Shown piece by piece: positions 1 through 64,000 of a stretch of 64,000 nucleotides of DNA; positions within the stretch are counted from its first letter, which is position 1; every line of letters begins with the position of its first letter. The notes beneath the pieces were generated by a model. The model was not told where the DNA came from, did not search any database, and saw only the letters and a list, made by a program, of their open reading frames with translations. The stretch is from Bacillota bacterium (GTDB lineage Bacteria > Bacillota > Clostridia > Christensenellales > UBA3700). The DNA lies in the NCBI GenBank assembly GCA_023396095.1, contig JAEWXG010000012.1, positions 97,718-161,717 of the forward strand, given 5' to 3'. The position numbers and the translations under genes were made by a program.

Positions 1-889
1 TGTCATATTCATCGCGAATATGCCAACATCCATCACTAAAAGTAAAATGAACTGGTGGCAATAAAAAAGATTTATTTTCCAACCATAAAATATTTTCATT
101 GTAATTATACGGATCAACTGATTGATTTTCAGTCAAATTAAAACCCATAGATAAATCTTTTCCATCAACCTTCTTCGTGCCAAACCCTGTTGTCCAATAA
201 TATTTCATTGTATATGGATAATATCCTTTATGATCATCAATAATGCCTAGTGTACCTTTATTTGCCGTAAAAACTCTGTCTCCAAACTTAAATGTCCCAT
301 CAACTCTAAACACTTCTTTATGAGAATAAAGAGCTCTATTTTTACCCTTAAATGGAATGCATACATTTGATGGCTCGGTAAATGGTGTTAACTTAAAATC
401 CATAAAAGCACCACCATTTTCTTTAGTTGTAATAAAACCGTCAAATTTTACTTCACTTTTTTCAAAATTATTTTTGAATATATAGTTAGACTTATCACCG
501 ATTTTTAATGATTTTTCACTATCAATTAATGTCCAGTGATTATTAATTTTTCTTGGCGAAGAAAATACCTGCCACGCATATGACTTCTTCTCTTTTTCAT
601 CAAAAAATATTGCAACATTAAACGAAGTGATTCCCAAATCATATATTGCGGCAACCAAAAACCCTTCATCAAATGCAATTTCAATTGCCTCCCAATCTTT
701 TAACCTTTTATTTTTAAACCATTTTGTAAAACCACCATGCACTGGATGTTTTGCATCAAGCATGTTCAAATTTTTAAATGGTCCTTTAAATGTCCCAAAA
801 TTAAATTTTCCTTCTTGATTCACTATTGAATCTGGCGTATCAATTGGTACTCTTTTTTCAGATATCCCTTTTGGCAATTCATTACTCAT
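1..889 (-). CDS. DUF2804-like protein, N-terminal ~296 codons (3' end runs off the window start)
   Basis: Hand translation of the reverse strand from ATG 889-887 (RBS AGGTGGA upstream) stays open to position 1: MSNELPKGISEKRVPIDTP...KRLKDWEAIEIAFDEGFLVAAIYDLG...DDHKGYYPYTMKYYWTTG. It is absent from the ORF track because no stop lies inside the window. The family call is from recall only. Confidence 0.55.
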   Translation of the reverse strand, partial: MSNELPKGISEKRVPIDTPDSIVNQEGKFNFGTFKGPFKNLNMLDAKHPVHGGFTKWFKNKRLKDWEAIEIAFDEGFLVAAIYDLGITSFNVAIFFDEKEKKSYAWQVFSSPRKINNHWTLIDSEKSLKIGDKSNYIFKNNFEKSEVKFDGFITTKENGGAFMDFKLTPFTEPSNVCIPFKGKNRALYSHKEVFRVDGTFKFGDRVFTANKGTLGIIDDHKGYYPYTMKYYWTTGFGTKKVDGKDLSMGFNLTENQSVDPYNYNENILWLENKSFLLPPVHFTFSDGCWHIRDEYD

Positions 890-1038
890 AATTTCCACCT
901 CTATTTTTAGTTTGTTTGTTTTAAAATATACAATTTTTGTACTTTTTCATTATAAATCATTGTAATTAATAAGTCTATAATTCTACATATTTGATTATTT
1001 CTAAATAATACTGACATGCATGCCTAATTCCATTTAGT

Positions 1039-1068
1039 TTGACATATGCGCATGCGCTATACTATAAT
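1039..1068 (+). promoter_or_regulatory. sigma-A-type promoter candidate for the NSS transporter gene
   Basis: TTGACA (1039-1044), 18-nt spacer, TATAAT (1063-1068), 39 nt before the ATG at 1107. The spacer contains the palindrome GCGCATGCGC. Confidence 0.5.
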
Positions 1069-1106
1069 TATTTTTAAAAAGTATATTTTTTAGGAGAAAT
1101 TATATT

Positions 1107-2693
1107 ATGGCAAGTTCATCAAAAAGTGACAGCAAAGGGTTTGCAAGCAAATTAGGATTTATCCTTGCTGCATCAGGTAGTGCTGTAGGTTTGGGAAATC
1201 TTTGGCGTTTCCCTTGGCAAGTTTCAAAATATGGTGGTGGCGCTTTTGTGTTCACCTATATTTTCATGGTTCTTTTTCTAGGAATTATAGTAATGATAGC
1301 CGAAGTCTTAATTGGTAGAATTGGACGTTCTTCATTAGTGGATTCTTACGGGAAAATTAATAAAAACTTAAAATGGGTTGGAATATTAGCAATTTTTGTT
1401 CCTTTCTTTATTTCTTGTTATTATACAGTTATAGGTGGTTGGTCTATTAAATATGCTCTTAACTATTTAGCTGTCGGTAAAAACTTTTATTCAGGAGATG
1501 CCGCACCATATTTCACTAATTTTGTCACGTCAAAAGCCATGGCCCCTATTTTTAGCTTAATTTTTATGGTTATAACAATAATCATTGTTGCAAAAGGTGT
1601 TGACAAAGGAATAGAAAAAGCAAGCAAAATATTAATGCCAGCTCTTGCTGCAATTGTAATCATATTAGCCATTTTTGCAGTATCTAACTCAAATAGAGAA
1701 GGTGTCGGCAAAGGTCTAAAATTCTATATAGGCTCTTTCGATTTTAAAGCTTTAGGATTTAATGGAATTATTGCTGCAATGTCACAAGCATTCTTTAGTT
1801 TATCATTAGGAATGGGTGCAATGGTTGCCTATGGAAGTTATACCGGACGCAAATTAAATTTAGGAAAATCTGCAATCACTATTGCAACATTTGACACATT
1901 ATTTGCATTGATGGCTGGATTCATTATCTTCCCATCTGTTTATGCTCTACTTCCTAACCCAGATCTTGATTCATTAAAAGGAGCCGGCCTAGTATTCATA
2001 GTTCTTCCAGAAGTATTTAAAAATATGGGCAGACTTGGGTCAGCATTTGGTTTTGCATTCTTTATTCTAGTATCATTTGCTGCACTTACCTCATTAATAA
2101 GTTTATTAGAGGTTGTTTCACAATACGCTATTTTAAAATTTAAAGTTAAAAGAAAAACTGCTACTTGGATACTTGGTGGAATAATGGGAATTATTAGTTT
2201 ATTTGTAAGTTTATCTCAAAATGGAACATCATTCCAAGCATTCGGATACGATTTATTAACTTACTTAGATGAAATAACAAATACAGTTCTTCTTCCATTC
2301 GTTGGAGCAATGTCGTTGATATCAGTTGGATGGTGCTTGAAAAAAGAAACTTTAATGCAATATATTAACTCAACACAATCTGATTTTAAAGCAAAACAAG
2401 TTTGGTATTTCTTGGCAAAATTTATTTCTCCAATATTAGCAATAATCGTTTTAATAATGGGATTGAAGGGCAATTTTACCACTGTCGATAAAGAAACTGG
2501 AAAGAACTTCTTTAACAAGCAATATTTAGCTATTCTATTTAGTGCTTTATTCTTAGTTCTTGTTTCTGTAATAGCTAATATTATATGGAATTCTAAAAAA
2601 TATATTGCTTGGGAACAAGCAAAATTCGGAAATATTGTATCAACATTAGATGCAATTATTGCTGAAGAAGAAAAAGCTGAAGAAGAAGACTAA
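1107..2693 (+). CDS. sodium-dependent transporter, neurotransmitter:sodium symporter (SNF/NSS) family
   Basis: 528-aa ORF with an AGGAG RBS. It has the N-terminal NSS signature region GSAVGLGNLWRFPW and many hydrophobic segments throughout. Confidence 0.9.
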   Translation: MASSSKSDSKGFASKLGFILAASGSAVGLGNLWRFPWQVSKYGGGAFVFTYIFMVLFLGIIVMIAEVLIGRIGRSSLVDSYGKINKNLKWVGILAIFVPFFISCYYTVIGGWSIKYALNYLAVGKNFYSGDAAPYFTNFVTSKAMAPIFSLIFMVITIIIVAKGVDKGIEKASKILMPALAAIVIILAIFAVSNSNREGVGKGLKFYIGSFDFKALGFNGIIAAMSQAFFSLSLGMGAMVAYGSYTGRKLNLGKSAITIATFDTLFALMAGFIIFPSVYALLPNPDLDSLKGAGLVFIVLPEVFKNMGRLGSAFGFAFFILVSFAALTSLISLLEVVSQYAILKFKVKRKTATWILGGIMGIISLFVSLSQNGTSFQAFGYDLLTYLDEITNTVLLPFVGAMSLISVGWCLKKETLMQYINSTQSDFKAKQVWYFLAKFISPILAIIVLIMGLKGNFTTVDKETGKNFFNKQYLAILFSALFLVLVSVIANIIWNSKKYIAWEQAKFGNIVSTLDAIIAEEEKAEEED

Positions 2694-2756
2694 TTGCTCA
2701 TTAGAAACTTTTGCTTAATCTATATAGCAAAGTTTCGTTCTTTAAATAAAAATTGA

Positions 2757-2798
2757 TGACCACAAAAAGTATCTATTACTTATGTGGTCACTTTTTTA
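2757..2798 (+). terminator. intrinsic terminator candidate after the NSS transporter gene
   Basis: TGACCACA (2757-2764) pairs with TGTGGTCA (2783-2790) and is followed by CTTTTTTATT. The loop is long (18 nt). Confidence 0.5.
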
Positions 2799-3262
2799 TT
2801 CAGTTATAGTAAAAAATATGGATATCGATATCTTATACTTAGCACCCCTCAACTCCTATGATATACAATTAACAATAGTTTATATTCTACTACAATTAAA
2901 ATCTTGTAAATCTATTGTGACCCTGAAAAAATTAATACTCCAATTTATATGTTATTAGCAGTTTAGCAATGGCATTTTGTTCCATGAACTATAAACAATA
3001 TTGAAATAGCATTTTATCTTTTAGATCTTATTTTACCTTTAAACAAACTTAGGCAAGACTTTCAAAGTAAATTCAACAGTTAAAATTATTGGCCCCAAAA
3101 AGGCTTATTTTTTCATGTTTTTCTTGCCAAAAAATGAGAATGAATATTTATACTCATATTGACTCTTCTTAACCCCAATAAGCTATTGAAGTGATTAACA
3201 AAAATCAAGCACCCAAATATAATTCTTCTTTATTATATGTATGCATTTTACATATTTTTATA

Positions 3263-4414
3263 TCAAACTAAATTACTATAATAATATTGTTCGTTAACGA
3301 AAATTATAGGCATAATCCCAAATGCATCAACTTGTGTTCTATAAGAAGGTTTTCCTACCAAGTTTTTATCCAACATATTAAATACGTTAATATACAAATC
3401 AGATATCCCCGGATTTTTACTCTTTGGGCTTCTTGTCCACAGATAACTAGGATTTGCCTTGTCTAATAAATATTTTGAATTTTTACCTCTTAACATATTA
3501 AATGTTGTATTTTGACTAATATCATAAACAGCTGGAAGAAAGACAAAATCCTTTGTAGTTTCATTATCATTCACTATGTCATTTCCTGTTGAAGTATTGT
3601 GATATAAAATTCTTTCCTTAATAAAACTTTGCTCCTCTTCATTAAAGGCCTTTGCAAGGAAGATTTTATTGAGCCAACTTCTTATTCTGGAATATTTGTA
3701 ATATTTGTCACTTGTTGTATTTTTTCCTTCAATCTCTTCATAATAATCACAAATATCTAAAATTTCTTTTGGTGTAAAATATGTTCCACGCGTAGTATCA
3801 TTTGCAACAGGTTTTACTGTTATTTGCTCATCTACTGGCGCTACCTCCCAAACGATTTTCTCAAATTTATAGTACTGCCCATTTCTAATTTCATATTTAT
3901 TGCCCTGGTCATCATTAACATAAGTGGCTGTTACTACTTGTTGAGAAACATTATTTACCATTAAGCCTGCATAAGATTCCACATATTGTTCCCCTAAAAC
4001 AAGATCGGCTGGATTCACCCTTGAAAAAGGATACTCCCCAAATTTAATTTCTCTAATTGAATATTTTGCTTTTAATGTTATATTTTCTTTAATGTACTCA
4101 CTCTCGGAAAACTTAACTCCATTTAATTCCCAGTTTTCAATTTTAAATTTTGCAAGATCACTTTCTAACCATGTTAAAGATGGCATTGCTTTGATTTTAC
4201 TATTTTTTAAGACAGACAATTCTTTAATTTCATCTTTGTATTTATTATTGAAATAATCATTACCCAAATCAAATTTGACTTTAAAAACCGTACTTTGAGC
4301 ATTTTCTTCCGAAAATTGTTTATCTGCGTCATTTTCCCCACAAGAAACCAACAATGAAACTATCCCTAACGCAATAATCAAAAAGATAACGTATAACTTC
4401 ATACGCTTTTTCAT
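3263..4414 (-). CDS. lipoprotein with a Listeria-Bacteroides (Flg_new/InlB B-repeat)-like segment and a DUF6273-like C-terminal domain
   Basis: Start moved to ATG 4414, which follows a GGAGGG RBS (MKKRMKLYV...). Lipobox LLVSC. The segment FKIENWELNGVKFSESEYIKENITLKAKY resembles the Flg_new repeat. SRIRSWLNKIFLAKAFNEEEQ ... FVFLP ... YLWTRSP resembles DUF6273 proteins (recall only). Confidence 0.6.
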   Translation of the reverse strand: MKKRMKLYVIFLIIALGIVSLLVSCGENDADKQFSEENAQSTVFKVKFDLGNDYFNNKYKDEIKELSVLKNSKIKAMPSLTWLESDLAKFKIENWELNGVKFSESEYIKENITLKAKYSIREIKFGEYPFSRVNPADLVLGEQYVESYAGLMVNNVSQQVVTATYVNDDQGNKYEIRNGQYYKFEKIVWEVAPVDEQITVKPVANDTTRGTYFTPKEILDICDYYEEIEGKNTTSDKYYKYSRIRSWLNKIFLAKAFNEEEQSFIKERILYHNTSTGNDIVNDNETTKDFVFLPAVYDISQNTTFNMLRGKNSKYLLDKANPSYLWTRSPKSKNPGISDLYINVFNMLDKNLVGKPSYRTQVDAFGIMPIIFVNEQYYYSNLV

Positions 4415-4478
4415 GTTTGTTCCCTCCAAATGAATAATTTAATTATATTTTAATATGCTACACAATTATTAGCAAGTT

Positions 4479-4513
4479 AAAAAAATAACAATATAAATAT
4501 ATTGTTATTTTTT
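4479..4513. terminator. bidirectional hairpin terminator candidate downstream of the FNT gene
   Basis: ATAACAATATA (4485-4495) pairs with TATATTGTTAT (4498-4508), flanked by an A-run and a T-run. Confidence 0.45.
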
Positions 4514-4665
4514 ACTATTTTTATTCATTATTTTTTTATTTGTTGGTTTTTTATCTTTTCTTTGTTTTAATTTTTAAAAATATCAAACTATATTTTCATT
4601 TAATACCCAACCCCGAGATATCCGTTTGTAAAAATTATCAAACGATTTAGTAAATAAAAGATTCA

Positions 4666-5322
4666 TTATTCTTCACTCTTTTCATCACGACTTAATCGTG
4701 AAAAAAGTTTAAAAAAAATATCTAAGATAATTGATCCAATGGCATTACCAAAGATCATGATAATTATATATAATAGTGATTTTGCATTAAAAAATTTTGC
4801 ATAAATATAATATCCGCAATTAGCTATGCAATGCTCGAAGCCTGATAATATAAAAATTGATACAGCAACATATGAAATAATAGCCTTCATAACTAAGGAA
4901 TCCGTTTTTTGAGGCAATTTAACGGCTAGATATATCATCACACCACACATAATACTCAATATTAAAATTGAATACCACTTGTCACTCTGTTTTACTTCAA
5001 TTAAAGCTTTTGCCTGCTCATAAAGAAATGTTTTTTGCCTTGTTAATCGCATTAAAAAGGGGATAATAATAACTCCTAGGATATTGCCAAACAATCCGAT
5101 TGCCAAATCAACTAAAAACCTCTTGTTATTATCTAATAAAAATCCTACTTGCCCTGTGTATAAAAATAACCGACATATAATAGTCGCGTACAGACCAAAA
5201 CCAAATAACAATGAAGCAACTATTTTATTCATTGGTAAAACAAACAGATACGCAGTTAAACCGATAGATATTAAAATACCTGACAATATGCTTGATGCTA
5301 ATAATTTTACTAAATTCTTCAT
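4666..5322 (-). CDS. formate/nitrite transporter (FNT) family channel, short form
   Basis: 218-aa polytopic membrane ORF. GFEHCIANCG matches the FNT GFEHSIAN motif, and LFLYTGQ and SIMCGVMIYLA resemble the two FNT signature regions. Confidence 0.65.
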   Translation of the reverse strand: MKNLVKLLASSILSGILISIGLTAYLFVLPMNKIVASLLFGFGLYATIICRLFLYTGQVGFLLDNNKRFLVDLAIGLFGNILGVIIIPFLMRLTRQKTFLYEQAKALIEVKQSDKWYSILILSIMCGVMIYLAVKLPQKTDSLVMKAIISYVAVSIFILSGFEHCIANCGYYIYAKFFNAKSLLYIIIMIFGNAIGSIILDIFFKLFSRLSRDEKSEE

Positions 5323-5507
5323 ATGTTCAACTTATTTAAAATATCACACACTCAATTTTATGTCTATAAAACTTGTATAGTTTATTTTTAGGCTTCATCC
5401 TACTCTAATGCAAAATAAGATAATATCTCCACTCGCTAGAAGGGCCTAATTATATATAATTGCCTTCTCTACTCATAAACACTTTAAAAATTATTTTAAG
5501 GATTTAA

Positions 5508-5660
5508 TAATATATATATACTATTATTCATACACCTATAAATACTACTATTTTTATACCTTAAGTATCAAAAACGATGATAATGTCATTAATTATTACT
5601 GTTTTATTATCAAGTAAAAAATAGCCAATGCTTTCGTATCAGCCATTCTTAACTCCAATG
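5508..5660 (+). repeat. left copy of a diverged ~150-bp direct repeat (partner 15590-15747)
   Basis: Conserved blocks are ATACACCTATAAATACTACTATTTTTATACC and AAAAAATAGCCAATGCTTTCGTATCAGCCATTCTTAACTCCAATG versus the tRNA-distal sequence at 15610-15747. Identity is roughly 70% by eye. Confidence 0.7.
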
Positions 5661-5752
5661 TGTAAGGTAAGTTTAAATAATACTGCACCCTGTTTTGACC
5701 GATGCACCCTCTCTTGTATCAAATGCACTTACCTTAGTCCTGTGATGTAATT

Positions 5753-5861
5753 GCATTCAACACAAGAATTTTCTGTATCAAATAAGCTTACTTTTCTCCT
5801 GAAGCCAAACTGTATTCAATACAAGCATTTTGTATCGAATAAGCCTACTCATCTTCTGAAG
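5753..5861 (+). repeat. two tandem ~50-nt units (period 59 nt)
   Basis: GCATTCAACACAAGAATTTTCTGTATCAAATAAGCTTACTTTTCTCCTGAAG (5753-5804) versus GTATTCAATACAAGCATTTTGTATCGAATAAGCCTACTCATCTTCTGAAG (5812-5861). 42 of 50 aligned positions are identical. Confidence 0.8.
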
Positions 5862-5981
5862 AGTAGGTGCCTAAGGGGTTCAACCCTCGGCTGGTTGTGT
5901 GTGGTAAGTCTATTTGATACATGCACCCTCTAAAACTATAAATGCACCCTCAAAACCATTGTTTTCAGCACTTACCCCTAT

Positions 5982-6012
5982 GTGACACGTGACAAACGTG
6001 ACAGTTGTGACA
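5982..6012 (+). repeat. left terminal hexamer array: 4 x GTGACA, start-to-start spacing 7, 9, 9 nt
   Basis: GTGACAcGTGACAaacGTGACAgttGTGACA. It is the mirror image of 15470-15500, matching at 25 of 31 positions when the right copy is reverse-complemented. Confidence 0.85.
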
Positions 6013-6130
6013 CTTAGGTTAGGTAGGTGTAATCAATACAAGAAAAGATTTTCAAAACGTATTTGATACAGCGTCTATTTTTCTCCTCACGTTTATCTTT
6101 TCTCCCCATTATTGTGCATTTTGGTGACAA

Positions 6131-6161
6131 GAAAAAACATCTACCACAATGGATAGATGTC
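6131..6161 (-). terminator. intrinsic terminator of the fic gene
   Basis: On the minus strand ACATCTA-10 nt-TAGATGT is followed by TTTTTT, and it begins 5 nt after the fic stop codon (6166-6168). Confidence 0.65.
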
Positions 6162-6165
6162 ATTT

Positions 6166-7212
6166 TTATTTTGAAATAATGTAATATGTTGCTCTTCCGC
6201 TTCCCATCTTCTTTATTTCTCCAGCATTGCAAAGTTCTTGTAAACTTCTTTCAACGCTTGTAGAACTTAGAGATGGTGCTAGTTCCACAATATCTCGTTT
6301 AGTAAATTTACCAATCTTATTATTTACTGCTTGTCTTACTACTTCAATAGCAGGTTTCTTTTCTTTAACTAATTCTATTCTCTCTTCAAAATCTCTATAT
6401 GCACTTATAATTGTGCTCAATAAATACTTTATAAATGGTGTTGAATCATCCTCATTTTCGTGCCAATTTTTTTGTGAATCATATAATGCATCATAATATA
6501 AATCTTTATTCTTAGCTATCTTAGCTTCTAATGATATATATTTACCAACATAATAACCAGAACGATATAATAAAAGCGTTGTAAGCAATCTAGACATTCT
6601 TCCATTGCCATCAATAAATGGGTGTATACATAAGAAGTCATGAATGAAAATTGGAATTAAAATAAGTGGATCAATCACCCCTTCGCCAATTGCTCTATTA
6701 TATTCATCACATAGATCTTGCATTGCCATTGGTGTTTCAAATGGTGATAAAGGTGTGAACAAAGTATAACTCTTACCACTTTCATCAGTAGCACTAATAT
6801 AGTTTTGAACATTTTTAAATTTACCACCATACGAAGAAGCTGCATGTGATAACAATATTCCATGAAGTTGTAAAATAAAATTAGGTGTTATAGGAATGGA
6901 ATCAAAATTCTCGTGAACTATATTAAGCGCATCTCTATATCCTGCAATTTCTGCTTCTGCTCTATTTTTAGGAGTTGTTTTTTCATTAACTATTTGTCTT
7001 AATCTAGTATTCGTCGTTCTAATACCTTCTATCTCGTTTGAAGATTCAGTACTTTGTATTTTAGCTATTTCAACTAATTTCTCTAATTCTTGAGGTAATT
7101 GTTTTAAATATAACTGTTGTTTTCCTTTTTCTTCATGAATAACAGATAAATAATTAACTATATCAATATCCCATTTAACATCTTTTAATTTGTTATAATC
7201 AAATACCTTCAT
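6166..7212 (-). CDS. fic: Fic family protein (AMPylase-type), class II with an intramolecular inhibitory motif and a C-terminal winged-helix-like region
   Basis: Canonical Fic motif HPFIDGNGRMSRL (HxFx[DE]GNGRxxR). An N-terminal SNEIEG matches the inhibitory [ST]xxxE[GN] motif. RBS GGTGGTGAG. Confidence 0.9.
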   Translation of the reverse strand: MKVFDYNKLKDVKWDIDIVNYLSVIHEEKGKQQLYLKQLPQELEKLVEIAKIQSTESSNEIEGIRTTNTRLRQIVNEKTTPKNRAEAEIAGYRDALNIVHENFDSIPITPNFILQLHGILLSHAASSYGGKFKNVQNYISATDESGKSYTLFTPLSPFETPMAMQDLCDEYNRAIGEGVIDPLILIPIFIHDFLCIHPFIDGNGRMSRLLTTLLLYRSGYYVGKYISLEAKIAKNKDLYYDALYDSQKNWHENEDDSTPFIKYLLSTIISAYRDFEERIELVKEKKPAIEVVRQAVNNKIGKFTKRDIVELAPSLSSTSVERSLQELCNAGEIKKMGSGRATYYIISK

Positions 7213-7241
7213 TTTCTCACCACCATTTCTTTTTTCTCCCC

Positions 7242-7270
7242 AATTATATCACTTTTGGTGCGAAAAATCA
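7242..7270 (-). promoter_or_regulatory. strong promoter candidate for fic
   Basis: Minus strand: TTGATT (7270-7265), 17-nt spacer, TGaTATAAT extended -10 (7250-7242). Confidence 0.6.
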
Positions 7271-7333
7271 ATGTTTTTTAATAAAATATCATCAGAGCTA
7301 GGTAAAAGTGAAGTTAGGGTTTTTGATTTATTC

Positions 7334-8422
7334 TTAAACTTGATTTTCTTTTAATTTTTGTCTATGACGTGCTTGCCTTTTACGATTAATTGTTCTAACG
7401 CAAGCATCATCTCCACAACACTTTTGATTGTTTCCGTTCTTAATAAACATATTTCCACACACTTCACAATATGATATCTTTTCGCCCGAATCATAAGCAC
7501 CATATTTATCAGTATTTGGATCCTCACTTGGTGCATTTGAAGCTAACAATCTAGCAATACTGTAATAACATATATCAAAAATAGATTCTACATACGCTAC
7601 TAATTCACACTTATTTCTTGAAGTATCATAATATAATGATAGTTTTATTTGAGGAATCATATCTTCAATTTTTTTATAAATATTAATTTTATCTGCTACT
7701 ACTGCTTTTCTAAATTCTTCTTTTGTGTTTAGATGCATATGTGCATGTTCAGCATCTTTTGCTGCTCTTTTTATATCATCCCAATTAGGATCAGCATCAT
7801 ATTTATCAACTATCATAATTAATTCATATTCAGCAAAAAACGGAATTGTATGAAAGAATTCTCCACTTTTTGCATAATTCAATGCCGGTTCAGGATTACC
7901 ATTTAAGCATTCTAAAAAAGCATAAACATATGTAAAAACACTATATAGTTTTGCTAAATCATCAATAAATGTATCAACTTGAAAAACACCATCAGTCCAT
8001 TCTTGAAAATATTTTCTATCCTTCTCCCCTTTTTCAAGTTCTCTATATTTTTCATATAAACTCTCTATATTATAAGGATGAAAATATTCTTTGCACCAAT
8101 TCATAATTAAAGAAGCTACTTTAGTATCAGTTATAGGGCCTTTAAAATTTATTTCTTCTGCTAGATTACATAAAGATACTATTAGCTTTTTACCTGTTAA
8201 TCCTAAATCAATATCTAAGTCTGGTGCTTCATATGGATCAAGTGGATATATTATTTTTCCTTTTATTCCTTTATTAACGATATTAGCTTGATCATCATAA
8301 TCATAATCTTTAAATTTTACGCATTTATAAACAATCTCACCTACTCCACCAATATCAACTAAGCCTAGATGCTTATTATTGGCTTTGGGGAAGGTGATTT
8401 TTTTCTTTCTAATATATGCCAT
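7334..8422 (-). CDS. orphan 362-aa protein with a C-terminal CxxC...CC...C zinc-ribbon and basic tail
   Basis: The ORF is open to 8536, but ATG 8422 (MAYIRKKK) has a GGTGA RBS-like element while the 8536 ATG has none. C-terminus: CEVCGNMFIKNGNNQKCCGDDACVRTINRKRQARHRQK. I can name no family with confidence. Confidence 0.6.
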   Translation of the reverse strand: MAYIRKKKITFPKANNKHLGLVDIGGVGEIVYKCVKFKDYDYDDQANIVNKGIKGKIIYPLDPYEAPDLDIDLGLTGKKLIVSLCNLAEEINFKGPITDTKVASLIMNWCKEYFHPYNIESLYEKYRELEKGEKDRKYFQEWTDGVFQVDTFIDDLAKLYSVFTYVYAFLECLNGNPEPALNYAKSGEFFHTIPFFAEYELIMIVDKYDADPNWDDIKRAAKDAEHAHMHLNTKEEFRKAVVADKINIYKKIEDMIPQIKLSLYYDTSRNKCELVAYVESIFDICYYSIARLLASNAPSEDPNTDKYGAYDSGEKISYCEVCGNMFIKNGNNQKCCGDDACVRTINRKRQARHRQKLKENQV

Positions 8423-8439
8423 TTTATCACCATTTTCTT

Positions 8440-8458
8440 TGTCACGTTTTATGTCACG
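8440..8458 (-). promoter_or_regulatory. two CGTGACA boxes directly upstream of the orphan gene start
   Basis: The plus strand reads TGTCACGTTTTATGTCACGTTTT, a 12-nt direct repeat (boxes at 8440-8446 and 8452-8458). This is the same hexamer as the element-end arrays. Confidence 0.5.
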
Positions 8459-8662
8459 TTTTGAGATGTTCTCTTTCGTTACATTATATCGTAAAATGGT
8501 AGCGAAAACAAGAGATTTAACGGATTTTAGTTTCATTTAATTACTAGTCGTTAAAACAAGTTTCACCCAATTAATTGTTTAACGGTTAATAGTTGCTTGA
8601 TTCTAAATTGGGTAAGTCCTTAAATCTCTTGAATTCAAACATTATTAATGGAGGAAAACAAA

Positions 8663-8863
8663 ATGGAAAAACAAACTATTAGTGTTCAAGAACTAGCCAA
8701 ACAACTTGGTATTTCTGTTCCTAAAGCCTATGAATTAACTAGAACTCCTAACTTCCCTTCAATAAGAATTGGGACAAGAATAATAATTCCAATTGAGGAA
8801 TTTAAAAGATGGTTAAAAGAGACTAGTTTAAAAGAAGGTGCTAATGATGAAGATAAGTTATAA
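8663..8863 (+). CDS. excisionase-family helix-turn-helix DNA-binding protein
   Basis: 66 aa from the ATG preceded by GGAGGAAAACAAA. ISVQELAKQLGISVPKAYELTRTPNFPSIRIGTRIIIPIEEFKRWL matches the excisionase/MerR-type HTH pattern. Confidence 0.75.
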   Translation: MEKQTISVQELAKQLGISVPKAYELTRTPNFPSIRIGTRIIIPIEEFKRWLKETSLKEGANDEDKL

Positions 8864-11135
8864 AATCTTTTATTCTAATTGCATCCACCAATATAGCAAT
8901 TGCCTCTATCCTCATGAGATAGATGTTACTGATATTGAATCTTTAAAGAAAGCAGTATCTTTCGATTACGTGTGTGCGAAATATAAGGATAACTATAGGT
9001 CTATCGCAAATTTCACTTCTTCTAATTGTATTGGAGTAGATTTTGATAACGATCATTCTAATAATCCTGAAGATTGGGTTACATCTAATTCAATTAAAGA
9101 AATGTTTAGTGGTGTACCCTATTTAGTTCACTATTCTAAATCACATATGAAACCTAAAATTGGAGCATGTAAAACCGAATATGGCCCTAGACCTAGATTT
9201 CATGTCATTTTCTTAATTGATGAAATAAATAATGCTGATGAATATAAAGCCCTAAAAGATAAATTATTTGATTATTGTCCTTTAATTGATCCAATGGCTA
9301 AAGACTCAGCAAGACTTCTGGCAGGAACACCTAATCCTATAGTTGAATGGCATGATGGAACTATCACATTAAATCAATTTTTAGATGATGTATTTAGTGA
9401 AAAAGCATTTGAAGAATTAGGTGAAGTTATACCTGAAGGAAATCGTAATGCTACGATGCATAAGATTGCTTGTTCTTTACTAGTTAAATATGGAATTACC
9501 GAAGAATCTAAATCTAAATATAGGGAAGCATCAAAAAAATGTAATCCCCCACTAGAAAAGGATGAATTAAATACAATTTGGAAGAGTGCAGCTAAATTCT
9601 ATAAGAATAAAGTTGTTACTAATCCAGAATATAAAAAGCCTGAAGAATATAACAGCCAATCTGTTATAAAGTGGGATACCCCTATTCCATTTGAAAAACC
9701 TAAATTACCTACATTTCCTGTAGATGCATTACCTAAAATTATAAGAGATTATGTTGTTGCGGTAGCTGAAACAACACAAACACCTGTTGATATGGCTGCT
9801 ACTGCTTCACTTGCTATTATGTCTTTATGTATGCAAGGAAGATATAGAGTTGAAGGTAAAGTGGATTGGGATGAACCAGTTAATCTATATACATTAATAA
9901 TTGCCGAACCTAGCGAAAGAAAATCAGCCATTATTGGTTTTATGACAAGACCGGTTAATGAATATGAACTTGAATACAATAGATTAAATGGTGCTAGATT
10001 TGAGTCATCACGTATTCATAAATCAGCGCTTGAAATTAGAAAGAAATCTATTGAGTCTCAATTTGCTAAAGGCAAAGTTACTGATATAGAGGTTGAAGAA
10101 ATATCAAAGAAGCTACATGACTTTAAAGAATTAAAACCTAAGAAGATTTATGTAGATGATATTACAACTGAAAAGCTCGCATCAGTACTTGCTGATTCAG
10201 ACGGTAAAACAGCCGTTATTTCAACAGAAGGTGGTATATTTGATGTTTTAGCTGGTATGTATAACAAAAGCGTTAATATTGACGTTTTCTTAAAGAGTTA
10301 TTCAGGAGATGCAATTAGGATTGATAGAATTGGACGTCAATCAGAACTAATTCAAAAACCAGCATTAACAATACTTCTTTCTGTTCAACCAAGTGTCCTA
10401 TCTTCACTTATTAGTAATACTACATTTGAAGGTAAAGGACTTACTACTAGATTCTTATATGCATTACCAGAATCATTAATTGGTAAAAGAAAATTTAACA
10501 CTTCTCCTATTCCATCTGAAGTATCACGTCTATATGACATGAAAATTAAAGATGTATTAAATGAAGAAGAAAACTTAATTGATAATCAAATCATTAGACA
10601 AAGTAAGGAATCAAAATCTTTATTTCAAGCGTTCCATGATGAAAATGAAAAAATCATGGGTGAAGATACTGAAATAAAAGCATGGCGAGGAAAACTAGTT
10701 GGTAATGTTTTAAGAATAGCTGCACTACTTGCAAGATTTAATATGGATCGATTTAATCCATTCTTTGATGAAACACCTGAAGTTATCGTATCAAAGGATG
10801 ATATGGCTAATGCTATTACAATTGGAAAATATTATATCGAGCATGCGAAAGCTTCATATTCACTTATGGGAATAGATCCTATTAATAAAAAATGTGAATA
10901 TGTATTAAGCAAAATAAAAGAACATAACTTCTATGAATTCGCAAATAGAGATATCACAAGAGCTTGTGGTACTAAAGACTTACGAACTTTAGAAGGAATG
11001 TTACCGGTTTTAAATAGATTAATTGAATATGGATACATCCAGCCTAAAACTGATAAAAAGAATAATACTTCATATTTAACTAATCCAATAATATTTAGTC
11101 AAAACAATAAGGAGGAACAAAATAATGATGACTAG
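8844..11135 (+). CDS. AEP-type primase (PriCT-like middle region) fused to a DUF3987 helicase-like domain
   Basis: IGVDFDNDH and PRFHVIFLI are AEP primase motifs. NATMHKIACSLL...NPPLEKDELNTIWKSAAKFY is PriCT-like. FPVDALPKIIRDYVVAVAETTQTPVDMAATASLAIMS is typical of the DUF3987 N-terminus. The ATG at 8844 follows GGTG; the track start at 8838 is a GTG. Confidence 0.75.
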   Translation: MMKISYKIFYSNCIHQYSNCLYPHEIDVTDIESLKKAVSFDYVCAKYKDNYRSIANFTSSNCIGVDFDNDHSNNPEDWVTSNSIKEMFSGVPYLVHYSKSHMKPKIGACKTEYGPRPRFHVIFLIDEINNADEYKALKDKLFDYCPLIDPMAKDSARLLAGTPNPIVEWHDGTITLNQFLDDVFSEKAFEELGEVIPEGNRNATMHKIACSLLVKYGITEESKSKYREASKKCNPPLEKDELNTIWKSAAKFYKNKVVTNPEYKKPEEYNSQSVIKWDTPIPFEKPKLPTFPVDALPKIIRDYVVAVAETTQTPVDMAATASLAIMSLCMQGRYRVEGKVDWDEPVNLYTLIIAEPSERKSAIIGFMTRPVNEYELEYNRLNGARFESSRIHKSALEIRKKSIESQFAKGKVTDIEVEEISKKLHDFKELKPKKIYVDDITTEKLASVLADSDGKTAVISTEGGIFDVLAGMYNKSVNIDVFLKSYSGDAIRIDRIGRQSELIQKPALTILLSVQPSVLSSLISNTTFEGKGLTTRFLYALPESLIGKRKFNTSPIPSEVSRLYDMKIKDVLNEEENLIDNQIIRQSKESKSLFQAFHDENEKIMGEDTEIKAWRGKLVGNVLRIAALLARFNMDRFNPFFDETPEVIVSKDDMANAITIGKYYIEHAKASYSLMGIDPINKKCEYVLSKIKEHNFYEFANRDITRACGTKDLRTLEGMLPVLNRLIEYGYIQPKTDKKNNTSYLTNPIIFSQNNKEEQNNDD

Positions 11136-11511
11136 AACAGATAAAAATATCGCCTGGGATGTTATTTCAGGTATGTTAGGTAGAAGAATAAAAAGAAATA
11201 GTGATTTTACATTCATGGTTGATGATCACTATAGGCTTGAAATTAATGTGCCATTAAGACAAGACAAGGATGAAGTTATGCTAAATGCAGAATTATATTG
11301 TGATAATGGACCAGCTATATATGTAATTGAAGGTATTCCATCTGATGAAATATGGCAAGTAACTGATGGACTTGATGCCATCATAAATAATCTTAAATCT
11401 AAAATCATAACTGATGCCGATAGAGAATTACAAAAAAACGATGGCTATATGTTTTTAAGTTTTAAAGAATTTCAGTCACATTTGTCACGTGTCACAAACA
11501 TGTACAAATAA
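11125..11511 (+). CDS. hypothetical protein (128 aa)
   Basis: AGGAGG RBS 9 nt upstream and an 11-nt overlap with the primase gene. No recognisable motif. The 3' end encodes an internal GTGACA-type array. Confidence 0.5.
   Translation: MMTRTDKNIAWDVISGMLGRRIKRNSDFTFMVDDHYRLEINVPLRQDKDEVMLNAELYCDNGPAIYVIEGIPSDEIWQVTDGLDAIINNLKSKIITDADRELQKNDGYMFLSFKEFQSHLSRVTNMYK
11474..11495 (-). repeat. internal hexamer array (3 boxes, spacing 9 and 7 nt) in the same orientation as the right element end
   Basis: The plus strand reads AGTCACattTGTCACgTGTCAC; the reverse complement is GTGACAcGTGACAaatGTGACT. Confidence 0.7.
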
Positions 11512-11778
11512 TTATTGATGCCTCTTCCCTCTAGAATATATTTTCTAGGGGGTAGGCCCCATTCTATCTCTGGGACTAAATTATAGGACATCGGCCTGGG
11601 GTTTCACGCGCAACTTCGCGAAATCAAAGAGGGTATATCCCCCTATTCGTTAAAACACTATTTCTGATTTTCAAAGTCCTAAATTTGCCGTTATTTCGCT
11701 ACAATTTGAAATACCTATAATTAGCCGTAGAGGTCTTAATAACTTGAAATAATCGCACATAAGGAGGTTTAACGGGAA

Positions 11779-12162
11779 ATGAACGATAAAGAAAGAAATA
11801 AAGTTATTAAATTAAGAAATCAAGGTGTAATGCCTTCTGAAATATCTAAAATTACTGGAATAAAGATAGAAACAATCAAATCTTATTTCAAACGACATAA
11901 AAATTTATTACCTAAAAGTGCTACTTGTAAATACTGTGGTAAGAAAATAGTTTCTATTAGAGGTAAGAAAAATAAAAAGTTTTGTTCGGATAAGTGCCGC
12001 ATGGCTTATTGGAATTCACATCCTGAGCTTATTAATAAACAAGCTTACTACAAATTAACATGCGAATATTGTGGGAAGGAGTTTTTAAGTTATGGAAATA
12101 AAAGACGTAAATTCTGCTCAAGGGAATGCTACAAGAAGTCTCTTAGAAAAATACAAATCTAA
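11779..12162 (+). CDS. HTH (sigma-70 region-4-like) protein with two FCS-like zinc-ribbon modules
   Basis: AGGAGG RBS. The N-terminus VIKLRNQGVMPSEISKITGIKIETIKSYFKRH looks like an HTH. It is followed by CKYCGKKI...KFCSDKC and CEYCGKEF...KFCSREC. Confidence 0.65.
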   Translation: MNDKERNKVIKLRNQGVMPSEISKITGIKIETIKSYFKRHKNLLPKSATCKYCGKKIVSIRGKKNKKFCSDKCRMAYWNSHPELINKQAYYKLTCEYCGKEFLSYGNKRRKFCSRECYKKSLRKIQI

Positions 12163-12366
12163 TAATCTTATTGTTTATAACATAAGCATAACAATTCTTG
12201 AGGCACTACATAAAAATGGTGTTTTAAATGATGAAGATTTCATAGATTCTTCTTCTTTAGTTGCAGCTAATCATGGGCTTAAAAATACCTCAATTTTCGT
12301 ATCAAATTAACTTGATATAAATCCCCTTTAGAGTGATATATATGTATGACCAAAAGGAGGATTATC

Positions 12367-12570
12367 ATGGATAATTTAAAGCAACAATTATTTAAACTTT
12401 GTGAAGAACACAAAACCAGTACTGAGGGGATTAATTACTTAATCAAATATTATATTAATTCCCTCGGCTGGACTGAGGAGGAAGCCATTAAATATGCAAT
12501 AAAACTATTTGATAATGGCACCATTGATGAAATAAAAATTATAGGAGGTAACGATGGACAGGATAATTAA
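12367..12570 (+). CDS. small hypothetical protein (67 aa)
   Basis: ATG 12367 lies 6 nt after AGGAGG. It overlaps the first recombinase start by 17 nt, which suggests coupling. Confidence 0.45.
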   Translation: MDNLKQQLFKLCEEHKTSTEGINYLIKYYINSLGWTEEEAIKYAIKLFDNGTIDEIKIIGGNDGQDN

Positions 12571-13885
12571 CCAAGTTGAATTTAATAATCAAAATAACAA
12601 TAAAATATTAAGTGTTGCTGCATATGCTCGTGTATCAGTAGATAAAGAAGCTATGCACCATTCACTTGTAGCTCAAATCGATTATTACAAACAATTAATA
12701 GAAAACAATCCTAAATGGAAATTGTATGACATTTATGTTGATGAAGGAATTACAGGTACAACTGAATCGAGAAATTCATTTCAAAAAATGATTGATGATG
12801 CAATAAATGGCAACATTGATTTAATCATTACAAAATCAATTACTAGATTCGCCCGTAATACTGTAACTTTACTTGAAACAGTTAGAAAGCTTAAAGCTAA
12901 TAACATTGAAGTATATTTTGAAGAACAAAACATTCATACCCTATCAAAAGATGGTGAACTTCTTCTAACTATTCTAGCATCGTATGCTCAAGAAGAATCT
13001 AGATCAGTTTCAGAAAATATGAAATGGAGAGTTAAAAAGAATTTTGAAGAAGGCTTATCTTGGGGTACTCATCTATATGGTTACAAATATAAAGATAACA
13101 AATATGAAATCATTCCCGAAGAAGCTAATGTTGTTAAAAAGATATTTGATTTATATCTTGAAGGTAATGGTGTTCAAGCTATTACTAAAGCACTTGAATT
13201 AGAAGGCATAAAAACCAGAAATAATATTCCTTTCTCTAAATCAACAATTAGAGCCATGTTATCAAATGAATACTATACTGGTGATAAGATACTTCAAAAG
13301 ACTTATAGAAAAGATTTTATTTCCAAAAGAACCCTAGCCAACAATGGAGAACTTACTAAATATTACGTTGAAAATTCTCATGAAGGTATTATTTCTAAAG
13401 ATGATTTTAATAAGGTTCAAGAAATGTTAAAAGCCAAAAAAGATAAAATCAATTGGAAAGTCGATAAGCCATTAATATTACCATTTAGTGGAATAATTGA
13501 ATGTGGTTGTTGTGGCAAACATTATTCAAGGAAAACGACTCCATATAAGCATATTTGGCTTTGTAGAACCGTTAATGATAAAGGAATAAATGAATGTAAT
13601 TCTAAACAGGTTCCAGAAGAAATATTATTTGAAACTGCCAACAAAATATTAGGTACTACTTCTTTTGATGAAAAATTATTTATAAAGAAAATAGAAAAGA
13701 TTATTGTTCAAAAAGATAACATCTTAACTTATTCATTTAAAGATGGAACATCAAAAGATATTAAATGGGAAAATAAATCTAGAAGTCTTTCTTGGACTCC
13801 TGAAAAGAAAGCTAAAGCACGCCAAAGAACATTAGAACAACATAAACAAAGGAGGGATACGAATGGCGAAAGTAACAGTAATTAA
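12554..13885 (+). CDS. large serine recombinase 1 (443 aa)
   Basis: Resolvase catalytic domain AAYARVSVD...TKSITRFARN...AQEESRS, a recombinase domain, and the zinc ribbon CGCCGKHYSRK...WLCR. GGAGG RBS. Confidence 0.9.
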   Translation: MDRIINQVEFNNQNNNKILSVAAYARVSVDKEAMHHSLVAQIDYYKQLIENNPKWKLYDIYVDEGITGTTESRNSFQKMIDDAINGNIDLIITKSITRFARNTVTLLETVRKLKANNIEVYFEEQNIHTLSKDGELLLTILASYAQEESRSVSENMKWRVKKNFEEGLSWGTHLYGYKYKDNKYEIIPEEANVVKKIFDLYLEGNGVQAITKALELEGIKTRNNIPFSKSTIRAMLSNEYYTGDKILQKTYRKDFISKRTLANNGELTKYYVENSHEGIISKDDFNKVQEMLKAKKDKINWKVDKPLILPFSGIIECGCCGKHYSRKTTPYKHIWLCRTVNDKGINECNSKQVPEEILFETANKILGTTSFDEKLFIKKIEKIIVQKDNILTYSFKDGTSKDIKWENKSRSLSWTPEKKAKARQRTLEQHKQRRDTNGESNSN

Positions 13886-15437
13886 GCCTACAATTAATCC
13901 ACATACTCATATTTCAATTAATGCACCACATAAAAGACGTGTAGCTGCATATGCTAGAGTTTCAACAGATCAAGATGAACAATTCACTTCATATGAAGCT
14001 CAAATTGATTATTATACTAAATATATAAAAGCTAATGATGAATGGGAATTTGTAAAAGTATATACTGATGAAGGTATTAGTGGTACATCTACAAAAAGAC
14101 GTGATGGATTTAAACAAATGATTGATGATGCTTTGTCAGGCAAAATCGATTTAATTGTTACTAAATCAATATCTCGTTTTGCAAGAAACACTGTTGATGC
14201 ATTAGTTAATATTAGAAATTTAAAAGATAAAGGTGTTGAAGTGTTTTTTGAAAAAGAAAACATTTATACCTTCGGTACTGGTGGAGAGCTTCTTCTTACC
14301 ATCATGTCATCAATTGCACAGGAAGAATCTAGATCTATATCAGAAAATGTTACTTGGGGTAAAAGAAAAGCATTTCAAGATGGAAAAGTAGCTCTTCCCT
14401 ATAAATGCTTTTTAGGTTATAAAAAAGGTGAAAATGGTCTACCTGAAATTGAACCTAATGGTGCAGAACTTGTAAGAAGGATTTATAGGATGTTTATTGA
14501 AGGTAAAAGCCAATCAACAATTGCTAGAATCCTAACTGAAGAAAAGATACCTACTCCAGGAGGCAAAACAAAATGGCAATATAATGTCATCGATTCTATT
14601 TTAAGAAATGAAAAATATAAAGGTTCTGCACTTCTTCAAAAGAAATATACAGTAGATTTTCTAACTAAAAAACTTAAAAAGAATAATGGTGAAGTAGCAC
14701 AATATTATGTTGAAGATTCTCATCCAGCAATTATAGAACCTGATGAATGGGAACTAGTACAAGCTGAACTTGAATTAAGAGATGAAACTCAAATAAGGAA
14801 CCGAAGAGATAATGTATTATCTGGTAGAGTCATATGTGCTGATTGTGGTTCTATTTATGGACCTAAAGTATGGCATTCAAATGATGCATATAGACATGTC
14901 GTATGGCAATGCAATAATAAGTTTAACGGCACTAAATGCACTACTCCTACTCTTGATGAAGAAACAATTAGAAATGCTTATTTAAAGGCATTAAACATTC
15001 TTTTAAAAGATAAAGATAAACTCATTTCTAATCTCCTTCTTGTTAAAGAAAAACTACTAGATGTTAATCTATCTAAGCCTATTGAAAAAGCCAAGAATGA
15101 AATGCTAGTAGTTAGTGGTTTATGTGACCAACATGTTTTTAACAAAGAAAAGAAATTAAAGAACAGCCAAGAATACATGGATGAATATATTGAACTAGTA
15201 AAAAGATTCACTGCAGCACAAGATGAATATGGAAGATTAATTGATGAACAAGTAACTCGTAATAGAAAGTCAGTTAAACTACAAGCCTTCATTGATGAGA
15301 TTAAAAATGCAGATGCACTTAATCTAGAATTTAATGATAGACTCTTCAATTTAACTGTTTTAAATATTAAAGTACATAAAGAAAACCATCTCGAATTCAA
15401 TTTCAAAGATGGCTCCATAATTAATATTGATTTATAG
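13863..15437 (+). CDS. large serine recombinase 2 (524 aa) with a long K/E/L-rich (coiled-coil-like) C-terminal region
   Basis: AAYARVSTD...TKSISRFARN...AQEESRS, then CADCGSIYGPK...WQCNNKFNGTKC. It is a paralogue of recombinase 1 and overlaps it by 23 nt. AGGAGG RBS. Confidence 0.9.
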   Translation: MAKVTVIKPTINPHTHISINAPHKRRVAAYARVSTDQDEQFTSYEAQIDYYTKYIKANDEWEFVKVYTDEGISGTSTKRRDGFKQMIDDALSGKIDLIVTKSISRFARNTVDALVNIRNLKDKGVEVFFEKENIYTFGTGGELLLTIMSSIAQEESRSISENVTWGKRKAFQDGKVALPYKCFLGYKKGENGLPEIEPNGAELVRRIYRMFIEGKSQSTIARILTEEKIPTPGGKTKWQYNVIDSILRNEKYKGSALLQKKYTVDFLTKKLKKNNGEVAQYYVEDSHPAIIEPDEWELVQAELELRDETQIRNRRDNVLSGRVICADCGSIYGPKVWHSNDAYRHVVWQCNNKFNGTKCTTPTLDEETIRNAYLKALNILLKDKDKLISNLLLVKEKLLDVNLSKPIEKAKNEMLVVSGLCDQHVFNKEKKLKNSQEYMDEYIELVKRFTAAQDEYGRLIDEQVTRNRKSVKLQAFIDEIKNADALNLEFNDRLFNLTVLNIKVHKENHLEFNFKDGSIINIDL

Positions 15438-15465
15438 AACTCTAGTTTTGGTGGCTAGAGTTTTT
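15438..15465 (+). terminator. intrinsic terminator after recombinase 2
   Basis: AACTCTAG (15438-15445) pairs with CTAGAGTT (15455-15462) and runs into TTTTT. It starts immediately after the TAG stop. Confidence 0.65.
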
Positions 15466-15469
15466 AATT

Positions 15470-15500
15470 TGTCTCGTTTGTCACGCGTGTCACGTGTCAC
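15470..15500 (-). repeat. right terminal hexamer array (mirror of 5982-6012)
   Basis: The plus strand reads TGTCTCgttTGTCACgcgTGTCACgTGTCAC; the reverse complement is GTGACAcGTGACAcgcGTGACAaacGAGACA. Confidence 0.85.
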
Positions 15501-15589
15501 GTAGGGGTATATGTAAAAATTGATATTTACTCCTATAAGTATTCTTATATATAGTAAGTAGTAGTTTAACGAATAATAATAATTTAACG

Positions 15590-15747
15590 ATATAATTATA
15601 TATATTACTATCTATATACCTATAACTACTACTATTTTTATACCTAAGGCAACAATAATTATCATAATTGCTATAAATATTGCAGTTTTACCCATATATA
15701 AAGAAAAAAATAGCCGATATTTTCGTATCAGCTATACTTAACTCTAA
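15590..15747 (+). repeat. right copy of the diverged direct repeat; contains the tRNA-Leu terminator
   Basis: See 5508-5660. The minus-strand hairpin AUAGCUGAUA-CGAAAA-UAUCGGCUAU followed by a U-run lies just 3' of the tRNA. Confidence 0.7.
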
Positions 15748-15831
15748 TGGTGCGACCAAAGGGACTTGAACCCTTATGTTATTCAACATACGCTCCTCAA
15801 ACGTACGCGTCTGCCATTCCGCCATGGTCGC
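15748..15831 (-). tRNA. tRNA-Leu (anticodon GAG), class II with long variable arm, CCA encoded
   Basis: Hand fold of GCGACCA-TG-GCG-GAATGGCAGA-CGC-G-TACGT-TTGAGGA-GCGTA-TGTTGAATAACAT-AAGGG-TTCAAGT-CCCTT-TGGTCGC-ACCA. All stems pair, with one G-U pair. Confidence 0.9.
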
Positions 15832-16575
15832 TTAAATAGTTAATAATACAGGGCAGTGATCACTCCCCTGCAAATCATTTAAAATTTCTATTTTTTTAAC
15901 ACGTTCCACATCTTGATTATTAATTAAAAAATAATCAATTCTCCAACCTACATTCCTTTCACGTGCTTTAAATTTATAAGACCACCAAGTATATTTTTTT
16001 ATTGCATCAGGAAAAAAATGTCTGAAAATATCAGTAAAGCCAGACTTTAATATTTGAGAAAAAGACTCTCTTTCTTCAAAACTATACCCAGCACTTCCTT
16101 CATTACTTTTTGGATTTTCTAAATCAATCGGTTTATGAGCAACATTTAAATCTCCACAGAGAATTACTGTTTTATTAAATTTGTTCATATAATTTTTTAA
16201 AGCGAGATCATAACTTAATCTATACTCAATACGTTTTAATTCTGGCTGCGCATTAGGCGTATAACTATTAATCAAAACAAAATCATCATATTCTACTACA
16301 ATTGTTCGCCCTTCAATATCAAATAGTTCATTTCCTAAGCCTGTATTTATTTGATTAGGTTTTATCTTAGAATAAACAACTGTTCCAGAATATCCTTTCT
16401 TTTGTGCGTTATTGAAATATGCATAATATCCTTCTAGTTGATATTCATTTTCAATTGAGGACAATTTGGTTTCCTGCAAACAAATAATATCAGGATCTAT
16501 TTTTTTAATCTCTTCTTTAAAATCCTTTTTTAATATGGCTCTTAACCCATTTACATTCCAAGTTAATATTTTCAT
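15832..16575 (-). CDS. xth: exodeoxyribonuclease III
   Basis: 247 aa: MKILTWNVNGLRA...CLQETK...GDLNVAH...WRIDYF...GSDHCPV. These are typical ExoIII/AP-endonuclease motifs. Confidence 0.9.
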   Translation of the reverse strand: MKILTWNVNGLRAILKKDFKEEIKKIDPDIICLQETKLSSIENEYQLEGYYAYFNNAQKKGYSGTVVYSKIKPNQINTGLGNELFDIEGRTIVVEYDDFVLINSYTPNAQPELKRIEYRLSYDLALKNYMNKFNKTVILCGDLNVAHKPIDLENPKSNEGSAGYSFEERESFSQILKSGFTDIFRHFFPDAIKKYTWWSYKFKARERNVGWRIDYFLINNQDVERVKKIEILNDLQGSDHCPVLLTI

Positions 16576-18084
16576 TTATCCGTTTGCCTTTAAAAATCTC
16601 GAAAATTCTACTTCTATCTTATTATACATGATGTCAAAATTTTCTTCATTACTATTTATAGTTAAATTTGAAATCTCATCATAAAAATTTTTTCTTTTTT
16701 TTAATAAATCATCATAAGAATGATATTGTAAAATCTGATGATTTTTCGATACTTCTACATTGGACTCTAAATTCACTACAAATGAATTTTGGGAAATTAT
16801 TTCTCTATTCCTATTATTTTCAACAATCCCTCCACCAGTTGCAATAACGGCTCCTTTTTTTAAGCGTATTATATTTTCTAAAACAAAATTTTCTAAATTT
16901 CTAAAAAATGACTCACCAAGATTAGTAAATATATCAACAACAGACATCGACATAATTTTCTCAATAATTTCATCTATATCATAAAATTCTTTTGACATTT
17001 TTTCAGCTAACTTCTTCCCTATCGTTGTTTTTCCAGCCCCAGGCATACCTATAAGTGTAATATTCAATATTTGTTTACCAACTAATTCATAGACACCTTC
17101 CATATCTACAAGTATCGAATCCACGCCTTGAAAAATTTTCTCGCTCTCAACTCCTTGAACAAATAACATATAAAGTCCATTAATGGCCTTTAACCCGCAT
17201 TTTTTGGCTTGAATTAATAATTTAGAATAAAATGGAAAATAATTTAGATCAAGAACCCCATCATTAATATGTAAATACTTTAAATCAATTAATGCATAGT
17301 CATGTAAAACATTACCCACAGGAGTTGCGTTAATAACATATGAAAACTCAAAATCTCTAAGTTTATCTTGATAATTGGAATAATTTATTTCGCTAGAACG
17401 TCCAATAGTCAAAACGCAACTTGCTTTCATTTTCAACAAAACCTTTTTTACCATTTGACTAGTTGCGCCTGTCCCTAAAATGAGAAAAGCTCTATCTTCA
17501 ACAATCACATTATTCTTTCTCAATGTGGCCATAAATCCTTGTACGTCAGTATTATAGCCTTTAAATTTACTACCCTTTTTAATAATAGTATTCACGGAAC
17601 CAATCTCTTGGCCCACAGAATCTACGATGTCCAACCTTGATAAAATCTGTTTTTTAAATGGATTTGTAATATTCGCGCCTTTGAATTTTTCTGTAGTAAT
17701 ATATTTAATAATATCGTCGATATTTTTACATTGTACATGCCTATATTTTTTATTGTTTGCATACATATGTATATCTTTTGAAATTGAATAAAATAAATTT
17801 TCACCAAATAAAGCATATTCAACTTCGCCTTTACTTATAGCACTCTGTAGCTTTTTTGATTGGCTAAAAATTTCTTTATATATGTTTTTAATGCTTTCAG
17901 AATATTTGGAATTGTTAATGCTCTCATTATTTAATATTATATTTTCACGGGCAAGATCATAAATTGGCATATTGTTTTTCATTTTCTCTTTTGCAATAAT
18001 ACCAGATACTTCCATTCTTTTATTTAATAAATCAATAATTTCTTTATCTAAAATATCTATCTTCTCTCGCTCTTTTTCTAGCAT
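16576..18084 (-). CDS. trifunctional fusion: AroQ-type chorismate mutase / shikimate dehydrogenase (AroE) / shikimate kinase (AroK)
   Basis: N-terminus IDILDKEIIDLLNKRMEVSGIIAKEK (CM type II). Middle GANITNPFK...GSVNTI...GYNTDVQGF...ILGTGATS (AroE). C-terminus LIGMPGAGKTTIGKKLA...ATGGG (AroK). Confidence 0.8.
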   Translation of the reverse strand: MLEKEREKIDILDKEIIDLLNKRMEVSGIIAKEKMKNNMPIYDLARENIILNNESINNSKYSESIKNIYKEIFSQSKKLQSAISKGEVEYALFGENLFYSISKDIHMYANNKKYRHVQCKNIDDIIKYITTEKFKGANITNPFKKQILSRLDIVDSVGQEIGSVNTIIKKGSKFKGYNTDVQGFMATLRKNNVIVEDRAFLILGTGATSQMVKKVLLKMKASCVLTIGRSSEINYSNYQDKLRDFEFSYVINATPVGNVLHDYALIDLKYLHINDGVLDLNYFPFYSKLLIQAKKCGLKAINGLYMLFVQGVESEKIFQGVDSILVDMEGVYELVGKQILNITLIGMPGAGKTTIGKKLAEKMSKEFYDIDEIIEKIMSMSVVDIFTNLGESFFRNLENFVLENIIRLKKGAVIATGGGIVENNRNREIISQNSFVVNLESNVEVSKNHQILQYHSYDDLLKKRKNFYDEISNLTINSNEENFDIMYNKIEVEFSRFLKANG

Positions 18085-19136
18085 AATTTCTCCATTATCG
18101 CCAAAGCAACTGCTGATTCAATCAAAACTACAACTCTTGGGACAATGCAAACATCATTTCTACCATCAATCTTCCCAGTAGCTATTTTTTTCTGCCCATC
18201 CTCAAAAATTTCCAACAAACTAACATTTTGCTTAATAGCAGAAACAGGTTTTACGGCTACTTTAATAAGAATTGGCATCCCATTAGAAACACCTCCATTA
18301 ATTCCACCGTTATAATTATTTTTTAAAACAACTTTTTCTCCATCTAACGCAAAATCATCGATAACCTCACTTCCATAAGAATTTACAAAATCTATACCTT
18401 GCCCAAACTCAATACTTTTTACGCCAGGAATGGCAAAAATATATTTAGAAATAGTTCCTTCTAACGAATGAATATTCGGGCCCCCTAATCCAGCTGGGAC
18501 ATTGGTCGCAATACACTCAATACTACCTCCCACCGTGTCACCGTTCATCTGCGCTATCTTCATTTCTTTAATGAACTTTTCTTTATCATCACGTGAAACA
18601 ATAAAATTTTTATTAGAAATATCTATGCTCTCAATATTAAAGTTGTTTTGCTTGTAAGAAATTCCTTCTATTTTCCCTACGCTAGAAATGTAAGCCAACA
18701 TGTTGACTTTATATTTTTCTTCGAGATATTGATAGCATAGCCCACCTGCAATAGCCAATAAAACTGTCATCCTACCAGAAAATTCACCGCCACCAGGATG
18801 AATGCATCCATATTTTAAAAATGAAACATAATCAGCATGTCCAGGTCGACAAATATTAATGTTCTCATCTCTTTTAATATCTTGATTAATGACAAAAAAT
18901 TCTATTTCTTGAGCAATTATTTGTACTTTATCACCATCAATATTTTTTAATCCTACCCCAATATTTATCTCGTCGTTCTCGCGTCTTGTAGTCGACCATA
19001 CATCTAAAGTCGCTTTTCTTCTATCTATATATTGTTGCAAAATTGATAGACTAAAAATATATCCTTTTGGGAACCCTTCAATAATCACTGATATTTTGTT
19101 ATCTCTAGACTTCCCACTAAATCTAATACTTAACAT
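18078..19136 (-). CDS. aroC: chorismate synthase (divergent N-terminal signature)
   Basis: RPGHADY, GGEFSGRMT, GDTVGG, GGINGGVSNGMPI and GRNDVCIVPR are present. The N-terminus has GKSRD where GESHG is expected. Confidence 0.85.
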   Translation of the reverse strand: MLSIRFSGKSRDNKISVIIEGFPKGYIFSLSILQQYIDRRKATLDVWSTTRRENDEINIGVGLKNIDGDKVQIIAQEIEFFVINQDIKRDENINICRPGHADYVSFLKYGCIHPGGGEFSGRMTVLLAIAGGLCYQYLEEKYKVNMLAYISSVGKIEGISYKQNNFNIESIDISNKNFIVSRDDKEKFIKEMKIAQMNGDTVGGSIECIATNVPAGLGGPNIHSLEGTISKYIFAIPGVKSIEFGQGIDFVNSYGSEVIDDFALDGEKVVLKNNYNGGINGGVSNGMPILIKVAVKPVSAIKQNVSLLEIFEDGQKKIATGKIDGRNDVCIVPRVVVLIESAVALAIMEKLC

Positions 19137-19138
19137 TA

Positions 19139-20401
19139 TTACTCTACTCTCAATTTAAAATAATCATTCCAATAATCATTATATGACTTTTTAACACATT
19201 CAGGCTTTAATATTTTAATTTGGCTTTTGTTAACTAAAGCCATTATTGAATATGCCATAGCCATTCTATGATCTTGACCTTGGTATGTTAATGGTGTATC
19301 AATTACATCCTTTCCATAAATTACAAGCTTATCGCTTCGGACTTCTACATGAACAGATAGATTAATTAATAGCGATATTATACTTTCTTTTCTATCACTC
19401 TCTTTAAACTTAATTCGATCTATACTTTTTAAAATATTTTTTCCTTCGCTTAACGACATCAAAACAACCAATATAGGCCCTAAATCAGGATAATCTTCAA
19501 TATCAACCTCAACTGCATTTAGTTTTTCTTTTTTTACCTCAATATATTCATCAGTAATTTTCACAAAAGCGCCTGCATCTTGCAGTATTTTTAAGATTTG
19601 TGCATCTGCCTGTGGATAAATAAAATCTAAGCCATGAACTCTGATCTCCCCCGCAATGGCTGCCGCAACAAAAAATGGCGCCGCAGAAGACCAATCTCCA
19701 GTTGAAACAAAAACACTTTTATTTGGTACTTTAACTTTTTTTGCAAAAACAATATTATCTTCAAAAATTATTTCATATCCAAAATCTTTCATTATATTGC
19801 AAGTCATCTCAATATATTGTTTAGATACCAATTTATTTGTAATTTTTATTTTCTTTTTTGAATCTATGCATATTGCAAAAATTAATCCTGACACATATTG
19901 ACTGGATAAACTTGGATCTATTTCTAAAACTTTAGCTGAAATTTTACCACCACAATAAATTATATTTTTGTTTATTTCTATACTAGCGCCTGCCATATTC
20001 AAGGCTTCAACTAACGGTCCGATCGGCCTATCTATTAATGATTGTTCACAAACTATTTGTGCTTTCATTCCAGTCATTGCAATTATCGGCAAAATAAAAC
20101 GTAGTGTCGTCCCACTTTCATTAACATGAATTTCAACCTCTTTATCTTTTAAAATTTTGAGGTTCTTAATTGGCTGTATTTTTAATTCATTCTTATTTCT
20201 CTCAATTTTTACGCCTACCCCTTCTAAAAAATTGATGGTTGCCAAAATATCATCACAAATGTGTTCGCTTAATAATTTGATTGTTATATTGTCTTTTGCA
20301 AAAAATCCCCCTGCAATCAACATTCTATGCAAAAAAGATTTTGAATCAGGAATGTACACATCCCCTTTAATATTCGACTTACTTATTGTTAAAGTTTCCA
20401 T
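19139..20401 (-). CDS. aroA: 3-phosphoshikimate 1-carboxyvinyltransferase (EPSP synthase)
   Basis: Start set at ATG 20401 (METLTISKS), which follows a GGAG RBS. Contains SKSFLHRMLI, ESGTTLRF, DHRMAMA. It overlaps the aroB 3' end by 23 nt. Confidence 0.9.
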   Translation of the reverse strand: METLTISKSNIKGDVYIPDSKSFLHRMLIAGGFFAKDNITIKLLSEHICDDILATINFLEGVGVKIERNKNELKIQPIKNLKILKDKEVEIHVNESGTTLRFILPIIAMTGMKAQIVCEQSLIDRPIGPLVEALNMAGASIEINKNIIYCGGKISAKVLEIDPSLSSQYVSGLIFAICIDSKKKIKITNKLVSKQYIEMTCNIMKDFGYEIIFEDNIVFAKKVKVPNKSVFVSTGDWSSAAPFFVAAAIAGEIRVHGLDFIYPQADAQILKILQDAGAFVKITDEYIEVKKEKLNAVEVDIEDYPDLGPILVVLMSLSEGKNILKSIDRIKFKESDRKESIISLLINLSVHVEVRSDKLVIYGKDVIDTPLTYQGQDHRMAMAYSIMALVNKSQIKILKPECVKKSYNDYWNDYFKLRVE

Positions 20402-21419
20402 GACAAATCTCCAATAACTCTTGAGCTGCAAAATTACATCTTAATGGCTCGCCAATATCTTTCAATAATATTAATTCTATAAAATTCTCATTACTATTCT
20501 TCTTATCCTTATACATGAGTGGTAATAACTCCCTGATATTGTAACTTATGTTATTAACCTCAAAATTATTAAATACCTCATTAATTTCTTTATATTGAGT
20601 AATTTCTCCAAATTTTTTCATTGATATGTCTAAAATAAATTTTAAACCGTATAACACTGCTACTCCGTGAGAAATCATATATTTTGATTTTTCCTCTATT
20701 GCATGCGCAAATGTGTGACCTAAATTTAAATTTTTACGCATTCCCATATCTAGTACATCTTTAGAAAAATATTTATACTTAACCCCTAATGACATCTTAA
20801 TAATTTTAGGTGATATATGTTTTTTTGTTTTTAAAAAATACTCACAAAATGACTTGTCTAATAAAACATATTTTAATAACTCTCCATAACCAGACAAAAT
20901 TTCTTTTTGTGGTAATGTTTTTAAAAAATTAAGATTTATATAAACTGCATCAGGCTCATAGAATGTCCCAACCATATTTTTCCCTTCAAAATTAATTCCA
21001 TTTTTTCCACCTAAGCATGAATCAATCATAGATAGAAAGGTTGTTGGCATCATACAGAATTTCAACCCTCTTTTAAAAGTTGATACAGCAAATCCTACTA
21101 CATCACTAAGTGTCCCGCCTCCAACTACCAGCACACAATCATTTCTTTTTAAACTCTCTTTAGCAAAAATTGATAAAAAATTAATATATGAATCAATTAT
21201 CTTAACCTGTTCTCCAGATTCACTGACTATAAGCTTATAATTGGTTGCTAAAAATTTACTGGAAATTTGCGGATATAATTTAGCAACATTTTTATCAATT
21301 ACAACAAGCACCTTATCATATTTCAAAAGATTTTGTTTTATTACGTCAAAATAACCTTCATTAATTTCTTCATTAATTAAAATATTTGTTTTACCTAAAA
21401 AATAATTATACTTGCTCAT
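20379..21419 (-). CDS. aroB: 3-dehydroquinate synthase
   Basis: 346 aa: VVGGGTLSDVVGFAVSTFKRGL...LNLGHTFAHAIE. This is the DHQS nucleotide/metal-site pattern. Confidence 0.9.
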   Translation of the reverse strand: MSKYNYFLGKTNILINEEINEGYFDVIKQNLLKYDKVLVVIDKNVAKLYPQISSKFLATNYKLIVSESGEQVKIIDSYINFLSIFAKESLKRNDCVLVVGGGTLSDVVGFAVSTFKRGLKFCMMPTTFLSMIDSCLGGKNGINFEGKNMVGTFYEPDAVYINLNFLKTLPQKEILSGYGELLKYVLLDKSFCEYFLKTKKHISPKIIKMSLGVKYKYFSKDVLDMGMRKNLNLGHTFAHAIEEKSKYMISHGVAVLYGLKFILDISMKKFGEITQYKEINEVFNNFEVNNISYNIRELLPLMYKDKKNSNENFIELILLKDIGEPLRCNFAAQELLEICHGNFNNK

Positions 21420-22431
21420 TTTTTAAAACATTAAAAATATTTGTAACTGTTTTTACAGTATTAGATAATTGCATAGCATTTAAAGCTTGCCTTGCATCAG
21501 ATTTGGCTACGCAAGGATTATAATGGGCCTCAACCATAATACCATTCGCTCCAGCTGCTATAGCTGCCATAGAAAGCCTATTAACATATTTTGCATTGCC
21601 TAAGGCATGACTTGGATCTACTATTACTGGTAAATGTGTTTTTTCTTTTAAAATTGCTACTGCAGATAAATCTAATGTCGCTCTCACTTCTTGCTCAAAC
21701 GTTCTTATTCCACGTTCACATAAAATTATATTACTATTGCCGGATAACATAATATATTCTGCACTCAATAACCATTCCTCAACTGTATTTGCAAATCCAC
21801 GTTTCAAAATGACAGGACGCCCATCGCGCCCAATCTCTTTTAATAAACTGAAATTCTGCATATTCCTTGCACCTATCTGCAAAATATCAATATCCTTATA
21901 TGAATCAATATCACGAATATCCATTATTTCCGTCACTACTGGCAACCCTACTTGTTTTTTTGCAAATGAAATTAGATCAAAAGCGTTCTTTCCTAACCCT
22001 TGAAAAGAATATGGCGATGTTCTAGGCTTAAATGCTCCTGCACGAAAAATATTTACACCGCTATCTTTTACCATCTGTGCTGTTTGTAAAATTTGCTCTT
22101 TATCTTCTACAGCGCAAGGCCCGGCAATAATAGTCAAGTTATTACCGCCAATAACTTGTCCATTTACATGAATAATCGTATCTTCTTCTTTAAAGAGTCT
22201 ACTTGCTTTCTTGTATTTTTCCTCATGACAAACAATCGTTTTAACAATATTAAAAGATTTTATCCAGTTAGAATCAACAGTTAGCGGCTCAGACTGTATC
22301 GCCAAAAAAGCAACCCCATTCTCCTCAACGATATTAAATTGAATATCATTTTCAATTAAATTTGTTAAAAGAACTTCCTTATCTTTTTCAGTCCCATCTT
22401 TTTTTAATACAACAATCATGTCATCCCTCAT
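21406..22431 (-). CDS. 3-deoxy-7-phosphoheptulonate (DAHP) synthase, type I-beta with an N-terminal ferredoxin-like regulatory domain
   Basis: IIAGPCAVE...FKPRTSPYSFQGLG...DPSH. There is a ~75-aa N-terminal extension as in Thermotoga-type enzymes. An alternative start is ATG 22419. Confidence 0.9.
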   Translation of the reverse strand: MRDDMIVVLKKDGTEKDKEVLLTNLIENDIQFNIVEENGVAFLAIQSEPLTVDSNWIKSFNIVKTIVCHEEKYKKASRLFKEEDTIIHVNGQVIGGNNLTIIAGPCAVEDKEQILQTAQMVKDSGVNIFRAGAFKPRTSPYSFQGLGKNAFDLISFAKKQVGLPVVTEIMDIRDIDSYKDIDILQIGARNMQNFSLLKEIGRDGRPVILKRGFANTVEEWLLSAEYIMLSGNSNIILCERGIRTFEQEVRATLDLSAVAILKEKTHLPVIVDPSHALGNAKYVNRLSMAAIAAGANGIMVEAHYNPCVAKSDARQALNAMQLSNTVKTVTNIFNVLKNEQV

Positions 22432-22587
22432 AGAATAATTGCCTATGCAATTCGGTTCTTATTATACATTAATTTATATTCATTCACTAACATATTTATT
22501 AATAATGCCTATTAGTAAAAGTGTTTTTGTTCAAATATGCTGTGAATAGTGGTATTATATTATGGATAAAATCAAAGCGAGGTTTTT

Positions 22588-23805
22588 ATGTTCAACACAA
22601 GAAAAATAAATGACACTCTTTTTTATATCGGCGTGCCTGACACAAAAATTACTTTATTTGAAAACATGTATCCTGTAGAAAATGGCATGCAATATAACTC
22701 ATATCTATTTGTAGATAAGTATACTGCTCTAATGGACACATCCGACATATCAACTAGCAATTTATTTTTTGAAAATCTGCTTTATGCCTTAAATGGACGT
22801 TCTTTAGATTATTTAGTTGTTCATCATATGGAACCAGATCATTGTGCAAATATAAGCAATATAGTAAAACATTTTCCTAATGTGAAAATAGTTGGAAACA
22901 AAAAAACTTTCACGTTTATTGAGCAATTTTTTCAAGAAGATTTAAAAAACAACTATTTCGAAGTATCTGAGGGCTCAATTCTAGATTTAGGAGTTAACAA
23001 ACTTGAATTTATATGCGCTCCTATGATTCATTGGCCTGAAGTTATGTTTAGTTATGAACATACCAATAAACTTTTATTTTCTGCCGACGCTTTTGGTTCT
23101 TTCGGCGCCCTAAAAGGTCATATTTTTTCAAGCGATATAAACTTTAACAATTATTTAGAAGAATTTAGAAGGTATTATATTAATATTGTCGGTAAATTTG
23201 GAGTTAATGTAAAAAATACAATAGTAAAAATTGCTAATAAAACTATCAATCTAATTCTTCCATTGCACGGAGTTGTATTAAATAACAAAAAAGATATTAA
23301 CTTAGCTATTGAAAAATATACTACTTGGTCCACTTTCAAAGCAGAAGATTCTGGTGTTGTTATTTGTTATGCAACCATGCACAATAACTCTGAAAACGCA
23401 AATTTTATTCTCGCTAACTATTTATCAGAATTAGGCGTTAAAAATATTGAAATGTTTGATTTGTCAAAATATGATCACTCCTATCCGATTGCTAAATCTT
23501 TTCAATATTCACACTTGGTTATAACTGCCCTATCTTATTATGGCGCATTGCACCATTCAGTTGCACACTTCTTAAATAAACTAGCGTTTGATAACTTTCA
23601 AAACAAGAGAGTCGCTTACATATATAATTCAACTTGGGCATCAGCAGCACTAAAAGAAGCTAAAGAATATATAGAAAAATGTAAAAATATAACTGCAATC
23701 GAAAAAGAAGTAATTATAAAAAGTTCTGTTTCTCGTGAAAATTACAATGATTTAAAAGAATTAGCAAAAATAATTGCTCAAGAAATATTATCTAATAAAA
23801 TTTAG
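22588..23805 (+). CDS. flavodiiron protein (FprA-type: metallo-beta-lactamase-like diiron domain plus flavodoxin-like domain)
   Basis: 405 aa. The diiron ligand motif HxExDH is present as HMEPDH, and the length and two-domain layout fit the FDP family. Confidence 0.8.
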   Translation: MFNTRKINDTLFYIGVPDTKITLFENMYPVENGMQYNSYLFVDKYTALMDTSDISTSNLFFENLLYALNGRSLDYLVVHHMEPDHCANISNIVKHFPNVKIVGNKKTFTFIEQFFQEDLKNNYFEVSEGSILDLGVNKLEFICAPMIHWPEVMFSYEHTNKLLFSADAFGSFGALKGHIFSSDINFNNYLEEFRRYYINIVGKFGVNVKNTIVKIANKTINLILPLHGVVLNNKKDINLAIEKYTTWSTFKAEDSGVVICYATMHNNSENANFILANYLSELGVKNIEMFDLSKYDHSYPIAKSFQYSHLVITALSYYGALHHSVAHFLNKLAFDNFQNKRVAYIYNSTWASAALKEAKEYIEKCKNITAIEKEVIIKSSVSRENYNDLKELAKIIAQEILSNKI

Positions 23806-24202
23806 AAATATAATTTTCTATATTATATGTATCTAATTTTCTATTATTTACAGGCAATACATCAATAATATCGATGCCACTTTGTTGTGCATCAATCTTC
23901 CACTTTTCCATCCATTCTCCATTGCCCCAATCAAATGCCCCAAATAGACCAACTTTCTTATTTTTTAAAGAATCTTTTACTGTTAAATAAAAAGGTAAGA
24001 AAACATTTTCTTCCAATTCTTCCGCGCCGGACGCTGGGCAGCCTAAAAACACGACTTCGTATTGATTAATTAAATTAATATCAAAATCTTGCACTTCACT
24101 CATATCTGTCACATATTTTTTCGAAATATATGTATATATATCATCAGCTATAACTTCAGTGTTCCCCGTATTAGAATAATACACTATTAAAGCTCTCTTC
24201 AT
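23792..24202 (-). CDS. short-chain flavodoxin
   Basis: 136 aa. The N-terminus ALIVYYSNTGNTEVIA is the flavodoxin FMN-phosphate-binding signature. Confidence 0.85.
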   Translation of the reverse strand: MKRALIVYYSNTGNTEVIADDIYTYISKKYVTDMSEVQDFDINLINQYEVVFLGCPASGAEELEENVFLPFYLTVKDSLKNKKVGLFGAFDWGNGEWMEKWKIDAQQSGIDIIDVLPVNNRKLDTYNIENYISKFY

Positions 24203-24667
24203 TTATCCACTAACCTTACAAACATCTATCCAATTTTGCGATTTACTAGCAAGCTCTAGCTCTTCTGAAGATAATTCTACCGCACTATTGGCTGTCCCTA
24301 CTGCCGCAAATGTTGTCGTAAATCTCTTTAAAGATTTATCTAGATATATATCAATATCTTTTGAAACTAAAAAAGGACATACCCCACCAACATCGTAACC
24401 TATCTTTTCCTTTACTAATTCCTTAGGAATCATTTTAGCTTTTACCCCAAAATGCGCCTTATATTTGGCATTGTCAATTTTTGCATCACCAGCTACAACA
24501 ATTAATATTGGTCTTTCATCTTGCAAAAAAAATGAAAGTGTTTTTGCTATTCTATTCTCGGCAACCCCTACAGCTTTAGCCGCATCAACTATTGTTGCAG
24601 TTGACACATCAAAAAAACGAACTCTATTTGCCAAATTTAATTCCTTAAAATATTCAATTAATTCCAT
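24203..24667 (-). CDS. YbaK/EbsC-type aminoacyl-tRNA trans-editing deacylase
   Basis: 154 aa with KTLSF...ILIVVAGD...GYDVGGVCPF, characteristic of the YbaK/ProX domain. Confidence 0.7.
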   Translation of the reverse strand: MELIEYFKELNLANRVRFFDVSTATIVDAAKAVGVAENRIAKTLSFFLQDERPILIVVAGDAKIDNAKYKAHFGVKAKMIPKELVKEKIGYDVGGVCPFLVSKDIDIYLDKSLKRFTTTFAAVGTANSAVELSSEELELASKSQNWIDVCKVSG

Positions 24668-24864
24668 CTCATCCTCTTTAAGTATTATACGCGATTTTTA
24701 AGGTATCTTGCAAACAGCCATACCAAATAAAATTGCTTGGTTATTAAATATACAGACATGTAACACATATGACACAAAATTTTATTAATTTATACTAATA
24801 ACAATTAATTAATAAGAAAAATTTGTTATACTTAGATTATACATATTTTTGAGGGGGCAATACT

Positions 24865-25392
24865 ATGAAGAAAAATGAAAATGATACTCAAGTAGTTCAA
24901 AATCAAGAAATCCAAACAAAACCACAAAAACTTCCAATATCTTTCTACTTTAACATTTTATCCATGTTACTATTTTTGTTCATTACAATATGGGGAATGG
25001 CAAAAAAAGATTATGCTCATACCAGTTTTAGATATGTTGCTATTTCTTTTGTTGTTATATACTCAGTTGTATTAATAGGATTAATTATCTATATGCTCAT
25101 AGCAAAAAACAATAACAAGCAAATGTTAAAAGACATGAAGACTGCCGGGAAAACTTTTAAAAGTACATTAGCCATATTAAATAAGATTGTTGTTTTAATC
25201 AATATTATAGCTGCACTAGCAATATCAATTACTCAATACCAAGCAGCAAAAGAAGCAGGTAGTAAGATTCCTTTTTCTTTCTATATATCAATCATTGCTT
25301 CTATCTTTGCATTAACAGCAGCAATATCTTTTATATTTAAAAAATCAAGAAAAATATATAAGAGTAATAAAAAGCTAAAGAAAAACAATTGA
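24865..25392 (+). CDS. hypothetical membrane protein (about 4 TM segments)
   Basis: 175-aa ORF with a GAGGGGG RBS, four hydrophobic stretches and a lysine-rich C-terminus. Confidence 0.5.
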   Translation: MKKNENDTQVVQNQEIQTKPQKLPISFYFNILSMLLFLFITIWGMAKKDYAHTSFRYVAISFVVIYSVVLIGLIIYMLIAKNNNKQMLKDMKTAGKTFKSTLAILNKIVVLINIIAALAISITQYQAAKEAGSKIPFSFYISIIASIFALTAAISFIFKKSRKIYKSNKKLKKNN

Positions 25393-25420
25393 AGAAAAAA
25401 TAAATAAAATACACATATAT

Positions 25421-25457
25421 AAACAAATCAAATATGATTTATTTGATTTGTTTTTTT
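25421..25457. terminator. hairpin terminator between convergent genes
   Basis: AAACAAATCAAATA (25421-25434) pairs with TATTTGATTTGTTT (25440-25453) and is followed by a T-run. Confidence 0.6.
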
Positions 25458-27030
25458 ATTGCTCTACAAGTTTTTTGTAGTCTATTTTTCCGATATTAGT
25501 TAAAGGCAATTCTTTAATTATTTCAATTTCCTTTGGTAAACTATACTTCGATAACTTATTAGATAAAATTGAAAACACCTCTTCTTGTATTTTGATTTTA
25601 TCAATCACTTGGGGCTCCTCCAACACTAGAAATAACTTCAAACACAATTTACCTTTTTTATCATTTTGGGCCACCACTGCAGCATCCTTAACATTCGCGT
25701 GTTCACGTGCTAAATTCTCTATTTCATGGATAAACACATTGACTCCAGATATTTTAACAACATTCTTTTTGCGTTCAACGAAATATGCATATCCATCTTC
25801 ATCTAAATAAAAAATATCGCCTGTTTTAACCCATTTAATTCCTTCATTATCCGCATATATTACCTTGCTGGTTTCCTCCTGATCTTCAAAATATCCATTC
25901 ATTATAGTAGATCCACTTATATGTAATTCTCCACACTCAAATGGGCCGAGAATTTTTCCGAAGTCATCTACAATTTTGTATTTTACGCCTTCTAAAGGTC
26001 TACCTACGCTACCTTCTTTCCCCATTTCATCTGATGCTGAGGTTACAGTAACGAGTTCAGTTAAACCATAGCCTTCGTAAACTTTCTCAACTGAAGATTT
26101 CTCCTTTAACAATTCATTGAATTTTTTCCTTAAATTGATATTTAAAACATCACCACCAACATAGCATTTCTTAATTTGTTTTACTACACTTGAATTAAAT
26201 AGATTATTATCAAAAAACTTAGAAATCATATTTGGCACGGCCAAAATAATATTAGTTTTATACTTATTCATTTGAGAAACAATATAATCAATCTCCTTAT
26301 TCTCTATTAAAGTGATTGTCCCATTTAGGGCAAGGAAACTATGCATTCCTATTACTAATCCGTAGCCATGAAATAATGGTAAAACAACGAGCGCATTATC
26401 ATTCTTAGAATATGTTTGATGATGAGATATTCTTTTTGCAATTTTGGATGCTAATTCATTAACAGCATAAGAACTTAGTTCAACTAATTTTGGAACTCCT
26501 GATGTTCCTCCACTGTTTAGAATTAGAGCCGTTTTATATGGATTGCAATTGCACGCATGTGACATATCAATCTCACTTTTACAATCATTAAAATCATATG
26601 TGTTTTTGCACTTTAGCCCCAAACTATTTAAACCACATATAATTATCTTTATATTTTCATTTACCCCAAGTTTAATTAGCCCTTTAGCAACATGGGGTGT
26701 CGTAAATATTAATTTTGTACGTGTCTTTTCTAATACATCTATAATCCCACTCAAAGGTATTGCATCGTGAATTATGTTAACTATTAAACCGGCCTTATTT
26801 ATTGCATAAAAAGCATATACACTTTCCAAAATATTAGGCAAACACAAGGAAACAACCGTTTCTTCTGAAAATTTAAAACTATTTATATAATTTGCTAAGG
26901 AATTAATATTTTTAAATAATTCTTTTCCTAAAATAATACTATCGCTAAAATAAATTGCATCACTAGTCAAATCCAATGATGCAAGCAAATATTCATATAT
27001 AGAGCTTTTAGTATCGTTATTACTTATCAT
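25456..27030 (-). CDS. AMP-dependent synthetase/ligase (long-chain fatty-acid-CoA ligase-like)
   Basis: LNSGGTSGVPKLVELS (AMP-binding P-loop), YGLTE and TGD motifs; 524 aa. Confidence 0.85.
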   Translation of the reverse strand: MISNNDTKSSIYEYLLASLDLTSDAIYFSDSIILGKELFKNINSLANYINSFKFSEETVVSLCLPNILESVYAFYAINKAGLIVNIIHDAIPLSGIIDVLEKTRTKLIFTTPHVAKGLIKLGVNENIKIIICGLNSLGLKCKNTYDFNDCKSEIDMSHACNCNPYKTALILNSGGTSGVPKLVELSSYAVNELASKIAKRISHHQTYSKNDNALVVLPLFHGYGLVIGMHSFLALNGTITLIENKEIDYIVSQMNKYKTNIILAVPNMISKFFDNNLFNSSVVKQIKKCYVGGDVLNINLRKKFNELLKEKSSVEKVYEGYGLTELVTVTSASDEMGKEGSVGRPLEGVKYKIVDDFGKILGPFECGELHISGSTIMNGYFEDQEETSKVIYADNEGIKWVKTGDIFYLDEDGYAYFVERKKNVVKISGVNVFIHEIENLAREHANVKDAAVVAQNDKKGKLCLKLFLVLEEPQVIDKIKIQEEVFSILSNKLSKYSLPKEIEIIKELPLTNIGKIDYKKLVEQ

Positions 27031-27997
27031 CTGTTACCATTTCAACTAATTCAACATCCTGAACCACTGGCGTGCCACATTGTTGCAATTCATAAACATA
27101 CGGCTTTTTATAAAAAAATACTATGTTAAAGCATGCAAAAATCGCATATCCCAATAATGCTGCAAATGTTACATCAGACAAAAAATGTGCCAGATTAACT
27201 ATTCGAGAAATTGCTGTTAAAAGAATAAAAGAAAACGATATAAAATATGCAATAGGTTTGAATTTCTTTAACTTAGGAAAAATATTAAATAACACAACGA
27301 AAACTAATATATTAGATGCCGAAATAGTATGTCCTGATGGAAAAGATGTGTTATCTGATTTAAATAAATTTTTTGATATTTCAAATCCATTTGGCTTCCA
27401 CCAAGGAGTAAACGACCCATATGAACCATTTGCTGGCATGTTTCTAAATCTAGGTCTTGAAAATGTATATTTTAAAATTCTTGATAATACAAATGAAACT
27501 AAGACAACTACTAGAGCAAAAAGTGCCCATTTGTATAATTTAAACATAAATTCTTTATTCAATTTGATTGCTAGTATTAGTGTTAACACTCCAGCAACAA
27601 TGGCTAAAACAATAGAAATTGCTAAAGTTTGAACACCACTTACTTTGGATTTCTTTTCAAGTATTTCAAATAACTCAGATGTTTTAAACCAAATAAAATA
27701 AGTAACAAAAACAAAAGTTGCCGACATGACTTTGAAAAACTTGTTTTTATAATTATCCCATGGCAAATTTCTAAAAACAATGGCTAACGCTAATGGTAAT
27801 ATTATATATGAAGGTATCTCCCCTATAATTGCAAATAAAATTCCAAACCAAGATCGCACGTCTCCTATATCTATACTAATTTGCAAATCAATTTCTCTTG
27901 GTAAAATTGCTGTAATAACTAAAATACTTAATAATGCGGTACAAATTAAAACATTAGTTACATAATAAAGCGTTTTTTCAATAGTCTTTTCCCTCAT
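27020..27997 (-). CDS. PAP2-superfamily membrane phosphatase
   Basis: The tripartite PAP2 motif is present: KYTFSRPRF ... PSGHT ... SRIVNLAHFLSD. Multiple TM segments. It overlaps the ligase gene by 11 nt. Confidence 0.8.
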   Translation of the reverse strand: MREKTIEKTLYYVTNVLICTALLSILVITAILPREIDLQISIDIGDVRSWFGILFAIIGEIPSYIILPLALAIVFRNLPWDNYKNKFFKVMSATFVFVTYFIWFKTSELFEILEKKSKVSGVQTLAISIVLAIVAGVLTLILAIKLNKEFMFKLYKWALFALVVVLVSFVLSRILKYTFSRPRFRNMPANGSYGSFTPWWKPNGFEISKNLFKSDNTSFPSGHTISASNILVFVVLFNIFPKLKKFKPIAYFISFSFILLTAISRIVNLAHFLSDVTFAALLGYAIFACFNIVFFYKKPYVYELQQCGTPVVQDVELVEMVTDDK

Positions 27998-28037
27998 AAA
28001 CAGTCCTCTTTTTGTATTTTATCACATTAAAATATTT

Positions 28038-29102
28038 TTATAGTACTTTTGATAAAAACATTTGCAATCTTTCATTTTTAGGATTTTCAAAAATATCTTT
28101 TGAGGTGCCCTGCTCTATTATCTTTCCGCCATCCATAAACATAACTCTAGTTGAAATTTCTTTTGCAAAATTCATTTCGTGCGTAACAATAATTGTTGTC
28201 ATCCCAGATATAGCAACCATTTTAATTAACTCTAAAACTTCTCCAACCATTTCCGGATCAAGAGCAGAAGTTGGCTCATCAAAAAGCATTACATCTGGTT
28301 GCATAGCAAGTGCTCTAATAATTGCAATACGCTGTTTTTGTCCTCCAGATAAAGTTGAAGGATATACCTCTGCCTTTTCTTCAAGTCCTATTCTAGTCAA
28401 TAACTGTCTAGCTAGCTCCTCTTTTTCCTTTTTGATGTGTTCTTTACTTTTTATTAAAATAGGTAAATATCCATATTTTAGTAGCAAACTATATGCAATT
28501 TCTATATCCTCTTTTTGCTGATTAAATTCTTCAAACACTATATCTTCTAAATTTTCATGTATTTTTATCAAAAAACTATTATCCACACTATCACTGATTT
28601 GTTTTTTTGTGCATAATTTGATGCAATTATTCTTATATGCTTTCACAATCGCGTGAAATTTATCTTCATCCGTTTGCAAATTATCTGCAAATATTTCCTG
28701 TACTATTTGAGGATCTATCGCTTTCTCCATCTTTTCCCAGGTCTTTTTATATTTCTTCAATCTCTTTATTTCGTATGTAATAGGTGCAATTGTAATATTG
28801 TTCAAAACATTTAAATTATTAAAAAGATTAAATGATTGAAACACCATGCCCATCTTAGCGCGATGCTCATTTATATCAACTTTAAAATCTGCTAAATTAA
28901 CTCCATCAAAAAGTATCTCCCCTTGCGTAGGATCCTCCAAACAATTAAGACATCTTAAAAATGTACTCTTTCCGGAACCGGAAGGTCCTATAATCGAAAT
29001 AATCTCCCCATCATATATTTTTTCGCTTATTCCATTGAGTACTTCCAAATCCCCAAACTTTTTATATAGATTATTAACTGAAATGCAAACTTCTTTTTTC
29101 AT
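28038..29102 (-). CDS. amino-acid ABC transporter ATP-binding protein with a ~110-aa insertion
   Basis: Walker [11 protein letters not shown]-loop MVFQSFNLF, signature LSGGQKQR, Walker [12 protein letters not shown] and H-loop VTHEM are all present. It is 354 aa versus about 240-260 for GlnQ-type ATPases. Confidence 0.9.
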
Positions 29103-29806
29103 TATCTAGCCTCACTTTTTTTCAATCTTTTCTCAACTCTGCGCACAATAAATGTGAAGATTAAAACAATTAATAAGTATATTAACCCTAAGAAGAAATA
29201 CGGCAAAATATAATCATATGAAGCGGACCCAATTTTTTGAAAAGCAAATGTTAAATCCGCAATTGCAATCATTGAAACAACTGATGTTTCTTTTACAAGT
29301 GCAATGTATTCATTCCCAATGGTAGGAACCATATTTTTAAATGCTTGAGGAACTACAACTGAAAACATCGTTTTAGTGTAACTCATTCCTAATGCTCTCC
29401 CAGCTTCCAATTGTCCTTTATCAATACCATTTATCCCAGAGCGCATAATTTCAGCAACATATGCGGCACTATTCAACCCAAACATAAAAGCTGCTACCAA
29501 TGTCCTTCCTAAAACAGTAACAACCGCTATATTTAACAATGGCATTACAGCATAAAAACCTATCAACAATTGCACAATCAATGGAGTTCCTCTAAAAAAT
29601 GCTAAGTAAGCATCACTACATTTTTCCCAAACTCGTAAACTTTTTTTATATTTAGGAACAACTTTAGAAATTGCAATAATTGTCCCTATAATTAGTCCTA
29701 TCAATAATCCTATAATAGAAATTAGAAGAGTTGCTAACAACCCTTCTAATATTGTTTTTTGCGATTTTTGCAATAACTCAAAAAATATTTGAAATCTTTC
29801 TGACAT
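29102..29806 (-). CDS. amino-acid ABC transporter permease (His/Glu/Gln/Arg/opine family)
   Basis: 234 aa with the EAA-loop region [11 protein letters not shown] and 5-6 TM segments. Confidence 0.9.
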
Positions 29807-29817
29807 TTAACTTCCCT

Positions 29818-30687
29818 TTATTTTATTACTTTTTTAAATTTTGCAATAAATTCCTCTGGTGTTTTTATACCATCATATTTTGTATTTTTCTCTTTAACAA
29901 CTAAAACTAAATGATTTGTATCATAACTTGTTGTAAAGTTTAAAATTTTTTCACGTTCAGCATTTTTAGTAAATCCTGCCATTGCAATTTTCTTCCCTTT
30001 TTTATCTGCTTGAACAGTAGGTGCAATTGCATCAAAATTTACATCTTCGATTGCAAATTCAACTACAGTATCCTCCGCATAACCCAAGCTTTGTTTTACT
30101 GCTAAATTAGTATTTATATATTCCACAAATTTTAGCCCAATTTCAATATCAATTCCTTTATATTGATCTCCCACTTTTAACTCATATGGAGCAAATCCAG
30201 CTTCAGTTACCATAACAATTTGGTTAACCTTATCCTGTGCCACTGGAATTGTATGAAGATTAAATTCTGTCTGTTCTGTTATTTTTTTTACTTCATCCTT
30301 TTTGGCATCTAAAAACTTATTTAATACATTCAACAAATCTTTTGATGTTTCATTTTTTGCAACGGCAAAAGCAAATTCCTCTTCAGTTGTTACATTGTCA
30401 ACTATCTTTAAACCTCCAATGTTTTTAACATAACTTTTAGCAGGCTTATGATCCATTATAACTCCTTCTATTACTCCATTTTTTACATCGCTTAATGCCA
30501 TAGCATACTGATTGTATGAACGAAGAACTTGTTGATTCTCCTTACCGTCTAAAACTTCATCTTGAAAATAAAAAGCTCCTGTTGTCCCTGTTTGAACCCC
30601 AAAAGCAACCTTTTTAGAACAAGATGCAAACACAACTGTAATTCCAATAATTAATAGTACTAATACTCCGAAAATTTTCTTTTTCAT
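29818..30687 (-). CDS. amino-acid ABC transporter substrate-binding lipoprotein (family 3 SBP)
   Basis: Signal peptide plus lipobox VFASC. Family assignment rests on its operon position with the permease and ATPase genes. Confidence 0.75.
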   Translation of the reverse strand: MKKKIFGVLVLLIIGITVVFASCSKKVAFGVQTGTTGAFYFQDEVLDGKENQQVLRSYNQYAMALSDVKNGVIEGVIMDHKPAKSYVKNIGGLKIVDNVTTEEEFAFAVAKNETSKDLLNVLNKFLDAKKDEVKKITEQTEFNLHTIPVAQDKVNQIVMVTEAGFAPYELKVGDQYKGIDIEIGLKFVEYINTNLAVKQSLGYAEDTVVEFAIEDVNFDAIAPTVQADKKGKKIAMAGFTKNAEREKILNFTTSYDTNHLVLVVKEKNTKYDGIKTPEEFIAKFKKVIK

Positions 30688-30720
30688 TTTAAAAATCTCC
30701 TACCTTTTTTGTTTAACAAT

Positions 30721-30749
30721 ATCATAATGCATAAAAAACTTAATTGCAA
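30721..30749 (-). promoter_or_regulatory. promoter candidate of the ABC transporter operon
   Basis: Minus strand: TTGCAA (30749-30744), 17-nt spacer, TATGAT (30726-30721). The spacer and -10 overlap palindrome box 1 (30725-30734). Confidence 0.5.
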
Positions 30750-30846
30750 GCATATTTTTACATTTTTTTGCATAAATGTTAATTTTTTTATTTTTTATTC
30801 TTTTTTTATGCATAATTGTACTTATGATGAATATTTTTATGCATAA
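30725..30846. promoter_or_regulatory. four copies of the 10-bp palindrome TTATGCATAA (two perfect, two 9/10)
   Basis: TAATGCATAA 30725-30734, TTTTGCATAA 30766-30775, TTATGCATAA 30806-30815, TTATGCATAA 30837-30846. Spacings are 41, 40 and 31 nt. Confidence 0.55.
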
Positions 30847-30871
30847 AAAAACTCTTTTTCAGAGTTTTTTA
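30845..30871 (-). terminator. intrinsic terminator of the giant-gene operon
   Basis: Minus strand: AAAAACTCT-gaaaa-AGAGTTTTT with a T-run, beginning 7 nt after the stop of the 391-aa lipoprotein gene. Confidence 0.65.
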
Positions 30872-30877
30872 TATTTT

Positions 30878-32053
30878 TTACTTTAATTGCGACAAATCTG
30901 TTCCTGCTGGTGGCTTTCTCTTATCTGAAAATTGTTTACCAAATTTGTTCAAATATTCTTTTTTCCAAATTTTTGTTTCTTCTTGATTTGTTACTGGATT
31001 AATGATTTTTTGTTTTGGCAAATATGATACTTGAACGTTTGAAACTAAAGAAGCTTGTGCTTTAATAGCCCCCAAATCCAACCCGTATGATTCAACATAG
31101 TCTATTTGCCTAATAAAACCATTGTCCCAAACTTCTATAAACATATCTAGCCCTTTATAATCAATCGTTCCGGACTGGCCGCCTAATTCTAACATATCTT
31201 TCATGTTAGCTAAATATTTCCCTTCCCAAGCGCCAGGCAAAAATGATACTTCTATAACGTGAACTTTTGGAACTGCGCCTGCTTTAATTTGTTCTTGAAG
31301 TTGTTTGTAGCTTTCTTCTCTATCTTTTCTGAAAGGCTGTGATTCTAAAAAATCACTTGATGTAAAATCAACATTTGATTGAATATCAATTAGGCTAATC
31401 GTTTCTTCATTCACAACATATCCTAGTATATTATTAGGATCGTCATTAGAGTAATTACTAAAACCTTCAAAATTATTTGCTTTCTTCTCTTGCCATTTAC
31501 CTGACAAATTATAAAATTGGGAAGTATTAGGATCTAACTTTATATTAGATGCATCAACAGCTTGTCTATATATATATCCACCATCTGTTTTTCTCAACAC
31601 TTCAACCATTAATCTAATATCTACCCCAGCAACACCTTTGGAAGTTACTGAATAACTAGAAAAGTAATTTAATGATTGTTCTAAACCTTCATTGCCAGCA
31701 TCTGCTGCCCCTTCTTTCTTCCCTCTTTCAGATAATCTCACCGTCATAACAGATTGAATAACCGTCATTCCTAATGTAACTGTACTTACATCACCAGTTT
31801 GACGATAATATGTAAACGGAGCATATTGCATATTCTTCCAAATATTTGCTAAATGCGCTTTTGAATTCTCCTTATTCTCCCAATCTATTTCGTATTTAGG
31901 AGTTAGCAACTCTTGCGTCTTATAATTTATAGGCGTTGATATTATAGTCGCCTGTGGCTTAAGCTCTAACCCACCTCCGCAAGATGCAAAAGAGGCCACC
32001 ATTAATGATAATATTAAAACTAAAGATATAATCGTTATTTTCTTTGTCTTCAT
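30878..32053 (-). CDS. orphan lipoprotein (391 aa), translationally adjacent to the giant gene
   Basis: Signal peptide plus lipobox SFASC. The ATG lies 3 nt after the giant-gene stop, and the AGGAGG RBS sits inside the giant gene's last codons. No family recognised. Confidence 0.6.
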   Translation of the reverse strand: MKTKKITIISLVLILSLMVASFASCGGGLELKPQATIISTPINYKTQELLTPKYEIDWENKENSKAHLANIWKNMQYAPFTYYRQTGDVSTVTLGMTVIQSVMTVRLSERGKKEGAADAGNEGLEQSLNYFSSYSVTSKGVAGVDIRLMVEVLRKTDGGYIYRQAVDASNIKLDPNTSQFYNLSGKWQEKKANNFEGFSNYSNDDPNNILGYVVNEETISLIDIQSNVDFTSSDFLESQPFRKDREESYKQLQEQIKAGAVPKVHVIEVSFLPGAWEGKYLANMKDMLELGGQSGTIDYKGLDMFIEVWDNGFIRQIDYVESYGLDLGAIKAQASLVSNVQVSYLPKQKIINPVTNQEETKIWKKEYLNKFGKQFSDKRKPPAGTDLSQLK

Positions 32054-32056
32054 ACT

Positions 32057-35000
32057 TTACTGGGCCTCCTTATTATTAGTATTAGCCTTTTTTATTTTCT
32101 TTGTTTTTATCCTAACCATAATACCTAATCCTATTACCGCGATGGATATAATCGACACGAAAGTCATCAATAACTTAACAGATTGTGGAGCTAATGCTTT
32201 TGGATTATTTATGATTACCAAAGCAGCGTTTTTATCACCCTCTATGCCATTAGCTAACACTTTCCCATCACTATCAACAAACACTAGTTCATATTTTGTT
32301 GTATCAACAGATAAAGTCCCTAATGAATACCTATATTCACCTTTCTTTTCTCCTGGTTTTCTTACTAATTGTCCACTAAATACATCTGAATTTAATTCAA
32401 TTTCAAACCATCCTTGTTCATATAATTCATCCAATTTAGCTTCATCTTCTTCCTCTATAGCTTTTAAAACATCATTGCCTAGGAATATTAATTCAAGCGG
32501 ATCAACTTCTGGATCATCTTGAGAAATATATTTAGACATCTTAGCTTTAAAGTGCAATCTAATAATTGTTTTGCGAATATCCATTTCCCCAGGGTATTGA
32601 TTTGTTTCATCAACATCTATCTCGTAATTATCCGACTCACTATCAGTCAATGTAATCATTTGCATTCCAACATCTTCTTTCCAATAATACTTTAACCCTA
32701 GCGCACTGATAGTATCCTTATATGGTACTACTTTAATCTCATCACCAAACGCTTCATACTCATTCCATTCTACAAGCCCGCCACCAACAAATGTAATAGG
32801 TATTTTATCAGTATCTATATCTTGTCCATAATATTTAAGCATTCTTCCAATTCTAATCTTAATTGCTTTTTTGGAAACTGATATATTTACTTCTGCTTTA
32901 TTCCCCTTAACAATTTCAAATGGCTCATTAGCAAGTAATGTTTTATTGATATCAACTGTAACAACATGGGTTCCTGCTCCTAAATTGTTGATTCTTAAAG
33001 CGTTTATATATACATTTCCTTCCCCGTCTCTTTGATATGCAGAAGGCACATTCAAATCAACCTTTATTCCATTAATTGTTAATTTGAACACTTTGAATAA
33101 CTTATCATACGCTAAGTATTCATCAAATATTCTGCCTTTATCTTTATCAGATAAAATCAATATATCTTCTAAACTAATAACCTCATTTGAATATGTTGTT
33201 GCAACATCTTTATAATCTAAATATACCTTTCTCTTTACAACAGAAATATACCAAGGAGATTCTTGAGTCTTATTAACGAAGATAAAATTCTTTTTAATAA
33301 CATCTTCTTGTTCTGGAGTTAATGTTACATTACTTTTTAATATAATTGTCGATAAATCAAGTTCAGCAGGATATTGCATTCCATATTGCAACTTTGATAA
33401 ATCACTTGACCCATTAACCAAAACTTTAGGGATAACCTCAAAATATTTATCGTAATATCCTTCAATTTGATAAGATGGTTGTTTTGATAAATATGGTAAC
33501 TTGATAACTCTATCCTCAGGTAAAACTACTGATATATTTATAGTTTTAGGCATAATAGTAAACTTTAATTGTTCTGGAACAGTATCTCCATTCCAATCTA
33601 CTCCTTGTTTCAACTCTGTAGAAAATTTAATATCAAAATTTGCCGTAATATTTTCATCGCCATATTTTAACGCAAATGAAGAAATTTGATATCCATCAAG
33701 ATCTTCTCCTGATTTTTTAACAACATAATTTCCTAAAACATCTTTTTCCCAAGCATCTAATCCCCAATCGTATACAGGTGTTAATTCAATCGCCCCAAAT
33801 ATTTCTTGCTTGTTAGATAAATATGTATCAACTGCCACTAAATTGTCACTATACTCACTCATTAAAACACGCGTATCACCAGTTGAAGTCCTTGAAACAG
33901 CATATAAATTCAATTGGCCTTTAACAATATTAGCTTTAATTTTAAGTGTGCTCACATCAAAATTATCACCATTGTTTACTTGCGCAGCTTTATCAACATT
34001 CAATTTTGTATTGACAACCAAATTATCACCTAAAGTCATAAACTTTACAGCACCTTTATTCGTAACTTGCAATCTGAGTTGACCGCTAGTGCCATCATTT
34101 AATGTGGCAAAATTAGGATTGCTTTCATTTTTGAACACAAACACACTAACAGCCCCTAATCTGCTCGTTATAAATTTTTCCTTAGCATCATATTTTGACT
34201 TAAAGGTTATCAAATCATTCCCAGATAATAATCTAATCTTTTCTTCATCAAAATCATCTTCTGCCCATCCATTATTTGCAAATTCGTAATTAGCAAGACT
34301 TTTCATCCTTAAAATATATCTATTAAAAGTATAGTCACCAACTTTAAATGTTGTAAGAGCGTTAATAAAATCTTGCTTAGTATTGTAACTTGTTAAGTAA
34401 TATGAAGTTTCATTAATCCCTAGTAAATCCTTCAATTCGACATCTTTCTCGTCTATAAAAGTTAATTTACCTTTATCAAACTTAATGGTTCCTGGTAAAG
34501 TTGTGATTGCAAGCCTAGTACCATCCGAATTAAATGAGTTTTTAAACAATTCAAAACTCATACTATATGCTAATAGTTTATTTAATTCGTTCGTTCTATA
34601 TGTTCCTGTCCCGTCAGTCATAGAAAAATTAAAATAACCATTGCTTTTTTCTTTAATTATTCTCGCAAAAGTATTTGTTCCTTCTGGATAAGTCATAGTA
34701 GAATCCCATGTTGTCCAGTCAATGTTTACATCACTAAAAGAATCGAATCCTTTTTCTTCTGTTCCAATGATTGTAAAATATTGTTTTATATTAGCTATGT
34801 CTGCAGACGCTCCATTTATCTTTGTGATATTTTCTAATGCTTGATCTTTCCCAGACTCCACTTTTCTAAACCCATTAATTGTGTTTCTATAAAATATATC
34901 TATTGAATCAGCGGCATAACCAGTTCCTACTAATTGATTCCATTTTGTAGCTTTTGGAGCCGTAAACTCCACATCTGCTTGCACAATTTTATTTATTGGA

Positions 35001-38000
35001 TTTACTGATTCATCAGCATCTTTCGAAACAATAAACGGAGAAGAACTATCATTATTAAAAGTAAACTTAATGCTTATTTTTCCATTATCTGTATTTCTAA
35101 AAACATAATAGTATTTTCCTTCCTCATATTCATTTTTTATAGCAGACATTAATTGGAATTGAACAGTACATTTGATTATATTTTTTAATTGCTCATATGT
35201 TAACACTTCTTCACCGTTCTTGAACTCATCGCTTTGAAGAATTGTATTAATACTATTTATTCTATCATCAGCATTATCTCCAGAAACTGAACTATTACCT
35301 ATTTTAGTAATCCACATTGCTAACTTATTGTCATTTATTGTTCCCAATATTTTGCTCTCTAAATCGTCCGCATCAAATCTCATTAAAGTTGTTACATCAG
35401 ATGCCTTTAATTGTTTTGTGAATATCGGGTCACTACTATATAAATCAGATAATGTTTTAGTATCTGCTTTAAATGATATAGGGATTTGCTTTTTAGTTCC
35501 CCCAGCTTTTGACATTGATTGTTCGCTTACAAAAGAATTCAATTCATTTACACCGCTAGCATAATTAATCCCACTCATTGGTTGAGAATAGATAGCATTC
35601 ATTGTAAATACTCTATTCGTTGCCACAGCATAACCAGCACCACTCATGGATTGAGATAAAGATTGATTGAGTGATGAGTATTTTTTAACATCATAAGGAG
35701 GATATAGATCCAACTTCAATGTTTCTAATAATTTAAATTCACCAATTTCAGCTGTTTCTTTATCATTTAAAGTTGCTGATGCCGTTACTATAACATTCTT
35801 TAAGTGGATTCTCACTGGTCTATATGGAGGAACATACAACCCAAGTATTACATTCTCAACAATATCAGTACCTATTGTGTTTGTTAAACCTGGAGTTACT
35901 ATACTCCCATCATCAAGATATTCAACATCAATATTTTCAATCGTGACTCTTAAAGGTAAGAATGCACTACCACTAAATTTGTAATCTGATCCGTATGGAT
36001 CACCAATAAACTGAATTTTGTTTGCTAATGCTTTTTTAGATTGTAATTTAACAATTAATCCAGCATTCCATTTTGAAGGATCATTATACGAGAATTGACC
36101 ACCGCTAATTTCAGTTTTTGTAATTTCTTTTAAATAATCTCTCAATCCTTGAATAATTTTTTCCTCATCTAAACTTATCGCACTTAATGTGTATGGTATT
36201 TCTAACATTACATTTTTAACTATTCCATTACCATATGTTAATGAGAATTTTCCATTCTTCAAGTTTGACGATTCATCAAAGTAATCATTTATCTTTTGTG
36301 GAATCATAGATATATCAAAATTGAATTTTGTTGAAGCACCTTGTGCACTAAAGACATATAGTTTCTTTGTAGCGCCACCAATTTCAACTTCAGTTTTACC
36401 GTCTACTAACTCATTATTACCATTAACCATTTGTATTCCAATATCTGTAATACTTGCGATGTATGGATTAATAACAAGCTTTCTTTGACCTGGTAAAATG
36501 TTTTGGAATTTACTATAATCAAACACCTCCCAAACTTCATTAATTTTTACATAAACTTCAAACTTTCCGTCTTTGATATTTGCCTTTCTTACAGCATTCT
36601 TTCCTAATTTAATTTTTACAGTGGAATTTGTTGACACCTCAACATCTGTAACATATGGTTTGTATACCAAGTAATTATTATTTGCTTCAGTAGTTTCTTG
36701 AGTTGGGTCTAATACAATAGCTCCTTGTGACTCATCTTGAACCCACGCAATATCCATTTTATGAGATGTATGACCATATGAACTATACTTGTTTTGTATC
36801 GTTGCTGTTGTAGTTTGAGGTAAATTCATATCCGCCATAGTTTTTGAAATCGCTGTAGCCGAATAAATATCACTCTCTATTGTCCCTTCCGGATTTAAAA
36901 CTGAAATTTGAGTGGCAGATGTAACCTTATCAATTTTTATTCCTCCGTTATTATCAAGTAAAACTTCAATTGTTTCCTCATTACCACCACCACTAGCAGA
37001 TGTTGTTATCTTTATTTGAATAGCTCTAAATATCTTAGAAGAACCTGACGTTGGCTTTTCTAATAAAACTTTTGCATACGCCTCTTCTACAACTCTTCCG
37101 TTTTGCACGCTTGGCAATGGGAATACTGCTTTTACTAATTTTACAACCGCTGGAAGAATATTTTCTACTTGATTAGAAAATTGCATTGCACTTCCATTTA
37201 AGGAAGTAATCATAGAAAGAACAAAAGCAGAAATAGTATTTACAACCATTTTTGAATCATCTCCACCTGCTGCGACAGGATAACCCATTAATTTAAACAA
37301 ACTTCCATTTGCAAAATTAATTAGTTCTGTTACAAATGTTGGCACCAAATTAACAACTATAGAAGTATCGTTAGCTGATCCTATAACACTATTATCCGCA
37401 AATTTAATTATTTGAGGATCTTTAGCATTAATTTGTATAGATTTTATGATTTTACTAATATCAACTTTACCGTCTTCATTCTTAACATTTGGTGGGGTAG
37501 CCTTCTTTTTCTTTAAAACTATTGTTAGCTTCTTTAAATCTTGGTTGCCTTCAACCCAATCGTAAATGGTCAAGAATCCAATATTATTAGCATTGTAACT
37601 AGAACCACCACTAATTGACTGTACATTATTTTGCAACCATTCTTTAGTTATAACTGTACCGTTTTGTAAATAATATGTTCTACTTCCTTCTTTATGGTAC
37701 CCAATATATTTTCCTTCTTTGTCCCAAAATGCAAGATACATATCTTTATTGTGCGATGCTTGCCATTGTCCACCTTCAATAGTAATTTTTTCTAACTGAG
37801 AAATAGGTATCATTTTTGTGTAATGATAGTTATACCCTGACCACAAGAATCGTAATAAATTACCATCATCTCCAATAGCTAATTGCGAATTTATCCCATG
37901 CCCTGGAGAATATGTATATTTTTCAAACTCGCCTTGATCCTCAATTATTGGATCGTCCGGCGTCGTTGTTACCTCTTCTTGCGGATTAAATGCTGCACCT

Positions 38001-41000
38001 AATTTATCTCTAAGCATTGGTCCTAATCCTATTCTTAACCCAGTTATAATAGGCATCAATCCACTAACTACGCCCGTCGTCCCAGGTAAACTATTAATCT
38101 TAATAATTATTTGATCAACAGAAAGATATGCATTTACATCAGAGCCATCAGGGCCATTTATTACAACTTTTATTCCGGATTTAACACTTCCTTGTGCTCC
38201 TACTGTCCTTGTAAATTCTGTATTATCTCTTTTTGCTTTTACGAATAATGATCTCTTGCTTGTGTCGCCGTTATATGATGAGTTATTTGTAATACTCAAA
38301 TTCAAGAAATCAGCTCCATCCGCACCCGTAATTAGTTGTATAACGTTAAATATTAATGCTCTTAAATTTGTCTTATCTTTTGCTATAGCAAGTGCTTTTA
38401 AATCTCCCATTGATAATGCAGCGTATTCACCAGCTTCTGCTTGAGTTGGAATAATATCATTAATATTAGTATAAATTCCATTATTGCCGATAAACTCTCT
38501 AAATTTAAAATTCTTTGCTTCTAATTTTATGTATCCTTTAGATGGAACAGTTGTTTGGTTAGAATTTGCAAAATCTTCAGTATTATAAATTCTTCCGCCG
38601 TCCTTTTTGTTTTCCAAATCGATAACTAGTTTTACAAAATCAATTCCACTTTCAAGTGTTGTTCCGTTCAACTCAGTTTTAACAGCAAACGCCAACATTA
38701 TATCGTTGAAACTAAAGTTATTTAAATATTCAAGCAATTTATTTTGCGCATCAAGAACTTTTTGATTTTCTGGATCATTGAATTGTTGTGTTCCTGGATT
38801 ATAATCAGCACTATTTGCAACTAATAAATCGTTAATCTTTTTATATGCTATTCTCTCAATAAACTTTTTGATGAATGTATCATTAATTTTTACAACAACT
38901 TTAGTGCGAATTCCAGAAACTGCTCCAGATGCATTGTTAATTAACTCTGATCTAATATCTAACTCTGTTCTAATCTTGTTATAATCCGCTATTTCTTCTG
39001 GAGTAGCACCAGACATAGCCATCCTTGTGATAAAGCTTGCATTTTCTGGGAATAAAGTTGGTCCCATGATAGCCAACAAATTAATACCAGTCATTTTTAT
39101 CTTCATTAATCCAAGTTTTTCTAAATCAATATATATTGCATTGTCTTTTGCTATATATGTTATAGCCATTATGACTTGCTCATTATCTTTAACTACCAAT
39201 TTAACTCCAGAATTATTCTTAAATGCTGTAGGACTATCAAAATCTAAAATAGCTCTTGCTTCAAGTTTAAAATTATATTCCTTTCCTTCATTTATGATAA
39301 ATCCAGACTCATAATTTGTAGTCTTTAATAATTCTTTATCAAGAATTTCAAATAGCTTCTTTATAATTGAGTTACTATCATTTGTAAGCTTAATATCTAA
39401 AGTCGCATCAAATCCTAAATCGATTTTTCTAATCGGCAAATTGGCAGCAAAAGGCGCTCCATTTACAATCGACATGAGTTTATCAAACGATAATGATGAA
39501 AATTTAGATAATTTGTTATCTTCAATTTCTTGGATTGGATCTTGATCATAGAATGTTGCATACTCAGGCTTCTTAGCATTACAACTATCTATTACCTTAA
39601 ATGCGGTTCCAGGCCTATTGTTTAAGAATGCTGTTAATTCTACAGTCATGACTCCTGTCTCATTTTTAACACCCTGTTCAACTACAATTTTAATTTCAGC
39701 TTTTCCAGATTCTCCTCCAGTTTGAGAATTGTTTGGACGAACATATTTTAAAGCTATTTCACTCATTGTCGGAATAGCATCCTTTATATATCCAAACATT
39801 TCTTTTTTGTCTTGTGCAGCTTTTTTATCTGCCTCTGAGACTGCGTTATTAACATCTTCTATAAGTTTATTTTCTATAACTTCTAAAATAAGGGATATTA
39901 CTGAAGAATTAATTGAAAGATCAATGCCTTCTTGAAGAACCGATACTCTCAACACAGCTTGTCCAGCTCCTTTAGTTTCATCCTTTGCCATCTTCTGCGC
40001 ACTTGTTGCTTTTGCAGAAGTTGACATTTCAGCTAACGATTCAATAAATTGTTGTACCTTTAAATTCCCCTTAATTAATCCTAATAAATCAAAGTTTTCA
40101 AGCTTAACTCCTGATATACCTAATATTGGGAATTCAACAGCTAACATCTTATCTTCTTGGCTATATAGTATATTTAACACTGTTCTTTGTTCAACTGTAT
40201 TGGTTTCAGAATTTGCTGAATCTTCAACAACTAATAACTGAATTTTTAATTTACTATTATTGACTGAAGTTGTAGTGAATATTTCTGATAGTGGGATATC
40301 GGCATTTAAATATCCTCTAAAGATAGTTTCTACTCCTTCATCAGTTTTTGAATATACCCCTGATACACTGGAGATATCATTTGTAGTGTTTAATTTATTC
40401 ATAACCTTGAATAAACTGCTAACATTAGTATATGCGGAATCTTCCTGTAACGCTTGAATATCTTCTTGAGTATATCCTTTACCTAGAGAATTAAATACAA
40501 GCGCTAACAACCCGCCAATATCCATAAATGGCTTTCCTTCTGATTTAAATTTTATTTCTGTCTCCGCCCTCAATTTTAATGCAAGAGAATGATAAGGTAT
40601 ATATTCATCTTCGTTTATATCAAAGTGAACTGTTTGCCCAATAATAGATGTGTCTCCTACATAGTATAACCCCAATTTGGTTTCTACTTGCTCTTCATCT
40701 ACAAATCCAGGAACTCTACCAATTACTACATCCATACCAAAATCGCCACCGGCATATGTCACACCATCTGGAGTAGTAAAACCACCCAATGTTCTCTCAA
40801 ATCCTAAATGTATTCCTGAAACATCAAAGCCATATCCATAATTAATTGTTGTTTTATATAAATCAAGATAAATTCTTGTAAAATCATCTAATCCCGATTC
40901 TAACTTCATTAAGCTTCTAAACAACGCAGAAAGCATGTTTGGCTCTAACTCAATGTGCGTATAATCATCATTCTCAGTATCCACTTCTTTAATGTATCCT

Positions 41001-44000
41001 AGAATCTTTAATAATTTATCTATTCCATTAGACTGGCTACTTGTATTTGATGATGATTGAGACGCATTAGACTGCGCTGCGCTCACTTCTTTTTGATCAA
41101 TAGCAGACTGAATTGCTCCTTTTATAATTGTTAAAAGATCCAAATCAGTAATCTTAAACTTAGGCATATTAAATGCGGATAGATCTATTAATATATCGTT
41201 TAAGTTAGTGTATATGATTATTGGGCTTTCATAACCAGACACATCAATAATAAGCATCACTTTGCTTTTATAATTTCTTGCAGAAACTTGATCGAAAATA
41301 TCTCCAAAGTTTACTCTTGCCTTCACACTTATTTTAACGTGTTTTGGATTATCGGAGAAACCTGACCCCATTTTTATTTCTGTTTTTAATCTTGACAAAA
41401 TAGACATAGGGGAATCAGCCTCAAAAGCTAAATTAGGGCTGAATAAATATTCAGGACTCTTTAAATACAGATTTATAGATGTAGATAAATCTAAATTCAA
41501 GTCTTTTGCTGGTTTTAGGTTGGCAATCATTTGATTGTCATATATACCTTCTCTTAATGTTCTATCAACATTAATCGCAATACCGCCAACGGATACACTT
41601 ATTCCAAAACCTGGTTCTTGCGTTCCCACCTTATTAAATTCTAAGCCAAGCTCAATATTCAATGGAAAAGCCAAATTTGCAGTAGCCTTTACGCAATTTA
41701 ACTCTGCCCCTGGATTTTGTTCTTCAAATTCTCTAATTGCATCTCCTAAGAACGCTGCAGATGCGGCTCTATTTGCAATTTCAAGTAAAAGACCTTGAAT
41801 ATTCATATAAGTCGTTGCGACACTCAATGTTTGTCCATTATTTAGTGCTTTCCTCAATGACTCAATCTGCACTCTAATTTTTTCAGCCGCTTCAGCTGTT
41901 AAAGTTCCTGAATTTAAACTTTCTTCTAAAGCCCGTATGCTATCACTATACTTAGCACGCGTTGATTTATCAACAATATTAATAGTAGCAATATTGGATG
42001 TAATTTTATCAAGTAAGCTTATTACTTCATCAGCAGTCATCTTTGTTTCATTTGTCTCATTACCTGTTGTGCTGCTATTTGTGTTTCCACCTATTACAAG
42101 TTCATCATTATTTAATGCAGTTAATTTTGCTTTGTTAGATTTTACAACTGCACTATTAATAGTACTTATCAAATCTAATCCAAGATTATCAAAATTCAAG
42201 AAAATATCTTCTCCACTTAAGAAGTTAAAATCTACTAAATCTCCATCTTTATTACGAACTTTTGTATCAGGATCACTACCTCTAAAGATTAATCCTTGAT
42301 GTGGTACTTTAATAATTTGTCCGTTAGACATTTCATTAACATAAATATTTGAGTCATAGATTAAACCAAATAATCTCTTAAACTCTCCTCTATCTTTCTT
42401 CTTCAAAGTTAAACCTAATGATGCATAAGAAAGTTGGAAATTTGTACTTAATTTTGCTTTTTCTTGAGCTTTCAAATATTCATAAGTTCCTGGTACTTCA
42501 ACAATTTCCTTCTTAGCAATATCTAACCTTTCAAAATATCTAAATATATCTTGTATATTTATTCTCGCTGAAATTTCTAGAGCATATTTATCATCAAGTG
42601 AAACACTGTCATTAACTTTATTGCCAATAAATTTTAACAATTCAGTTTTGATTTTGTTCATATTTTCTTCAGTGATATTCACACCATCAATGTATTTAAG
42701 TATTGTCGCTAATAAATTAATCGTAGGGTTCCATTCAATATTTGATAAACTACCTGAAACACCAAGTCCAAGTTGTACCTTAAACGATACATATTGTGGA
42801 TTCAAAGAAGTTAATGATATATTAGTTGCATTTTGTGTAGGAACTAACTCGCCACCAATTTTTTGAATTGATATGAATAAATTATATAACTCAAGTTTAC
42901 CTCTTATTGAATCTGTATATTGCCCGTCTTTAATACCTGTTATACCAACATAAACTCCCCAAGTAGTATCATTTGATTTTTGCTCAACATCTAAGCCTAT
43001 TGTATTAACAAATCTATAAAGAGCAATACCATTCAAATCCACACCAAAAATTTGTAATAATCCTTGAATAAGTATTGATTTTATTCTAAATGATAATTTA
43101 CCATTAATTAATTCAACGAATGTTGAAACTGTTGGTTGTTGTTCATCAACTGAAGCACCTCTATTAAGCAATTTCGTTATTAACTCTAATGCGATACTTT
43201 CTGTATTATTGGAAGAAGTATAATAAACTCCTCCATCACTTTCTTCGTAGTATTTCTTGCTCAAAATATCAACAATTAGTGGTACTATTTTCTTTGGAGC
43301 TCCATTAATCTTTAAACCGTTTTCTTCAATACCCAACAAAGATGATTGAATAAAGATAAAATCACCAATAGATGGTCCCTCATAGTAAACAACTAGTAAG
43401 TTATTTGTATAGTGCGTTATAGGATTTTCAATTCTAATAGCAATTTTTATTTTTGCACCATTAAGCAAGGCTTCTATTATTCCTTTTACTAACGCATTTT
43501 TTAATTTTTCCTTAACAGCTGGATTTTTCAACTCTTCTAGAGAATATTCCGATTTCTTGATTTCATTAAAAATTTTGTTAGCAATTTTTGATAATGGGAT
43601 ATCAATCATAAAATCCAACACTAATTTTTCATCTTTATCCATTGAGAAATTAGAGTTTAGATTTGGAATATTAAGACCAAAGTTTTCCATCACTTCCTTT
43701 AGTGCACTGGAAACAATTTCCCCCGGATTAGTAGTATCAACATTTAATGCAAGAGTTGCTCCAATTCTCATATTGTTAGCCCCAGACTTTAGAATATCTG
43801 GATAACTTGATAATCTACCATTTAGGAATTGCATTCCTAAGAATCTTTCTTCACCAAGTTGATTTATAGGTAACATCTTATCTATACGCGCTTTCTTATT
43901 AGGATCATCATCACTTATGTTACTAAAGTCAAGCCCAGCACCCACATAAGGGATGCCTATGTCGACTTGGAAAAGAGTTTTTTCGTCATTCTTAACTTCT

Positions 44001-47000
44001 GCATTAAGATTTATTCCAACCAATCCTCCCTCTTTAGGGAATAAGTTAACACCTAAAGCAAGGATTACATCGATACCAACATCAGTATCTTCAATCCCTA
44101 CAGCCTCCATTATTACTCTTAAAACTTCAGCAGATGTAACAATGGCTATACCTTGTTGCCCTATTCTTACTGCAGATAATAAGCCTAAAATGTTCTGTCC
44201 CTGCATTAAGCCTTTTAAATTATTTAAAAGTGGAGTCAAGTAATCTTTGAAGGCAGTTAAAACATTTGTAGCAACTGACTCTTCTCCATCTGCTTTAGCC
44301 ATAGCAGCATTGCCAGATAATGAGTTACTCGAGTCAGATTTTGGAGCTAAGAATAATCTCTCAAAAGCTGTCCAATTATCTCCAGATAAATTAATCATCA
44401 ACTTTGAGTCATTTACAGTCTGCCCTTCCAATTGCAAGTTGGTATAAAGTCTACCATATACTTTCAAATTGTCCCCATCAATATATAATGTCAACATTCT
44501 ATCTGGCATCGTTTGATTTTCTGAAATACTAAACTGTAAACTTATTGCAATATTTAAAGAAGAAATAACATCTTTTAATCCATCTGATTTTGCTTTTGCC
44601 ACAACCACTGGATCAACATTTTTAGTCTGCATCTTTTTTACGCCTGATAATAATTTAGAAATGTTAACTCTTCCTGTGATGTACATATTAAATATTAATT
44701 CTCTTCCTGGACTATCAAGATGTAAATATCCGCTTAAATTACTAAATATCTTCTTTGTCTCTTCATTTATAACATCTGGATTAGCATTTTGTATTAATTC
44801 TTCTAATTTATCATATAGTTGTTGATAACTGTGATGTAAGAAATCATCACCATTTGTATTTCCTAAAATGAAATTAGTTCTCAATGCTAAATTAACCGCA
44901 ACATACTTTCCTTTGGTCCCGCCACTTGTTTCATAATCATTAACAATTTTGTCTAGATTAAATTCTGTTACTAACTCATCAATTGATGTATATTTATCTT
45001 TTTCACTATCTGGTACATAATTTGTAGATTCAGCCGTTGAAACTGCAATATGCAAATCAGATATTGATAATAATATCTTCATCCCACCTGTTTGATTTAC
45101 TGTATCACTAAACAATATATCAGTTAACGCCAAGTTAATGCCAATTCCGGTTGTTGAATAACTCATCCCAAATGAAATTTTTGCTTTTGGCAAACTCTCT
45201 TCATTAATAACCACAGGATTACCATTACTGTCTTTTACTCCAGCAAGTGCTGTTTTTAAAATCACACCTAGAGCAGTATTTGCTAATGTAATTTGGAATT
45301 CTCTACTTGTAAAACTAATACCACCAATCACTCCTAAAATCATTGATGCCGCATCAATTTTTGCTTTTTCTTTTTTCTTTTCCTCTGTGTTAGTTATATT
45401 CCCAGCATTCTCTTGTCCTGCAATTTCTCCGCTTGCATCATTTACGATTTCTTTATTGCTAGATTTTTCCTTAGCACCAAGAGTTTTAAGTTTTTCATTA
45501 ATCAATTGAACCAAATTTACATTTTGTTTTAAATCTGGTAACGTTGTATCGCCAAAATCAATATATAGCGTTCCATCTCCATTAATATTTCCATTGTTTT
45601 GAATAACTTCTGAATCATACATTAATGTCAAGAATGGCTTTCCATCATATCTATCCCATTCTGGATTATCTCTCCATTGAGTTCCGGAAATAACAGCATT
45701 TATACTCTTCGAGATATCTATTTGAATTTTTGCGTTAATTTGTTTTAATAATTTTTCTGGACTAACTTTTGAGAATAAAACCTTCAAACCTGCAAAACTT
45801 GCTAAATTTTTAAACGCCTCTTCTGTTACTCCAAAATCTTCTAAAGCATTTATTCTCGCAGAAAGTTCTATCGAAATTTGTATTGCTAAATCGAATCCTT
45901 CCGTTGCAGTTATATCTAAACTAAAATCATGGTTAGGCTTGCCCTTGAAAAAAACATCTTCACTTTTTTCTAATTTGTCCTTTAATTCTGGGCTAAGATT
46001 CTTTAAAAATTGAATTAGTTCTAAATTTCCTGCTTGTCCACTTTGTACAAGAAGCCTTATCTTTGTAGAAACTATTACTTTTTTCAATTCAGTTAATTTC
46101 AAGAATTCGCCATTATCACGAGCTGTCTTAACAATGTCCATTCTTGCTTTGTAATCTTCACCAGGGTAGAAAAATAGTTGTAATTTTTCTATTCCCAAAC
46201 TTACTCTAGTATTTGCAGGCTGACTTTCATCATCATCTTGGAATGCTACAGATATTTGCAATTTACCAGCAATATTACTCCAGCTTTCTAATTGTTCCTC
46301 ACCTTGAACACCTTGAACCCCAACTGAAAGTCTAATATCCTTAATTGAATTGTCTATTAAGTTATTAATTAAACCTAACATCAATCCAGTTGTTCCATTA
46401 TTATCTTTTGATAAATTTTTAATGCTTCTTAAAACGCCTGATAAGTTTTCTTGAGATAATACTAAATTAAGCATACCTCCATCAATTGAACTATCATTAA
46501 CTATGGCTGCAATATAATCTAATAACTTAAGATCACCATTAGGACCCATTGCCATAGATTGTATCGCTTGTAACTTATTAGCTTCATTAAAGATTACTTG
46601 TTTATCTTTACCATCATTTAGAATCATTAGTTTTAAATTCTTAACACTGGCTGAATTCTGATTATTAAGTGATGCTTGTACATCTTCCTTAGTAACATCT
46701 TGATTACCACTATTTTTCTTTTCAGCAACCATCCCCATTATAAAGCCAATTAAACCTTTTGATGATAAATCCCTTAAGAATGAAGACATTTTTTGCAAGA
46801 ATGGATTATAAATTAAGCTCTTTAAATCTATACTTCCTATCATAACTTTTGGCATACCGATTCCGGATAAATCCAATAGAACATCGCTATAGCCTACAGA
46901 AGTACTTGGTAATAAATATACTCCTATTAAAACTAAATTATTATCTGATGTATCAGTAAGTTCAACTGAAAGTGTACTCTTGTGAATATTAGCATTTAAT

Positions 47001-48703
47001 CTAATATCACTTCTAATTTTTAATTTAAAGCCATGAACCCCAGCAGAAATAGTAAATGTCTTGTCGGACAAATTTTGTATTAGATACTTAAAAGTATTTG
47101 TAGTTTTATATTGATTATACGCACTCTTTAAAGTTTCTTGTTCTACAGAAACTAATATACTACTTAATTTTGTTGTATATAGTTTTTCAATTGCTTCAAC
47201 CGAAAGATTTTTGCCTTCTTCAGCAACTCCCAACATTGCATAGAATTTATTATTTAAATTATCAATGCTACCTACATTCTCAGCAATCTTATTGTGTAAT
47301 AATTCTTTTTTCCTCTCTTCTGTTGCCAAATTATATGATCTCAATTCATTGGCATCAAAAAGCATTAACTCTGCAAGAGTAATAGTTCTATCTTCTTTTG
47401 TTTGCAAATCAATTGCTAGTTGCAAATCAAGTTTTCCAAAATTAAATTCATTTCCATTATCAATTAACTCTTCAACATTATTGAATGCTGTTTCAATATC
47501 TTCCGGGAAGGAAATTTGAATGTCAGCAGCGTTTAAAGAATCTTCGATAAAAAATCTCGTATTAGACGTTCTAAATTCCAATTGTGTTTTTTCTGAAGAT
47601 TCTTCACCTAAATATTTATCAAACACGGCTTTTTGTCTTGATTTACCAATCGATTCTATACTTCCATCTTTTGCTAAAACAAAGTAGAAGTTAGAATTAT
47701 TTAGTGTTACAGGATAATGCTTTAAATCTTCTATAGTCAAACCTTTTGGAGGCTGGTTATTTTTCTCATCATATTTTTTAATAAATGCGTTTACAAGAGT
47801 ATTTATACTTCCTATTTCATCTAGTTTATCTCCTAAAAGATTTTCAACTAGTTGAGGAACTTTAGCTATAACAGGAAGCATTGCATTAACAAATTTACCC
47901 AAATTAAATCCCATATCATATCTTGTTAACTCTGGGTTATCTGGAACTTGTGACACCTTAACTTCTGTATTGAAAATAATCGGGAAAATAACTGGTCCTA
48001 TAAACTCTAACAATTTGATAGAATTTCCATCAACATTCAAAGTAATATCCCCTGACAATATATCAGAGGCAATTTTTCTAAAATACTCATCAAATCCATA
48101 GCGGCTAAAATAATAATAAATCTTATTAAGTTGAACATCTGAAATATATAGAGGCTTTAATGTGCTACCAGCACCATTAAATATTTTGAACAATAATTTT
48201 CCTTCTTTATAGTAAAATCCAAAAACACGTTGGTCAGGATCTAAAGATTTTGTTGAAAAGACTTCAATTGAAACTTCATTTTTGTCTGCTGTTAAATCAT
48301 TCGGGTTGCTTGCATCTAATTCAAGTGAGGCTGTTGTTATTATTCGGGTTTGAGTAGTTTCTCCATTCTTATCTTCTTGAATTATGGTTTCAACTTTTTG
48401 GTTCAGTTTGTTGTTCCCATTTTTCATAAAGTTTTCAACAACTGGCCCTTGTGAAATTTTTAAACCATTAAGCAATTTCTTAAAAGCATCATATGGCTTA
48501 ATCGAATTAGCATCGATTGATTGCTTACTTTTATCAGCTGTTACATTTCCAGTAATCTCAACACCTTCTCCTAACAAAGATTTGTAAATTTCATTAGGGT
48601 CTGTTGACGCCTGTTTTTTGTTGCAAGCTGTCAATACAAACACTGACATTAAAACAACTAATAGAATTGATATTGCTACGAAAATTTTAGATTTTTGTCT
48701 CAT
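32057..48703 (-). CDS. giant surface protein (5,548 aa): N-terminal lipoprotein signal, ~10 cryptic large modules, beta-rich/MBG-like C-terminal third, C-terminal TM anchor
   Basis: A single uninterrupted ORF. Start set at ATG 48703 after a GGGGAGG RBS (MRQKSKIFVAISILLVVLMSVFVLTAC). C-terminus: LLMTFVSIISIAVIGLGIMV-RIKTKKIKK. MBG-like segments are SKKAIKIRIGRMLKYYGQD and LVRKPGEKKGEYRYSLGTLSVDTTKYELVF. Confidence 0.85.
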   Translation of the reverse strand: MRQKSKIFVAISILLVVLMSVFVLTACNKKQASTDPNEIYKSLLGEGVEITGNVTADKSKQSIDANSIKPYDAFKKLLNGLKISQGPVVENFMKNGNNKLNQKVETIIQEDKNGETTQTRIITTASLELDASNPNDLTADKNEVSIEVFSTKSLDPDQRVFGFYYKEGKLLFKIFNGAGSTLKPLYISDVQLNKIYYYFSRYGFDEYFRKIASDILSGDITLNVDGNSIKLLEFIGPVIFPIIFNTEVKVSQVPDNPELTRYDMGFNLGKFVNAMLPVIAKVPQLVENLLGDKLDEIGSINTLVNAFIKKYDEKNNQPPKGLTIEDLKHYPVTLNNSNFYFVLAKDGSIESIGKSRQKAVFDKYLGEESSEKTQLEFRTSNTRFFIEDSLNAADIQISFPEDIETAFNNVEELIDNGNEFNFGKLDLQLAIDLQTKEDRTITLAELMLFDANELRSYNLATEERKKELLHNKIAENVGSIDNLNNKFYAMLGVAEEGKNLSVEAIEKLYTTKLSSILVSVEQETLKSAYNQYKTTNTFKYLIQNLSDKTFTISAGVHGFKLKIRSDIRLNANIHKSTLSVELTDTSDNNLVLIGVYLLPSTSVGYSDVLLDLSGIGMPKVMIGSIDLKSLIYNPFLQKMSSFLRDLSSKGLIGFIMGMVAEKKNSGNQDVTKEDVQASLNNQNSASVKNLKLMILNDGKDKQVIFNEANKLQAIQSMAMGPNGDLKLLDYIAAIVNDSSIDGGMLNLVLSQENLSGVLRSIKNLSKDNNGTTGLMLGLINNLIDNSIKDIRLSVGVQGVQGEEQLESWSNIAGKLQISVAFQDDDESQPANTRVSLGIEKLQLFFYPGEDYKARMDIVKTARDNGEFLKLTELKKVIVSTKIRLLVQSGQAGNLELIQFLKNLSPELKDKLEKSEDVFFKGKPNHDFSLDITATEGFDLAIQISIELSARINALEDFGVTEEAFKNLASFAGLKVLFSKVSPEKLLKQINAKIQIDISKSINAVISGTQWRDNPEWDRYDGKPFLTLMYDSEVIQNNGNINGDGTLYIDFGDTTLPDLKQNVNLVQLINEKLKTLGAKEKSSNKEIVNDASGEIAGQENAGNITNTEEKKKEKAKIDAASMILGVIGGISFTSREFQITLANTALGVILKTALAGVKDSNGNPVVINEESLPKAKISFGMSYSTTGIGINLALTDILFSDTVNQTGGMKILLSISDLHIAVSTAESTNYVPDSEKDKYTSIDELVTEFNLDKIVNDYETSGGTKGKYVAVNLALRTNFILGNTNGDDFLHHSYQQLYDKLEELIQNANPDVINEETKKIFSNLSGYLHLDSPGRELIFNMYITGRVNISKLLSGVKKMQTKNVDPVVVAKAKSDGLKDVISSLNIAISLQFSISENQTMPDRMLTLYIDGDNLKVYGRLYTNLQLEGQTVNDSKLMINLSGDNWTAFERLFLAPKSDSSNSLSGNAAMAKADGEESVATNVLTAFKDYLTPLLNNLKGLMQGQNILGLLSAVRIGQQGIAIVTSAEVLRVIMEAVGIEDTDVGIDVILALGVNLFPKEGGLVGINLNAEVKNDEKTLFQVDIGIPYVGAGLDFSNISDDDPNKKARIDKMLPINQLGEERFLGMQFLNGRLSSYPDILKSGANNMRIGATLALNVDTTNPGEIVSSALKEVMENFGLNIPNLNSNFSMDKDEKLVLDFMIDIPLSKIANKIFNEIKKSEYSLEELKNPAVKEKLKNALVKGIIEALLNGAKIKIAIRIENPITHYTNNLLVVYYEGPSIGDFIFIQSSLLGIEENGLKINGAPKKIVPLIVDILSKKYYEESDGGVYYTSSNNTESIALELITKLLNRGASVDEQQPTVSTFVELINGKLSFRIKSILIQGLLQIFGVDLNGIALYRFVNTIGLDVEQKSNDTTWGVYVGITGIKDGQYTDSIRGKLELYNLFISIQKIGGELVPTQNATNISLTSLNPQYVSFKVQLGLGVSGSLSNIEWNPTINLLATILKYIDGVNITEENMNKIKTELLKFIGNKVNDSVSLDDKYALEISARINIQDIFRYFERLDIAKKEIVEVPGTYEYLKAQEKAKLSTNFQLSYASLGLTLKKKDRGEFKRLFGLIYDSNIYVNEMSNGQIIKVPHQGLIFRGSDPDTKVRNKDGDLVDFNFLSGEDIFLNFDNLGLDLISTINSAVVKSNKAKLTALNNDELVIGGNTNSSTTGNETNETKMTADEVISLLDKITSNIATINIVDKSTRAKYSDSIRALEESLNSGTLTAEAAEKIRVQIESLRKALNNGQTLSVATTYMNIQGLLLEIANRAASAAFLGDAIREFEEQNPGAELNCVKATANLAFPLNIELGLEFNKVGTQEPGFGISVSVGGIAINVDRTLREGIYDNQMIANLKPAKDLNLDLSTSINLYLKSPEYLFSPNLAFEADSPMSILSRLKTEIKMGSGFSDNPKHVKISVKARVNFGDIFDQVSARNYKSKVMLIIDVSGYESPIIIYTNLNDILIDLSAFNMPKFKITDLDLLTIIKGAIQSAIDQKEVSAAQSNASQSSSNTSSQSNGIDKLLKILGYIKEVDTENDDYTHIELEPNMLSALFRSLMKLESGLDDFTRIYLDLYKTTINYGYGFDVSGIHLGFERTLGGFTTPDGVTYAGGDFGMDVVIGRVPGFVDEEQVETKLGLYYVGDTSIIGQTVHFDINEDEYIPYHSLALKLRAETEIKFKSEGKPFMDIGGLLALVFNSLGKGYTQEDIQALQEDSAYTNVSSLFKVMNKLNTTNDISSVSGVYSKTDEGVETIFRGYLNADIPLSEIFTTTSVNNSKLKIQLLVVEDSANSETNTVEQRTVLNILYSQEDKMLAVEFPILGISGVKLENFDLLGLIKGNLKVQQFIESLAEMSTSAKATSAQKMAKDETKGAGQAVLRVSVLQEGIDLSINSSVISLILEVIENKLIEDVNNAVSEADKKAAQDKKEMFGYIKDAIPTMSEIALKYVRPNNSQTGGESGKAEIKIVVEQGVKNETGVMTVELTAFLNNRPGTAFKVIDSCNAKKPEYATFYDQDPIQEIEDNKLSKFSSLSFDKLMSIVNGAPFAANLPIRKIDLGFDATLDIKLTNDSNSIIKKLFEILDKELLKTTNYESGFIINEGKEYNFKLEARAILDFDSPTAFKNNSGVKLVVKDNEQVIMAITYIAKDNAIYIDLEKLGLMKIKMTGINLLAIMGPTLFPENASFITRMAMSGATPEEIADYNKIRTELDIRSELINNASGAVSGIRTKVVVKINDTFIKKFIERIAYKKINDLLVANSADYNPGTQQFNDPENQKVLDAQNKLLEYLNNFSFNDIMLAFAVKTELNGTTLESGIDFVKLVIDLENKKDGGRIYNTEDFANSNQTTVPSKGYIKLEAKNFKFREFIGNNGIYTNINDIIPTQAEAGEYAALSMGDLKALAIAKDKTNLRALIFNVIQLITGADGADFLNLSITNNSSYNGDTSKRSLFVKAKRDNTEFTRTVGAQGSVKSGIKVVINGPDGSDVNAYLSVDQIIIKINSLPGTTGVVSGLMPIITGLRIGLGPMLRDKLGAAFNPQEEVTTTPDDPIIEDQGEFEKYTYSPGHGINSQLAIGDDGNLLRFLWSGYNYHYTKMIPISQLEKITIEGGQWQASHNKDMYLAFWDKEGKYIGYHKEGSRTYYLQNGTVITKEWLQNNVQSISGGSSYNANNIGFLTIYDWVEGNQDLKKLTIVLKKKKATPPNVKNEDGKVDISKIIKSIQINAKDPQIIKFADNSVIGSANDTSIVVNLVPTFVTELINFANGSLFKLMGYPVAAGGDDSKMVVNTISAFVLSMITSLNGSAMQFSNQVENILPAVVKLVKAVFPLPSVQNGRVVEEAYAKVLLEKPTSGSSKIFRAIQIKITTSASGGGNEETIEVLLDNNGGIKIDKVTSATQISVLNPEGTIESDIYSATAISKTMADMNLPQTTTATIQNKYSSYGHTSHKMDIAWVQDESQGAIVLDPTQETTEANNNYLVYKPYVTDVEVSTNSTVKIKLGKNAVRKANIKDGKFEVYVKINEVWEVFDYSKFQNILPGQRKLVINPYIASITDIGIQMVNGNNELVDGKTEVEIGGATKKLYVFSAQGASTKFNFDISMIPQKINDYFDESSNLKNGKFSLTYGNGIVKNVMLEIPYTLSAISLDEEKIIQGLRDYLKEITKTEISGGQFSYNDPSKWNAGLIVKLQSKKALANKIQFIGDPYGSDYKFSGSAFLPLRVTIENIDVEYLDDGSIVTPGLTNTIGTDIVENVILGLYVPPYRPVRIHLKNVIVTASATLNDKETAEIGEFKLLETLKLDLYPPYDVKKYSSLNQSLSQSMSGAGYAVATNRVFTMNAIYSQPMSGINYASGVNELNSFVSEQSMSKAGGTKKQIPISFKADTKTLSDLYSSDPIFTKQLKASDVTTLMRFDADDLESKILGTINDNKLAMWITKIGNSSVSGDNADDRINSINTILQSDEFKNGEEVLTYEQLKNIIKCTVQFQLMSAIKNEYEEGKYYYVFRNTDNGKISIKFTFNNDSSSPFIVSKDADESVNPINKIVQADVEFTAPKATKWNQLVGTGYAADSIDIFYRNTINGFRKVESGKDQALENITKINGASADIANIKQYFTIIGTEEKGFDSFSDVNIDWTTWDSTMTYPEGTNTFARIIKEKSNGYFNFSMTDGTGTYRTNELNKLLAYSMSFELFKNSFNSDGTRLAITTLPGTIKFDKGKLTFIDEKDVELKDLLGINETSYYLTSYNTKQDFINALTTFKVGDYTFNRYILRMKSLANYEFANNGWAEDDFDEEKIRLLSGNDLITFKSKYDAKEKFITSRLGAVSVFVFKNESNPNFATLNDGTSGQLRLQVTNKGAVKFMTLGDNLVVNTKLNVDKAAQVNNGDNFDVSTLKIKANIVKGQLNLYAVSRTSTGDTRVLMSEYSDNLVAVDTYLSNKQEIFGAIELTPVYDWGLDAWEKDVLGNYVVKKSGEDLDGYQISSFALKYGDENITANFDIKFSTELKQGVDWNGDTVPEQLKFTIMPKTINISVVLPEDRVIKLPYLSKQPSYQIEGYYDKYFEVIPKVLVNGSSDLSKLQYGMQYPAELDLSTIILKSNVTLTPEQEDVIKKNFIFVNKTQESPWYISVVKRKVYLDYKDVATTYSNEVISLEDILILSDKDKGRIFDEYLAYDKLFKVFKLTINGIKVDLNVPSAYQRDGEGNVYINALRINNLGAGTHVVTVDINKTLLANEPFEIVKGNKAEVNISVSKKAIKIRIGRMLKYYGQDIDTDKIPITFVGGGLVEWNEYEAFGDEIKVVPYKDTISALGLKYYWKEDVGMQMITLTDSESDNYEIDVDETNQYPGEMDIRKTIIRLHFKAKMSKYISQDDPEVDPLELIFLGNDVLKAIEEEDEAKLDELYEQGWFEIELNSDVFSGQLVRKPGEKKGEYRYSLGTLSVDTTKYELVFVDSDGKVLANGIEGDKNAALVIINNPKALAPQSVKLLMTFVSIISIAVIGLGIMVRIKTKKIKKANTNNKEAQ

Positions 48704-48747
48704 AATAGCCTCCCCGAAAGACATTAACCTTAATTAATATGTATATA

Positions 48748-48775
48748 TATTTTATCAAGAAAAAAAATTAAGTCA
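48748..48775 (-). promoter_or_regulatory. promoter candidate for the giant gene
   Basis: Minus strand: TTGACT (48775-48770), 16-nt spacer, TGaTAAAAT extended -10 (48756-48748), about 45 nt before the ATG. Confidence 0.5.
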
Positions 48776-48922
48776 ATTTTACAATGTAAATTTTTTAACC
48801 TAACTAATCTTGCTTCTTTTAAAAATTCAGCCCAAAATAAGACTTTTTAAGCGCTTTTAATTGTAAAAAATGTGTAAAGATTGTAAAAAAAGATGAAAAA
48901 AATTTTTTGAAAATTCTATCAT

Positions 48923-49747
48923 TTAAGCATAAAAAGCTTTTGCTAGAATACCAATTTTAACATTCTCGTTGACTATAACAAATTTCCCGTTTTCTATTTT
49001 CCCATAATCGTCTATAATATCAATTTTAAATGCAATTTTGGCAAATAGATACTTTTGAGGAGTTCCTCTCGGATTCCCATTGTCATCAACAAATTGAAGT
49101 TCAACATAATTTCCTTGTATCCTATATGTACCTAATAATTTATCATAAACATCTTCATTGGTTGTATTTTTAGCAAATACTTTTCCTTGCTCAAAAAGTG
49201 CGACATTTGAACTAGAATTCCCCGAAGGAATAACATAATATCCCTCAATAGTAGTTAAACTTTCATTGCTTTTTTGTATTCTAATTGCAGTTATATGCTC
49301 ATTTTTAATTAGATAGTTTTCGAATTTTGTAATCTCTGTATAATTTTCTTGCAAAGATTTTGCTAATGCCTGCAATGCAGATTTAATCGCAGGATTGTTT
49401 TCTTTCTCAATCAAATTGTTTATATTTTTTAAGTTATTATTTAGAATGGATGCATCATATGTCATGTACAATACATTGTTTTTCTTGTCATAATTATAGT
49501 TCCCATGATTTACTGAACCACTCTCCTGACTATAAATTTCTTGAAATCTTTTTTCGTTTTCAAACTTGATATACATATTAGATTTTTCAAACATCTGCTG
49601 AGAATCATTAAAGGTGTATAAAAAGTACTTATGTCTTATCCTTAAATTAATTGTTGAACACGACAAAAAAGTCGCTACAACAAATATGGCAACAAAAAAA
49701 ACACATATGAGCCTCATCGTTGCAGAATTTTTTATTTTTTCTTTCAT
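48923..49747 (-). CDS. orphan lipoprotein (274 aa) upstream of the giant gene
   Basis: Hydrophobic signal followed by FLSC (a relaxed lipobox). No recognisable family and no clear RBS. Confidence 0.55.
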   Translation of the reverse strand: MKEKIKNSATMRLICVFFVAIFVVATFLSCSTINLRIRHKYFLYTFNDSQQMFEKSNMYIKFENEKRFQEIYSQESGSVNHGNYNYDKKNNVLYMTYDASILNNNLKNINNLIEKENNPAIKSALQALAKSLQENYTEITKFENYLIKNEHITAIRIQKSNESLTTIEGYYVIPSGNSSSNVALFEQGKVFAKNTTNEDVYDKLLGTYRIQGNYVELQFVDDNGNPRGTPQKYLFAKIAFKIDIIDDYGKIENGKFVIVNENVKIGILAKAFYA

Positions 49748-49834
49748 ACTACTAATATATCCATTTTGTTTTCTAATGTCAATTATTCAAAAATATGCAC
49801 TTATTACGATACATATAGCATATTTTTTTAAAAA

Positions 49835-49863
49835 TTGACATTTACGGCTTTGTTATTTAAAAT
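49835..49863 (+). promoter_or_regulatory. promoter candidate for degV
   Basis: TTGACA (49835-49840), 17-nt spacer, TAAAAT (49858-49863), 43 nt before the ATG. AGGAG RBS. Confidence 0.55.
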
Positions 49864-49905
49864 TAAATAGAAGACAAACTCTAGTATGTTTGTAAAGGAG
49901 TTTTT

Positions 49906-50781
49906 ATGAGTTATTATATAACTACTGATTCTTGTAGCGATGTTTCAAAGCATTTTATTGAAAAATTTGGTTCTAAAAATTTTGCTATTGCGCCCATAAC
50001 TTATGTTGTTAATGGGCAATTGTATGATATTGAAAATACAAAACTTGATGAGAAAACTTTTTACAATATGATGCGAGACAACGCGACTATTTCAACATCC
50101 CTAATTAATACATTTAGCGCGGAAATTTTCTTTAAAGGTATATTAGAGCAAGGATTTGATATAATTCACCTTTCTTTTTCTTCTGGAATCAGTGGAACAT
50201 TTGAGTCAGTAACAGTTGCGGCAAATAATCTTAAAAAAGAGTTTCCTGATAGAAAAATCGTTGTTATTGATAGTAAATTAGCCAGTCTTGGTTTAGGTTT
50301 ATTATTTTATTACACTTTGAAAAAAAGAGACTCTGGCGCTTCTTTTGAGCAGTGTGCAGAATACGCAACCAATCTATCAAGTAAAATTAATGCTATTTTT
50401 ATTGTTGACGACCTAAAACATTTGCAAAAAACGGGCCGTGTTTCGAAAGCCGAAGCCTTCATAGGAACCGCATTGCAAATTAAGCCAATTTTACATATGG
50501 ATGATGCCGGAAAGCTTATCCCTGTATTTAAAACGGTATCTAAGAAAAAAGCACTTAAACTTCTTGCTGAAAAAACCAATGAAAAAATTTCAATTAAAGA
50601 AAATGAAATGATTTTCATCTCGCATGGGGATTCAGAAGAGGATGCAAAATATCTCTCAAATTATATCAATGATACTCTTAAACTTGATTGCTTTATTGAT
50701 TATATCTCACCAACCATAGGAGCACATTCTGGCCCTGGAACAATTGCTATATTCTTCATTGCTCAATCAAGAGCGCTATAG
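49906..50781 (+). CDS. DegV family fatty-acid-binding protein
   Basis: 291 aa: YYITTDSCSDV..., LSFSSGISGTFES, IVDDLKHLQKTGR, HSGPGTIAIFF. This is the typical DegV pattern. Confidence 0.9.
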   Translation: MSYYITTDSCSDVSKHFIEKFGSKNFAIAPITYVVNGQLYDIENTKLDEKTFYNMMRDNATISTSLINTFSAEIFFKGILEQGFDIIHLSFSSGISGTFESVTVAANNLKKEFPDRKIVVIDSKLASLGLGLLFYYTLKKRDSGASFEQCAEYATNLSSKINAIFIVDDLKHLQKTGRVSKAEAFIGTALQIKPILHMDDAGKLIPVFKTVSKKKALKLLAEKTNEKISIKENEMIFISHGDSEEDAKYLSNYINDTLKLDCFIDYISPTIGAHSGPGTIAIFFIAQSRAL

Positions 50782-50816
50782 TATCACGGCAAATATTATT
50801 ATGATAATTATATTAT

Positions 50817-50849
50817 AAAAAGCCATATAATTTAAAAAATGGCTTTTTT
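50817..50849 (+). terminator. intrinsic terminator after degV
   Basis: AAAAGCCAT (50817-50826) pairs with ATGGCTTTT (50839-50847) and runs into a T-run. Confidence 0.65.
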
Positions 50850-50993
50850 AATTACATTAAATAAAATATTAAATTTTCTAAATTAGGTGAAATATAATAA
50901 TATAATAACAAAATTGTTCTCGCCTAGAAAAATTAATACGATATTTGAGGAATGACATTGAATATTTTTAACTTAATAAAATATATTTAAAAT

Positions 50994-51638
50994 TTAGTTG
51001 TTACTTTCATCTTTATCGTTGGGTTTTATAGCATTTGCTTTTCTTGATTTAACAACCGCTTTAATGATATAAACTGTAATTAAAATAAATATGCAAACAA
51101 ATAGCCCCCATAAAATATAATCGACATACTCTTTAAACAACAATGACAATCCTGTCATTAATAAAACAGCTACAATATTACCACACGCAATTGATAACAA
51201 CGCTTTAAAATACGGTAATCCTAAAAACGATGCAACAGCAGAACCAGACCAAGTTCCTGTAACAGGAATTGGGACTGCAACAAATAAAAACAAACCTACT
51301 AATTGTTTCATTTTTCTTTTTTCTATAATGTTCGATTCAATTTTATTATTTATTTTGTTTGCTTTTTCAGTAAACAAATTTTCAATAGCAAGCGCTAATT
51401 TTGAAAAAATTTTAATTTTTTTCAAAACCTTCAATATAGGGATCAATAGCAATAAAACTATAGGTACTATTAAGGTACTACCTATCCAAGTATATAACAT
51501 GATTGCCCAATTTTGCATTCCAAAAGCAACAGCCACAGGAATAGCTCCCCGGACCTCAATCATAGGGATCATAGAAATTAAAATTACAACCAGTCTTGGA
51601 TCTACATCTTTAAAAAAATTAACTATTGATTCCGTCAA
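50994..51638 (-). CDS. membrane protein, small multidrug export (Sm_multidrug_ex/COG2426)-like
   Basis: 214 aa, polytopic. MIPMIEVRGAIPVAVAFGM resembles the conserved N-terminal motif of that family (recall only). Confidence 0.5.
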   Translation of the reverse strand: MTESIVNFFKDVDPRLVVILISMIPMIEVRGAIPVAVAFGMQNWAIMLYTWIGSTLIVPIVLLLLIPILKVLKKIKIFSKLALAIENLFTEKANKINNKIESNIIEKRKMKQLVGLFLFVAVPIPVTGTWSGSAVASFLGLPYFKALLSIACGNIVAVLLMTGLSLLFKEYVDYILWGLFVCIFILITVYIIKAVVKSRKANAIKPNDKDESNN

Positions 51639-51717
51639 AATTCACACCTATAAATTGCAAAGATATGCAATTTTTGTTAATATATTCTAGCAAAATTATA
51701 TTATTCTTTGAGGTATC

Positions 51718-52443
51718 ATGCAACAGGTATTAAGTTTAATGCGTCAAGCCATAGAAAAATATGGAATGATTAATGATGGTGATAAAATTTGTGTCGGCAT
51801 TTCCGGAGGCAAAGACAGTATGCTTCTTGCTACAGCCTTAAAATCATTTCAGCGCTTTTCTCCTAAAAAATTTGAACTAATAGCTATTAATATTGATATG
51901 GGTTTCAAAAATTTAAATATTGAAGAGCTAAATGCAATTATAAATCATTTTAAAAATATTGATTTAGAATTTATTTCAGAAAAAACTGACATTGCTGAAA
52001 TCATTTTTAATATCAGAAAAGAAAAAAATCCTTGTTCATTGTGCTCTAAAATGCGTCGTGGCGCATTAAACACAATTGCCATAAAATATGGTTGCAATAA
52101 AATAGCACTTGGACACCACGCGGACGATATTATCGAAACATTTTATTTAAGTCTTTTTCAAGAAGGGCGACTATCAACATTTATGCCCACATCTTATATG
52201 GATAGATCTAAAATTGAACTAATCAGACCATTCATATTTATGGAAGAAAAAGAAATCAATTGGGCAGTTAAAAGACTCTCTATACCAATTTTACACAATC
52301 CTTGCCCTGCCGACAAACACACAAAAAGGCAAGATATGAAACTTTTAATAAATGAATTAAACGAACGTTTCCCTGATTCAAAAAAATTAACATTAAGAGC
52401 AATTTACAACCCTGAAAGAAATAATTTGTGGCCAAAAAAATAA
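51718..52443 (+). CDS. PP-loop ATPase, TtcA-like tRNA thiolation enzyme family
   Basis: PP-loop VGISGGKDS, CSLCSKMRRG (CxxC) and a late NPCPAD cysteine; 241 aa. Confidence 0.8.
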   Translation: MQQVLSLMRQAIEKYGMINDGDKICVGISGGKDSMLLATALKSFQRFSPKKFELIAINIDMGFKNLNIEELNAIINHFKNIDLEFISEKTDIAEIIFNIRKEKNPCSLCSKMRRGALNTIAIKYGCNKIALGHHADDIIETFYLSLFQEGRLSTFMPTSYMDRSKIELIRPFIFMEEKEINWAVKRLSIPILHNPCPADKHTKRQDMKLLINELNERFPDSKKLTLRAIYNPERNNLWPKK

Positions 52444-52468
52444 CCCAGGCAACCTGAGTCATTTTTTT
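52443..52468 (+). terminator. weak terminator candidate after the ttcA-like gene
   Basis: ACCCAGG-caa-CCTGAGT (one mismatch) followed by caTTTTTTT. Confidence 0.35.
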
Positions 52469-52481
52469 ATCATTGCGATTT

Positions 52482-55400
52482 TTAGTCTTCCTCTATATAC
52501 TGAGCAACCCCACCTTTTCTTTCTTTCAAACGTACTTTAGATGTTCTCTTAGGAGCTTTCTTCTGGGACTTCTCTTCAGCTGTTGGTTCTTCCACTACAG
52601 GTTCATGCGTAACTGGCTCTTCTAATACCGATTCTTCCACTATAGGTTCTTCTACAACTGGTTCTTCAACCGCTAATGCTTCCACTGCAGGCTCTTCTGC
52701 AACCAGTTCTTCCTCTACAGTGTCTCCTGCAACTGGTTCTTCATCTACAGCATCTTCTGCAACTGGTTCTTCATCTACAGCATCTTCTGCAACCAGTTCT
52801 TCTGATACCGCTTCTTCCACCACAGGTTTCTCCGCAGCGCCATCATTTGATGAATTAACAGCATCATCTTCATTTTGTCCATCGTTTGAGCTAGCGCTAG
52901 ACTTCTTTTCACGTATTTTAAATACTCCTTTTCTTATTAATAGGAGAATAATTATAGCCACCATAATCAAGAGAACCAAAGGCACTGCCCATGTCGCATG
53001 ATTAAATGAAATCTTATAAACCCCATAGAAACTTAAATCACTTACATCTTTTAGAATTAAATATTCCCCTTTAATTTGATATTTACTAGAATCTAAAATT
53101 TCAGGAATATATGCCATAACTTTTCCATCCGCATTAAGCTTCTCTTTGTAATGAACAACCTTATAGCCATTATATTTTCCATTTAATTTAATTTTGATTG
53201 TTGTAATTGAATTATTCTCAAAAGCACTTAGTGGAACATCTATATTAATTAAAGTTTTCATAACAACATCTTGTAATTTCGATATCTTTTTATTTTTATC
53301 TAAATGTTCCCTTAATTTATCAGCAAAGTTTTTAGCCATTATACTATTTGTGGCATCAAAAATTTTCAATTCTTGTACTTTATTGGCATATAAAATCTTT
53401 CCGTTTAGTTGAACATTATCTTTATTGTATGTATCGCCAACTCTATTAATCGCAATATCAATTGTTCTAAAATTGTATCTTTCTTGATCTTCTACGGAGA
53501 GCTGGCTATCATCTACGGACACGTGAACCATGAATGTTCCTAACTGGTTTTTCAATTTTTCAATATTACTTGCTGTTAATCCTTCAATTCGTATAATATC
53601 ACTTACATTAACAGAAATACTATCCTTTATGCTTTCGCCATCAACCTCAAAACCTATAGCTTCATATATAGCAGTTTTAATGCTATCTTCGGTTTGCTCT
53701 GTTTCAAATGACAAATCATTCAAAATTAAATCCACTGAATATTTCAAAACATTAAAATAAATTGTTTCATTCTTTGGGGCAATTGTTTCTTTGTTGCTTA
53801 TTAGTTCAATATTATATTGTCCAACTTTTTCAATTTCGGTTACATTTTGCGTTTGACCTAAATTATCCACAAATGAAATAATTGAATCAGCAAATATTTC
53901 AGACAAAAGCAAATTGTCAGCCTTATATTTCTCATCATAAGCAACTTTTAGATCCGCTTTAATATACATATTTAAAGCTCTAACATCAATAATAAATGGT
54001 TTAATCTCCAGATCAGCACTATTGATTCGAATATCAAAATTTTCATTATTACTTGTTAATAATAATGAATCATCAGCATTAACTTTAATCAACTCACTAA
54101 TTGTGCCTATCGTTTCACCCCAAGCATAAAGTTCGCTTAATTTATTAGAATCTATTTCAAAGAAAAAGCTAGTTCTGTTAATAAGTCCTCTCTCATTTCC
54201 AGAAACTAATTTTAATTTAGCATCCTTTAATAACTTAGCAATATAATATTGTTTGTATAAGTTTGGATCACTGTTAGCTCCTTCAATAGTTATGTTTGTT
54301 TTAAATTTATTACGTTGATCTCCTATCCTATAAATATGTGGTGCGTCTTGCATTAAAGACAAGACATATTTTTCATAAAAGTACTCGATTGCTAATGCTT
54401 CGTTATTCTTATCAACAATCTCGTAAACAAGCACCTGCTTAATTATTTTCAAAGAAACACCTCTTGCAATAAATCTTCTTTCACTGTTACCATCCCTTAC
54501 AAAATTAATTCCATTAATTGTCCCATTAACAGTTCCTATCTTATAATTTTCTTTTAAAATCCCATCTAATTCTAATGTGACATCTGCGATTCTTTCTCCA
54601 ACATTTTCATCAACGAATACAACAGTAAATTTGAACATTATTTGATTAGATTCTTGATCTTTGACAACTAACTGATTCTTGTACTCAGGATAATCTAAAA
54701 GCTTAATTTGCTTTTGGTAAACCGTGGTCTTATTGTACATGTATTCTTCTTCAAAAATATTTTTTATATTAGATATATTTATTTCTACCGGTGTAATATC
54801 TATTTTTAATTTTGCTTCATCTGTAATTTTGTAATAAAAACCATTTTCTAATTTTGGATAAAACTCATATTCTCCAACACGATTGAATACATTTTGTGTT
54901 TGCACCTTATTTCTAGTAACAACTGTACTAAATAATTGCCCGGCAAATTCTACCTTTACTAGATATGAATCACCACTATATATTTCCGAAGTATTCATTT
55001 GATTAGTGCTAACTTCTGTTTCCGTACCATCATTACTAACTTTATATAACTTATATTGCAACTCTTCTCTTTGTAGCGTCTTTTTAGTAACTTCAACTCT
55101 TAATGTATCTACTATAAATGTATAGTTATTGGTAGCCTCAATGAGTTTTTGGTTTGACATTTTATATATGCCGGGAACTAAAGATTGAGTATTAGAAAAA
55201 TATTGACTCCCATCTTTAAGAACAAATAATCCAGCATTTGGATCTAACTCAAAATTACTCATTGTTAATGGAATATCCATTTTATTAAAATCTTGTGTTT
55301 CTGCATCAACAAATTTTACCCAGTTTTCAGTAATGCTATGGTTATCACCATATGATACTTCCCACTTATATTCTACCCCATCTAAAACCTTGATACGATG

Positions 55401-57653
55401 AGCACGAACAACAAAAATTCTTGAACTAATACCAATAATTATATTTGTTTGTTTTAGATATAAAGAATCAGAATATTTTTCAAAAACAGCTAACTGATAT
55501 GTCCCCAAAGGCAAGGCAGTACTTTTACCATCCCAATTACTTGGAGCCAAAACTATTTTTTCAGAAGCGTTTGGATATTCCGCTTCAAATTCAGTCGCAT
55601 CAGTTGTCCAGCCCCATTCTGTAGAATAAGCTAATAAATGCTTAAATGTACTTGAATTATAAGCAATATCCATTTTTTCATCATTACGAATATTAATGTT
55701 GAAATTAAAATCTTTTTTCAATACAGGCGAAAGTTTGATATTATCCCCCATAACTCCTTTTAAGTTATTTAGTGACCCTTCTACATATCCGTTTAAATAT
55801 TGCTTTATTCCTCCACCAAGAACTTCATAATTCCAGTACACGGTTTTATGCCTGTCTAAAATAACAGAAATTATTAAGTTAGTGTCAACATTGAATGTAG
55901 AAATATTATTTATAGATGGTTCAATTGTTAATTCAGAATTTAAATTTGGAATATATAAATCTTCAATATATGTCGTTGAATTAAATATAACCTTTATATG
56001 AATATCCCCTTCAGATGTAATAAATGAGCTATCTGTAACATTAAAATCAATATCGGTAAATGTTACATATATTGGTAAAGTTTCACCTGTTTTTCTACTA
56101 ATGAACATCTCGTTTGTAAACTGACAATTTTCAATCAAAATATTCGCTTGCGTCGTTGAACTATTTTCTTTTTTGTATGTTCTCACATCGAAATTACTAG
56201 TATTAGCAACATTTTTCATAGACATAGTTTCAACTTTAACATTATTCAGTTCATAGTTTAACTTTGAAAAGACAACTTTCTCTTTAAATTCAATTATCAA
56301 ATTTTTAGTGCTAATTCCATTAATTAAATACAATGTTTTTTCACTTTCTGGATTACTATTTTCCAAAACAATTTCAAAATCTTTTATTATAACGGATTCC
56401 ACTTCTGTATTACTTTCTGCAACTATTGCGAAATCAGCTTGCGTTTGCAAAGCTTGATCAGAAAACTTTAGTTTCATTGTATTAATTTCAAAAATAGCAT
56501 TATTTGACAAATTAGCTATTCTATACTCAGATGTATTTTTTACATTAAAATCTATGTTAATATTTTCAAGCTTTATTGCATTCTTTCTTAATTGCTCGGC
56601 AGCATCAACATGTACTACAAAAAGCTTTGATTGATCTTGCATATCAATAGCGCCTTCAATTTGCTGAATTACAATTTTCCCATCCTTAATATTAATTGCC
56701 TTGTCTGTATTTGATGAAGTTAATATTGTTTGAACAAATACGGTATGTAATGTAACTATTTTATTGTTTAAATTAAAATTCGTAACTTGAGAATTTTCAA
56801 ATGAGAATAAAACATTCTTAGACGATTTTGCATGTAAAACTGATAAATTCGCATTAAACTGAAACGAAGTTATATCAACTTTATAAAATTTGAATGAGAG
56901 TTGATGCTTCAACTGAACGTCAGAAGTAGCTATTTCTATATTGATTCCTTGGAATTGTCTATCTAAGTTGTTAAACCCAAACTCAAATGTTTCATCTGAT
57001 AAATTTGCAACTTGCTCTTCTGTTAAATTCTGATCAAAAAACTCATTTTCAAAAATAACTGTTATATTGTTGTTAAGCAAATATTTAATCTTATAATCAC
57101 GGTTGGAATCTTGATCTTTATATAGTTTTGCCCAATTTACAACTGTTCCATCATTACCTGTAAATTTCACATTTCTTTCTTCATCTCTGATAACTTTTAT
57201 TGTTTGTGAGACTTTTATTGCATATTGTCCCGGAGTAAATTTTATAGTATTAACTTTCCCAGATATAGCATCTTCTATTACAGCTGCCCCACTAAACCCA
57301 TAAACTTTCTGCGTCGGATCTTCTGGACTAGCAGTACTTCTTACATCTATTAAAACATAACCTGGAATTGCCTTAACATAATACGATTTTGTACTATCAA
57401 GTTTAAACTGGTTAGAACTATTCATTATAACCTCATCCTCGCCGTCAATAAAATCTGTATCTGGGTTATATGTGTATATCTTGAACCCTTCTGTTGTTGA
57501 AGCTCCTTCAATTGTTAATGTAACATCATCAGCCTCAGCATATACTGCTTGATTTGACCAATTGACTGTCAAAAACAAAAAAAGCCCTACAAAAAATATT
57601 CCTATTGTGAAAAATAATTTTTTAAGCGTATTTGAGTTAATTCCCTTATGCAT
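52482..57653 (-). CDS. large surface protein (1,723 aa): N-terminal signal/anchor, beta-rich ectodomain with MBG-like segments, TM helix, repetitive acidic cytoplasmic tail
   Basis: Start at ATG 57653 after a GGGAGG RBS. N-terminal hydrophobic segment ending AVYA. TM WAVPLVLLIMVAIIILLLI, then 87 aa of E/P/V/A pentapeptide repeats and a basic end KSQKKAPKRTSKVRLKERK. Confidence 0.8.
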   Translation of the reverse strand: MHKGINSNTLKKLFFTIGIFFVGLFLFLTVNWSNQAVYAEADDVTLTIEGASTTEGFKIYTYNPDTDFIDGEDEVIMNSSNQFKLDSTKSYYVKAIPGYVLIDVRSTASPEDPTQKVYGFSGAAVIEDAISGKVNTIKFTPGQYAIKVSQTIKVIRDEERNVKFTGNDGTVVNWAKLYKDQDSNRDYKIKYLLNNNITVIFENEFFDQNLTEEQVANLSDETFEFGFNNLDRQFQGINIEIATSDVQLKHQLSFKFYKVDITSFQFNANLSVLHAKSSKNVLFSFENSQVTNFNLNNKIVTLHTVFVQTILTSSNTDKAINIKDGKIVIQQIEGAIDMQDQSKLFVVHVDAAEQLRKNAIKLENINIDFNVKNTSEYRIANLSNNAIFEINTMKLKFSDQALQTQADFAIVAESNTEVESVIIKDFEIVLENSNPESEKTLYLINGISTKNLIIEFKEKVVFSKLNYELNNVKVETMSMKNVANTSNFDVRTYKKENSSTTQANILIENCQFTNEMFISRKTGETLPIYVTFTDIDFNVTDSSFITSEGDIHIKVIFNSTTYIEDLYIPNLNSELTIEPSINNISTFNVDTNLIISVILDRHKTVYWNYEVLGGGIKQYLNGYVEGSLNNLKGVMGDNIKLSPVLKKDFNFNINIRNDEKMDIAYNSSTFKHLLAYSTEWGWTTDATEFEAEYPNASEKIVLAPSNWDGKSTALPLGTYQLAVFEKYSDSLYLKQTNIIIGISSRIFVVRAHRIKVLDGVEYKWEVSYGDNHSITENWVKFVDAETQDFNKMDIPLTMSNFELDPNAGLFVLKDGSQYFSNTQSLVPGIYKMSNQKLIEATNNYTFIVDTLRVEVTKKTLQREELQYKLYKVSNDGTETEVSTNQMNTSEIYSGDSYLVKVEFAGQLFSTVVTRNKVQTQNVFNRVGEYEFYPKLENGFYYKITDEAKLKIDITPVEINISNIKNIFEEEYMYNKTTVYQKQIKLLDYPEYKNQLVVKDQESNQIMFKFTVVFVDENVGERIADVTLELDGILKENYKIGTVNGTINGINFVRDGNSERRFIARGVSLKIIKQVLVYEIVDKNNEALAIEYFYEKYVLSLMQDAPHIYRIGDQRNKFKTNITIEGANSDPNLYKQYYIAKLLKDAKLKLVSGNERGLINRTSFFFEIDSNKLSELYAWGETIGTISELIKVNADDSLLLTSNNENFDIRINSADLEIKPFIIDVRALNMYIKADLKVAYDEKYKADNLLLSEIFADSIISFVDNLGQTQNVTEIEKVGQYNIELISNKETIAPKNETIYFNVLKYSVDLILNDLSFETEQTEDSIKTAIYEAIGFEVDGESIKDSISVNVSDIIRIEGLTASNIEKLKNQLGTFMVHVSVDDSQLSVEDQERYNFRTIDIAINRVGDTYNKDNVQLNGKILYANKVQELKIFDATNSIMAKNFADKLREHLDKNKKISKLQDVVMKTLINIDVPLSAFENNSITTIKIKLNGKYNGYKVVHYKEKLNADGKVMAYIPEILDSSKYQIKGEYLILKDVSDLSFYGVYKISFNHATWAVPLVLLIMVAIIILLLIRKGVFKIREKKSSASSNDGQNEDDAVNSSNDGAAEKPVVEEAVSEELVAEDAVDEEPVAEDAVDEEPVAGDTVEEELVAEEPAVEALAVEEPVVEEPIVEESVLEEPVTHEPVVEEPTAEEKSQKKAPKRTSKVRLKERKGGVAQYIEED
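52572..52832 (-). repeat. in-frame 15-nt periodic tandem repeat (about 17 units), including a perfect 30-nt duplication
   Basis: CTGCAACTGGTTCTTCATCTACAGCATCTT occurs at 52727-52756 and again at 52757-52786. The surrounding units are degenerate copies encoding EEPVV/EDAVD-type pentapeptides. Confidence 0.85.
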
Positions 57654-57693
57654 AATTGCCTCCCAAATCAATACAACACGTTATATATAAAAC

Positions 57694-57702
57694 ATTATAA
57701 CA
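57694..57702 (-). promoter_or_regulatory. extended -10 element upstream of the 1,723-aa gene
   Basis: The minus strand reads TGTTATAAT, 41 nt upstream of the ATG. There is no good -35. Confidence 0.4.
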
Positions 57703-57984
57703 TAATAAAAAAGATTTTAAGAGATTTTGTTTAAAATTTTTTACATTTTTTTTACAAAAGAATTTCTCTAAATTGCCAAAATTATTACCAATACAGTCAT
57801 TTTTACTTTAAAACATTGGTTTCAAAAACAAAAAAACATACGCGCAATACTCAAGCAAATACTTTAATAAAACGAAATTTTAATCATGAAAATCTTTGTT
57901 ATGAATCTTCAAGTAAGACAGATTAATATAAAAAATAGGCTGGTTAAAATTATGGTATTTGCATTAAAATGGCATACATCTATA

Positions 57985-58806
57985 TTATTTTTCGAATATC
58001 CTTTTATTGTAATATAGATATTGTTGCGCATATCCGGAATTTTTTCCATAAAGTTTGACTAATCTATCGGCTATGATTTTTATATTATTTTCATCATCCT
58101 TAAAAATATCAAAATAAATTTTTTTAACCCAAGTATCAACAGGAAAAACATCTAATTTATAATACCCAAACAACAGAATACAATCTGCAACTTTAGAACC
58201 TACTCCACTCAATTTGAGCAATTCCTTTCTCGCGGCAAATGTTTCTAATTTTTCGATTTTATCTATATCAATAGTTTTTTGTGATATTTTTTTGACAGTC
58301 TCCTTTAAGTATGCGTCTCTGTATCCAAGACCTAATTTTCTAAAATCATTAATATCAACATTAACTAATGCTTCAAGACTTGGAAAAGCATAATACTCGC
58401 CATTATTCTCACCAAAATTTTCAGACAACTTATTTAAGATATGCTTTATTCTTGGAATATTATTATTTGATGAAACGATATAACTTATTATAGTTTCAAA
58501 TTTATCTTGCCTTAAAATTCTAGTTCCGTCACAATTATCAACAGCCTTTGCAATGAAAGGCAGATCGCGTATTGAATTAATAATTTTTTTATAATCTGTA
58601 TAATAATCTAGGTAATTAACAAAATATTCATTATTTGACGAGTCAATATATATTTGCTTATCATCTTGCTTTATATTAGCAAATTGATCTTTGGAAATAA
58701 TATTATACTCATTGTCACTAATACGAGTGTATCTGAAAACTTGCCCACACTCAAAAATATCTTTAATGTTAAAACATTTAGGTCTCTCTAAAACTAACAT
58801 AAACAA
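57985..58806 (-). CDS. 8-oxoguanine DNA glycosylase / HhH-GPD family (Ogg-type)
   Basis: CGQVFRY near the N-terminus and the HhH-GPD region LLKLSGVGSKVADCILLFGY...PVDTW; 273 aa. Confidence 0.8.
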   Translation of the reverse strand: MFMLVLERPKCFNIKDIFECGQVFRYTRISDNEYNIISKDQFANIKQDDKQIYIDSSNNEYFVNYLDYYTDYKKIINSIRDLPFIAKAVDNCDGTRILRQDKFETIISYIVSSNNNIPRIKHILNKLSENFGENNGEYYAFPSLEALVNVDINDFRKLGLGYRDAYLKETVKKISQKTIDIDKIEKLETFAARKELLKLSGVGSKVADCILLFGYYKLDVFPVDTWVKKIYFDIFKDDENNIKIIADRLVKLYGKNSGYAQQYLYYNKRIFEK

Positions 58807-58854
58807 TCACCATATATAATATTATTATCCATCTTTTCGTTATTAAATTCCAAA

Positions 58855-58880
58855 TAAAAAACCAACTATATAAGTTGGCC
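58855..58880 (-). terminator. intrinsic terminator of the rplU-prp-rpmA operon
   Basis: Minus strand: CCAACT-tatat-AGTTGG followed by TTTTTTATTT, about 25 nt after the rpmA stop. Confidence 0.65.
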
Positions 58881-58903
58881 TTCATATCATTTTTTTAATT
58901 ATC

Positions 58904-59182
58904 CTAGACAACCGGATAAACGCTTACTTGTTTTTTGTCCTTGCCTTTTCTTTCAAATTTAACAACGCCATCAACTAAAGCAAACAAAGTATCATCCTTT
59001 CCAAGACCTACATTATTACCTGGATGAATTCTTGTTCCTCTTTGTCTTATCAATATGCTACCAGCTGAAACAGTTTGACCATCAGCTCTTTTAACCCCTA
59101 ATCTTTTTGCGTTACTATCTCTACCATTACGTGTGCTTCCGCCACCTTTTTTATGGGCAAATAATTGTATATTCATAAACAT
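58904..59182 (-). CDS. rpmA: 50S ribosomal protein L27 with a cleavable N-terminal propeptide
   Basis: MFMNIQLF|[24 protein letters not shown]. The ATG at 59182 is 9 nt after GGAGGT. The propeptide length and the F|A junction match the Prp-processed L27 of Firmicutes. Confidence 0.95.
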
Positions 59183-59184
59183 AT

Positions 59185-59517
59185 TCACTTTACCTCCACT
59201 TTAATGTACTTTGTAAAACCTTTTTGCAAATCATCTAAACCTAAAATTGCCGTCTCGAGTATTACTTGTACATCTCTCATTGTTGTTTCAGAAATATCAC
59301 TATCTTTTAAGCAAATTTCCATCATCGGAACTTTTTCATTAATTTGATAACTGAAACAATTATTAGCAAACCTTCTTAATCCTAATATTGCTGTTTGTAG
59401 TATTGATGACGCTGCTGCACAAACTATATCTGTTCCACTCTCTGAATAGCCACTATGTCCTTTACTTTTTATAGCAACTATCTTGTCACCTTCAACTATA
59501 ACAGTTATTTTAATCAT
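59185..59517 (-). CDS. prp: ribosomal-processing cysteine protease Prp
   Basis: 110 aa between rplU and rpmA, with GHSGY...[11 protein letters not shown] (catalytic His/Cys region). It ends with a TGA stop. Confidence 0.85.
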
Positions 59518-59520
59518 AAA

Positions 59521-59829
59521 CTAACCTTTAATATTCAAAACTTTGATTAATGTGTATGGTTGTCTATGCCCTTGACGCTTTCTTTCGTTCTTTTTTGCTT
59601 TGTATTTATAAACAATAATTTTCTTCGTTTTATCTTGTGCGATAACTTCAGCTTCGACAAAGGCTCCATCAAGTATTGGATTTCCACACTTAACTTTTCC
59701 ATCATCGCTGATAAAAGCTACATCAAACTTTGCTTTACTACCTACTTCGGCGTCAATTTTATCAATTTTAACGAAAGCATCTTTCTCTACTCTATACTGC
59801 TTTCCACCTGAAACTAATATTGCGTACAT
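59521..59829 (-). CDS. rplU: 50S ribosomal protein L21
   Basis: MYAILVSGGKQYRVEKD...KKIIVYKYKAKKNERKRQGHRQPYT; GAGGAGG RBS. Confidence 0.95.
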   Translation of the reverse strand: MYAILVSGGKQYRVEKDAFVKIDKIDAEVGSKAKFDVAFISDDGKVKCGNPILDGAFVEAEVIAQDKTKKIIVYKYKAKKNERKRQGHRQPYTLIKVLNIKG

Positions 59830-60026
59830 TAAATAACCTCCTCTTCTCCAGTCTCGCTGAGCTTTTAGGTGATATTTCTATTCTTCTCGGTAACCCATCC
59901 CAAGCGGCTAACATTCAATTTAACACATTATAATTATATATGTCAAATAAAAACTCTTTTCCTATGCTTTCCCACGAAAAAACATAACAATTTATTAAAA
60001 TTTACCTTCAATCATTAATTAGCAAG

Positions 60027-61514
60027 TTAATATAGCAAACGTGCGTTATCCGGCAAGTCTATGATAATATTATTTGCACTTGAAATTGAATATTCAAATA
60101 TTTTTTTCTCCTCATCTGGAATTAAATAAATAATTTTGTCGGAAAAAATAGTTTTAGCTTCTTTTTTAAAGAAATTAATTGAAAAAACTTTATGCACAAT
60201 ATCTGGATGCATTTTAACCAATGTGGCAGTTGTATGCGGATGCGCAACAACATAAGAAACCAAAGCATCTTTTAGAATCATTAAAATTAATTCGTCACTT
60301 CTTACTCTGCCAGTTCCTGAACAATAAGGACATGCTTGATGCAATTTAATATCAGTATTTTGCTTTACTTTTTTTCTCGTTATTTCAACTAGTCCTAAAT
60401 TAGTCATCCCTGCTACAGTAGCGTGCATTCTATCCTTTTTTAGCTCATCCTCTAATATGCTAAGTACACTTTCCTTATTTTTATCAATATTCATATCAAT
60501 AAAATCAACAACAATTATCCCACCAATATTTCGCAACCTCAATTGTCTTGCAACCTCAACTGCTGCAATACAATTAGTGTTATATGCTGTCTCTTCCAAA
60601 TTTTTATCCCCAACATATTTCCCAGTATTAACATCAACAACCGTTAAAGCTTCCGTGGATTCAATAACAATATACCCGCCATTTGACAAATCAACTCTTT
60701 TTTCTAATATGCCTAACGCCTGTGAATGTATGCCATTTTTGTAAACAATAGAATTGTATGAGTCATTATATTTTACAACACATTTTTCTACTATATTAGG
60801 GAATAAAGTTAGAACTCTATCATAAATTTCTTTATCATTAGTTTCAATCTCATCAATGTCTTTCTTATATAAATCTCTAATAACTCTTTTAATAATATCT
60901 TCATCTTGATAAATGAGATTCATTGGCTTACAATGCAAAAACTTATTGTAAATATCCTTATACAAATTTTGAAGGAGTACTATTTCACTTATAATTTCTT
61001 CGTCTGTTGCAAATTGAGCTTCTGTTCTTATAATAAATCCTATATCATCTTGTTTGTGTCCATTTACAAGTGTTGTTAAATGATTTTTTACATCATCATT
61101 TTCAATTTTTTTACTCGCAACAACCACGTTAGTATTTGTAATTAGAACCAAAAACCTCCCAGGCAATGATATATTCATAGTCGCTTTAGCGCATTTGTTC
61201 CCAAATTCATCTTTCACAATTTGGCACATTATTTGATCGCCTTCTGCTATATTTAATTTTATATTTGAACTTAATGTTTCATTCGGATTATCAGATAAAA
61301 TATCATCGCTGAATAAATAAACATTTTTATTCAACCCTATATTAACAAATGCTGCTTGCATTCCTTTTAACACATTTTCGACTTTGCCTTTGTATATGTT
61401 CCCTACTATATTCTTTTTGGAAGCCTGTTCGACATGAAATTCTATCAATCTATTTCCTTCCAATAATGAGACATTTATACCAGTCGGATATTTATCAATA
61501 AGTATTTTCTTCAT
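60027..61514 (-). CDS. rng: ribonuclease G/E family endoribonuclease
   Basis: S1 domain GNIYKGKVENVLKGMQAAFVNIG, catalytic core VVDVNTG...GGIIVVDFIDM, and CPYCSGTG (zinc-link-like); 495 aa. Confidence 0.85.
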   Translation of the reverse strand: MKKILIDKYPTGINVSLLEGNRLIEFHVEQASKKNIVGNIYKGKVENVLKGMQAAFVNIGLNKNVYLFSDDILSDNPNETLSSNIKLNIAEGDQIMCQIVKDEFGNKCAKATMNISLPGRFLVLITNTNVVVASKKIENDDVKNHLTTLVNGHKQDDIGFIIRTEAQFATDEEIISEIVLLQNLYKDIYNKFLHCKPMNLIYQDEDIIKRVIRDLYKKDIDEIETNDKEIYDRVLTLFPNIVEKCVVKYNDSYNSIVYKNGIHSQALGILEKRVDLSNGGYIVIESTEALTVVDVNTGKYVGDKNLEETAYNTNCIAAVEVARQLRLRNIGGIIVVDFIDMNIDKNKESVLSILEDELKKDRMHATVAGMTNLGLVEITRKKVKQNTDIKLHQACPYCSGTGRVRSDELILMILKDALVSYVVAHPHTTATLVKMHPDIVHKVFSINFFKKEAKTIFSDKIIYLIPDEEKKIFEYSISSANNIIIDLPDNARLLY

Positions 61515-61520
61515 ACTACT

Positions 61521-62462
61521 TTATTCAATTGCAAAACCTGCAGCTCCGATTATTCCAGCATCATTTGTTAGTTTTGCTCTTCTTATTTCAACTTTAGGCC
61601 CAAATCCAGAAACTGAAATATATTCATCAACTTTTTGTTGCAACCTTAAAATAAATTCATCTCCCTCTCGTGAGATTCCGCCACCTATTACAATGCATTC
61701 TGGATGTAAGAAATTTGATATTGCAATTAATCCGCTTGTGATGTTGTGAATATATTCTTCAATAGCATCGTGCGCATATGGGCAACCCAACTTCTCTGCA
61801 ACAAACGCTGTTTTGCCATCAACACACCCATCAGCAGTAGCTTGCTTTGCCAAAATTGAATTATTATTTTTGTTTATATATTCTTTAGTTATACGTATTA
61901 AGGCGGAAGCTGATGCATATTGTTCAAAACATCCTATCCCCCCACAATTACATTTTATACCATCGAATTTAATTGGAATATGCCCTATTTCTCCGGCAGA
62001 AAAAGTCTTTCCTTGATACAACTCGCCATTAATAATAATACCTCCTCCTATGCCAGTACCGAGAGTTATCATCACCATGTTATTGTATTTTTTTGAAATA
62101 TCTGTAAATCTATATTCACCTAAGGCTGCTGCATTAGCATCATTTAAAATCTTCACTTTAATGTCTGTCTGCTTTTTAAACTCTTCTACTAAATTAATAT
62201 TAACCCAACCAATATTTACAGCAGCTCTAACTATTCCTGCATCACTATCAGTTACTCCGGGAATACCAACCCCTATACCCATGCAAGTATCATCTGCTCT
62301 TTTTAATTTGTTAATTTTTTCCAATATTTTTTGTACAACTAATGAAATTTCATCTTCTATATTAGTAACAAACGAACTAGAAGCAAATATTTTACCATTC
62401 TCGTCTATTATACCAACTTTAATGGACATACCACCGATATCTACACCAGCGTAAATTTTCAT
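61521..62462 (-). CDS. glcK: ROK-family glucokinase
   Basis: GVDIGGMSIKVG, LGTGIGGGII, GEIGH and the ROK zinc motif CNCGGIGCFEQYAS. Confidence 0.85.
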   Translation of the reverse strand: MKIYAGVDIGGMSIKVGIIDENGKIFASSSFVTNIEDEISLVVQKILEKINKLKRADDTCMGIGVGIPGVTDSDAGIVRAAVNIGWVNINLVEEFKKQTDIKVKILNDANAAALGEYRFTDISKKYNNMVMITLGTGIGGGIIINGELYQGKTFSAGEIGHIPIKFDGIKCNCGGIGCFEQYASASALIRITKEYINKNNNSILAKQATADGCVDGKTAFVAEKLGCPYAHDAIEEYIHNITSGLIAISNFLHPECIVIGGGISREGDEFILRLQQKVDEYISVSGFGPKVEIRRAKLTNDAGIIGAAGFAIE

Positions 62463-62478
62463 GCTTTATCACCTTATT

Positions 62479-63480
62479 TTAAAAATTATCAATATTAATC
62501 ATTGCAGATAGCAAACTTTCATTCTTCAAAAGCTTTATTCCGCCATTAACTACAGATGCACTTGGAAAATCTAATTTCCTAACCTTCAATCCAATTCTTC
62601 TTTGCAAATATTCTTGTAACCCGTTAAGTTCTGCGGAACCTCCACACAATATTATTCCATTACTATAAATCTCATCTACTTCAGATTTTGGTATCAACAT
62701 TGTAAATTTTTCAATTGTGTCACATAACTTTTCAATACTTGGAAGTATTGCATTTTTACAATCTGTTGCTGTCAATTTAATAGTTGATGGCTGATTTGAC
62801 AATAGATTCTTCCCCGTAACAGAAATATTGGAATTATCAAAATCATACAAGCTTGCCACAGATATTTTTGCTTTTTCACTTGCATGTTTTTTTATGCTTA
62901 TTTTGTATGTTTCCGCAACATATTTTGATATATCTTCATTAAATTTTGCCCCAGCAATATTAACCGTACATCCAATAATTATCCCCTTGTTCCCCACAAT
63001 TGCTATCTCTGTTTTTTGTTCGCCAATATCAATAACAAGACAAGGCATAATTTCATGTACTAAAGCAGAACAAATTGGTGATTCTATGAAAACAACATCG
63101 CTTACCCCACATGAAAGCAAAATATCTTCATAAACTTTCTTTTCAGTATTATTAATTCCAGAAGTTACTGCTGCTAAAACTTTAATGCGCTGTTTAACAA
63201 GAATTGAACCTGTTATACTATTTAAAAACTCTTCCATCATCAATTTGCAGGCACGATTATGAACTACAATACCTTCCTTGATTGGGTAAATAAGTTCTTG
63301 ATGATCAGCGATTGTTCCAACTTTAGCTGTTGCATTATTTCCTGCAGCAACTATGCTCATTTTGTTTTTTTGTATATTGACTAAACAAGCTGCATCTTGA
63401 TTTAATATAATGCCTACACCTTTTTTGTATATTTTAATTACCTTGGATCCAAAATCAATTACTAATTCTACGCTAGCCAT
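62479..63480 (-). CDS. divergent MreB/Mbl-like actin-fold protein
   Basis: It is collinear with MreB (e.g. ILNQDAA, YPIKEGIV, VIDIG, ILCGGSAELNGLQEYL), but the phosphate-binding motifs are altered: DFGSKVI for DLGTANT, DIGEQKTE for DIGGGTTE. Confidence 0.7.
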   Translation of the reverse strand: MASVELVIDFGSKVIKIYKKGVGIILNQDAACLVNIQKNKMSIVAAGNNATAKVGTIADHQELIYPIKEGIVVHNRACKLMMEEFLNSITGSILVKQRIKVLAAVTSGINNTEKKVYEDILLSCGVSDVVFIESPICSALVHEIMPCLVIDIGEQKTEIAIVGNKGIIIGCTVNIAGAKFNEDISKYVAETYKISIKKHASEKAKISVASLYDFDNSNISVTGKNLLSNQPSTIKLTATDCKNAILPSIEKLCDTIEKFTMLIPKSEVDEIYSNGIILCGGSAELNGLQEYLQRRIGLKVRKLDFPSASVVNGGIKLLKNESLLSAMINIDNF

Positions 63481-63489
63481 TCAACCCTC

Positions 63490-64000
63490 TTATAATATTT
63501 GCAAATTTTTCTTGTATGCCTTTTTAAATGCATCTGTCGCTTTCAATGCATCTTTTATTTCTAAAGTACAATCTTTCTCAGATTCAGTCTTCATGATAAC
63601 ACTATCTCCCAAAACATCTAGTTGTATAGTCTTAATATCACTACTCATGCTTCTGTCTAAGCTTTCTGCGATTCTTAACAGTACACCTAATTTCATAATT
63701 GTATCAACATCTTCACGAGAAATAACATCTTTATATTTTTCGAACTCTTGCGCTGGGATTTCATCCTTTCTATGCAATCCTGCGACAAAAGCTGCCATAA
63801 TCACTTCTCTATGCGTCAATCCATTAATTCTGCTATTTAAGATAATATACATAGAGTGCTTATGATGATCATAATAATTTACCCTATTCCCAATATCATG
63901 CAACATCGCAGCAGTTCTCAAAATCTTTAGATAAGGTTTTTGCAATTTATGTAAAACTTTTAACTGATCAAAAAGCTGTCTACTCAATTCAAACACTTGT
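63490..64000 (-). CDS. Ppx/GppA-family phosphatase, C-terminal HD-domain part (5' end beyond the window)
   Basis: LRTAAMLHDIGNRVNYYDHHKHSMYIIL matches the Ppx/GppA C-terminal HD region. The N-terminal actin-fold domain of this family is missing, so the gene almost certainly continues past 64000. Confidence 0.65.
   Translation of the reverse strand, partial: QVFELSRQLFDQLKVLHKLQKPYLKILRTAAMLHDIGNRVNYYDHHKHSMYIILNSRINGLTHREVIMAAFVAGLHRKDEIPAQEFEKYKDVISREDVDTIMKLGVLLRIAESLDRSMSSDIKTIQLDVLGDSVIMKTESEKDCTLEIKDALKATDAFKKAYKKNLQIL

What the first reader, a model, noticed from the sequence alone, without database searches (positions are those of the whole stretch)
5508..15831. 10-kb integrated element at the 3' end of tRNA-Leu(GAG), framed by a diverged ~150-bp duplication of the tRNA-distal region
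The sequence just 3' of the tRNA (15590-15747, including its terminator hairpin) recurs at 5508-5660 at roughly 70% identity by eye. The similarity stops where the tRNA CCA end begins on the right, and at 5660/5661 on the left. Everything in between is mobile-element-type content. Serine integrases exchange strands at a 2-bp crossover and do not create long direct repeats. So either the element carries its own mimic of the tRNA-downstream/terminator region and replaces the native one on insertion, or the left copy is a relic of an earlier occupant of the same site. There are no capsid, terminase or conjugation genes. The element looks like a small replicative, mobilisable or satellite-type island.
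Basis: partly seen in the sequence, partly recalled or inferred. Interest (0 to 1): 0.7.

Follow-up and report, generated by a model that had tools for sequence, protein, structure and literature searches.

The report
Serine-recombinase island inserted at tRNA end
A 10-kb mobile island carrying an anti-phage gene sits exactly at the CCA end of tRNA-Leu; the repeat on its far side is the leftover end of an earlier related island, and the family's serine recombinases, unusually, insert at the ends of many different tRNA genes.

Summary
The repeat is real: 5484-5660 matches 15572-15749 at 76-79% identity (E 6e-31) and occurs nowhere else in the window.

Neither copy is native host DNA. The right copy is the island's own conserved right end, which I call the "P module". 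It holds a terminator hairpin and a recombinase half-site. The same module abuts the CCA end of at least 20 different tRNA species and tmRNA in about 60 loci, mostly gut or rumen Mollicutes-like bacteria. LSR2 proteins 97-100% identical to one another sit at seven different tRNAs.

The left copy is a truncated P module (177 of about 294 bp). It is joined at the inferred TG crossover to the island's left arm (P'), so it is a relic of an earlier family member. Relics of 45-292 bp are common at other tRNAs.

The island spans 5661-15749 (10,089 bp). It carries:
- a SoFic-type defence gene in a variable cargo slot;
- an unknown 400-aa protein;
- an excisionase-like HTH protein;
- a PriCT-1/DUF3987 primase-helicase next to iteron-like repeats;
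- two intact large serine recombinases.

The wider point is a multi-target serine-recombinase family aimed at tRNA 3' ends, which I did not find described.

The parts
5484..5660 (+). P_L: truncated relic of the right-end module of an earlier family member. It corresponds to positions ~119-294 of the 294-bp module and keeps the terminator hairpin (tRNA-sense strand) and the complete P half-site GTATCAGCCATTCTTAACTCCAA (5636-5658).
   Evidence: It is 84% identical to the P modules of L005, L046 and L066.
5659..5660 (.). Inferred crossover dinucleotide TG at the left junction (P_L | P').
   Evidence: Homology breakpoint and dyad centre. Inferred, not demonstrated.
5661..5683 (+). P' half-site, the left end of the island: TGTAAGGTAAGTTTAAATAATAC, an inverted partner of the P arm with the distal motif GTAT.A at -23.
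   Evidence: The reconstructed attP (P_R + P') matches 15 of 23 dyad positions against a background mean of 6.55.
5685..5950 (+). Repeat-rich non-coding left end, a putative replication origin. It has GCACCCT four times (5685, 5704, 5923, 5944) and ~58-nt tandem units starting TGTATCAAAT (5715-5831).
   Evidence: Relatives carry repeats in the same place that differ in sequence from element to element. The origin function is inferred.
5973..6012 (+). Left GTGAC-repeat array, the inverted partner of 15470-15509.
   Evidence: (40 nt, 83% complementary).
6166..7212 (-). Cargo gene: Fic-domain protein of the SoFic anti-phage type, with the HPFIDGNGR motif.
   Evidence: Pfam Fic E 7.7e-18. PADLOC SoFic E 2.5e-45, full length. 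Its terminator is at 6136-6161.
7334..8536 (-). Conserved 400-aa protein of unknown function with a C-terminal Cys4 zinc ribbon, transcribed divergently from the HTH-primase operon.
   Evidence: No Pfam, NCBIfam or PADLOC hit. Only 12 homologues. AF2 pLDDT 65.6 and no fold match.
8648..8863 (+). HTH_17 / excisionase-family DNA-binding protein.
8838..11135 (+). Primase-helicase (N-terminal primase region, PriCT-1, DUF3987).
   Evidence: DUF3987 E 8.8e-90. PHROG helicase and primase families. 48% identical to a gut phage protein.
11125..11511 (+). 128-aa conserved protein of unknown function. The internal GTCAC-repeat array lies at its 3' end (11475-11496).
11779..12162 (+). 127-aa protein with an N-terminal HTH and zinc fingers.
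   Evidence: phrog_2308.
12346..12570 (+). 74-aa protein that overlaps the start of LSR1. It is conserved in all relatives. A role as directionality factor is only a guess.
12554..13885 (+). LSR1: large serine recombinase, 443 aa, with the catalytic motif YARVS.
   Evidence: Resolvase + Recombinase + Zn_ribbon_recom domains.
13863..15437 (+). LSR2: large serine recombinase, 524 aa, with the catalytic motif YARVS.
15438..15749 (+). P_R: the island's complete right-end module. In order it holds the LSR2 terminator (15436-15464), a GTCAC array (15470-15509), a nearly invariant 50-nt block (15541-15592), a variable stretch, a terminator for the tRNA (15710-15735, minus strand), and the P half-site GTATCAGCTATACTTAACTCTAA (15725-15747) followed by TG (15748-15749).
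15748..15831 (-). tRNA-Leu(GAG), intact, serving as the B' half of the attachment site. The last two bases of its CCA are the inferred crossover.

Best explanation
Window 5661-15749 is an apparently intact 10.1-kb integrative island moved by large serine recombinases (LSR1 and LSR2). It belongs to a widespread family found in gut and rumen Mollicutes-like Bacilli.

The circular form would carry an attP made of the P arm (the island's right end), a central TG, and the P' arm (its left end). Recombination takes place at the TG that encodes the terminal CA of the CCA of a tRNA or tmRNA gene. The gene therefore stays intact and no piece of it is duplicated.

Insertion cuts the tRNA off from its own terminator, so the island supplies one inside its P module. 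The same recombinase uses many different tRNA genes. The likely reason is that the tRNA half-site offers two universal features: the CCA at the centre, and the T-loop GGTTCGA at -23 to -17, which is where P and P' carry GTATCA.

The left repeat is what remains of an earlier family member at this tRNA. Its body was lost by ordinary deletion, but its tRNA-proximal 177 bp (terminator plus P arm) survived. The present island then recombined with that P_old-TG-tRNA site. This produced P_old-TG-P' on the left and P_new-TG-tRNA on the right.

The island carries a phage-type primase-helicase and iteron-like repeats, so it probably replicates after excision. Its cargo slot holds a SoFic-type defence gene where relatives hold BREX, restriction-modification or nuclease genes.

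Shown directly: the repeat, the junction positions, the conservation of the P module at many tRNA genes, near-identical recombinases at different tRNAs, and the relics. Inferred: the TG crossover, T-loop recognition, replication, excision, and the order of events.
For: - P module is element-borne. The ~290-bp sequence after LSR2, ending ...CTTAACTCTAATG, is conserved in relatives that abut tmRNA (L001, L002), tRNA-Thr (L003) and tRNA-Leu (the window).
- Breadth of targets. A 25-nt pattern from this end hit 47 stretches in species-representative genomes. In most of them it overlaps by exactly 2 nt the 3' end of a tRNA or tmRNA gene. Twenty more metagenome loci found with the primase behave the same way. 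In total this covers 20 tRNA anticodon types plus tmRNA.
- Not a host feature. Other host tRNAs in the same loci have unrelated terminators and lack GTATCA at -23.
- One recombinase, many targets. LSR2 proteins 97-100% identical to one another lie at Thr-CGT, Leu-CAA, Leu-TAG, Gly-GCC, Glu-CTC, Ser-CGA and Tyr-GTA.
- Relics are common. P modules of 45-292 bp occur next to tRNAs, with only LSR2 fragments or no LSR at all, including in the isolate Anaeroplasma bactoclasticum ATCC 27112.
- The same layout recurs. P_L-P'...P_R-tRNA is seen in L011, L031 and L041. In L046 a locus carrying the family's core genes through LSR2 and its P module is followed directly by the P' of a second element.
- P_L and P_R arose independently. 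They are 79% identical, which is typical of P modules from different elements (median 78.5%).
- Half-site geometry. Position profiles show the distal motif G..TCR at -23 to -18 in P, P' and the tRNA arm. Dyad matches are 13/23 and 15/23 against a background mean of 6.55.
- Distant relative. L074 (LSR ~54% identical) has the same geometry at tRNA-Leu(CAG).
- Genes look functional. All reading frames are intact and both LSRs keep the YARVS catalytic motif.
- Cargo. The Fic gene matches the SoFic model. Relatives carry BREX, restriction-modification or PLD-nuclease genes in the same slot.
Against: - No circular junction or emptied site was seen for this particular island.
- No close relative of the host exists in the collections, so an empty tRNA-Leu site could not be examined.
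- The crossover position rests only on homology breakpoints and symmetry.
- Every left junction I could see (8 of 8 found through the P' motif) has a P-type arm. No junction with plainly native DNA was found. P-bearing sites may therefore be required targets rather than occasional relics.
- Canonical large serine integrases do not recombine attP with an attR-like site, so integration next to a resident P arm needs looser site rules than those of phiC31 or Bxb1.
- The GTATCA motif also recurs in the repeats at the left end, so it might bind a replication protein instead.
- Some family members have a single LSR (L002, L060), so the roles of the two enzymes are unclear.
Confidence: 0.78

Rival explanations
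1. Landing-pad or cassette model. The left P arm is not an accidental relic but a required part of the target. The recombinases recombine only sites of the form P-arm-TG-T-loop-like arm, so islands stack like cassettes at tRNA ends that already carry a P arm. Naive tRNA ends are colonised only rarely.
For: All 8 left junctions found independently of the P pattern have a hairpin with GTATCA at -23, either canonical or diverged. P, P' and the tRNA arm carry the distal motif at the same spacing, unlike the attP/attB asymmetry of classical serine integrases. Tandem arrays and mini-elements exist (L006, L031, L041, L046).
Against: The sample is small and was drawn from loci chosen because they contain a P module. 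The family has reached at least 21 different tRNA/tmRNA genes, so naive ends must be usable at some rate. Some diverged left arms are only ~45 nt long and could be native pseudo-sites. This model changes how the relic is used, not what the window's left repeat is.
Confidence: 0.3
2. Captured native sequence. The left copy is this host's original tRNA-Leu downstream region, and the island captured or mimics it.
For: The left copy lies where the native terminator would be displaced to, and it still folds as a terminator.
Against: The same module, 72-90% identical, sits next to at least 21 different tRNA/tmRNA genes in many genera. The left copy is closer to modules in other genomes (84%) than to the right copy (79%). 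Unoccupied host tRNAs have unrelated terminators. The left copy is a truncated version of a longer module that is contiguous with LSR2 in intact elements.
Confidence: 0.03
3. Local duplication. The repeat arose in place, by slippage or unequal crossing-over, and then diverged, with no link to site-specific recombination.
For: None specific. Direct repeats can arise this way.
Against: The left copy ends exactly at the TG where P joins P', which is the same junction seen in L005, L006, L031 and L046. The divergence of 21% equals that between independent elements.
Confidence: 0.03
4. Smaller mobile unit. What moves is the stretch bounded by the 40-nt GTCAC inverted repeats (5973-15509). In that case the stretch from 5661 up to the left GTCAC array (5972), and the part of the P module beyond the right array (15510-15749), belong to an older resident structure.
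For: The 40-nt inverted repeat at 83% is the longest in the region and resembles transposon ends.
Against: A third copy lies inside the island (11475-11496) and is conserved in all relatives, which points to a protein-binding array rather than ends. The sequence beyond the right array as far as the tRNA travels with the element to every new tRNA. Cargo inserts in relatives lie between LSR2 and the array, inside the element.
Confidence: 0.05

Closest known systems
Dehalococcoides ssrA-specific genomic islands (DsiB/DsiA; McMurdie et al. 2011, PMC3146451)
   Same: Both are serine-recombinase islands (a CcrB-like large enzyme plus a second serine recombinase) inserted at the 3' part of a tRNA-like gene (tmRNA). 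Both have a conserved integration module and variable cargo, form tandem arrays, leave module-less remnants, and lack conjugation genes.
   Different: Those islands use one target (ssrA), insert inside the T-loop, and duplicate 20 bp of the gene. DsiA is a small, 200-aa enzyme, and no primase-helicase is reported. Here the crossover is at the terminal CA of the CCA, no gene segment is duplicated, the flanking repeat is the element's own end, and at least 21 different tRNA/tmRNA genes are used.
SCC elements (SCCmec; CcrA/CcrB)
   Same: Both have two adjacent large serine recombinases of about 440 and 520-540 aa, insert at the extreme 3' end of a conserved gene without inactivating it, carry variable cargo and a replication helicase-primase module, form tandem or composite arrays, and leave relic att sites.
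   Different: LSR1 and LSR2 score 153 and 119 bits against the NCBIfam CcrB model, whose cutoff is 900, so they are not Ccr orthologues. They are 44% identical paralogues of each other. The target is tRNA/tmRNA ends rather than rlmH, and the helicase is DUF3987 rather than DUF927.
Tycheposons of Prochlorococcus (Hackl et al., bioRxiv 10.1101/2020.12.28.424599)
   Same: Both are modular islands at tRNA/tmRNA genes with an integrase, a primase/helicase replication module and swappable cargo. Both show tandem junctions and decaying remnants, and some relatives are satellite-like with capsid or terS genes (compare L074).
   Different: 910 of 937 tycheposons use tyrosine recombinases, and they carry partial tRNA copies. 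The hosts are cyanobacteria. The family here uses serine recombinases and carries no tRNA fragment.
Classical tRNA-targeting islands and prophages with tyrosine integrases (Islander-type; Williams 2002, Hudson et al. 2015, PMC4383910)
   Same: Both are tRNA-associated, keep the tRNA functional, and occur in tandem arrays.
   Different: The enzyme family is different. In the tyrosine-integrase islands the crossover lies inside the gene and the island supplies a replacement 3' fragment, which forms the flanking repeat. [quoted passage not shown]
Phage satellites of the PICI / P4 type
   Same: Both are about 10 kb, with a regulator gene transcribed divergently from an excisionase-like HTH and primase-helicase operon. 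The replication protein has phage relatives, structural genes are absent, and defence cargo is present.
   Different: The integrase is at the opposite end and is a serine rather than a tyrosine enzyme. There are no packaging or capsid-remodelling genes, no helper phage is identified, and the primase query found no relative in the viral contig collection (IMG/VR).

Membership tests
Large serine recombinase (LSR) integrative element | Recombinase with Resolvase catalytic domain, Recombinase domain and zinc beta-ribbon domain, and a catalytic serine | tested here: met
   Both LSR1 and LSR2 have PF00239 + PF07508 + PF13408. The YARVS motif is visible in the translations.
Large serine recombinase (LSR) integrative element | att sites of about 40-50 bp with imperfect dyad symmetry around a 2-bp crossover, and no target duplication | tested here: inconclusive
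   The 48-bp P-TG-P' site has 13-15 of 23 dyad matches against a background mean of 6.55. No tRNA sequence is duplicated. The crossover is inferred only from breakpoints.
Large serine recombinase (LSR) integrative element | Demonstrated excision or integration (circular junction, empty site) | not testable with these tools
   No reads are available. L005 shows a P-TG-P' junction on a 2.2-kb contig, which could be a circle or a tandem array. Near-identical LSR2 proteins at 7 different tRNAs show past mobility.
SCC (Ccr-type) element | Recombinases are CcrA/CcrB/CcrC orthologues | tested here: not met
   NCBIfam CcrB model: 153 and 119 bits against a cutoff of 900. CcrA model: 70 and 56 bits against 700.
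SCC (Ccr-type) element | Integration at the 3' end of rlmH (orfX) | tested here: not met
   The island is integrated at tRNA-Leu(GAG); relatives are at other tRNAs or tmRNA.
Dehalococcoides-type ssrA genomic island | Insertion within the T-loop of ssrA, with a 20-bp direct repeat of the gene's 3' end | tested here: not met
   The junction is at the terminal CA of the CCA. The flanking repeat is element sequence, not gene sequence.
Tyrosine-integrase tRNA island (Islander type) | Tyrosine recombinase gene, with a tRNA fragment as the distal repeat | tested here: not met
   No tyrosine recombinase is found among the 9 island proteins. The left repeat stops at the CCA and holds no tRNA sequence.
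Phage satellite (PICI / P4-like) | Genes for hijacking helper-phage packaging (terS, capsid, capsid-size remodelling), or demonstrated helper dependence | tested here: not met
   The window's island has none. A distant relative, L074, does carry Terminase_4 and Phage_capsid genes. Helper dependence cannot be tested here.
Phage satellite (PICI / P4-like) | Primase-helicase replication module with an adjacent origin, and an excisionase/AlpA-type regulator | tested here: met
   PriCT_1 + DUF3987 protein and an HTH_17/excisionase-family protein. Repeats lie at 5685-5950, but their origin function is inferred.
Integrative mobilizable or conjugative element (IME/ICE) | Relaxase and/or oriT, coupling protein, type IV secretion genes | tested here: not met
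   No such domain was found in any island protein. The 400-aa unknown protein has no fold match, so a novel relaxase is not strictly excluded.
SoFic anti-phage defence | Full-length match to the SoFic model with the Fic catalytic motif HxFx(D/E)GNGR | tested here: met
   PADLOC SoFic E 2.5e-45, covering 18-351 of 361 positions. The motif HPFIDGNGR is present. Defence activity itself was not tested.

The most novel reading that the evidence does not exclude
A clade of large serine recombinases reads generic features of tRNA-like genes: the encoded CCA at the crossover, and the T-loop about 20 bp away. One enzyme, or enzyme pair, can therefore insert an island at the very end of almost any operon-terminal tRNA or tmRNA gene. 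The island replaces the tRNA's terminator with its own. The P-arm relics it leaves behind then act as landing pads, so tRNA ends in these bacteria become cassette-like arrays of exchangeable defence islands.
Probability: 0.5. Interest if true: 0.8.

Novelty: new variant of a known kind. Interest (0 to 1): 0.66.

Why it matters
- **A counter-example to a working rule.** tRNA genes are the classic landing sites of tyrosine integrases. A standard resource in the field states that serine-family integrases are not known to target them (PMC4383910). The one precedent I found is specific to tmRNA and inserts inside the gene (PMC3146451). Here, recombinases that are practically identical sit at seven different tRNAs, and the wider family reaches at least 21 tRNA/tmRNA genes.
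- **A testable recognition rule.** The data suggest recognition of the CCA plus a T-loop-like motif at fixed spacing. Serine integrases are the favoured tools for inserting large DNA. One that recognises a feature present many times in any genome with encoded CCA would be a different kind of tool, and also a model for how these enzymes read half-sites.
- **Gene traffic in poorly known gut bacteria.** The family appears to be a main vehicle for moving defence systems (SoFic, BREX, restriction-modification) among little-studied, mostly uncultured gut and rumen Mollicutes-like bacteria.
- **A blind spot in island finders.** Tools that look for a duplicated tRNA fragment would miss these islands altogether.

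Tried and rejected
- **Empty-site search.** Exact-protein look-ups of the host's xth and formate/nitrite transporter genes found nothing on record. A genome-collection scan with xth found nothing. The nearest xth homologue is 56% identical.
- **Left ends of relatives.** Loci centred on LSR2 or on the primase (L001-L004, L053-L072) did not reach a recognisable left end. Their cargo (BREX, type I restriction-modification) exceeds the 10-kb flank. Natural junctions with plainly native DNA were therefore not seen.
- **The 400-aa protein.** It has no family match in Pfam, NCBIfam or PADLOC, and only a weak hit to a PHROG of unknown function over its C-terminal ~40 residues (E 1.1e-4). It has only 12 homologues. 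The AlphaFold model is of moderate quality (pLDDT 65.6), and the best Foldseek hit in the PDB has E 0.39. No function is assigned.
- **RNA families.** The Rfam scan of 5000-16500 found only the tRNA. A T-arm-like stretch I noticed at about 5868-5885 is not a tRNA fragment by this test.
- **Viral collections.** The primase query found no relative in IMG/VR, and the P module has no DNA match in GenBank phages. The Heliusvirales paper behind the related phage records does not mention tRNA integration.
- **GTCAC inverted repeats as element ends.** Considered and rejected, because a third internal copy exists and the sequence outside the right array travels with the element.
- **A correction to my own count.** I first counted 16 of 23 dyad matches by hand. 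Computation gives 13 of 23 for the junction as it stands and 15 of 23 for the reconstructed attP.

Full report
**1. The observation**

ARAGORN and Rfam place a tRNA-Leu(GAG) at 15748-15831 on the minus strand, with CCA encoded. The sequence immediately 3' of it recurs about 10 kb to the left. MAFFT gives 75% column identity. blastn gives 5492-5660 vs 15580-15749 at 75.9% over 174 columns, E 6e-31, and nothing else in the 64-kb window scores better than E 1e-4. Against family references the left copy runs 5484-5660.

The similarity ends at AATG in both copies. On the right, the TG of that AATG is the complement of the last two bases of the tRNA's CCA. Both copies fold on the tRNA-sense strand into a hairpin followed by a U-run (z = -4.9 each).

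**2. What lies between the repeats**

The genes, in order:
- a Fic protein matching the SoFic defence model over its full length (E 2.5e-45);
- a 400-aa protein with no family or fold match;
- an excisionase-family HTH_17 protein;
- a 765-aa PriCT-1/DUF3987 primase-helicase;
- three small proteins of 128, 127 and 74 aa;
- two large serine recombinases, LSR1 (443 aa) and LSR2 (524 aa).

Both recombinases have Resolvase, Recombinase and zinc-ribbon domains and the YARVS motif. They are not Ccr orthologues: they score 153 and 119 bits against the CcrB model, whose cutoff is 900.

The non-coding left end (5661-6165) has GCACCCT four times and ~58-nt tandem units. A 40-nt GTCAC-repeat array at 5973-6012 is the inverted partner of 15470-15509, and a third copy lies at 11475-11496.

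**3. The right copy belongs to the element**

LSR2 has homologues at 81-93% identity. Their contigs carry the same core genes but different cargo on the left: BREX, type I restriction-modification, a methyltransferase, or a PLD nuclease.

Aligning the DNA after LSR2 shows that the whole ~290-bp stretch down to ...CTTAACTCTAATG is conserved. Yet it abuts tmRNA in L001 and L002, tRNA-Thr in L003, and tRNA-Leu in the window. I call this stretch the P module.

A 25-nt degenerate pattern from its end hit 47 stretches in one-genome-per-species bacterial collections. Most are Anaeroplasma (including the isolate A. bactoclasticum ATCC 27112), Acholeplasmatales, Erysipelotrichaceae and unclassified Bacilli genomes assembled from gut or rumen samples. 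In most of these stretches the pattern overlaps the 3' end of a tRNA or tmRNA gene by exactly two bases. A metagenome scan with the primase added 20 loci that behave the same way.

Altogether the module abuts 20 tRNA anticodon types plus tmRNA, always at the last gene of a tRNA operon. Other tRNAs in the same loci have ordinary, unrelated terminators. The module is therefore not a host feature.

**4. One recombinase, many tRNAs**

LSR2 proteins 97-100% identical to one another lie at Thr-CGT, Leu-CAA, Leu-TAG, Gly-GCC, Glu-CTC, Ser-CGA and Tyr-GTA. The proteins in L054, L061 and L068 are about 100% identical and sit at Gly-GCC, Ser-CGA and Leu-CAA respectively. This is multi-target insertion. 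It is not a set of diverged enzymes each with its own site.

**5. The left copy is a relic**

In about a dozen loci the P module is not followed by a tRNA. Instead it is followed by a second kind of sequence, which I call P'. P' has TTGATAC at +17 to +23 and then short repeats that differ from element to element. The window's left junction is of this kind...CTCCAATG | TGTAAGGTAAGTTTAAATAATAC.

P_L corresponds to positions ~119-294 of the 294-bp module. It is 84% identical to the modules of L005, L046 and L066, and 79% identical to the window's own right copy. That figure matches the median between modules of unrelated elements, 78.5%.

Truncated modules of 45-292 bp are common next to other tRNAs, with only C-terminal LSR2 fragments or no LSR at all. 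The same layout, P_L-P'...P_R-tRNA, occurs in L011, L031 and L041. In L046 a locus carrying the core genes through LSR2 and its P module is followed directly by the P' of a second element.

The simplest history is this. An earlier family member occupied tRNA-Leu. All of it but the tRNA-proximal 177 bp was deleted. The present island then recombined with that P_old-TG-tRNA site. Keeping the tRNA-proximal piece makes sense, because it is now the tRNA's terminator. That last point is inference.

**6. How it probably works**

Read towards the junction, the three arm types have these consensus sequences:
- P: GTATCAGCTATACTTAACTCTAA
- reverse complement of P': GTAT.A...
- reverse complement of the tRNA arm: GGTTCGA.TCC....CaC

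All three carry G..TCR at -23 to -18. In the tRNA this motif is the T-loop.

The P-TG-P' site is 48 bp long with imperfect dyad symmetry. It has 13 of 23 matches as it stands in the window and 15 of 23 for the reconstructed attP, against a background mean of 6.55; 13 or more matches occur at 0.56% of window positions.

TG is the only dinucleotide shared by every attP-like junction and guaranteed by a naive tRNA end, and it is also the dyad centre. I therefore infer that strand exchange occurs at the TG, the terminal CA of the CCA. Recognition of the CCA plus the T-loop would explain the broad target range.

A distant relative, L074 (LSR ~54% identical), encodes a DUF927 helicase, a small terminase and a capsid protein. 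It has the same hairpin-GTATCA-N17-TG geometry at tRNA-Leu(CAG).

**7. What kind of element it is**

- The primase-helicase has phage relatives: 48% identity to a gut phage protein, and 44% over the primase domain to an Anaeroplasmataceae phage. That phage also ends with a small ORF and two LSRs 52% identical to LSR2.
- The island has no capsid, terminase, relaxase or secretion genes.
- The primase query found no relative in IMG/VR.
- The layout resembles a phage satellite: an unknown protein transcribed divergently from an HTH and primase-helicase operon. Membership of that class is not established.

Replication after excision is plausible. The route between cells is unknown.

**8. Comparison with the literature**

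- The closest precedent is the Dehalococcoides ssrA islands. They have CcrB-like DsiB plus a small DsiA, insert inside the tmRNA T-loop, leave a 20-bp repeat and form tandem arrays.
- A minority of tycheposons use LSRs, 27 of 937.
- The large LSR survey by Durrant et al. does not contain the word tRNA.
- Searches combining serine recombinase with tRNA, T-loop, Anaeroplasma or DUF3987 found no description of this family.

The library is incomplete, so this is absence of evidence and not proof.

**9. Open points**

- Every left junction I could see has a P-type arm, canonical or diverged (8 of 8). None is plainly native DNA. Either relic sites are strongly preferred landing pads, or a P-like arm is required.
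- Classical serine integrases would not recombine attP with such a site. The rules here must differ, perhaps through the two paralogous enzymes.
- Three features are unexplained: the GTCAC arrays; a nearly invariant 50-nt block in the P module (15541-15592); and the single-LSR variants (L002, L060).

**10. Verdict**

The repeat itself has an ordinary cause, a relic of a previous occupant. The family it reveals is not ordinary: serine-recombinase islands that insert at the CCA terminus of many different tRNA and tmRNA genes and bring their own terminator. I rate it a new variant of a known kind, of moderate to high interest.

Noticed in passing
window 15541-15592 (aligned in L001-L005 and about 15 other loci): A nearly invariant 50-nt non-coding block, TATATATAGTAAGTAGTAGTTTAACGATTAATAATAATTTAACGATTTAAT, with two TTTAACGAT direct repeats. 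It lies inside the right-end module between the GTCAC array and a variable stretch. It is more conserved than the neighbouring coding DNA, and its function is unknown.
   Followed up: partly
window 5973-6012, 11475-11496, 15470-15509: Three arrays of GTCAC/GTGAC repeats. The two outer ones form a 40-nt inverted pair, which in the circular form would flank attP at about 240 and 310 bp. The internal and right copies are conserved in all relatives. They may bind a regulator or an accessory recombination factor.
   Followed up: partly
L053, L058, L065, L067, L072 (between the end of LSR2 and the GTCAC array): Inserts of 1-3 kb split the right-end module just after the LSR2 terminator. This suggests a second cargo slot in the family.
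   Followed up: no
L041 5250-6875; L040 5708-6525; L010: Mini-elements made only of the P' end, sometimes a SoFic-type Fic gene (83-84% identical to the window's), and a P module. They are 0.8-1.6 kb long and have no recombinase. They could be decay products, or non-autonomous cassettes moved in trans.
   Followed up: partly
L002 10001-11551; L060 5957-7492: Family members with a single recombinase. The first ~10 residues match LSR1 and the rest matches LSR2 (81% to the window's), as if the two paralogues had recombined and deleted LSR1. Both carry the family right end; L002's abuts tmRNA, while L060's contig ends before the junction.
   Followed up: no
L011 7029 onward; L012 713 onward: The P arm abuts what looks like only the 3' part of a tRNA (acceptor and T arm), which ARAGORN does not call as a gene. 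These may be tRNA fragments left by other islands and reused as targets.
   Followed up: no
L074 1-7960: A distant relative with a DUF927 primase-helicase, small terminase, capsid protein, SHOCT protein and two LSRs, inserted at the CCA end of tRNA-Leu(CAG) in a host of higher G+C. It looks like a capsid-encoding phage satellite that uses the same integration geometry.
   Followed up: partly
L073 (PV036447.1, Anaeroplasmataceae phage NatCom_34063, 57492-63197): A 63-kb Heliusvirales-type phage ends with a small ORF plus two LSRs (52% identical to LSR2) and shares the primase N-terminal domain (44%). It is a possible helper, or the source of the island's modules.
   Followed up: partly
window 15832-22431 and the host in general: The host's xth gene has no relative above 57% identity among 5.8 billion proteins apart from its own copy. 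The flanking genes encode a complete-looking shikimate pathway at 30% G+C. The host is a poorly sampled lineage.
   Followed up: no

Follow-up and report, generated by a model that had tools for sequence, protein, structure and literature searches.

The window, a stretch of 64,000 nucleotides, carries a mobile island of ~10 kb that spans about 5661 or 5898 to 15749 (Table 1) and is presumably inserted at the CCA end of a tRNA-Leu gene by two large serine recombinases. The family to which this island belongs uses many tRNA and tmRNA genes as targets and carries variable defence cargo (BREX, restriction-modification, Fic, Abi, Schlafen-like). The features of concern here are a primase-helicase gene (AEP primase, PriCT_1 and DUF3987 AAA+ helicase in a Pfam scan) and four clusters of the hexamer GTGACA, two of them near the island ends and two at internal positions.

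Table 1. Island features in the window, ordered from left to right.
Feature	Position	Strand	Description
Distal copy of left-terminus module	5661-5715		preceded by right-end remnant at 5513-5660
Proximal left-terminus module	5898-5972		TG/TGTGGTAAGT..TTGATACATGCACCCTC-N12-ATGCACCCTC..
Left subterminal array	5973-6012	+	four GTGACA boxes at 5982-6012 (GTGACAcGTGACAaacGTGACAgttGTGACA) plus outer TACCCCTAT motif
Two-box site	8440-8457	-	CGTGACA twice, 12 nt apart; 5' region of the Zn-ribbon gene (362 aa)
Primase-helicase gene	8838-11135	+	AEP primase, PriCT_1, DUF3987 AAA+ helicase
C-terminal winged helix of primase-helicase	~10878-11081		predicted; residues ~681-748; proposed box reader
Internal three-box array	11474-11495	-	GTGACAcGTGACAaatGTGACt; 95% identity to left array
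ORF-free region beside internal array	11512-11778	+	GGGGGTAGG (11548-11556), single AGGACA box (11586-11591)
Right subterminal array	15470-15509	-	mirror image of left array; 15470-15500 reverse complement = GTGACAcGTGACAcgcGTGACAaacGAGACA
AT-rich stretch	15510-15640		83% AT, beside right array; candidate unwinding region
True right terminus	15697-15749		conserved terminal block with hairpin, ending ...CTTAACTCTAA/TG

All four clusters were found where the original prediction had placed them, and their sequences, the spacing and the match between the outer arrays were verified. The right array consists of three GTGACA boxes and one GAGACA box with an outer motif TACCCCTAC (GTAGGGGTA on the plus strand), shares with the left array a start-to-start spacing of 7-9-9, and is identical to it at 25 of 31 positions by our own count. 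Once the outer TACCCCTAy motif is included, the inverted repeat amounts to 40 nt (5973-6012 versus 15470-15509) and is 83% complementary. The internal array, the nearest one to the helicase gene, lies 340 bp 3' of the helicase stop codon and overlaps the last codons of the intervening 128-aa ORF, while the two-box site precedes the start codon (ATG) of the 362-aa ORF by 18-36 nt. GTGACA has 27 matches in the window versus 15.3 +/- 4.0 in shuffles; clusters of at least three exact boxes within 31 nt were seen twice, versus none in 300 second-order Markov simulations, and those of at least two boxes within 25 nt four times, versus a simulated mean of 0.007. Because both counts and clusters exceed those of the shuffles and simulations, the clustering of the arrays is not due to chance.

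One reading of the outer arrays is that they are terminal inverted repeats, bound by the serine recombinases and defining the excision junctions, as the 40-nt repeat brackets all sizeable ORFs and the right array comes just after the second recombinase gene. The claim that the arrays bracket all of the element's genes holds for ORFs of at least 50 aa, all of which lie between the left and right arrays, but not for a terminal position, since element DNA continues outside: conserved DNA reaches a further ~249 bp on the right and 82-321 bp on the left. About 20 homologous elements extend ~250 bp past the right array and end exactly at the CCA of various tRNA and tmRNA genes, and homology on the left runs for at least 82 bp beyond the array to a conserved TG/TGnAGGTAAGT terminus, which contradicts the terminal-repeat reading. 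In the window, the right terminus (15747-15749) is fused to the CCA end of tRNA-Leu(GAG) (15748-15831, minus strand), and the real junction carries a separate imperfect dyad, ACTTAaCTcTAA-TG-TgTAAGGTAAGT. The arrays are subterminal, inside the island's true ends; terminal inverted repeats as island ends are extremely improbable, being contradicted by the mapped termini outside them.

The distribution of recombinases also argues against such sites. Arrays are kept in an element with a single recombinase (L002), are missing from one whose recombinases are 56% identical (L006), and are present in elements with a tyrosine integrase, L007 among them; the L050 unit has no recombinase gene between its arrays, and none was found in the stretch examined of some other array-bearing elements. 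Arrays thus fail to co-occur with a cognate recombinase in L006, L007 and L050. Recombinase or accessory-factor sites that define the true ends, one of the roles first suggested, are therefore not supported, as the termini lie elsewhere (15747-15749 and ~5898 or 5661) and the arrays are also found with a tyrosine integrase.

Homologous islands retain the arrays; homologues without them, the outcome that had been named as counting against the original prediction, were not what we obtained. Conservation covers three array positions, namely both subterminal ones and the one that follows the helicase gene. L001-L005 keep the right and internal arrays, and the left array with its outer flank is kept at seven left ends (L032, L038, L047, L049, L061, L071, L073). 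When the right ends of about 20 homologous loci are aligned, the right array is the most conserved block of the region, and the internal array is invariant in L001-L004, L011, L045, L069 and about 20 metagenome loci, even where the 128-aa proteins that overlap it are only 36-74% identical. Judged from these alignments, the internal array is under constraint at the DNA level while the protein diverges to 36% identity; conservation of the short-box arrays as DNA is seen in their clustering, in relatives and inside this diverging ORF. The adjacent ORF-free region is kept in relatives down to 44% helicase identity, and in L079 and L080 its GGGGGTAGG motif directly adjoins the post-helicase array. 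The two-box site is kept in L001 and L004, which encode a 362-aa protein of the same type, and is absent in L002, L003 and L011, whose variant of that protein is 35-38% identical.

The same arrays recur well beyond this island family. In exact-pattern scans the GTGACAcGTGACAnnnGTGACA architecture was found in Bacteroidota, Actinobacteria, Chloroflexi and other Firmicutes, and primase-helicase genes of unrelated elements have a 7-9 array directly at their 3' end or no more than 200 bp from it. Three ATPase families have such 3'-end arrays: DUF3987 (L008/L014, L015, L017/L067, L044, L054, L036), VapE-like ATPases with a BT4734 primase (L042, L055, L046), and AAA_25 (L007/L024, with arrays inside the last codons). 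In an Alistipes locus (L050), palindromic arrays lie on both sides of an AAA_25 gene that stands alone and is predicted to encode a C-terminal HTH. Mirrored arrays surround an AT-rich spacer of 90-110 bp in Prevotella/Xylanibacter, Sphaerochaetaceae and Oscillospiraceae loci, and long-wing DUF3987 clades have mirrored arrays with an AT-rich spacer directly after the helicase stop codon; for some of the array-bearing Prevotella and Sphaerochaetaceae loci, the 8 kb examined did not include a helicase gene. At the level of these scans, an association of arrays with primase-helicase genes is shown across phyla and ATPase families, and the C-terminal domains of the different families align only weakly with one another.

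A different element protein, either the 71-aa HTH_17 protein (Xis/AlpA-like) or the 127-aa protein with HTH and zinc finger, might bind the arrays as sites for excision architecture or directionality, as operators, or both. Direct repeats about one helical turn apart, near both ends and inverted, do resemble Xis or arm-type sites; HTH_17 is conserved throughout the island family, with HTH_17-like proteins also in L007/L024 and L015; and the two-box site, 18-36 nt before the start of the 362-aa gene, is positioned like an operator. Most arrays, however, are at gene 3' ends rather than promoters, and L017/L067, L050, L008 and L036 each have identical 7-9 arrays and an adjacent primase-helicase gene, while no HTH_17, 127-aa Zn protein or serine recombinase was found there with simple profiles of limited sensitivity in 8-kb loci; to that extent, arrays and HTH_17-like proteins do not co-occur. 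The known directionality factors of large serine recombinases, moreover, work by contacting other proteins and not by way of DNA arrays. We therefore consider binding by these proteins unlikely; the operator role first suggested could still apply to the two-box site at the promoter of the 362-aa gene, but not to arrays at gene 3' ends.

Within the DUF3987 family, comparison of box sequences shows them to follow the helicase clade: 30 short-wing loci contain 130 GTGACA boxes and no nGGACA, whereas 52 long-wing loci contain 119 nGGACA boxes and 14 GTGACA, a co-variation that comprises only a few independent clade contrasts and is paralleled by divergence of the other element proteins. In L079, all three arrays have switched jointly to GTGACA-AGGACA-AGGACA. 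Such changes bear on the idea that the arrays are bound by a conserved host factor, such as a nucleoid or replication protein, which many mobile elements recruit; a common host protein could account for a hexamer and spacing shared across phyla and helicase families, but the box changes with element clade among elements of similar gut Firmicutes, and the arrays within one element change together. A literature search found no known host-factor consensus that matches the box, and we regard this explanation as very unlikely.

We favour instead the reading that the GTGACA arrays are iterons for the winged-helix domain of the island's own AEP-primase/AAA+ (DUF3987) helicase, to which we assign a probability of about 0.6. 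Among the roles first suggested, iterons for the primase-helicase is the one favoured by the comparative evidence (conservation, the cross-phylum association with helicase genes, and boxes that follow clades), the case being based on the association of arrays with primase-helicase genes; most likely, then, the arrays mark the island's replication origin rather than recombination sites. An AlphaFold2 model of the helicase (mean pLDDT 81.7) ends in an H-S-H-H-S-S topology, and the winged-helix region at residues 681-748 has a pLDDT of about 75-90. Foldseek gave MCM, RuvB and a PrimPol AEP domain as best matches. The protein is thus predicted to have AEP and MCM/RuvB-like AAA+ domains and to end in a winged helix, which would provide a separate domain for binding double-stranded DNA. 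A PriCT-DUF3987 protein that has a small C-terminal domain works as an active 5'-3' helicase (PMC11724360), C-terminal winged-helix domains of primase-helicases have been proposed as origin recognisers (PMC5862659), and in SaPI Rep and SCCmec Cch2 the C-terminal domain binds short iterons just 3' of their own genes (PMC7581432). By this reasoning we infer that the winged helix binds the boxes.

In this mechanism, the helicase would assemble on the arrays, each box, about a helical turn from the next, taking up one protomer, and would then open the DNA and start replication of the island, as has been shown for SaPI Rep, SCCmec Cch2 and P4 alpha. After excision, the mirrored subterminal arrays of the window's clade would face each other across attP and would flank the 83% AT stretch (the whole window has 70% AT) with its TTTAACGAT motif. 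That stretch contains a family-invariant block, TATATATAGTAAGTAGTAGTTTAACGA-N10-TTTAACGAT, and its ATCGTTAAAyTACTGCT sequence also occurs in the spacer of the relatives' compact origins directly 3' of the helicase gene; the resulting layout of array, AT-rich spacer and inverted array would match those compact origins. The stretch adjoins the right array, and only on the hypothetical circle formed by excision would it have an array on either side; there the arrays would be ~570 bp apart (~335 bp in simpler relatives) versus 25-130 bp for compact-origin spacers. Because the right side holds an array with the AT-rich region and the left side the mirror array, a complete palindromic origin would exist only on the circle. 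Which array or arrays fire, and whether the origin is completed only on excision, we infer from layout. The left and right arrays of L079 are in direct orientation instead of mirrored, and a palindromic junction origin is thus not universal in the family. We put forward as a possible but doubtful extension that the origin is split by the attachment site and whole only on the excised circle, and that a winged-helix/iteron module (GTGACA, 7-9) has been exchanged among three unrelated ATPase families across phyla. Under the iteron reading, the two-box site at the 362-aa gene would, speculatively, serve as a low-occupancy site linking the level of helicase to transcription.

Should the arrays prove to be helicase iterons, an abundant island family of gut Firmicutes would replicate autonomously after excision, as has also been proposed for SaPIs and SCCmec. 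The mirrored subterminal layout suggests a cheap coupling of replication to excision, and a split origin, if true, would let excision license replication without a dedicated regulator. The pattern GTGACAcGTGACAnnnGTGACA, or nGGACA at 9-bp spacing, could serve as a signature by which to find the origins of such elements with a primase-helicase across several phyla. That one box code recurs with three ATPase families also suggests, in a way open to testing, that origin-recognition domains are exchanged as modules.

Several known systems resemble this arrangement in part. SaPIs, like the island in the window as interpreted here, are integrated islands that encode a self-loading replicative helicase (Rep), and the SaPI origin has two iteron sets around an AT-rich region. 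Rep is of another helicase family, however, and SaPIs use a tyrosine integrase rather than serine recombinases; their origin is one compact internal site with a box sequence unrelated to GTGACA, whereas the window has arrays at three or four positions, two of them subterminal mirror images. Satellite phage P4 alpha, as is predicted for the window's helicase, joins primase, helicase and a C-terminal winged-helix DNA-binding domain in one polypeptide, and binds one short iteron (TGTTCACC) at two loci, ori and a cis replication region (crr) several kb away. Its primase is of Toprim type and its helicase SF3, unlike those here, and its sites are not placed symmetrically beside the attachment site. 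SCCmec is likewise a chromosomal cassette with large serine recombinases and, in pattern 2, a primase and helicase module; the Cch2 C-terminal domain binds three short AAGTG iterons, which lie near the recombinase gene in the interval from cch2 to ccrC (PMC7581432). Cch2 has a Primase_Cterm/D5_N-type domain in place of DUF3987 and works as a 3'-5' helicase, and SCC integrates in rlmH rather than at a tRNA end and has a single iteron cluster without mirrored subterminal arrays. An analogy of such origins to those of SV40 large T antigen and papillomavirus E1 has been drawn (PMC7581432). These proteins are SF3 helicases of eukaryotic viruses and bind the origin through an N-terminal domain, and the likeness is one of layout only, without homology: inverted pentamer or hexamer boxes surround an AT-rich or easily melted segment, where they nucleate a head-to-head double hexamer.

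The GTGACA boxes of the island, a mobile element carrying two large serine recombinases, form arrays whose positions and regularity are as first described. An exact re-check of the window found all four clusters in place (listed below), and the left array agrees with the reverse-complemented right array at 25 of 31 positions, both having a 7-9-9 start-to-start spacing. A repeat comparison adds an outer TACCCCTAy motif and so lengthens this inverted repeat to 40 nt (83% complementary); the internal copy is 95% identical to boxes 1-3 of the left array. Such clustering lies beyond chance, as judged from shuffles and 300 Markov simulations of the window: GTGACA occurs 27 times versus 15.3 ± 4.0 in shuffles, two clusters of at least three exact boxes per 31 nt compare with none in the 300 simulations, and four clusters of at least two boxes per 25 nt compare with a simulated mean of 0.007. 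Throughout the island family the outermost array box has beside it the G-rich sequence GGGGGTA(G/T), or TACCCCyAy when read on the opposite strand; a primase start site is one possible role.

Features of the island and of the loci compared with it (window coordinates unless a locus is named)
Feature	Position	Strand	Loci and remarks
Left array	5982-6012	+	
Internal array	11474-11495	-	
Right array	15470-15500	-	
Two-box site	8440-8457	-	two CGTGACA boxes, 5′ region of 362-aa gene
Extended inverted repeat	5973-6012, 15470-15509		
GGGGGTA(G/T) motif	5973-5981, 11548-11556, 15501-15509		also L079 12300-12330; L080 12255-12275
tRNA/tmRNA right-end boundary	15697-15831		also L001-L003, L019, L028, L031, L033, L049, L058, L061, L065, L066, L068, L071, L076, L079
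Right terminus	15747-15749		
Left-terminus modules	~5898, 5661		82 bp and 321 bp from array
Second left-terminus-like module	5661-5897		59-bp tandem repeat at 5715-5831
150-bp direct repeat	5513-5660, 15597-15749		first copy = right-end relic
GCACCCT repeats	5685-5710, 5923-5950		
GCACACC repeats	~5650-5760 of L009		
Defence-type cargo	6166-7212		also L001-L004, L071, L073, L080
TTTAACGR sites	8516-8585, 11647-11654, 11768-11775, 15565-15590		
ORF-free region	11512-11778		
27-aa ORF	15612-15695	-	degenerate copy ~5530-5600
AT-rich stretch beside right array	15510-15640		83% AT
Array at 3′ end of DUF3987 genes			L008/L014, L015, L017/L067, L044, L054, L036
Array at 3′ end of BT4734 primase + VapE-like ATPase genes			L042, L055, L046
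Array with AAA_25 genes			L007/L024, 65% GC Actinobacteria; boxes inside last codons

Homologous elements should carry the same arrays, and they do: the arrays are kept at right ends, at seven further left ends (L032, L038, L047, L049, L061, L071, L073) and at the internal position. The most conserved block of the aligned right ends is TGTCACgttTGTCACgTGTCACgTGGGGGTAT, and the internal array is invariant despite divergence of the overlapped 128-aa protein down to 36% identity, which indicates selection on the DNA itself. Mirrored arrays occur in all four GTGACA-clade loci with both ends visible, and three decayed mini-elements (L061 with a 470-bp body, L071, and L049 of 3.4 kb) retain both termini and both arrays, mirrored.

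The arrays had also been proposed as terminal repeats marking the true ends of the element, but conserved element DNA extends beyond both of them. In an alignment of relatives, right-hand homology runs about 250 bp past the array up to ...CTTAACTCTAA|TGG, in which TGG is the CCA terminus of the adjoining tRNA or tmRNA gene; this gene varies across about 20 loci (tRNA-Leu, Thr, Ala, Gly, Tyr, Pro, Ser; also tmRNA), and the window's right terminus therefore lies against tRNA-Leu(GAG). The left-end consensus reads TG|TGnAGGTAAGT..TTGATACaATGCACCCTC-N12-ATGCACCCTC..ACTTACCCCTAT, followed by the array. In the window this left module is doubled, and a right-end relic precedes the distal copy, so that the tRNA locus holds debris of earlier or tandem insertions. 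The direct repeat formed by this relic and the right end was considered as a tyrosine-integrase-like att duplication and rejected: the copies share no more than 78-85% identity, and the sequence fits the family right-end consensus; it is a relic of an earlier or tandem element. With the termini mapped outside the arrays, these are subterminal and not recombination sites. A role as recombinase end sites is essentially excluded. A separate imperfect dyad, ACTTAaCTcTAA-TG-TgTAAGGTAAGT, can be read from the sequence at the real junction. The ACTTAAC half of this dyad resembles the tRNA T-arm (GGACTTGAACC), which, together with the right-end boundary at many tRNA and tmRNA CCA ends, suggests that the large serine recombinase pair may target a conserved tRNA feature. 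The island family carries its own terminator-like hairpin at the tRNA end. Just inside the left terminus lie two pairs of GCACCCT direct repeats (19-21 nt spacing), conserved in other left ends, and L009, another retrieved locus, has five GCACACC repeats at the matching position; both may be recombinase or directionality-factor binding sites.

Between the arrays lie, in order, genes for Fic, a 362-aa Zn-ribbon protein, HTH_17, the 765-aa PriCT_1 + DUF3987 primase-helicase (hereafter the helicase) and the 128-aa ORF, then the ORF-free region, a 127-aa HTH/zinc-finger protein, a 74-aa ORF and the two recombinases. Relatives L001-L005, retrieved via recombinase homologues, share the core that runs from the 362-aa gene through the second recombinase and differ in the cargo to its left (BREX, restriction-modification, DUF3800/DUF2971, PLD/DpnI-type nuclease). 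Cargo between left array and core is mainly of defence type: Fic in the window and, in relatives, BREX, type I/II restriction-modification, Schlafen/AlbA_2, or Z1/AIPR with a DNA methylase. Fic and Schlafen-like proteins have C-terminal winged helices and adjoin the left array, yet were rejected as array binders because the arrays persist with entirely different cargo. Exact-sequence look-ups with the window's Fic protein and helicase (P0121) found no record.

Three further features of the island were noted. First, the motif TTTAACGR is over-represented, with 11 matches in the window versus 4.9 expected and 8 of the 11 inside the island. The matches cluster in the promoter region between the divergent 362-aa and HTH_17 genes, close to where the 127-aa gene starts, and in an invariant block by the right array; the motif is a candidate operator for a regulator encoded by the element. 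Second, the ORF-free region upstream of the 127-aa gene (GGACAnCGGsCkGGGG...CGCAAAwTCAAAAGGGGwAT) is conserved down to 44% helicase identity and contains hairpins; it may be a leader RNA, a promoter/operator region or part of an origin. At the Rfam gathering threshold the tRNA was the sole match, so no known RNA explains this region or the arrays. Third, a highly hydrophobic 27-aa ORF (MGKTAIFIAIMIIIVALGIKIVVVIGI), kept in position in relatives, lies between right array and terminus and could code for a small membrane peptide or a type I toxin-like product.

An exact-pattern scan for GTGACACGTGACANNNGTGACA over viral and genome collections returned 72 loci, many of them outside the island family and outside the phylum, and in loci outside the family the array lies at the 3′ end of a primase-helicase gene or no more than about 200 bp away. 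In an Alistipes MAG (L050), palindromic arrays stand on either side of a lone AAA_25 gene whose product is predicted to end in an HTH, and no recombinase gene lies between them; the L007 element uses a tyrosine integrase. In Prevotella/Xylanibacter, Sphaerochaetaceae and some Oscillospiraceae, mirrored arrays surround a 90-110 bp AT-rich spacer; array, AT-rich spacer and mirrored array are the layout of SaPI-type origins. The array loci do not share the island's other DNA-binding proteins; what they have in common appears to be a replicative primase-helicase. Binding of the arrays by HTH_17 or the 127-aa protein, as excision-architecture or operator sites, would apply mainly to the two-box site at the 362-aa gene promoter and is rather doubtful, as HTH_17-like proteins were not found in the array-bearing L017/L067, L050, L008 and L036. 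No 127-aa homologue was found in viral loci outside serine-recombinase elements (L009, L011). Matches in L010, L012, L013, L016, L018 and L059 represent one phage coding sequence (GTGACAcGTGACAccgGTGACA) and were set aside as probably coincidental; three more, L040 (Burkholderia), L060 (Streptomyces) and L039 (Chloroflexi), come from high-GC DNA that looks coding and were left aside.

Some arrays bound smaller units. Palindromic GTGACA arrays with runs of TACCCAT repeats form multi-copy units in one Alistipes MAG (L020, L023, L025, L027, L050, L062, L070) and in L021, adjoining housekeeping genes such as gyrB and mutS; the L050 unit encloses only the AAA_25 gene, and that of L027 (~650 bp) has no ORF of at least 110 aa. 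These may be minimal mobile or replicative units. A ~140-bp module of array, AT-rich spacer and inverted array in Prevotella/Xylanibacter (L042, L053, L055, L057, L077, L078) lies directly 3′ of BT4734/VapE primase-helicase genes and also by itself within polysaccharide loci, a pattern suggestive of scattered or mobile origin modules.

Within the DUF3987 family, comparison of 80 metagenome loci with helicase alignment, plus the earlier loci, pairs box sequence with helicase clade. The short-wing C-terminal domain (..YGYIQxKxxxKKxxSYLxNP) goes with GTGACA boxes (n = 30 loci; 130 GTGACA, 0 nGGACA) and the long-wing form, whose wing is extended by an insertion of 6-7 residues (..G.GRP..), with nGGACA boxes spaced 9 bp apart (n = 52; 119 nGGACA, 14 GTGACA). 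The independent contrasts behind this co-variation are few, and the elements' other proteins have diverged alongside. L079, at 52% identity, has GTGACAaaaAGGACAgaaAGGACA in each of its three arrays. Box-clade co-variation and the likeness of the L079 arrays point to a binder encoded by the element and to arrays of one element evolving in concert; an element-clade-specific box sequence makes binding by a host factor unlikely.

We put at roughly 60% the probability that the arrays are iterons on which the winged helix of the helicase would dock, one of the roles first proposed; array/primase-helicase association and box-clade co-variation support it, and from them we infer binding by the helicase. 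Its AlphaFold2 model (mean pLDDT 81.7) places an AEP fold at the N-terminus, an AAA+ domain in the middle and an H-S-H-H-S-S winged helix (residues 681-748) at the C-terminus. By sequence the helicase matched nothing in the PDB. Fold comparison alone was informative, the best PDB Foldseek matches being MCM2-7, archaeal MCM, RuvB and the S-2L PrimPol AEP domain. The iteron reading is further supported by published precedents: PriCT-DUF3987 is active as a 5′-3′ helicase and has a small C-terminal domain (PMC11724360), origin recognition has been proposed for the C-terminal WH domains of primase-helicases (PMC5862659), and SaPI Rep and SCCmec Cch2 use their C-terminal domains to bind short iterons located just 3′ of their own genes (PMC7581432). 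A literature search for GTGACA and iterons found no paper describing this box.

Long-wing relatives have a compact origin-like block directly 3′ of the helicase stop codon: two or three TGTCC boxes, an AT-rich spacer with ATCGTTAAAyTACTGCT, and three GGACA boxes. In the window's clade the same TTTAACGAT/AGTAGT motif and an AT-rich stretch lie beside the right array. An excised circle would join right array, AT-rich region, attP and left array in the long-wing architecture, with an expected junction of ...CTTAACTCTAATG|TGTAAGGTAAGT or |TGTGGTAAGT, and we infer that the island may hold a split origin completed by excision. This idea is weakened, however, because the array-to-array spacer would be long (~570 bp; ~335 bp in simpler relatives) and the left and right arrays of L079 are direct repeats. 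Alternatively, the internal array, with GGGGGTAGG and a lone AGGACA in the ORF-free region, could be the firing origin or an extra origin.

If the internal array fires, the terminal arrays could serve as cis-acting regions comparable to crr of phage P4, itself a cis-acting region. Iteron origins of self-loading helicases are already known. What appears to be new is a single box code and spacing common to several phyla and three ATPase families, its dispersal in the island family as separate arrays, two of them at mirrored subterminal positions, and its context in serine-recombinase islands that use the CCA ends of many tRNA and tmRNA genes as insertion sites.

Follow-up and report, generated by a model that had tools for sequence, protein, structure and literature searches.

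The window analysed here, a 64,000-nucleotide stretch of DNA, carries on its minus strand a 16.6-kb gene for a protein of more than 5,500 residues (the giant) and, directly behind it, a gene for a 391-residue lipoprotein (the partner). The genes and features of the locus are listed below; residue numbers for the giant refer throughout to a 5555-residue frame, which begins at an alternative upstream ATG.

30843 to 30874, minus strand: terminator-like AT-rich hairpin with a T-run, just past the partner stop
30878 to 32053, minus strand: partner lipoprotein gene, 391 residues, lipobox SFASC, Cys25
32057 to 48703, minus strand: giant gene, 5548 residues from the ATG at 48703
32060 to 32182, minus strand: giant C-terminal transmembrane helix (residues ~5515-5537) and basic tail, RIKTKKIKKANTNNKEAQ, from hydrophobicity and translation
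32065 to 32070, minus strand: partner Shine-Dalgarno sequence AGGAGG, within the last codons of the giant gene
32273 to 32392, minus strand: core of an MBG (YGX-type)-like domain, residues 5445-5484, PF18676 match
32975 to 37555, minus strand: residues 3724-5250, with no detectable internal repeats or known domains
37556 to 37915, minus strand: Trp/aromatic-rich segment, residues 3604-3723, with 5 of the giant's 26 Trp
37955 to 46684, minus strand: eight diverged alpha/beta modules, residues 681-3590, from motif spacing, linkers and alignment
46685 to 48622, minus strand: N-terminal head, residues 35-680, 33% identical to the relative P0004
48623 to 48703, minus strand: giant lipoprotein signal peptide, MRQKSKIFVAISILLVVLMSVFVLTA followed by C (Cys34 codon at 48623-48625)
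48709 to 48715, minus strand: giant Shine-Dalgarno sequence GGGGAGG, 5 nt 5′ of the ATG at 48703, read from the sequence
48724, minus strand: alternative first in-frame ATG, product 5555 residues
48749 to 48776, minus strand: promoter-like site of the giant, TTGACT-16 nt-TAAAAT with an extended -10 TG, from a consensus scan
48923 to 49747, minus strand: gene for a 274-residue putative lipoprotein, with a looser lipobox TFLSC, C30

The coordinates of the giant gene, first given in a sequence-only reading of this DNA, are confirmed by the list of open reading frames, by the translation and by a public gene call (P0003) whose 5548-residue product is identical to the window sequence. Because GGGGAGG lies 5 nt upstream and the public call begins at the same codon, the ATG at 48703 is a likelier start than the one at 48724. 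In DNA of 30% GC, chance cannot account for a frame that stays open over 5,555 codons. Promoter-like sites are no more numerous in this region than in shuffled sequence, and the site of the giant is a pattern match only.

A Kyte-Doolittle scan of the giant protein finds two hydrophobic segments only, the N-terminal signal and the C-terminal helix. The signal ends in the lipobox VFVLTAC at Cys34, and the giant, the partner and the 274-residue protein all carry the hallmarks of bacterial lipoproteins in their first ~40 residues (a basic n-region, an h-region and a lipobox of the form [LVI][ASTVI][GAS]C). At the other end, the helix is followed by RIKTKKIKK. The double anchor predicted by the sequence-only reading is conserved as a prediction in P0004 (~30% identity), which keeps the lipobox, as VFVLFAC, along with the C-terminal helix and basic tail; it is the one full-length relative for which the N-terminus was recovered. 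Helix and tail are also present in L001, L004 and L007. We infer from these signals that the giant is lipid-modified at Cys34 and tethered at both ends, and we assume that both termini lie in one and the same membrane. The window itself contains no lgt or lsp gene.

Within the head of the giant, the hydrophobic stretch IGPVIFPIIF is strongly conserved. The eight modules that follow, with boundaries at residues 681, 1101, 1476, 1836, 2216, 2556, 2911, 3246 and 3591, are ~335-420 residues in size. Each opens, after the preceding linker, with a short hydrophobic or amphipathic helix, and closes with the motif hYIDLxxLGhPKhKh..DLhxLI and a polar linker; these motifs show above-average conservation between orthologues, and the modules of the window protein and of P0004, aligned in 16 rows, are collinear. 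Module-to-module identity is 13-18%, and a BLASTP self-comparison of the giant detects no internal repeats; an hhalign comparison of m2841 with m3176 reaches an E-value of 1e-4 over 254 columns, with three more motif matches in register. The modules are ancient duplications without recent repeat homogenisation. An AF2 model of residues 2911-3245, of moderate confidence (pLDDT 58), has a mixed alpha/beta fold with helical hairpins and strands of 9-13 residues. Beyond the modules, the Trp-rich segment has a counterpart in P0004, whose densest Trp cluster falls in the equivalent region, and a three-orthologue profile of residues 3724-5250 finds no match in the PDB. The MBG-like core sits in a well-conserved membrane-proximal region (residues 5251-5510) and carries a KYYGQ / KKYYG motif. 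PF18676 is the top match at the homologous position in four of four orthologues, scoring 20.8 bits in the window, 21.1 in L007, 14.7 in L004 and 25.1 in L005, the last being the one to reach the gathering score of 25; this marginal match is probably the sole recognisable domain of the giant.

The junction between the two genes is tight. Only 3 nt separate the giant stop codon (TAA, 32059-32057) from the partner ATG at 32053, and the partner ribosome-binding site falls within the giant coding sequence, as the sequence-only reading had described. The arrangement is kept in four lineages (the window, L004, L005 and L007), where the internal ribosome-binding site recurs and the giant stop and partner start are either 2-3 nt apart or overlap by 11 or 14 nt. 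Homologues of the partner (P0001, 98% identity; P0002, 80%; P0007, 42%; P0008, 43%), all with VSC in the lipobox, lie immediately 3′ of a giant-gene homologue in every case; on the short contigs L001-L004 that homologue is visible as a C-terminal fragment. The adjacency of partner and giant, which the earlier reading had marked for a neighbourhood search, is consistent, and by this organisation the giant and its partner are a conserved and evidently translationally coupled two-gene operon. Its predicted limits are the promoter-like site 5′ of the giant and the terminator-like hairpin 3′ of the partner (-9.2 kcal/mol, z = -3.6 versus shuffles). An AF2 model of the partner was unusable (pLDDT 29.6). 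A five-sequence profile of the partner against the PDB gave the Pam3 tube protein at an E-value of 0.046 over 57 residues only, and Pfam gave Phage_tail_2 at 0.13, with just two members matching, identical to each other, and in a region other than that of the Pam3 match; tblastn of the partner against phages found no match.

Full-length collinear giants of 5510 residues (P0004) and 5472 residues (L007, on Logan contig SRR14740317_141) share 26-30% identity with the window protein, and every module remains collinear across lineages at this divergence. In L007, the housekeeping neighbours are 29-52% identical to their window counterparts. In every comparison, the partner exceeds the giant in conservation (80 versus 67%, 69 versus 52% and 43 versus 26-30% identity), and dN/dS is 0.05 for the partner, 0.11 for the giant C-terminus and 0.26 for the adjacent SBP gene, which indicates that partner and giant are under purifying selection. 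Decay of a dispensable gene, an outcome the sequence-only reading had allowed for, is therefore contradicted by intact orthologues of near-constant length (5548, 5510 and 5472 residues) together with this selection. The orphan status given to the three proteins holds: the giant, the partner and the 274-residue protein have no significant match in Pfam, NCBIfam, PHROGs or PDB sequences, and the searches revealed no characterised adhesin or S-layer family that matches over the full length. Pfam searches of all three also identified no SLH, CWB2, LysM or similar wall-binding domain, and neither ligand-binding nor enzymatic domains came to light. When 1.84 billion representative proteins were searched exhaustively, relatives of the giant and the partner were limited to this small set, the giant amounting to two clusters at 50% identity. 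The operon has so far been found only in what appears to be a small clade of uncultured, gut-type, low-GC Bacillota-type bacteria.

Our interpretation starts from what the analysis shows, namely the gene structure and sorting signals, the conservation, the coupling and the modularity, and adds to this a proposed lipidation, topology, physical interaction and function. The giant would be exported via Sec, then cleaved and lipid-modified at Cys34; a stop-transfer transmembrane helix would secure its other end, placing the basic tail in the cytoplasm and leaving ~5,480 residues outside the cell, tethered at both ends. This ectodomain would present, in a fixed and non-homogenised order, the head, the eight modules, the Trp-rich segment, the long domain-less region and the membrane-proximal MBG-type domain. 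The partner lipoprotein of ~390 residues would be made together with the giant and bind it at the membrane, serving as a subunit for assembly, stabilisation or co-anchoring, and the pair would form a cell-surface adhesion or coat structure. We regard this account, a two-gene operon for a doubly tethered giant and its bound partner, as somewhat better than an even prospect, with a surface adhesion or coat apparatus as the most likely function; the earlier description of the locus as a dedicated envelope or host-contact apparatus is likewise a plausible prediction. A bolder version, which we put forward tentatively, would make the pair an undescribed surface apparatus, in which a fixed-length giant, anchored by an N-terminal lipid and a C-terminal helix, forms a loop or a membrane-parallel lattice with a distal aromatic-rich binding domain, and the partner is an obligatory, stoichiometric lipoprotein subunit of new fold, the whole confined to one small clade among uncultured gut Bacillota, without detectable relatives elsewhere.

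Adhesins commonly vary in repeat number. The near-constant length of the giant, within 1.4% among the three full-length proteins, and the one-to-one orthology of its modules are unusual for adhesins and would suit a structural scaffold at least equally. We give some weight, though well short of an even chance, to the possibility that the giant is not an adhesin and instead runs along the membrane or forms an arch above it, as an exoskeleton or spacer of fixed length, with the partner as its membrane-side organiser. The collinearity of all modules at 26-30% identity, the lack of recent repeat homogenisation, the short helix that opens every module and the membrane anchors at both ends are all in keeping with a scaffold. 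However, the MBG-type domain and the Trp-rich segment are more typical of binding proteins, and a scaffold overlaps with the adhesion or coat explanation to the point that the sequence and model analysis used cannot separate the two.

The sequence-only reading had placed the giant between two lipoprotein genes, which would make the 274-residue protein a third dedicated component of the cassette. Its gene neighbours the giant gene on the same strand and encodes a lipobox, and it also lies beside the giant in L006, the twin contig of the window. However, the 199 bp between its end and the first ATG of the giant contain the promoter-like site of the giant, and the 274-residue gene has a promoter-like site of its own (TTGACA-17-TATATT, 49782 to 49754). 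In addition, the protein has no similarity to the partial upstream open reading frame of the distant locus L005 (81 residues), no relatives in a scan of JGI metagenomes and elsewhere a single cluster mate at ≥90% identity. Its membership is unsupported by these results, and a three-gene cassette is unlikely.

Less probable still is a bridge-like lipid or envelope transport protein, an analogue of AsmA, TamB or YhdP with its lipid anchor and its transmembrane helix in the two membranes of a diderm host. The giant resembles those proteins in its great length, its membrane anchoring, here at both ends, and its many long amphipathic beta-strands (judged by eye; 9-13 residues in the model). However, it is anchored the opposite way round, and Pfam and NCBIfam give no AsmA, AsmA_2, DUF490 (TamB), DUF3971 or Chorein match. 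The modelled module, at its moderate confidence, is mixed alpha/beta with helical hairpins and not a continuous beta-taco; Foldseek against the PDB finds no TamB- or VPS13-type match (best TM-score <0.2), and no feature of the window suggests an outer membrane. A non-functional or artefactual frame, whether a gene in decay, a chimera from assembly or cargo of a phage or plasmid, has the orphan status alone in its favour and is refuted by the conservation data, namely the identical giant gene on independent assemblies with contigs of up to 320 kb, intact orthologues in several species-level lineages, dN/dS well below 1, chromosomal housekeeping genes as neighbours and searches that found no phage or plasmid homologues.

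To our knowledge, giant bacterial genes mostly encode surface proteins, and nearly all characterised ones are stacks of recognisable repeats. The giant described here stands apart as an orphan in both sequence and fold, the marginal MBG match aside, and it has kept its length, module order and two anchors while housekeeping proteins have diverged to only 29-52% identity. It is also set apart by its translationally coupled lipoprotein partner, which is even better conserved. If the pair forms a defined envelope structure, it would offer insight into how the surface is built or decorated in an uncultured, probably gut-associated lineage, and would add two new protein families to structural catalogues, one of them a ~350-residue module. 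If it is merely a lineage-specific adhesin, it would be a well-delimited yet ordinary giant surface protein.

Several known surface proteins invite comparison. A giant adhesin of the RTX/T1SS type (SiiE, LapA) was rejected, as Pfam shows no BIg/cadherin-like repeats or RTX nonapeptides and the giant instead bears a Sec/lipoprotein signal at its N-terminus and a transmembrane helix at its C-terminus; the ABC system adjacent to the locus is an SBP_bac_3-type importer. A sortase-anchored surface protein was likewise rejected, since no LPXTG-like motif precedes the C-terminal helix of the window giant (...NNPKALAPQSVKLLMTFVSIISIAVIGLGIMVRIKTKKIKK) or of P0004. Surface proteins with the MBG (YGX-type, PF18676) domain resemble the giant marginally, over residues ~5445-5484; across >95% of its length it shows no detectable relation to them. 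Ebh of staphylococci has a multi-thousand-residue ectodomain between an N-terminal signal and a C-terminal transmembrane helix with a positive cytoplasmic tail; it is retained independently of LPXTG and sortase, is implicated in adhesion and envelope integrity, and consists of many near-identical FIVAR/GA/DUF1542 helical repeats, with no lipobox. Compared with this general description of Ebh and its Pfam domains, the giant is similarly huge, with an N-terminal signal, C-terminal helix and basic tail, but it lacks FIVAR, GA and DUF1542 repeats (no Pfam match at E up to 1) and has instead ancient modules at 13-18% identity, a conserved lipobox and a coupled lipoprotein partner. The ScARPs of Spiroplasma and the Vmp, Imp and Amp proteins of phytoplasmas have an N-terminal signal, a repeated ectodomain, a C-terminal transmembrane helix and a short tail. 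They share type I topology with the giant and come from low-GC, Bacillota-related hosts, but are smaller by a factor of 10 to 50, and their repeats are short (~40-80 residues); they have no coupled partner lipoprotein, are not predicted to be lipid-modified and show no sequence similarity to the giant. Within the window, a second large protein (1729 residues) also ends in a C-terminal transmembrane anchor, which suggests that the organism usually anchors its big surface proteins in this way.

The giant gene, its 391-aa lipoprotein partner and the 274-aa lipoprotein gene were all found in the sequence as the sequence-only reading had described them, with their coordinates, signals and junction, in a window with a GC content of ~30% throughout:

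32057-48724, minus strand, giant ORF, uninterrupted, 5555 aa counted from the first ATG
30878-32053, minus strand, partner ORF, 391 aa
48923-49747, minus strand, upstream lipoprotein ORF, 274 aa

For the giant, the start at 48703 given by the sequence-only reading appears better than one at 48724, because GGGGAGG lies 5 nt 5′ of the ATG at 48703 and the public gene call of 5548 aa, identical to the window, agrees with this start. Residue numbers refer to the 5555-aa frame.

The giant gene and its partner appear to constitute a two-gene operon, because of their junction, the conservation of the partner, the dN/dS values and a hairpin with a T-run 3′ of the partner stop (-9.2 kcal/mol, z = -3.6). 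In the window, the partner AGGAGG lies within the final codons of the giant gene and is followed by TAA, 3 nt and ATG. This coupling, which had been proposed from the window, recurs among relatives: the partner Shine-Dalgarno is inside the last giant codons in four of four lineages inspected, and the partner start codon is either 2-3 nt past the giant stop or in an overlap of 11 or 14 nt. Five distinct partner homologues were identified, and all those with a readable contig are directly 3′ of a giant-gene homologue. Both genes are under purifying selection, with dN/dS against the closest relative of 0.05 for the partner, 0.11 for the giant C-terminus and 0.26 for the adjacent SBP gene, and identity is higher for the partner than for the giant at every divergence (80 versus 67%, 69 versus 52% and 43 versus 26-30%). 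The partner would be co-synthesised with the giant, and may be physically associated with it. In two contigs with relatives (L007 and L008), synteny extends to the ABC importer, PAP2 and AMP-binding genes that flank the unit; this reflects the overall collinearity of genomes whose neighbour proteins are 29-52% identical, and not a specific link to the giant unit. An AF2 model of the partner on a three-sequence alignment reached a pLDDT of 29.6 and was set aside. A profile of the partner family matched the Pam3 tube protein in the PDB at partner aa ~144-211 (E 0.046), and Pfam Phage_tail_2 matched a different region in the partner from the distant locus L005 (E 0.13). These are weak hints of a phage tail-tube-like fold and are possibly coincidental; tblastn of the partner against phages returned nothing.

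Membership of the 274-aa gene in the cassette, which the sequence-only reading had proposed, did not gain the same footing. Within the 199-bp spacer between this gene and the giant lies a promoter-like site, TTGACT-16-TAAAAT with TG, that would serve the giant; a separate site of this kind precedes the 274-aa gene. In addition, the 274-aa protein does not resemble the terminal 81 residues of the ORF upstream at L005, has no relatives in a JGI metagenome scan and has a single cluster mate, at >=90% identity. Its membership in the unit is unsupported rather than disproved.

Anchor signals had been predicted at both giant termini, and these are present and conserved. A Kyte-Doolittle scan of the giant gives two hydrophobic segments only: an N-terminal signal ending with the lipobox VLTAC (Cys34), and a C-terminal helix at aa ~5515-5537 followed by RIKTKKIKK. 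P0004, a 5510-aa giant homologue from the protein database, retains the signals at both ends: VFVLFAC at the lipobox, and the C-terminal TM helix followed by a KKYKK tail. Lipoboxes are also present in the 391-aa and 274-aa proteins. The giant would be exported by Sec and lipidated at Cys34, with the C-terminal helix acting as a stop-transfer anchor that leaves the basic tail in the cytoplasm, and the ectodomain would hence be tethered at both ends. The N-terminal head includes, at 47960-48010 on the minus strand (giant aa ~239-255), a near-invariant hydrophobic run, LLEFIGPVIFPIIF (IMELIGPIVFPIIF in P0004). Its conservation far exceeds that of the sequence around it, and with its short length and weak signal it does not score as a TM helix. 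Helix anchoring seems to be the habit of this organism, because a second large surface protein in the window also ends in a TM helix rather than LPXTG:

52482-57671, minus strand, second large surface protein, 1729 aa, with an N-terminal signal or anchor and without known domains

Its C-terminal helix is followed by an acidic tail of VEEP-type repeats that is predicted to be cytoplasmic.

Relatives of these proteins are scarce. Neither the giant nor the partner nor the 274-aa protein had a significant match in Pfam, NCBIfam, PHROGs or PDB sequences, and profile searches against the PDB were empty for the modules, for the last 1,950 aa of the giant and for each of its halves. Giant aa 2481-3519 served as the query of an exhaustive HMMER scan of 1.84 billion representatives, which stand for 15 billion proteins; the only matches were the giant itself and one further cluster, P0004, which is collinear with the giant over its full length at ~30% identity (23% to 41% per 200 residues). 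A third full-length homologue of 5472 aa, 52% identical to P0004, is on the 102-kb contig L007, and fragments of close relatives were found at 95% and 67% identity. A partner-profile scan of genome contigs had no match, two scans of metagenome contigs, the JGI scan above among them, were likewise empty, the giant has no similarity to the neighbouring 1729-aa protein or the other lipoproteins of the window, and a literature search for comparable doubly anchored giant lipoproteins returned nothing relevant. Decay or artefact is excluded by the presence of the same gene on independent assemblies, the intact L007 orthologue and dN/dS well below 1. A phage or plasmid origin of the unit was also ruled out, as phage and plasmid sequences contain no homologues of it.

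The giant is built on a modular plan. The motif 'hYIDLxxLGhPKhKh..DLhxLI' occurs every ~340-430 residues, with a polar linker after each copy. BLASTP self-comparison found no internal repeats, an HMM from six motif seeds recovered the seeds alone, and Smith-Waterman z-scores gave a weak signal (module-module mean of 0.88 versus 0.07 for module-control). It took two-orthologue profiles, together with alignment from linker to linker, to make the modules convincing. With such profiles, the segments m2841 and m3176 aligned over 254 columns at an E of 1e-4, and the motifs of m590, m2481 and m3176 fall in register. Cutting from linker to linker gave 8 units across aa 681-3590, and the units of the window and P0004 align collinearly via shared blocks, including 'hxhxhxARhNhxDhF' and the terminal motif. 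The motifs are up to 56% conserved between orthologues versus an average of 29%. The modules are 13-18% identical to each other, yet correspond one-to-one between orthologues; therefore, the duplications are ancient, and each module has been retained individually since. An AF2 model of aa 2911-3245 on a 16-row alignment was of moderate quality (pLDDT 58, pTM 0.41) and combines long strands with several helices, two of which form a hairpin; Foldseek against the PDB and BFVD returned only noise and no structural neighbours. Beyond the modules is a distinctive segment:

37556-37915, minus strand, Trp/aromatic-rich segment, giant aa 3604-3723, with 5 of the 26 Trp

This segment has 23 W/Y/F/H per 120 aa versus a mean of 10.6, and the densest Trp cluster of P0004 is at the corresponding place. 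Sited about two-thirds of the way down the ectodomain, it is a candidate for a carbohydrate-binding-like domain. The ~1,500 residues that follow contain no recognisable domain, and the membrane-proximal region is the best conserved part of the giant. The MBG domain would be the only family tie of the giant, and a marginal one: PF18676 (MBG, YGX type) is the top match in four of four orthologues and just reaches the Pfam threshold in one.

The topology of the giant is like that of the Ebh-type and mollicute-type helix-anchored surface proteins. The giant is a member of neither family and is also outside the LPXTG, S-layer, RTX and AsmA families, because the defining features of each were looked for and are absent. 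A predicted second (lipid) anchor, ancient non-homogenised modules and a conserved, apparently obligatory lipoprotein partner distinguish it from known giant membrane-anchored surface proteins. Support for the genetic unit is good, its limits are clear and it is unusually rare; we infer that the giant-partner pair would serve adhesion at the cell surface or form a coat. An envelope scaffold is a serious though less likely rival, and is retained because the constant length of the giant and its lack of repeat homogenisation favour a defined structure over an adhesin stalk that can expand freely. There is little to favour a bridge of the TamB/AsmA type, which is unlikely, as there is no Pfam or NCBIfam match and the module model has neither such a fold nor such a Foldseek match.

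The giant locus is chromosomal. To the 3′ side of the unit are an amino-acid-type ABC importer (SBP_bac_3/permease/ATPase), PAP2, an AMP-binding enzyme and the shikimate operon; to the 5′ side are DegV, a small exporter, a PP-loop ATPase, the 1729-aa surface protein and OGG, as well as the L21-Prp-L27 operon, RNase G, ROK and an MreB-like gene. Further features of the window are:

3263-4429, minus strand, predicted lipoprotein with lipobox LVSC at C30 and a DUF6273 domain
6166-15831, integrated mobile element adjoining tRNA-Leu(GAG) at 15748-15831
6166-7212, Fic protein of the mobile element
8838-11135, DUF3987/PriCT primase-helicase of the mobile element
12554-13885 and 13863-15437, two large serine recombinases of the mobile element
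16576-18084, minus strand, fused 502-aa ORF of the shikimate operon (chorismate mutase, shikimate dehydrogenase N-terminal domain and shikimate kinase)
58904-59829, minus strand, operon of L21, Prp-like protease and L27 with an N-terminal extension
62479-63480, minus strand, MreB/Mbl-family protein with a modest Pfam score of 188 bits

The best hint of taxonomy in the window comes from the L21-Prp-L27 arrangement with extended L27, a hallmark shared by Bacillota, Mollicutes and Fusobacteria. Stop codons are mostly TAA (26, with 5 TAG and 2 TGA), and the window has strong strand bias and GC skew; together with the extended L27 and Prp, we take these features to fit a Bacillota/Mollicutes-type organism. 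The MreB/Mbl protein, possibly a divergent paralogue of MreB, bears on the presence of a host cell wall. Over 98% of its length, the primase-helicase shares 48% identity with a human-faeces phage, and it also matches phages of Streptococcus, Ruminococcus, Oscillospiraceae and, in one case, Anaeroplasmataceae; that its closest matches come from gut phages that infect Bacillota hints at habitat only. In total, the 64-kb window encodes five predicted lipoproteins.

Follow-up and report, generated by a model that had tools for sequence, protein, structure and literature searches.

The window, a 64,000-nucleotide stretch of DNA from a Bacillota bacterium, carries on its minus strand a single open reading frame of 5,555 aa (32057–48724). 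According to the ORF list and translation it holds all of the repeat features reported in a first-pass annotation, whose repeat region corresponds to the N-terminal 64% of this giant protein, and a sequence check found every peptide quoted there in its place on the minus strand. Translation of the gene probably begins at 48703, the second ATG (residue M8 of the reading frame, giving 5,548 aa); GGAGG lies 5 nt ahead of it, and an identical database protein (P0001) begins at the same ATG. Outside the repeat region, the gene and its downstream neighbor comprise the following.

32057–48724, minus strand: giant ORF, 5,555 aa (ORF list, translation)
48623–48703, minus strand: lipoprotein signal peptide with MRQKSK, a hydrophobic core and the lipobox L-T-A-C (Cys34), from sequence reading and hydropathy
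32195–38008, minus strand: non-modular, beta-rich C-terminal region, aa 3573–5510, with no likeness to the modules in controls
32108–32176, minus strand: C-terminal transmembrane helix, aa 5517–5539 (hydropathy 2.53), then the basic tail KTKKIKK
30878–32053, minus strand: probable partner lipoprotein, 391 aa, lipobox SFASC, beginning 3 nt past the stop codon of the giant gene

The N-terminus of the giant protein (MRQKSKIFVAISILLVVLMSVFVLTAC) has the sequence features of a bacterial lipoprotein (Lgt/Lsp substrate), namely a positive N-region, a hydrophobic core with a hydropathy peak of 2.98 and a lipobox of the form [LVI][ASTVI][GAS]C among the first ∼35 residues; its counterpart in P0002, a diverged relative, is VLFAC. 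The N-terminal cysteine would therefore be lipid-anchored. The signal peptide and the C-terminal helix, which is also present in P0002, are the sole transmembrane-like segments of the protein. A lipid anchor at one end and, at the other, a transmembrane helix with the basic tail on its cytoplasmic side would therefore place the whole chain outside the cell, and we infer that both ends of the protein are fixed to the membrane.

The N-terminal region had been described as an array of about ten modules that all end in the same anchor motif. Strong copies of this anchor (n = 5) lie at aa 615–641, 1049–1080, 2502–2540, 2852–2892 and 3185–3229 and share the form h-Y-I-D-L, a turn G-h-P-K-h-K and a short helix h-D-L-L-x-h-I. 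A search pattern derived from these copies matches the protein five times, whereas 500 shuffles averaged 0.012 matches; it also matches P0002, which was not used in writing the pattern, four times at orthologous places. When HMMs were built from four anchors, the omitted fifth was the best non-seed match across the whole protein in all five cases and outscored all 50 shuffles in four of them. In an ungapped profile dot-plot, all six pairs that four of the anchors can form rank among the ten best, and all five strong anchors are kept in P0002, the sole diverged relative (33% identity) on which the conservation analysis rests. The recurrence might still be ascribed to chance or composition in a long, I/L/K/N-rich protein, as the self-BLAST score (28.9 bits) is marginal over the shuffle maximum (24.6 bits) and dot-plot diagonals taken singly overlap the shuffle range. 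However, the pattern counts, the leave-one-out recovery, the joint ranking of the six pairs, the conservation at 33% overall identity and the location of every hydrophilic linker just past an anchor effectively refute this explanation, and the strong anchors do recur beyond chance, as first proposed. None of the weak anchors (n = 5) was recovered above shuffles by any anchor HMM, and as individual copies they are not significant. Five anchors are thus demonstrated and two further module ends are supported indirectly; to speak of about ten modules closed by one anchor therefore goes beyond what can be shown.

The linkers were defined as 24-aa windows with ≤13% hydrophobic residues. Leaving the extreme C-terminal tail aside, the whole protein contains six such windows, centered 6–49 residues past the anchor ends at 641, 1080, 1465, 2200, 2540 and 2892. 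The linkers begin 3–35 residues after the anchor end, are presumably flexible and follow weak anchors at two of the six ends. The S/N/T/E-rich linker that had been expected after every anchor accordingly exists at six module ends and not at the others. Anchors and linkers together give the following map of the N-terminal region, with the support for each unit in brackets.

48119–48622, minus strand: M0, aa 35–202, short head unit with the truncated anchor PLYISDVQLNKIYYY (by eye; kept in P0002)
46802–48118, minus strand: M1, aa 203–641, strong anchor (anchor and first-strand leave-one-out; core profile, E 7.6e-5)
45485–46801, minus strand: M2, aa 642–1080, strong anchor, first-strand motif at aa 947–965 (leave-one-out HMMs, pattern)
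45359–45478, minus strand: example of an S/N/T/E/K-rich linker, aa 1083–1122 (low-hydrophobicity trough)
44330–45484, minus strand: M3, aa 1081–1465, weak anchor (first-strand motif, linker after its end)
43250–44329, minus strand: M4, aa 1466–1825, weak anchor (spacing and visual alignment)
42125–43249, minus strand: M5, aa 1826–2200, weak anchor (first-strand motif; core profile, E 0.003; linker)
41105–42124, minus strand: M6, aa 2201–2540, strong anchor, conserved unit at aa 2461–2543 (leave-one-out HMMs, profile-profile)
40049–41104, minus strand: M7, aa 2541–2892, strong anchor, conserved unit at aa 2800–2893 (leave-one-out HMMs, profile-profile)
39038–40048, minus strand: M8, aa 2893–3229, strong anchor, conserved unit at aa 3150–3229 (leave-one-out HMM, profile-profile; modelled with AlphaFold)
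38009–39037, minus strand: M9, aa 3230–3572, weak anchor (M8–M9 hhalign; otherwise unsupported)

The likeness between modules reaches ∼60 residues upstream of each strong anchor and defines an end unit of 80–94 aa, consisting of predicted strands followed by the anchor with its short helix, whose alignment is coherent over five modules in both orthologs. Its first strand carries a motif (KYALEISARINIQDIF, HVKISVKARVNFGDIF, IFRGYLNADIPLSEIF and similar) that in leave-one-out tests was the best non-seed match at the expected place in six of nine modules (M1, M2, M3, M5, M6 and M7), with scores for M5, M6 and M7 that exceeded those of all 40 shuffles. A block of mid-module strands (KLDLQLAIDLQ, LAFPLNIELGLEF) that was force-aligned as a control was recovered in none of the nine, and the recovery of the first strand is therefore not an artefact of alignment. 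The mid-module strand pairs are accordingly present in the sequence and fail as a repeated block, and the recurring "strand + helix" segment that had been proposed to follow the linkers is not upheld, having shown no leave-one-out recovery.

When HMMs of whole modules were tested leave-one-out, the omitted module outscored all shuffles in three cases only: M6 and M7, where this held in both orthologs, and M8, where it held for the window copy alone. Profile-profile comparison gave in-register matches between M6 and M8 (E 1.4e-4) and between M1 and M6 (E 6e-4), and a core profile built from M6–M8 matched M1 (E 7.6e-5), M5 (E 3e-3) and, in register, the M2 anchor (E 0.057), with control scores for reversed modules and C-terminal pieces of ≤18. 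The M3 anchor is not significant in itself; the first-strand motif of this module (aa 1344–1360, window 44645–44695) was the best non-seed match with M3 omitted. The corresponding motif of M5 (aa 2046–2062, window 42539–42589) scored 6.1 bits when left out, above all shuffles. M4 was without statistical support in the module, first-strand and core-profile tests. M0, which shows a weak dot-plot diagonal (172/607), likewise lacks statistical support. The modules have diverged to about 15% identity, and homology of their front ∼250 residues is not demonstrable by sequence. At the nucleotide level, TRF and a repeat finder returned short matches near chance level only, confirming that there is no DNA-level repetition. 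Ancient duplication, as originally suggested, is borne out for part of the array: by the end unit in M1, M2, M6, M7 and M8, by a portion of this unit or the linker in M3 and M5, and by the in-register match to M8 in M9; M4 and M0 are assigned by inspection and spacing. Indels between P0002 and the window ortholog do not cluster at module borders.

Searches for relatives of these modules returned very little. Pfam and NCBIfam had no match in aa 1–3575 or, at E up to 10, in 18 module sequences; Pfam run on each module separately gave no recurrent family, and known adhesin families (Ig-like, FIVAR, GA, Rib, MucBP and others) did not match. PDB sequences had no match to either half of the protein or to the module profile, and word-indexed homology searches with aa 2201–3230 and with the 18-row module profile returned none. 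Building a module profile HMM for database searches, as had been recommended, was thus feasible (18 rows) and uncovered no family. An exhaustive HMMER search with aa 2190–3300 matched the protein itself and P0002 only; species-representative genomes added one spurious match, and two JGI metagenome scans none. The family comprises two full-length lineages and a C-terminal fragment of a third. Fragments of two further lineages occur in the samples SRR30067327 and SRR30895312. Among 1.84 billion representative sequences, which stand for some 15 billion proteins, these ∼3,500 residues have one diverged relative. Literature searches found nothing relevant. The modules represent an anciently duplicated domain that is in no database, and they are real and unusual.

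AlphaFold modelling of aa 2201–3300 with a two-row alignment gave a mean pLDDT of 32, and M8, modelled from aligned paralogues and orthologs, a mean of 53, with the pLDDT of its end unit rising from about 45 to 75–81 once paralogous modules were added. These low-confidence models predict a mixed alpha/beta secondary structure with many helices of 10–35 residues. Foldseek of the models against PDB and BFVD gave E 0.05 and TM 0.19 at best, so that the proposed check by structure prediction yielded a partly confident M8 and no structural match. The first-pass annotation had also raised, as speculation, a beta-solenoid or groove-like fold. The mixed alpha/beta prediction, the long helices and the linkers speak against it, as does the absence of short periodicity (coils of about 18–30 aa, compared with a repeat period of 337–439 aa) and of any Pfam/NCBIfam match of AsmA, AsmA_2, TamB (DUF490), DUF748, Chorein_N or SMP profiles in aa 1–3575. 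At pLDDT values of 32 and 53, neither the fold nor the stalk-like picture outlined below is established, and a solenoid or groove is unsupported rather than excluded.

We propose, with a probability of roughly 55%, that the N-terminal two thirds of this very large surface protein form the jointed stalk or coat of an adhesin-like structure. Residues 35–3572 would consist of a short head unit and nine modules of 337–439 residues each, derived by old tandem duplication, every one a mixed alpha/beta domain best kept in its last 80–94 residues, where a run of strands leads into the anchor. The protein would be exported via its lipoprotein signal peptide and held by the single C-terminal transmembrane helix with its basic cytoplasmic tail; the 1,900 residues of the C-terminal part, beta-rich and free of repeats, would adjoin this membrane anchor, and the chain of modules would serve as a stalk that is long and jointed, or as part of a coat. 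The protein combines the features of giant tandem-repeat adhesins, i.e. an export signal, tandem homologous domains (at least five modules have homologous end units) and a C-terminal anchor. A competing view, which we consider unlikely yet the strongest of the alternatives, is that only the 80–94-aa unit recurs, in five to seven copies, amid unrelated sequence of similar length, since leave-one-out tests recover the end unit only, whereas the HMMs of whole modules failed, as did two further aligned blocks. The regular spacing of the modules (337–439 aa) argues against this, as do similarities outside the end unit: an in-register alignment of M8 with M9 spans 159 columns within their N-terminal halves (hhalign, E 0.0024, probability 12%), M7 and M8 have an identical order of predicted helices and strands, and the hairpin and helices at the N-terminal end of M8 reach confidences of 60–89 with the paralogue alignment.

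It is a good deal less probable that the modules bind lipids or other hydrophobic ligands, as TULIP-like domains or a segmented bridge-like groove, and shuttle or hold lipids at the surface. Many of their strands alternate strictly between polar and non-polar residues and are accompanied by amphipathic helices, the chain has a predicted tether at both ends and a fatty-acid-binding DegV gene is found nearby. The giant protein is also long and rich in amphipathic strands like the bridge-like lipid-transfer proteins (AsmA/TamB/YhdP), and its end unit superficially resembles a beta-groove unit. However, alternating strands equally fit any two-layer alpha/beta domain, no lipid-transfer family in Pfam/NCBIfam and no Foldseek match was found, and DegV is an ordinary housekeeping neighbor transcribed oppositely. 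The linkers after six module ends are at odds with a continuous groove, long helices occur within the modules and, whereas bridge-like lipid-transfer proteins have an N-terminal transmembrane anchor, the giant protein has a lipoprotein signal and a C-terminal helix. A bolder reading, equally doubtful, would make the 337–439-aa module a new fold and the ten units between lipid anchor and transmembrane helix a new envelope structure, such as a tether looped at the surface or a segmented chain for lipid or hydrophobic cargo, that would work with the partner lipoprotein and in this lineage take the place of the usual wall-anchored adhesins.

One of the closest known counterparts is Ebh, a giant staphylococcal surface protein with an N-terminal export signal, a rod of tandem modules, a C-terminal transmembrane helix and a positive tail, and no LPXTG. 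Its repeats are FIVAR-GA units of about 126 aa, all-helical, highly alike and detectable by Pfam. By description, both are very large surface proteins of low-GC bacteria and share the export signal, the module array and the transmembrane helix with a basic tail in place of an LPXTG sortase signal. In contrast to Ebh, the modules here are 337–439 aa long, mixed alpha/beta, about 15% identical and without a family match, and the protein also has a lipobox; it would therefore, unlike Ebh, be anchored twice. A further likeness is to Firmicutes surface proteins with MBG domains (YGX type, PF18676), as the last ∼100 extracellular residues carry G-E-Y-x-Y...Y-E-L-x-F, and a neighboring 1,729-aa surface protein has comparable G-x-Y motifs by eye. 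Nevertheless, the Pfam MBG_2 match at the end of the C-terminal region (20.5 bits, E 7.6e-4) is below the gathering threshold of 25 and lies outside the modules.

Some 3,500 residues without a Pfam, NCBIfam or PDB match amount to a considerable unexplored area of protein space, and the repeat analysis supplies domain boundaries for a single 340-aa module. If the fold proves new it would extend the set of units from which surface fibres of bacteria are built, and if the tether at both ends is real it would be an unusual membrane mounting for a protein of ∼0.6 MDa. Among low-GC bacteria known from metagenomes, giant orphan surface proteins are no rarity; this is one more of them, with no bearing on a long-standing open question.

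The 391-aa lipoprotein is 42% identical to the gene at the equivalent position after P0002, and an 80% relative of it also follows the fragment of a giant gene, so that synteny extends over three lineages and a role as partner of the giant protein is probable. It has no Pfam match, and comparison with the modules by hhalign (E 0.65) dismissed it as a stray module copy. Upstream of the giant gene, the window encodes a 274-aa lipoprotein, to which the ORF upstream of P0002 proved unrelated. The DegV gene lies on the opposite strand with one ORF between. A second large surface protein, the one of 1,729 aa, with a C-terminal transmembrane helix, is encoded 4 kb away.

The region from 38010 to 48215 falls within a single minus-strand ORF of 5,555 codons (window 32057-48724), as seen from the ORF list and its translation, in DNA with a G+C content of ~30% throughout. 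The first ATG of this giant ORF (48724, minus strand) lacks a ribosome-binding site. GGAGG stands 5 nt ahead of the second ATG (48703), at which P0001, an identical database protein, also begins, and on these two grounds the true product is probably a protein of 5,548 aa starting at 48703; residues are numbered throughout on the 5,555-aa version. The N-terminus is a lipoprotein signal (MRQKSK, a hydrophobic core and L-T-A-C34) and the C-terminus a single transmembrane helix (aa 5517-5539) followed by a basic tail. These are the only transmembrane-like segments in the giant protein, and likewise in its diverged relative P0002, from which we infer that the entire chain would lie outside the cell, with a tether at each end. 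Among internal stretches, EFIGPVIFPIIF (aa 239-252, window 47969-48010) is the most hydrophobic and is near-invariant between the two proteins. It reaches a hydropathy of 1.66 in P0002 but is not long enough to span the membrane as a helix, and might form a buried core or a patch touching the membrane close to the lipid anchor.

The first-pass annotation had proposed that the N-terminal part of this protein consists of about ten modules closed by the same anchor motif (here a short head unit, M0, aa 35-202, and nine modules, M1-M9, of 337-439 aa), and all ten peptides that it quoted are present where it placed them. Its statement that the DNA itself is not repetitive also holds, as Tandem Repeats Finder and a repeat finder returned only short, near-chance matches. 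The sole hint of a module repeat in the DNA is a 23-nt match of 91% identity (42557-42579 versus 45848-45870; chance expectation for such matches about 0.2), whose two copies encode the first-strand motif of the unit described below, EISARIN in M5 and ELSARIN in M2.

At the protein level self-BLAST is marginal (top score 28.9 bits, versus 24.6 in shuffles), and its top matches still link proposed anchors. When HMMs were built from four of the five strong anchors (M1, M2, M6, M7 and M8), the left-out fifth ranked first among non-seed matches across the whole 5,555-aa protein in all five tests and outscored all 50 shuffles in four of them. A pattern written from the five strong anchors, with P0002 left out, matches the giant protein 5 times, compared with a mean of 0.012 across 500 shuffles, and also matches P0002 at 4 orthologous sites. 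Anchors 1, 6, 7 and 8 form six pairs, and every one of these is among the ten top diagonals of an ungapped two-sequence profile dot-plot. The strong anchors are thus commoner than in shuffled sequence, and recurrence by chance is rejected. The anchor HMMs recovered no weak anchor (five, near aa 202, 1465, 1825, 2200 and 3572) above shuffles, so that the proposal of ten shared anchors stands for five of them.

An alignment of the 90-residue stretches closed by the strong anchors (5 modules from each of 2 orthologs) yields a coherent unit whose similarity outreaches the roughly 25-aa signature originally described. It opens with a first strand, F-K-L-x-h-x-A-R-h-N-h-x-D-I-F, continues with two further strands, the second closing h-h-h-Y, and ends with h-Y-I-D-L, a turn G-h-P-K-h-K and a short helix h-D-L-L-x-h-I. 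With one module left out at a time, the first-strand motif gives its top non-seed match in the whole protein at the expected place in 6 of 9 cases (M1, M2, M3, M5, M6 and M7), and beats all 40 shuffles in M5, M6 and M7. A central strand block that looks equally neat in the MAFFT alignment was recovered in 0 of 9, indicating that forced alignment by itself does not yield recoveries of the first-strand type. Based on these sequence comparisons, it is defensible that at least five modules share a repeated unit of 80-94 aa.

Profile-profile comparison of two-row module alignments gave the following matches.

Profile matches between modules
M6-M8: E 1.4e-4, 69 columns
M1-M6: E 6e-4
M8-M9: E 2.4e-3, 159 columns, in register, N-terminal halves of both modules
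M6-M7: E 8e-3
M7-M8: E 1.6e-2, 133 columns

The M6-M8 core profile matches M1 (E 7.6e-5) and, at the first-strand motif, M5 (E 3e-3), with an in-register alignment to the M2 anchor as well (E 0.057); the controls, reversed modules and pieces of the C-terminal region, score ≤18 against it. Among whole-module leave-one-out HMMs, only M6 and M7 (both orthologs) and M8 (window copy only) beat all shuffles. The segment of a strand and an amphipathic helix that had been described after the linkers aligns by eye in M3, M4, M5, M8 and M9, but fails in leave-one-out. The linkers themselves provide independent support for the module borders: extreme C-terminal tail aside, the giant protein contains only six 24-aa windows with ≤13% hydrophobic residues, and their centres sit 6-49 residues past the proposed module ends 641, 1080, 1465, 2200, 2540 and 2892, two of which are weak anchors. 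The first-strand motif and a linker partially support M3 and M5 as modules, one profile link hints at M9, and M4 and the head unit M0 are candidates by spacing and inspection only.

An AlphaFold model of aa 2201-3300 from a two-row alignment has a mean pLDDT of 32, and one of M8 from an 18-row alignment that combined paralogous modules with their orthologs a mean of 53. In the latter, an N-terminal beta-hairpin and two long helices reach pLDDT 60-89, a C-terminal unit of five predicted strands and a short helix reaches 55-81, and the middle falls below 50. The M7 part of the first model and the M8 model have one order of elements in common: strand(s), helices, three strands, strand, helices, five strands, helix. 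The module is, as predicted at mean pLDDT 32 and 53, a mixed alpha/beta domain. This disagrees with the beta-solenoid that had been speculated on, testable features of which were also absent; nor was the alternative groove-like fold borne out, as no continuous groove is visible in the models and no AsmA/TamB-type family profile matched. Foldseek against PDB and BFVD returned nothing meaningful (best E 0.05-0.17, TM ≤0.19). That the modules are lipid-binding units is suggested solely by their amphipathic strands and helices; it has neither family nor fold support, and the linkers speak against a continuous groove. A second alternative, in which only the 80-94-aa unit is repeated and the spacers between are unrelated, is compatible with the sequence but less likely, being disfavoured by the regular spacing, the M8/M9 profile match and the order of strands and helices that modules have in common.

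The giant protein has almost no known relatives. Scanned exhaustively by HMMER with aa 2190-3300, 1.84 billion representatives yielded the giant protein itself and P0002 (5,510 aa, ~33% identity, collinear from lipobox through transmembrane helix) and nothing else, and a third lineage is known from a 312-aa C-terminal fragment only. Relatives were found neither in species-representative genomes nor in JGI metagenomes, and, as far as the word filter of that search reaches, the 18-row module profile had no match in a collection of 5.8 billion clusters. Residues 1-3575 have no significant Pfam or NCBIfam match, the 18 module sequences gave no recurrent family, and PDB sequence searches gave no match.

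As a type, it is a giant surface protein built of tandem modules, from a low-GC bacterium. The nearest analogy is staphylococcal Ebh, which carries an export signal and a long rod of repeats and ends in a transmembrane helix with a basic tail. The modules described here are three times larger than those of Ebh, alpha/beta where Ebh is helical, diverged to about 15% identity and in no described family, and the giant protein additionally has a lipobox. The domain is new and the predicted double anchoring unusual, but a big modular surface protein follows a familiar general logic. What is established at the sequence level comprises the signals for export and anchoring, the recurrence of a novel unit from module to module, the hydrophilic linkers, and the conservation of the whole architecture and of a partner lipoprotein. 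The N-terminal 3,540 residues would form a jointed surface chain of about ten alpha/beta domains, mounted between lipid anchor and transmembrane helix, which would probably act as stalk or coat in an adhesin-like structure.

The partner, a co-translated 391-aa lipoprotein, probably works with the chain. Its gene (window 30878-32053, minus strand) begins 3 nt past the giant-gene stop codon, and each of the three known lineages has it at this place (42% and 80% identity). No Pfam family matches the lipoprotein, and just two further protein clusters do. Compared with the modules as possible kin, it proved unrelated. Upstream of the giant gene lies a 274-aa predicted lipoprotein (lipobox FLSC; window 48923-49747, minus strand) that matches no Pfam family; the truncated ORF found upstream of P0002 on its contig bears no relation to it, which places its gene outside the conserved pair.

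The surroundings are ordinary chromosome (amino-acid ABC transporter, DegV, PP-loop ATPase, OGG, RNase G, MreB and a shikimate operon). They include another large surface protein, of 1,729 aa (window 52482-57671, minus strand), with a signal peptide, G-x-Y motifs and, at its C-terminal end, a transmembrane helix; the acidic, proline-rich repeats beyond the helix (EEPVAEDAVDEEPVAEDAVD...) would form a cytoplasmic tail. This protein has no sequence kinship to the modules as far as seen. Window 6166-15437 encodes a Fic-domain protein, a DUF3987 (primase/helicase-like) protein and two adjacent large serine recombinases, and is likely an integrated mobile element; GC skew changes sign over about 8-16 kb of the window. 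Finally, a single 502-aa ORF (window 16576-18084, minus strand) fuses chorismate mutase, a shikimate dehydrogenase N-domain and shikimate kinase, and sits in the shikimate operon with chorismate synthase, EPSP synthase, DHQ synthase and DAHP synthase.
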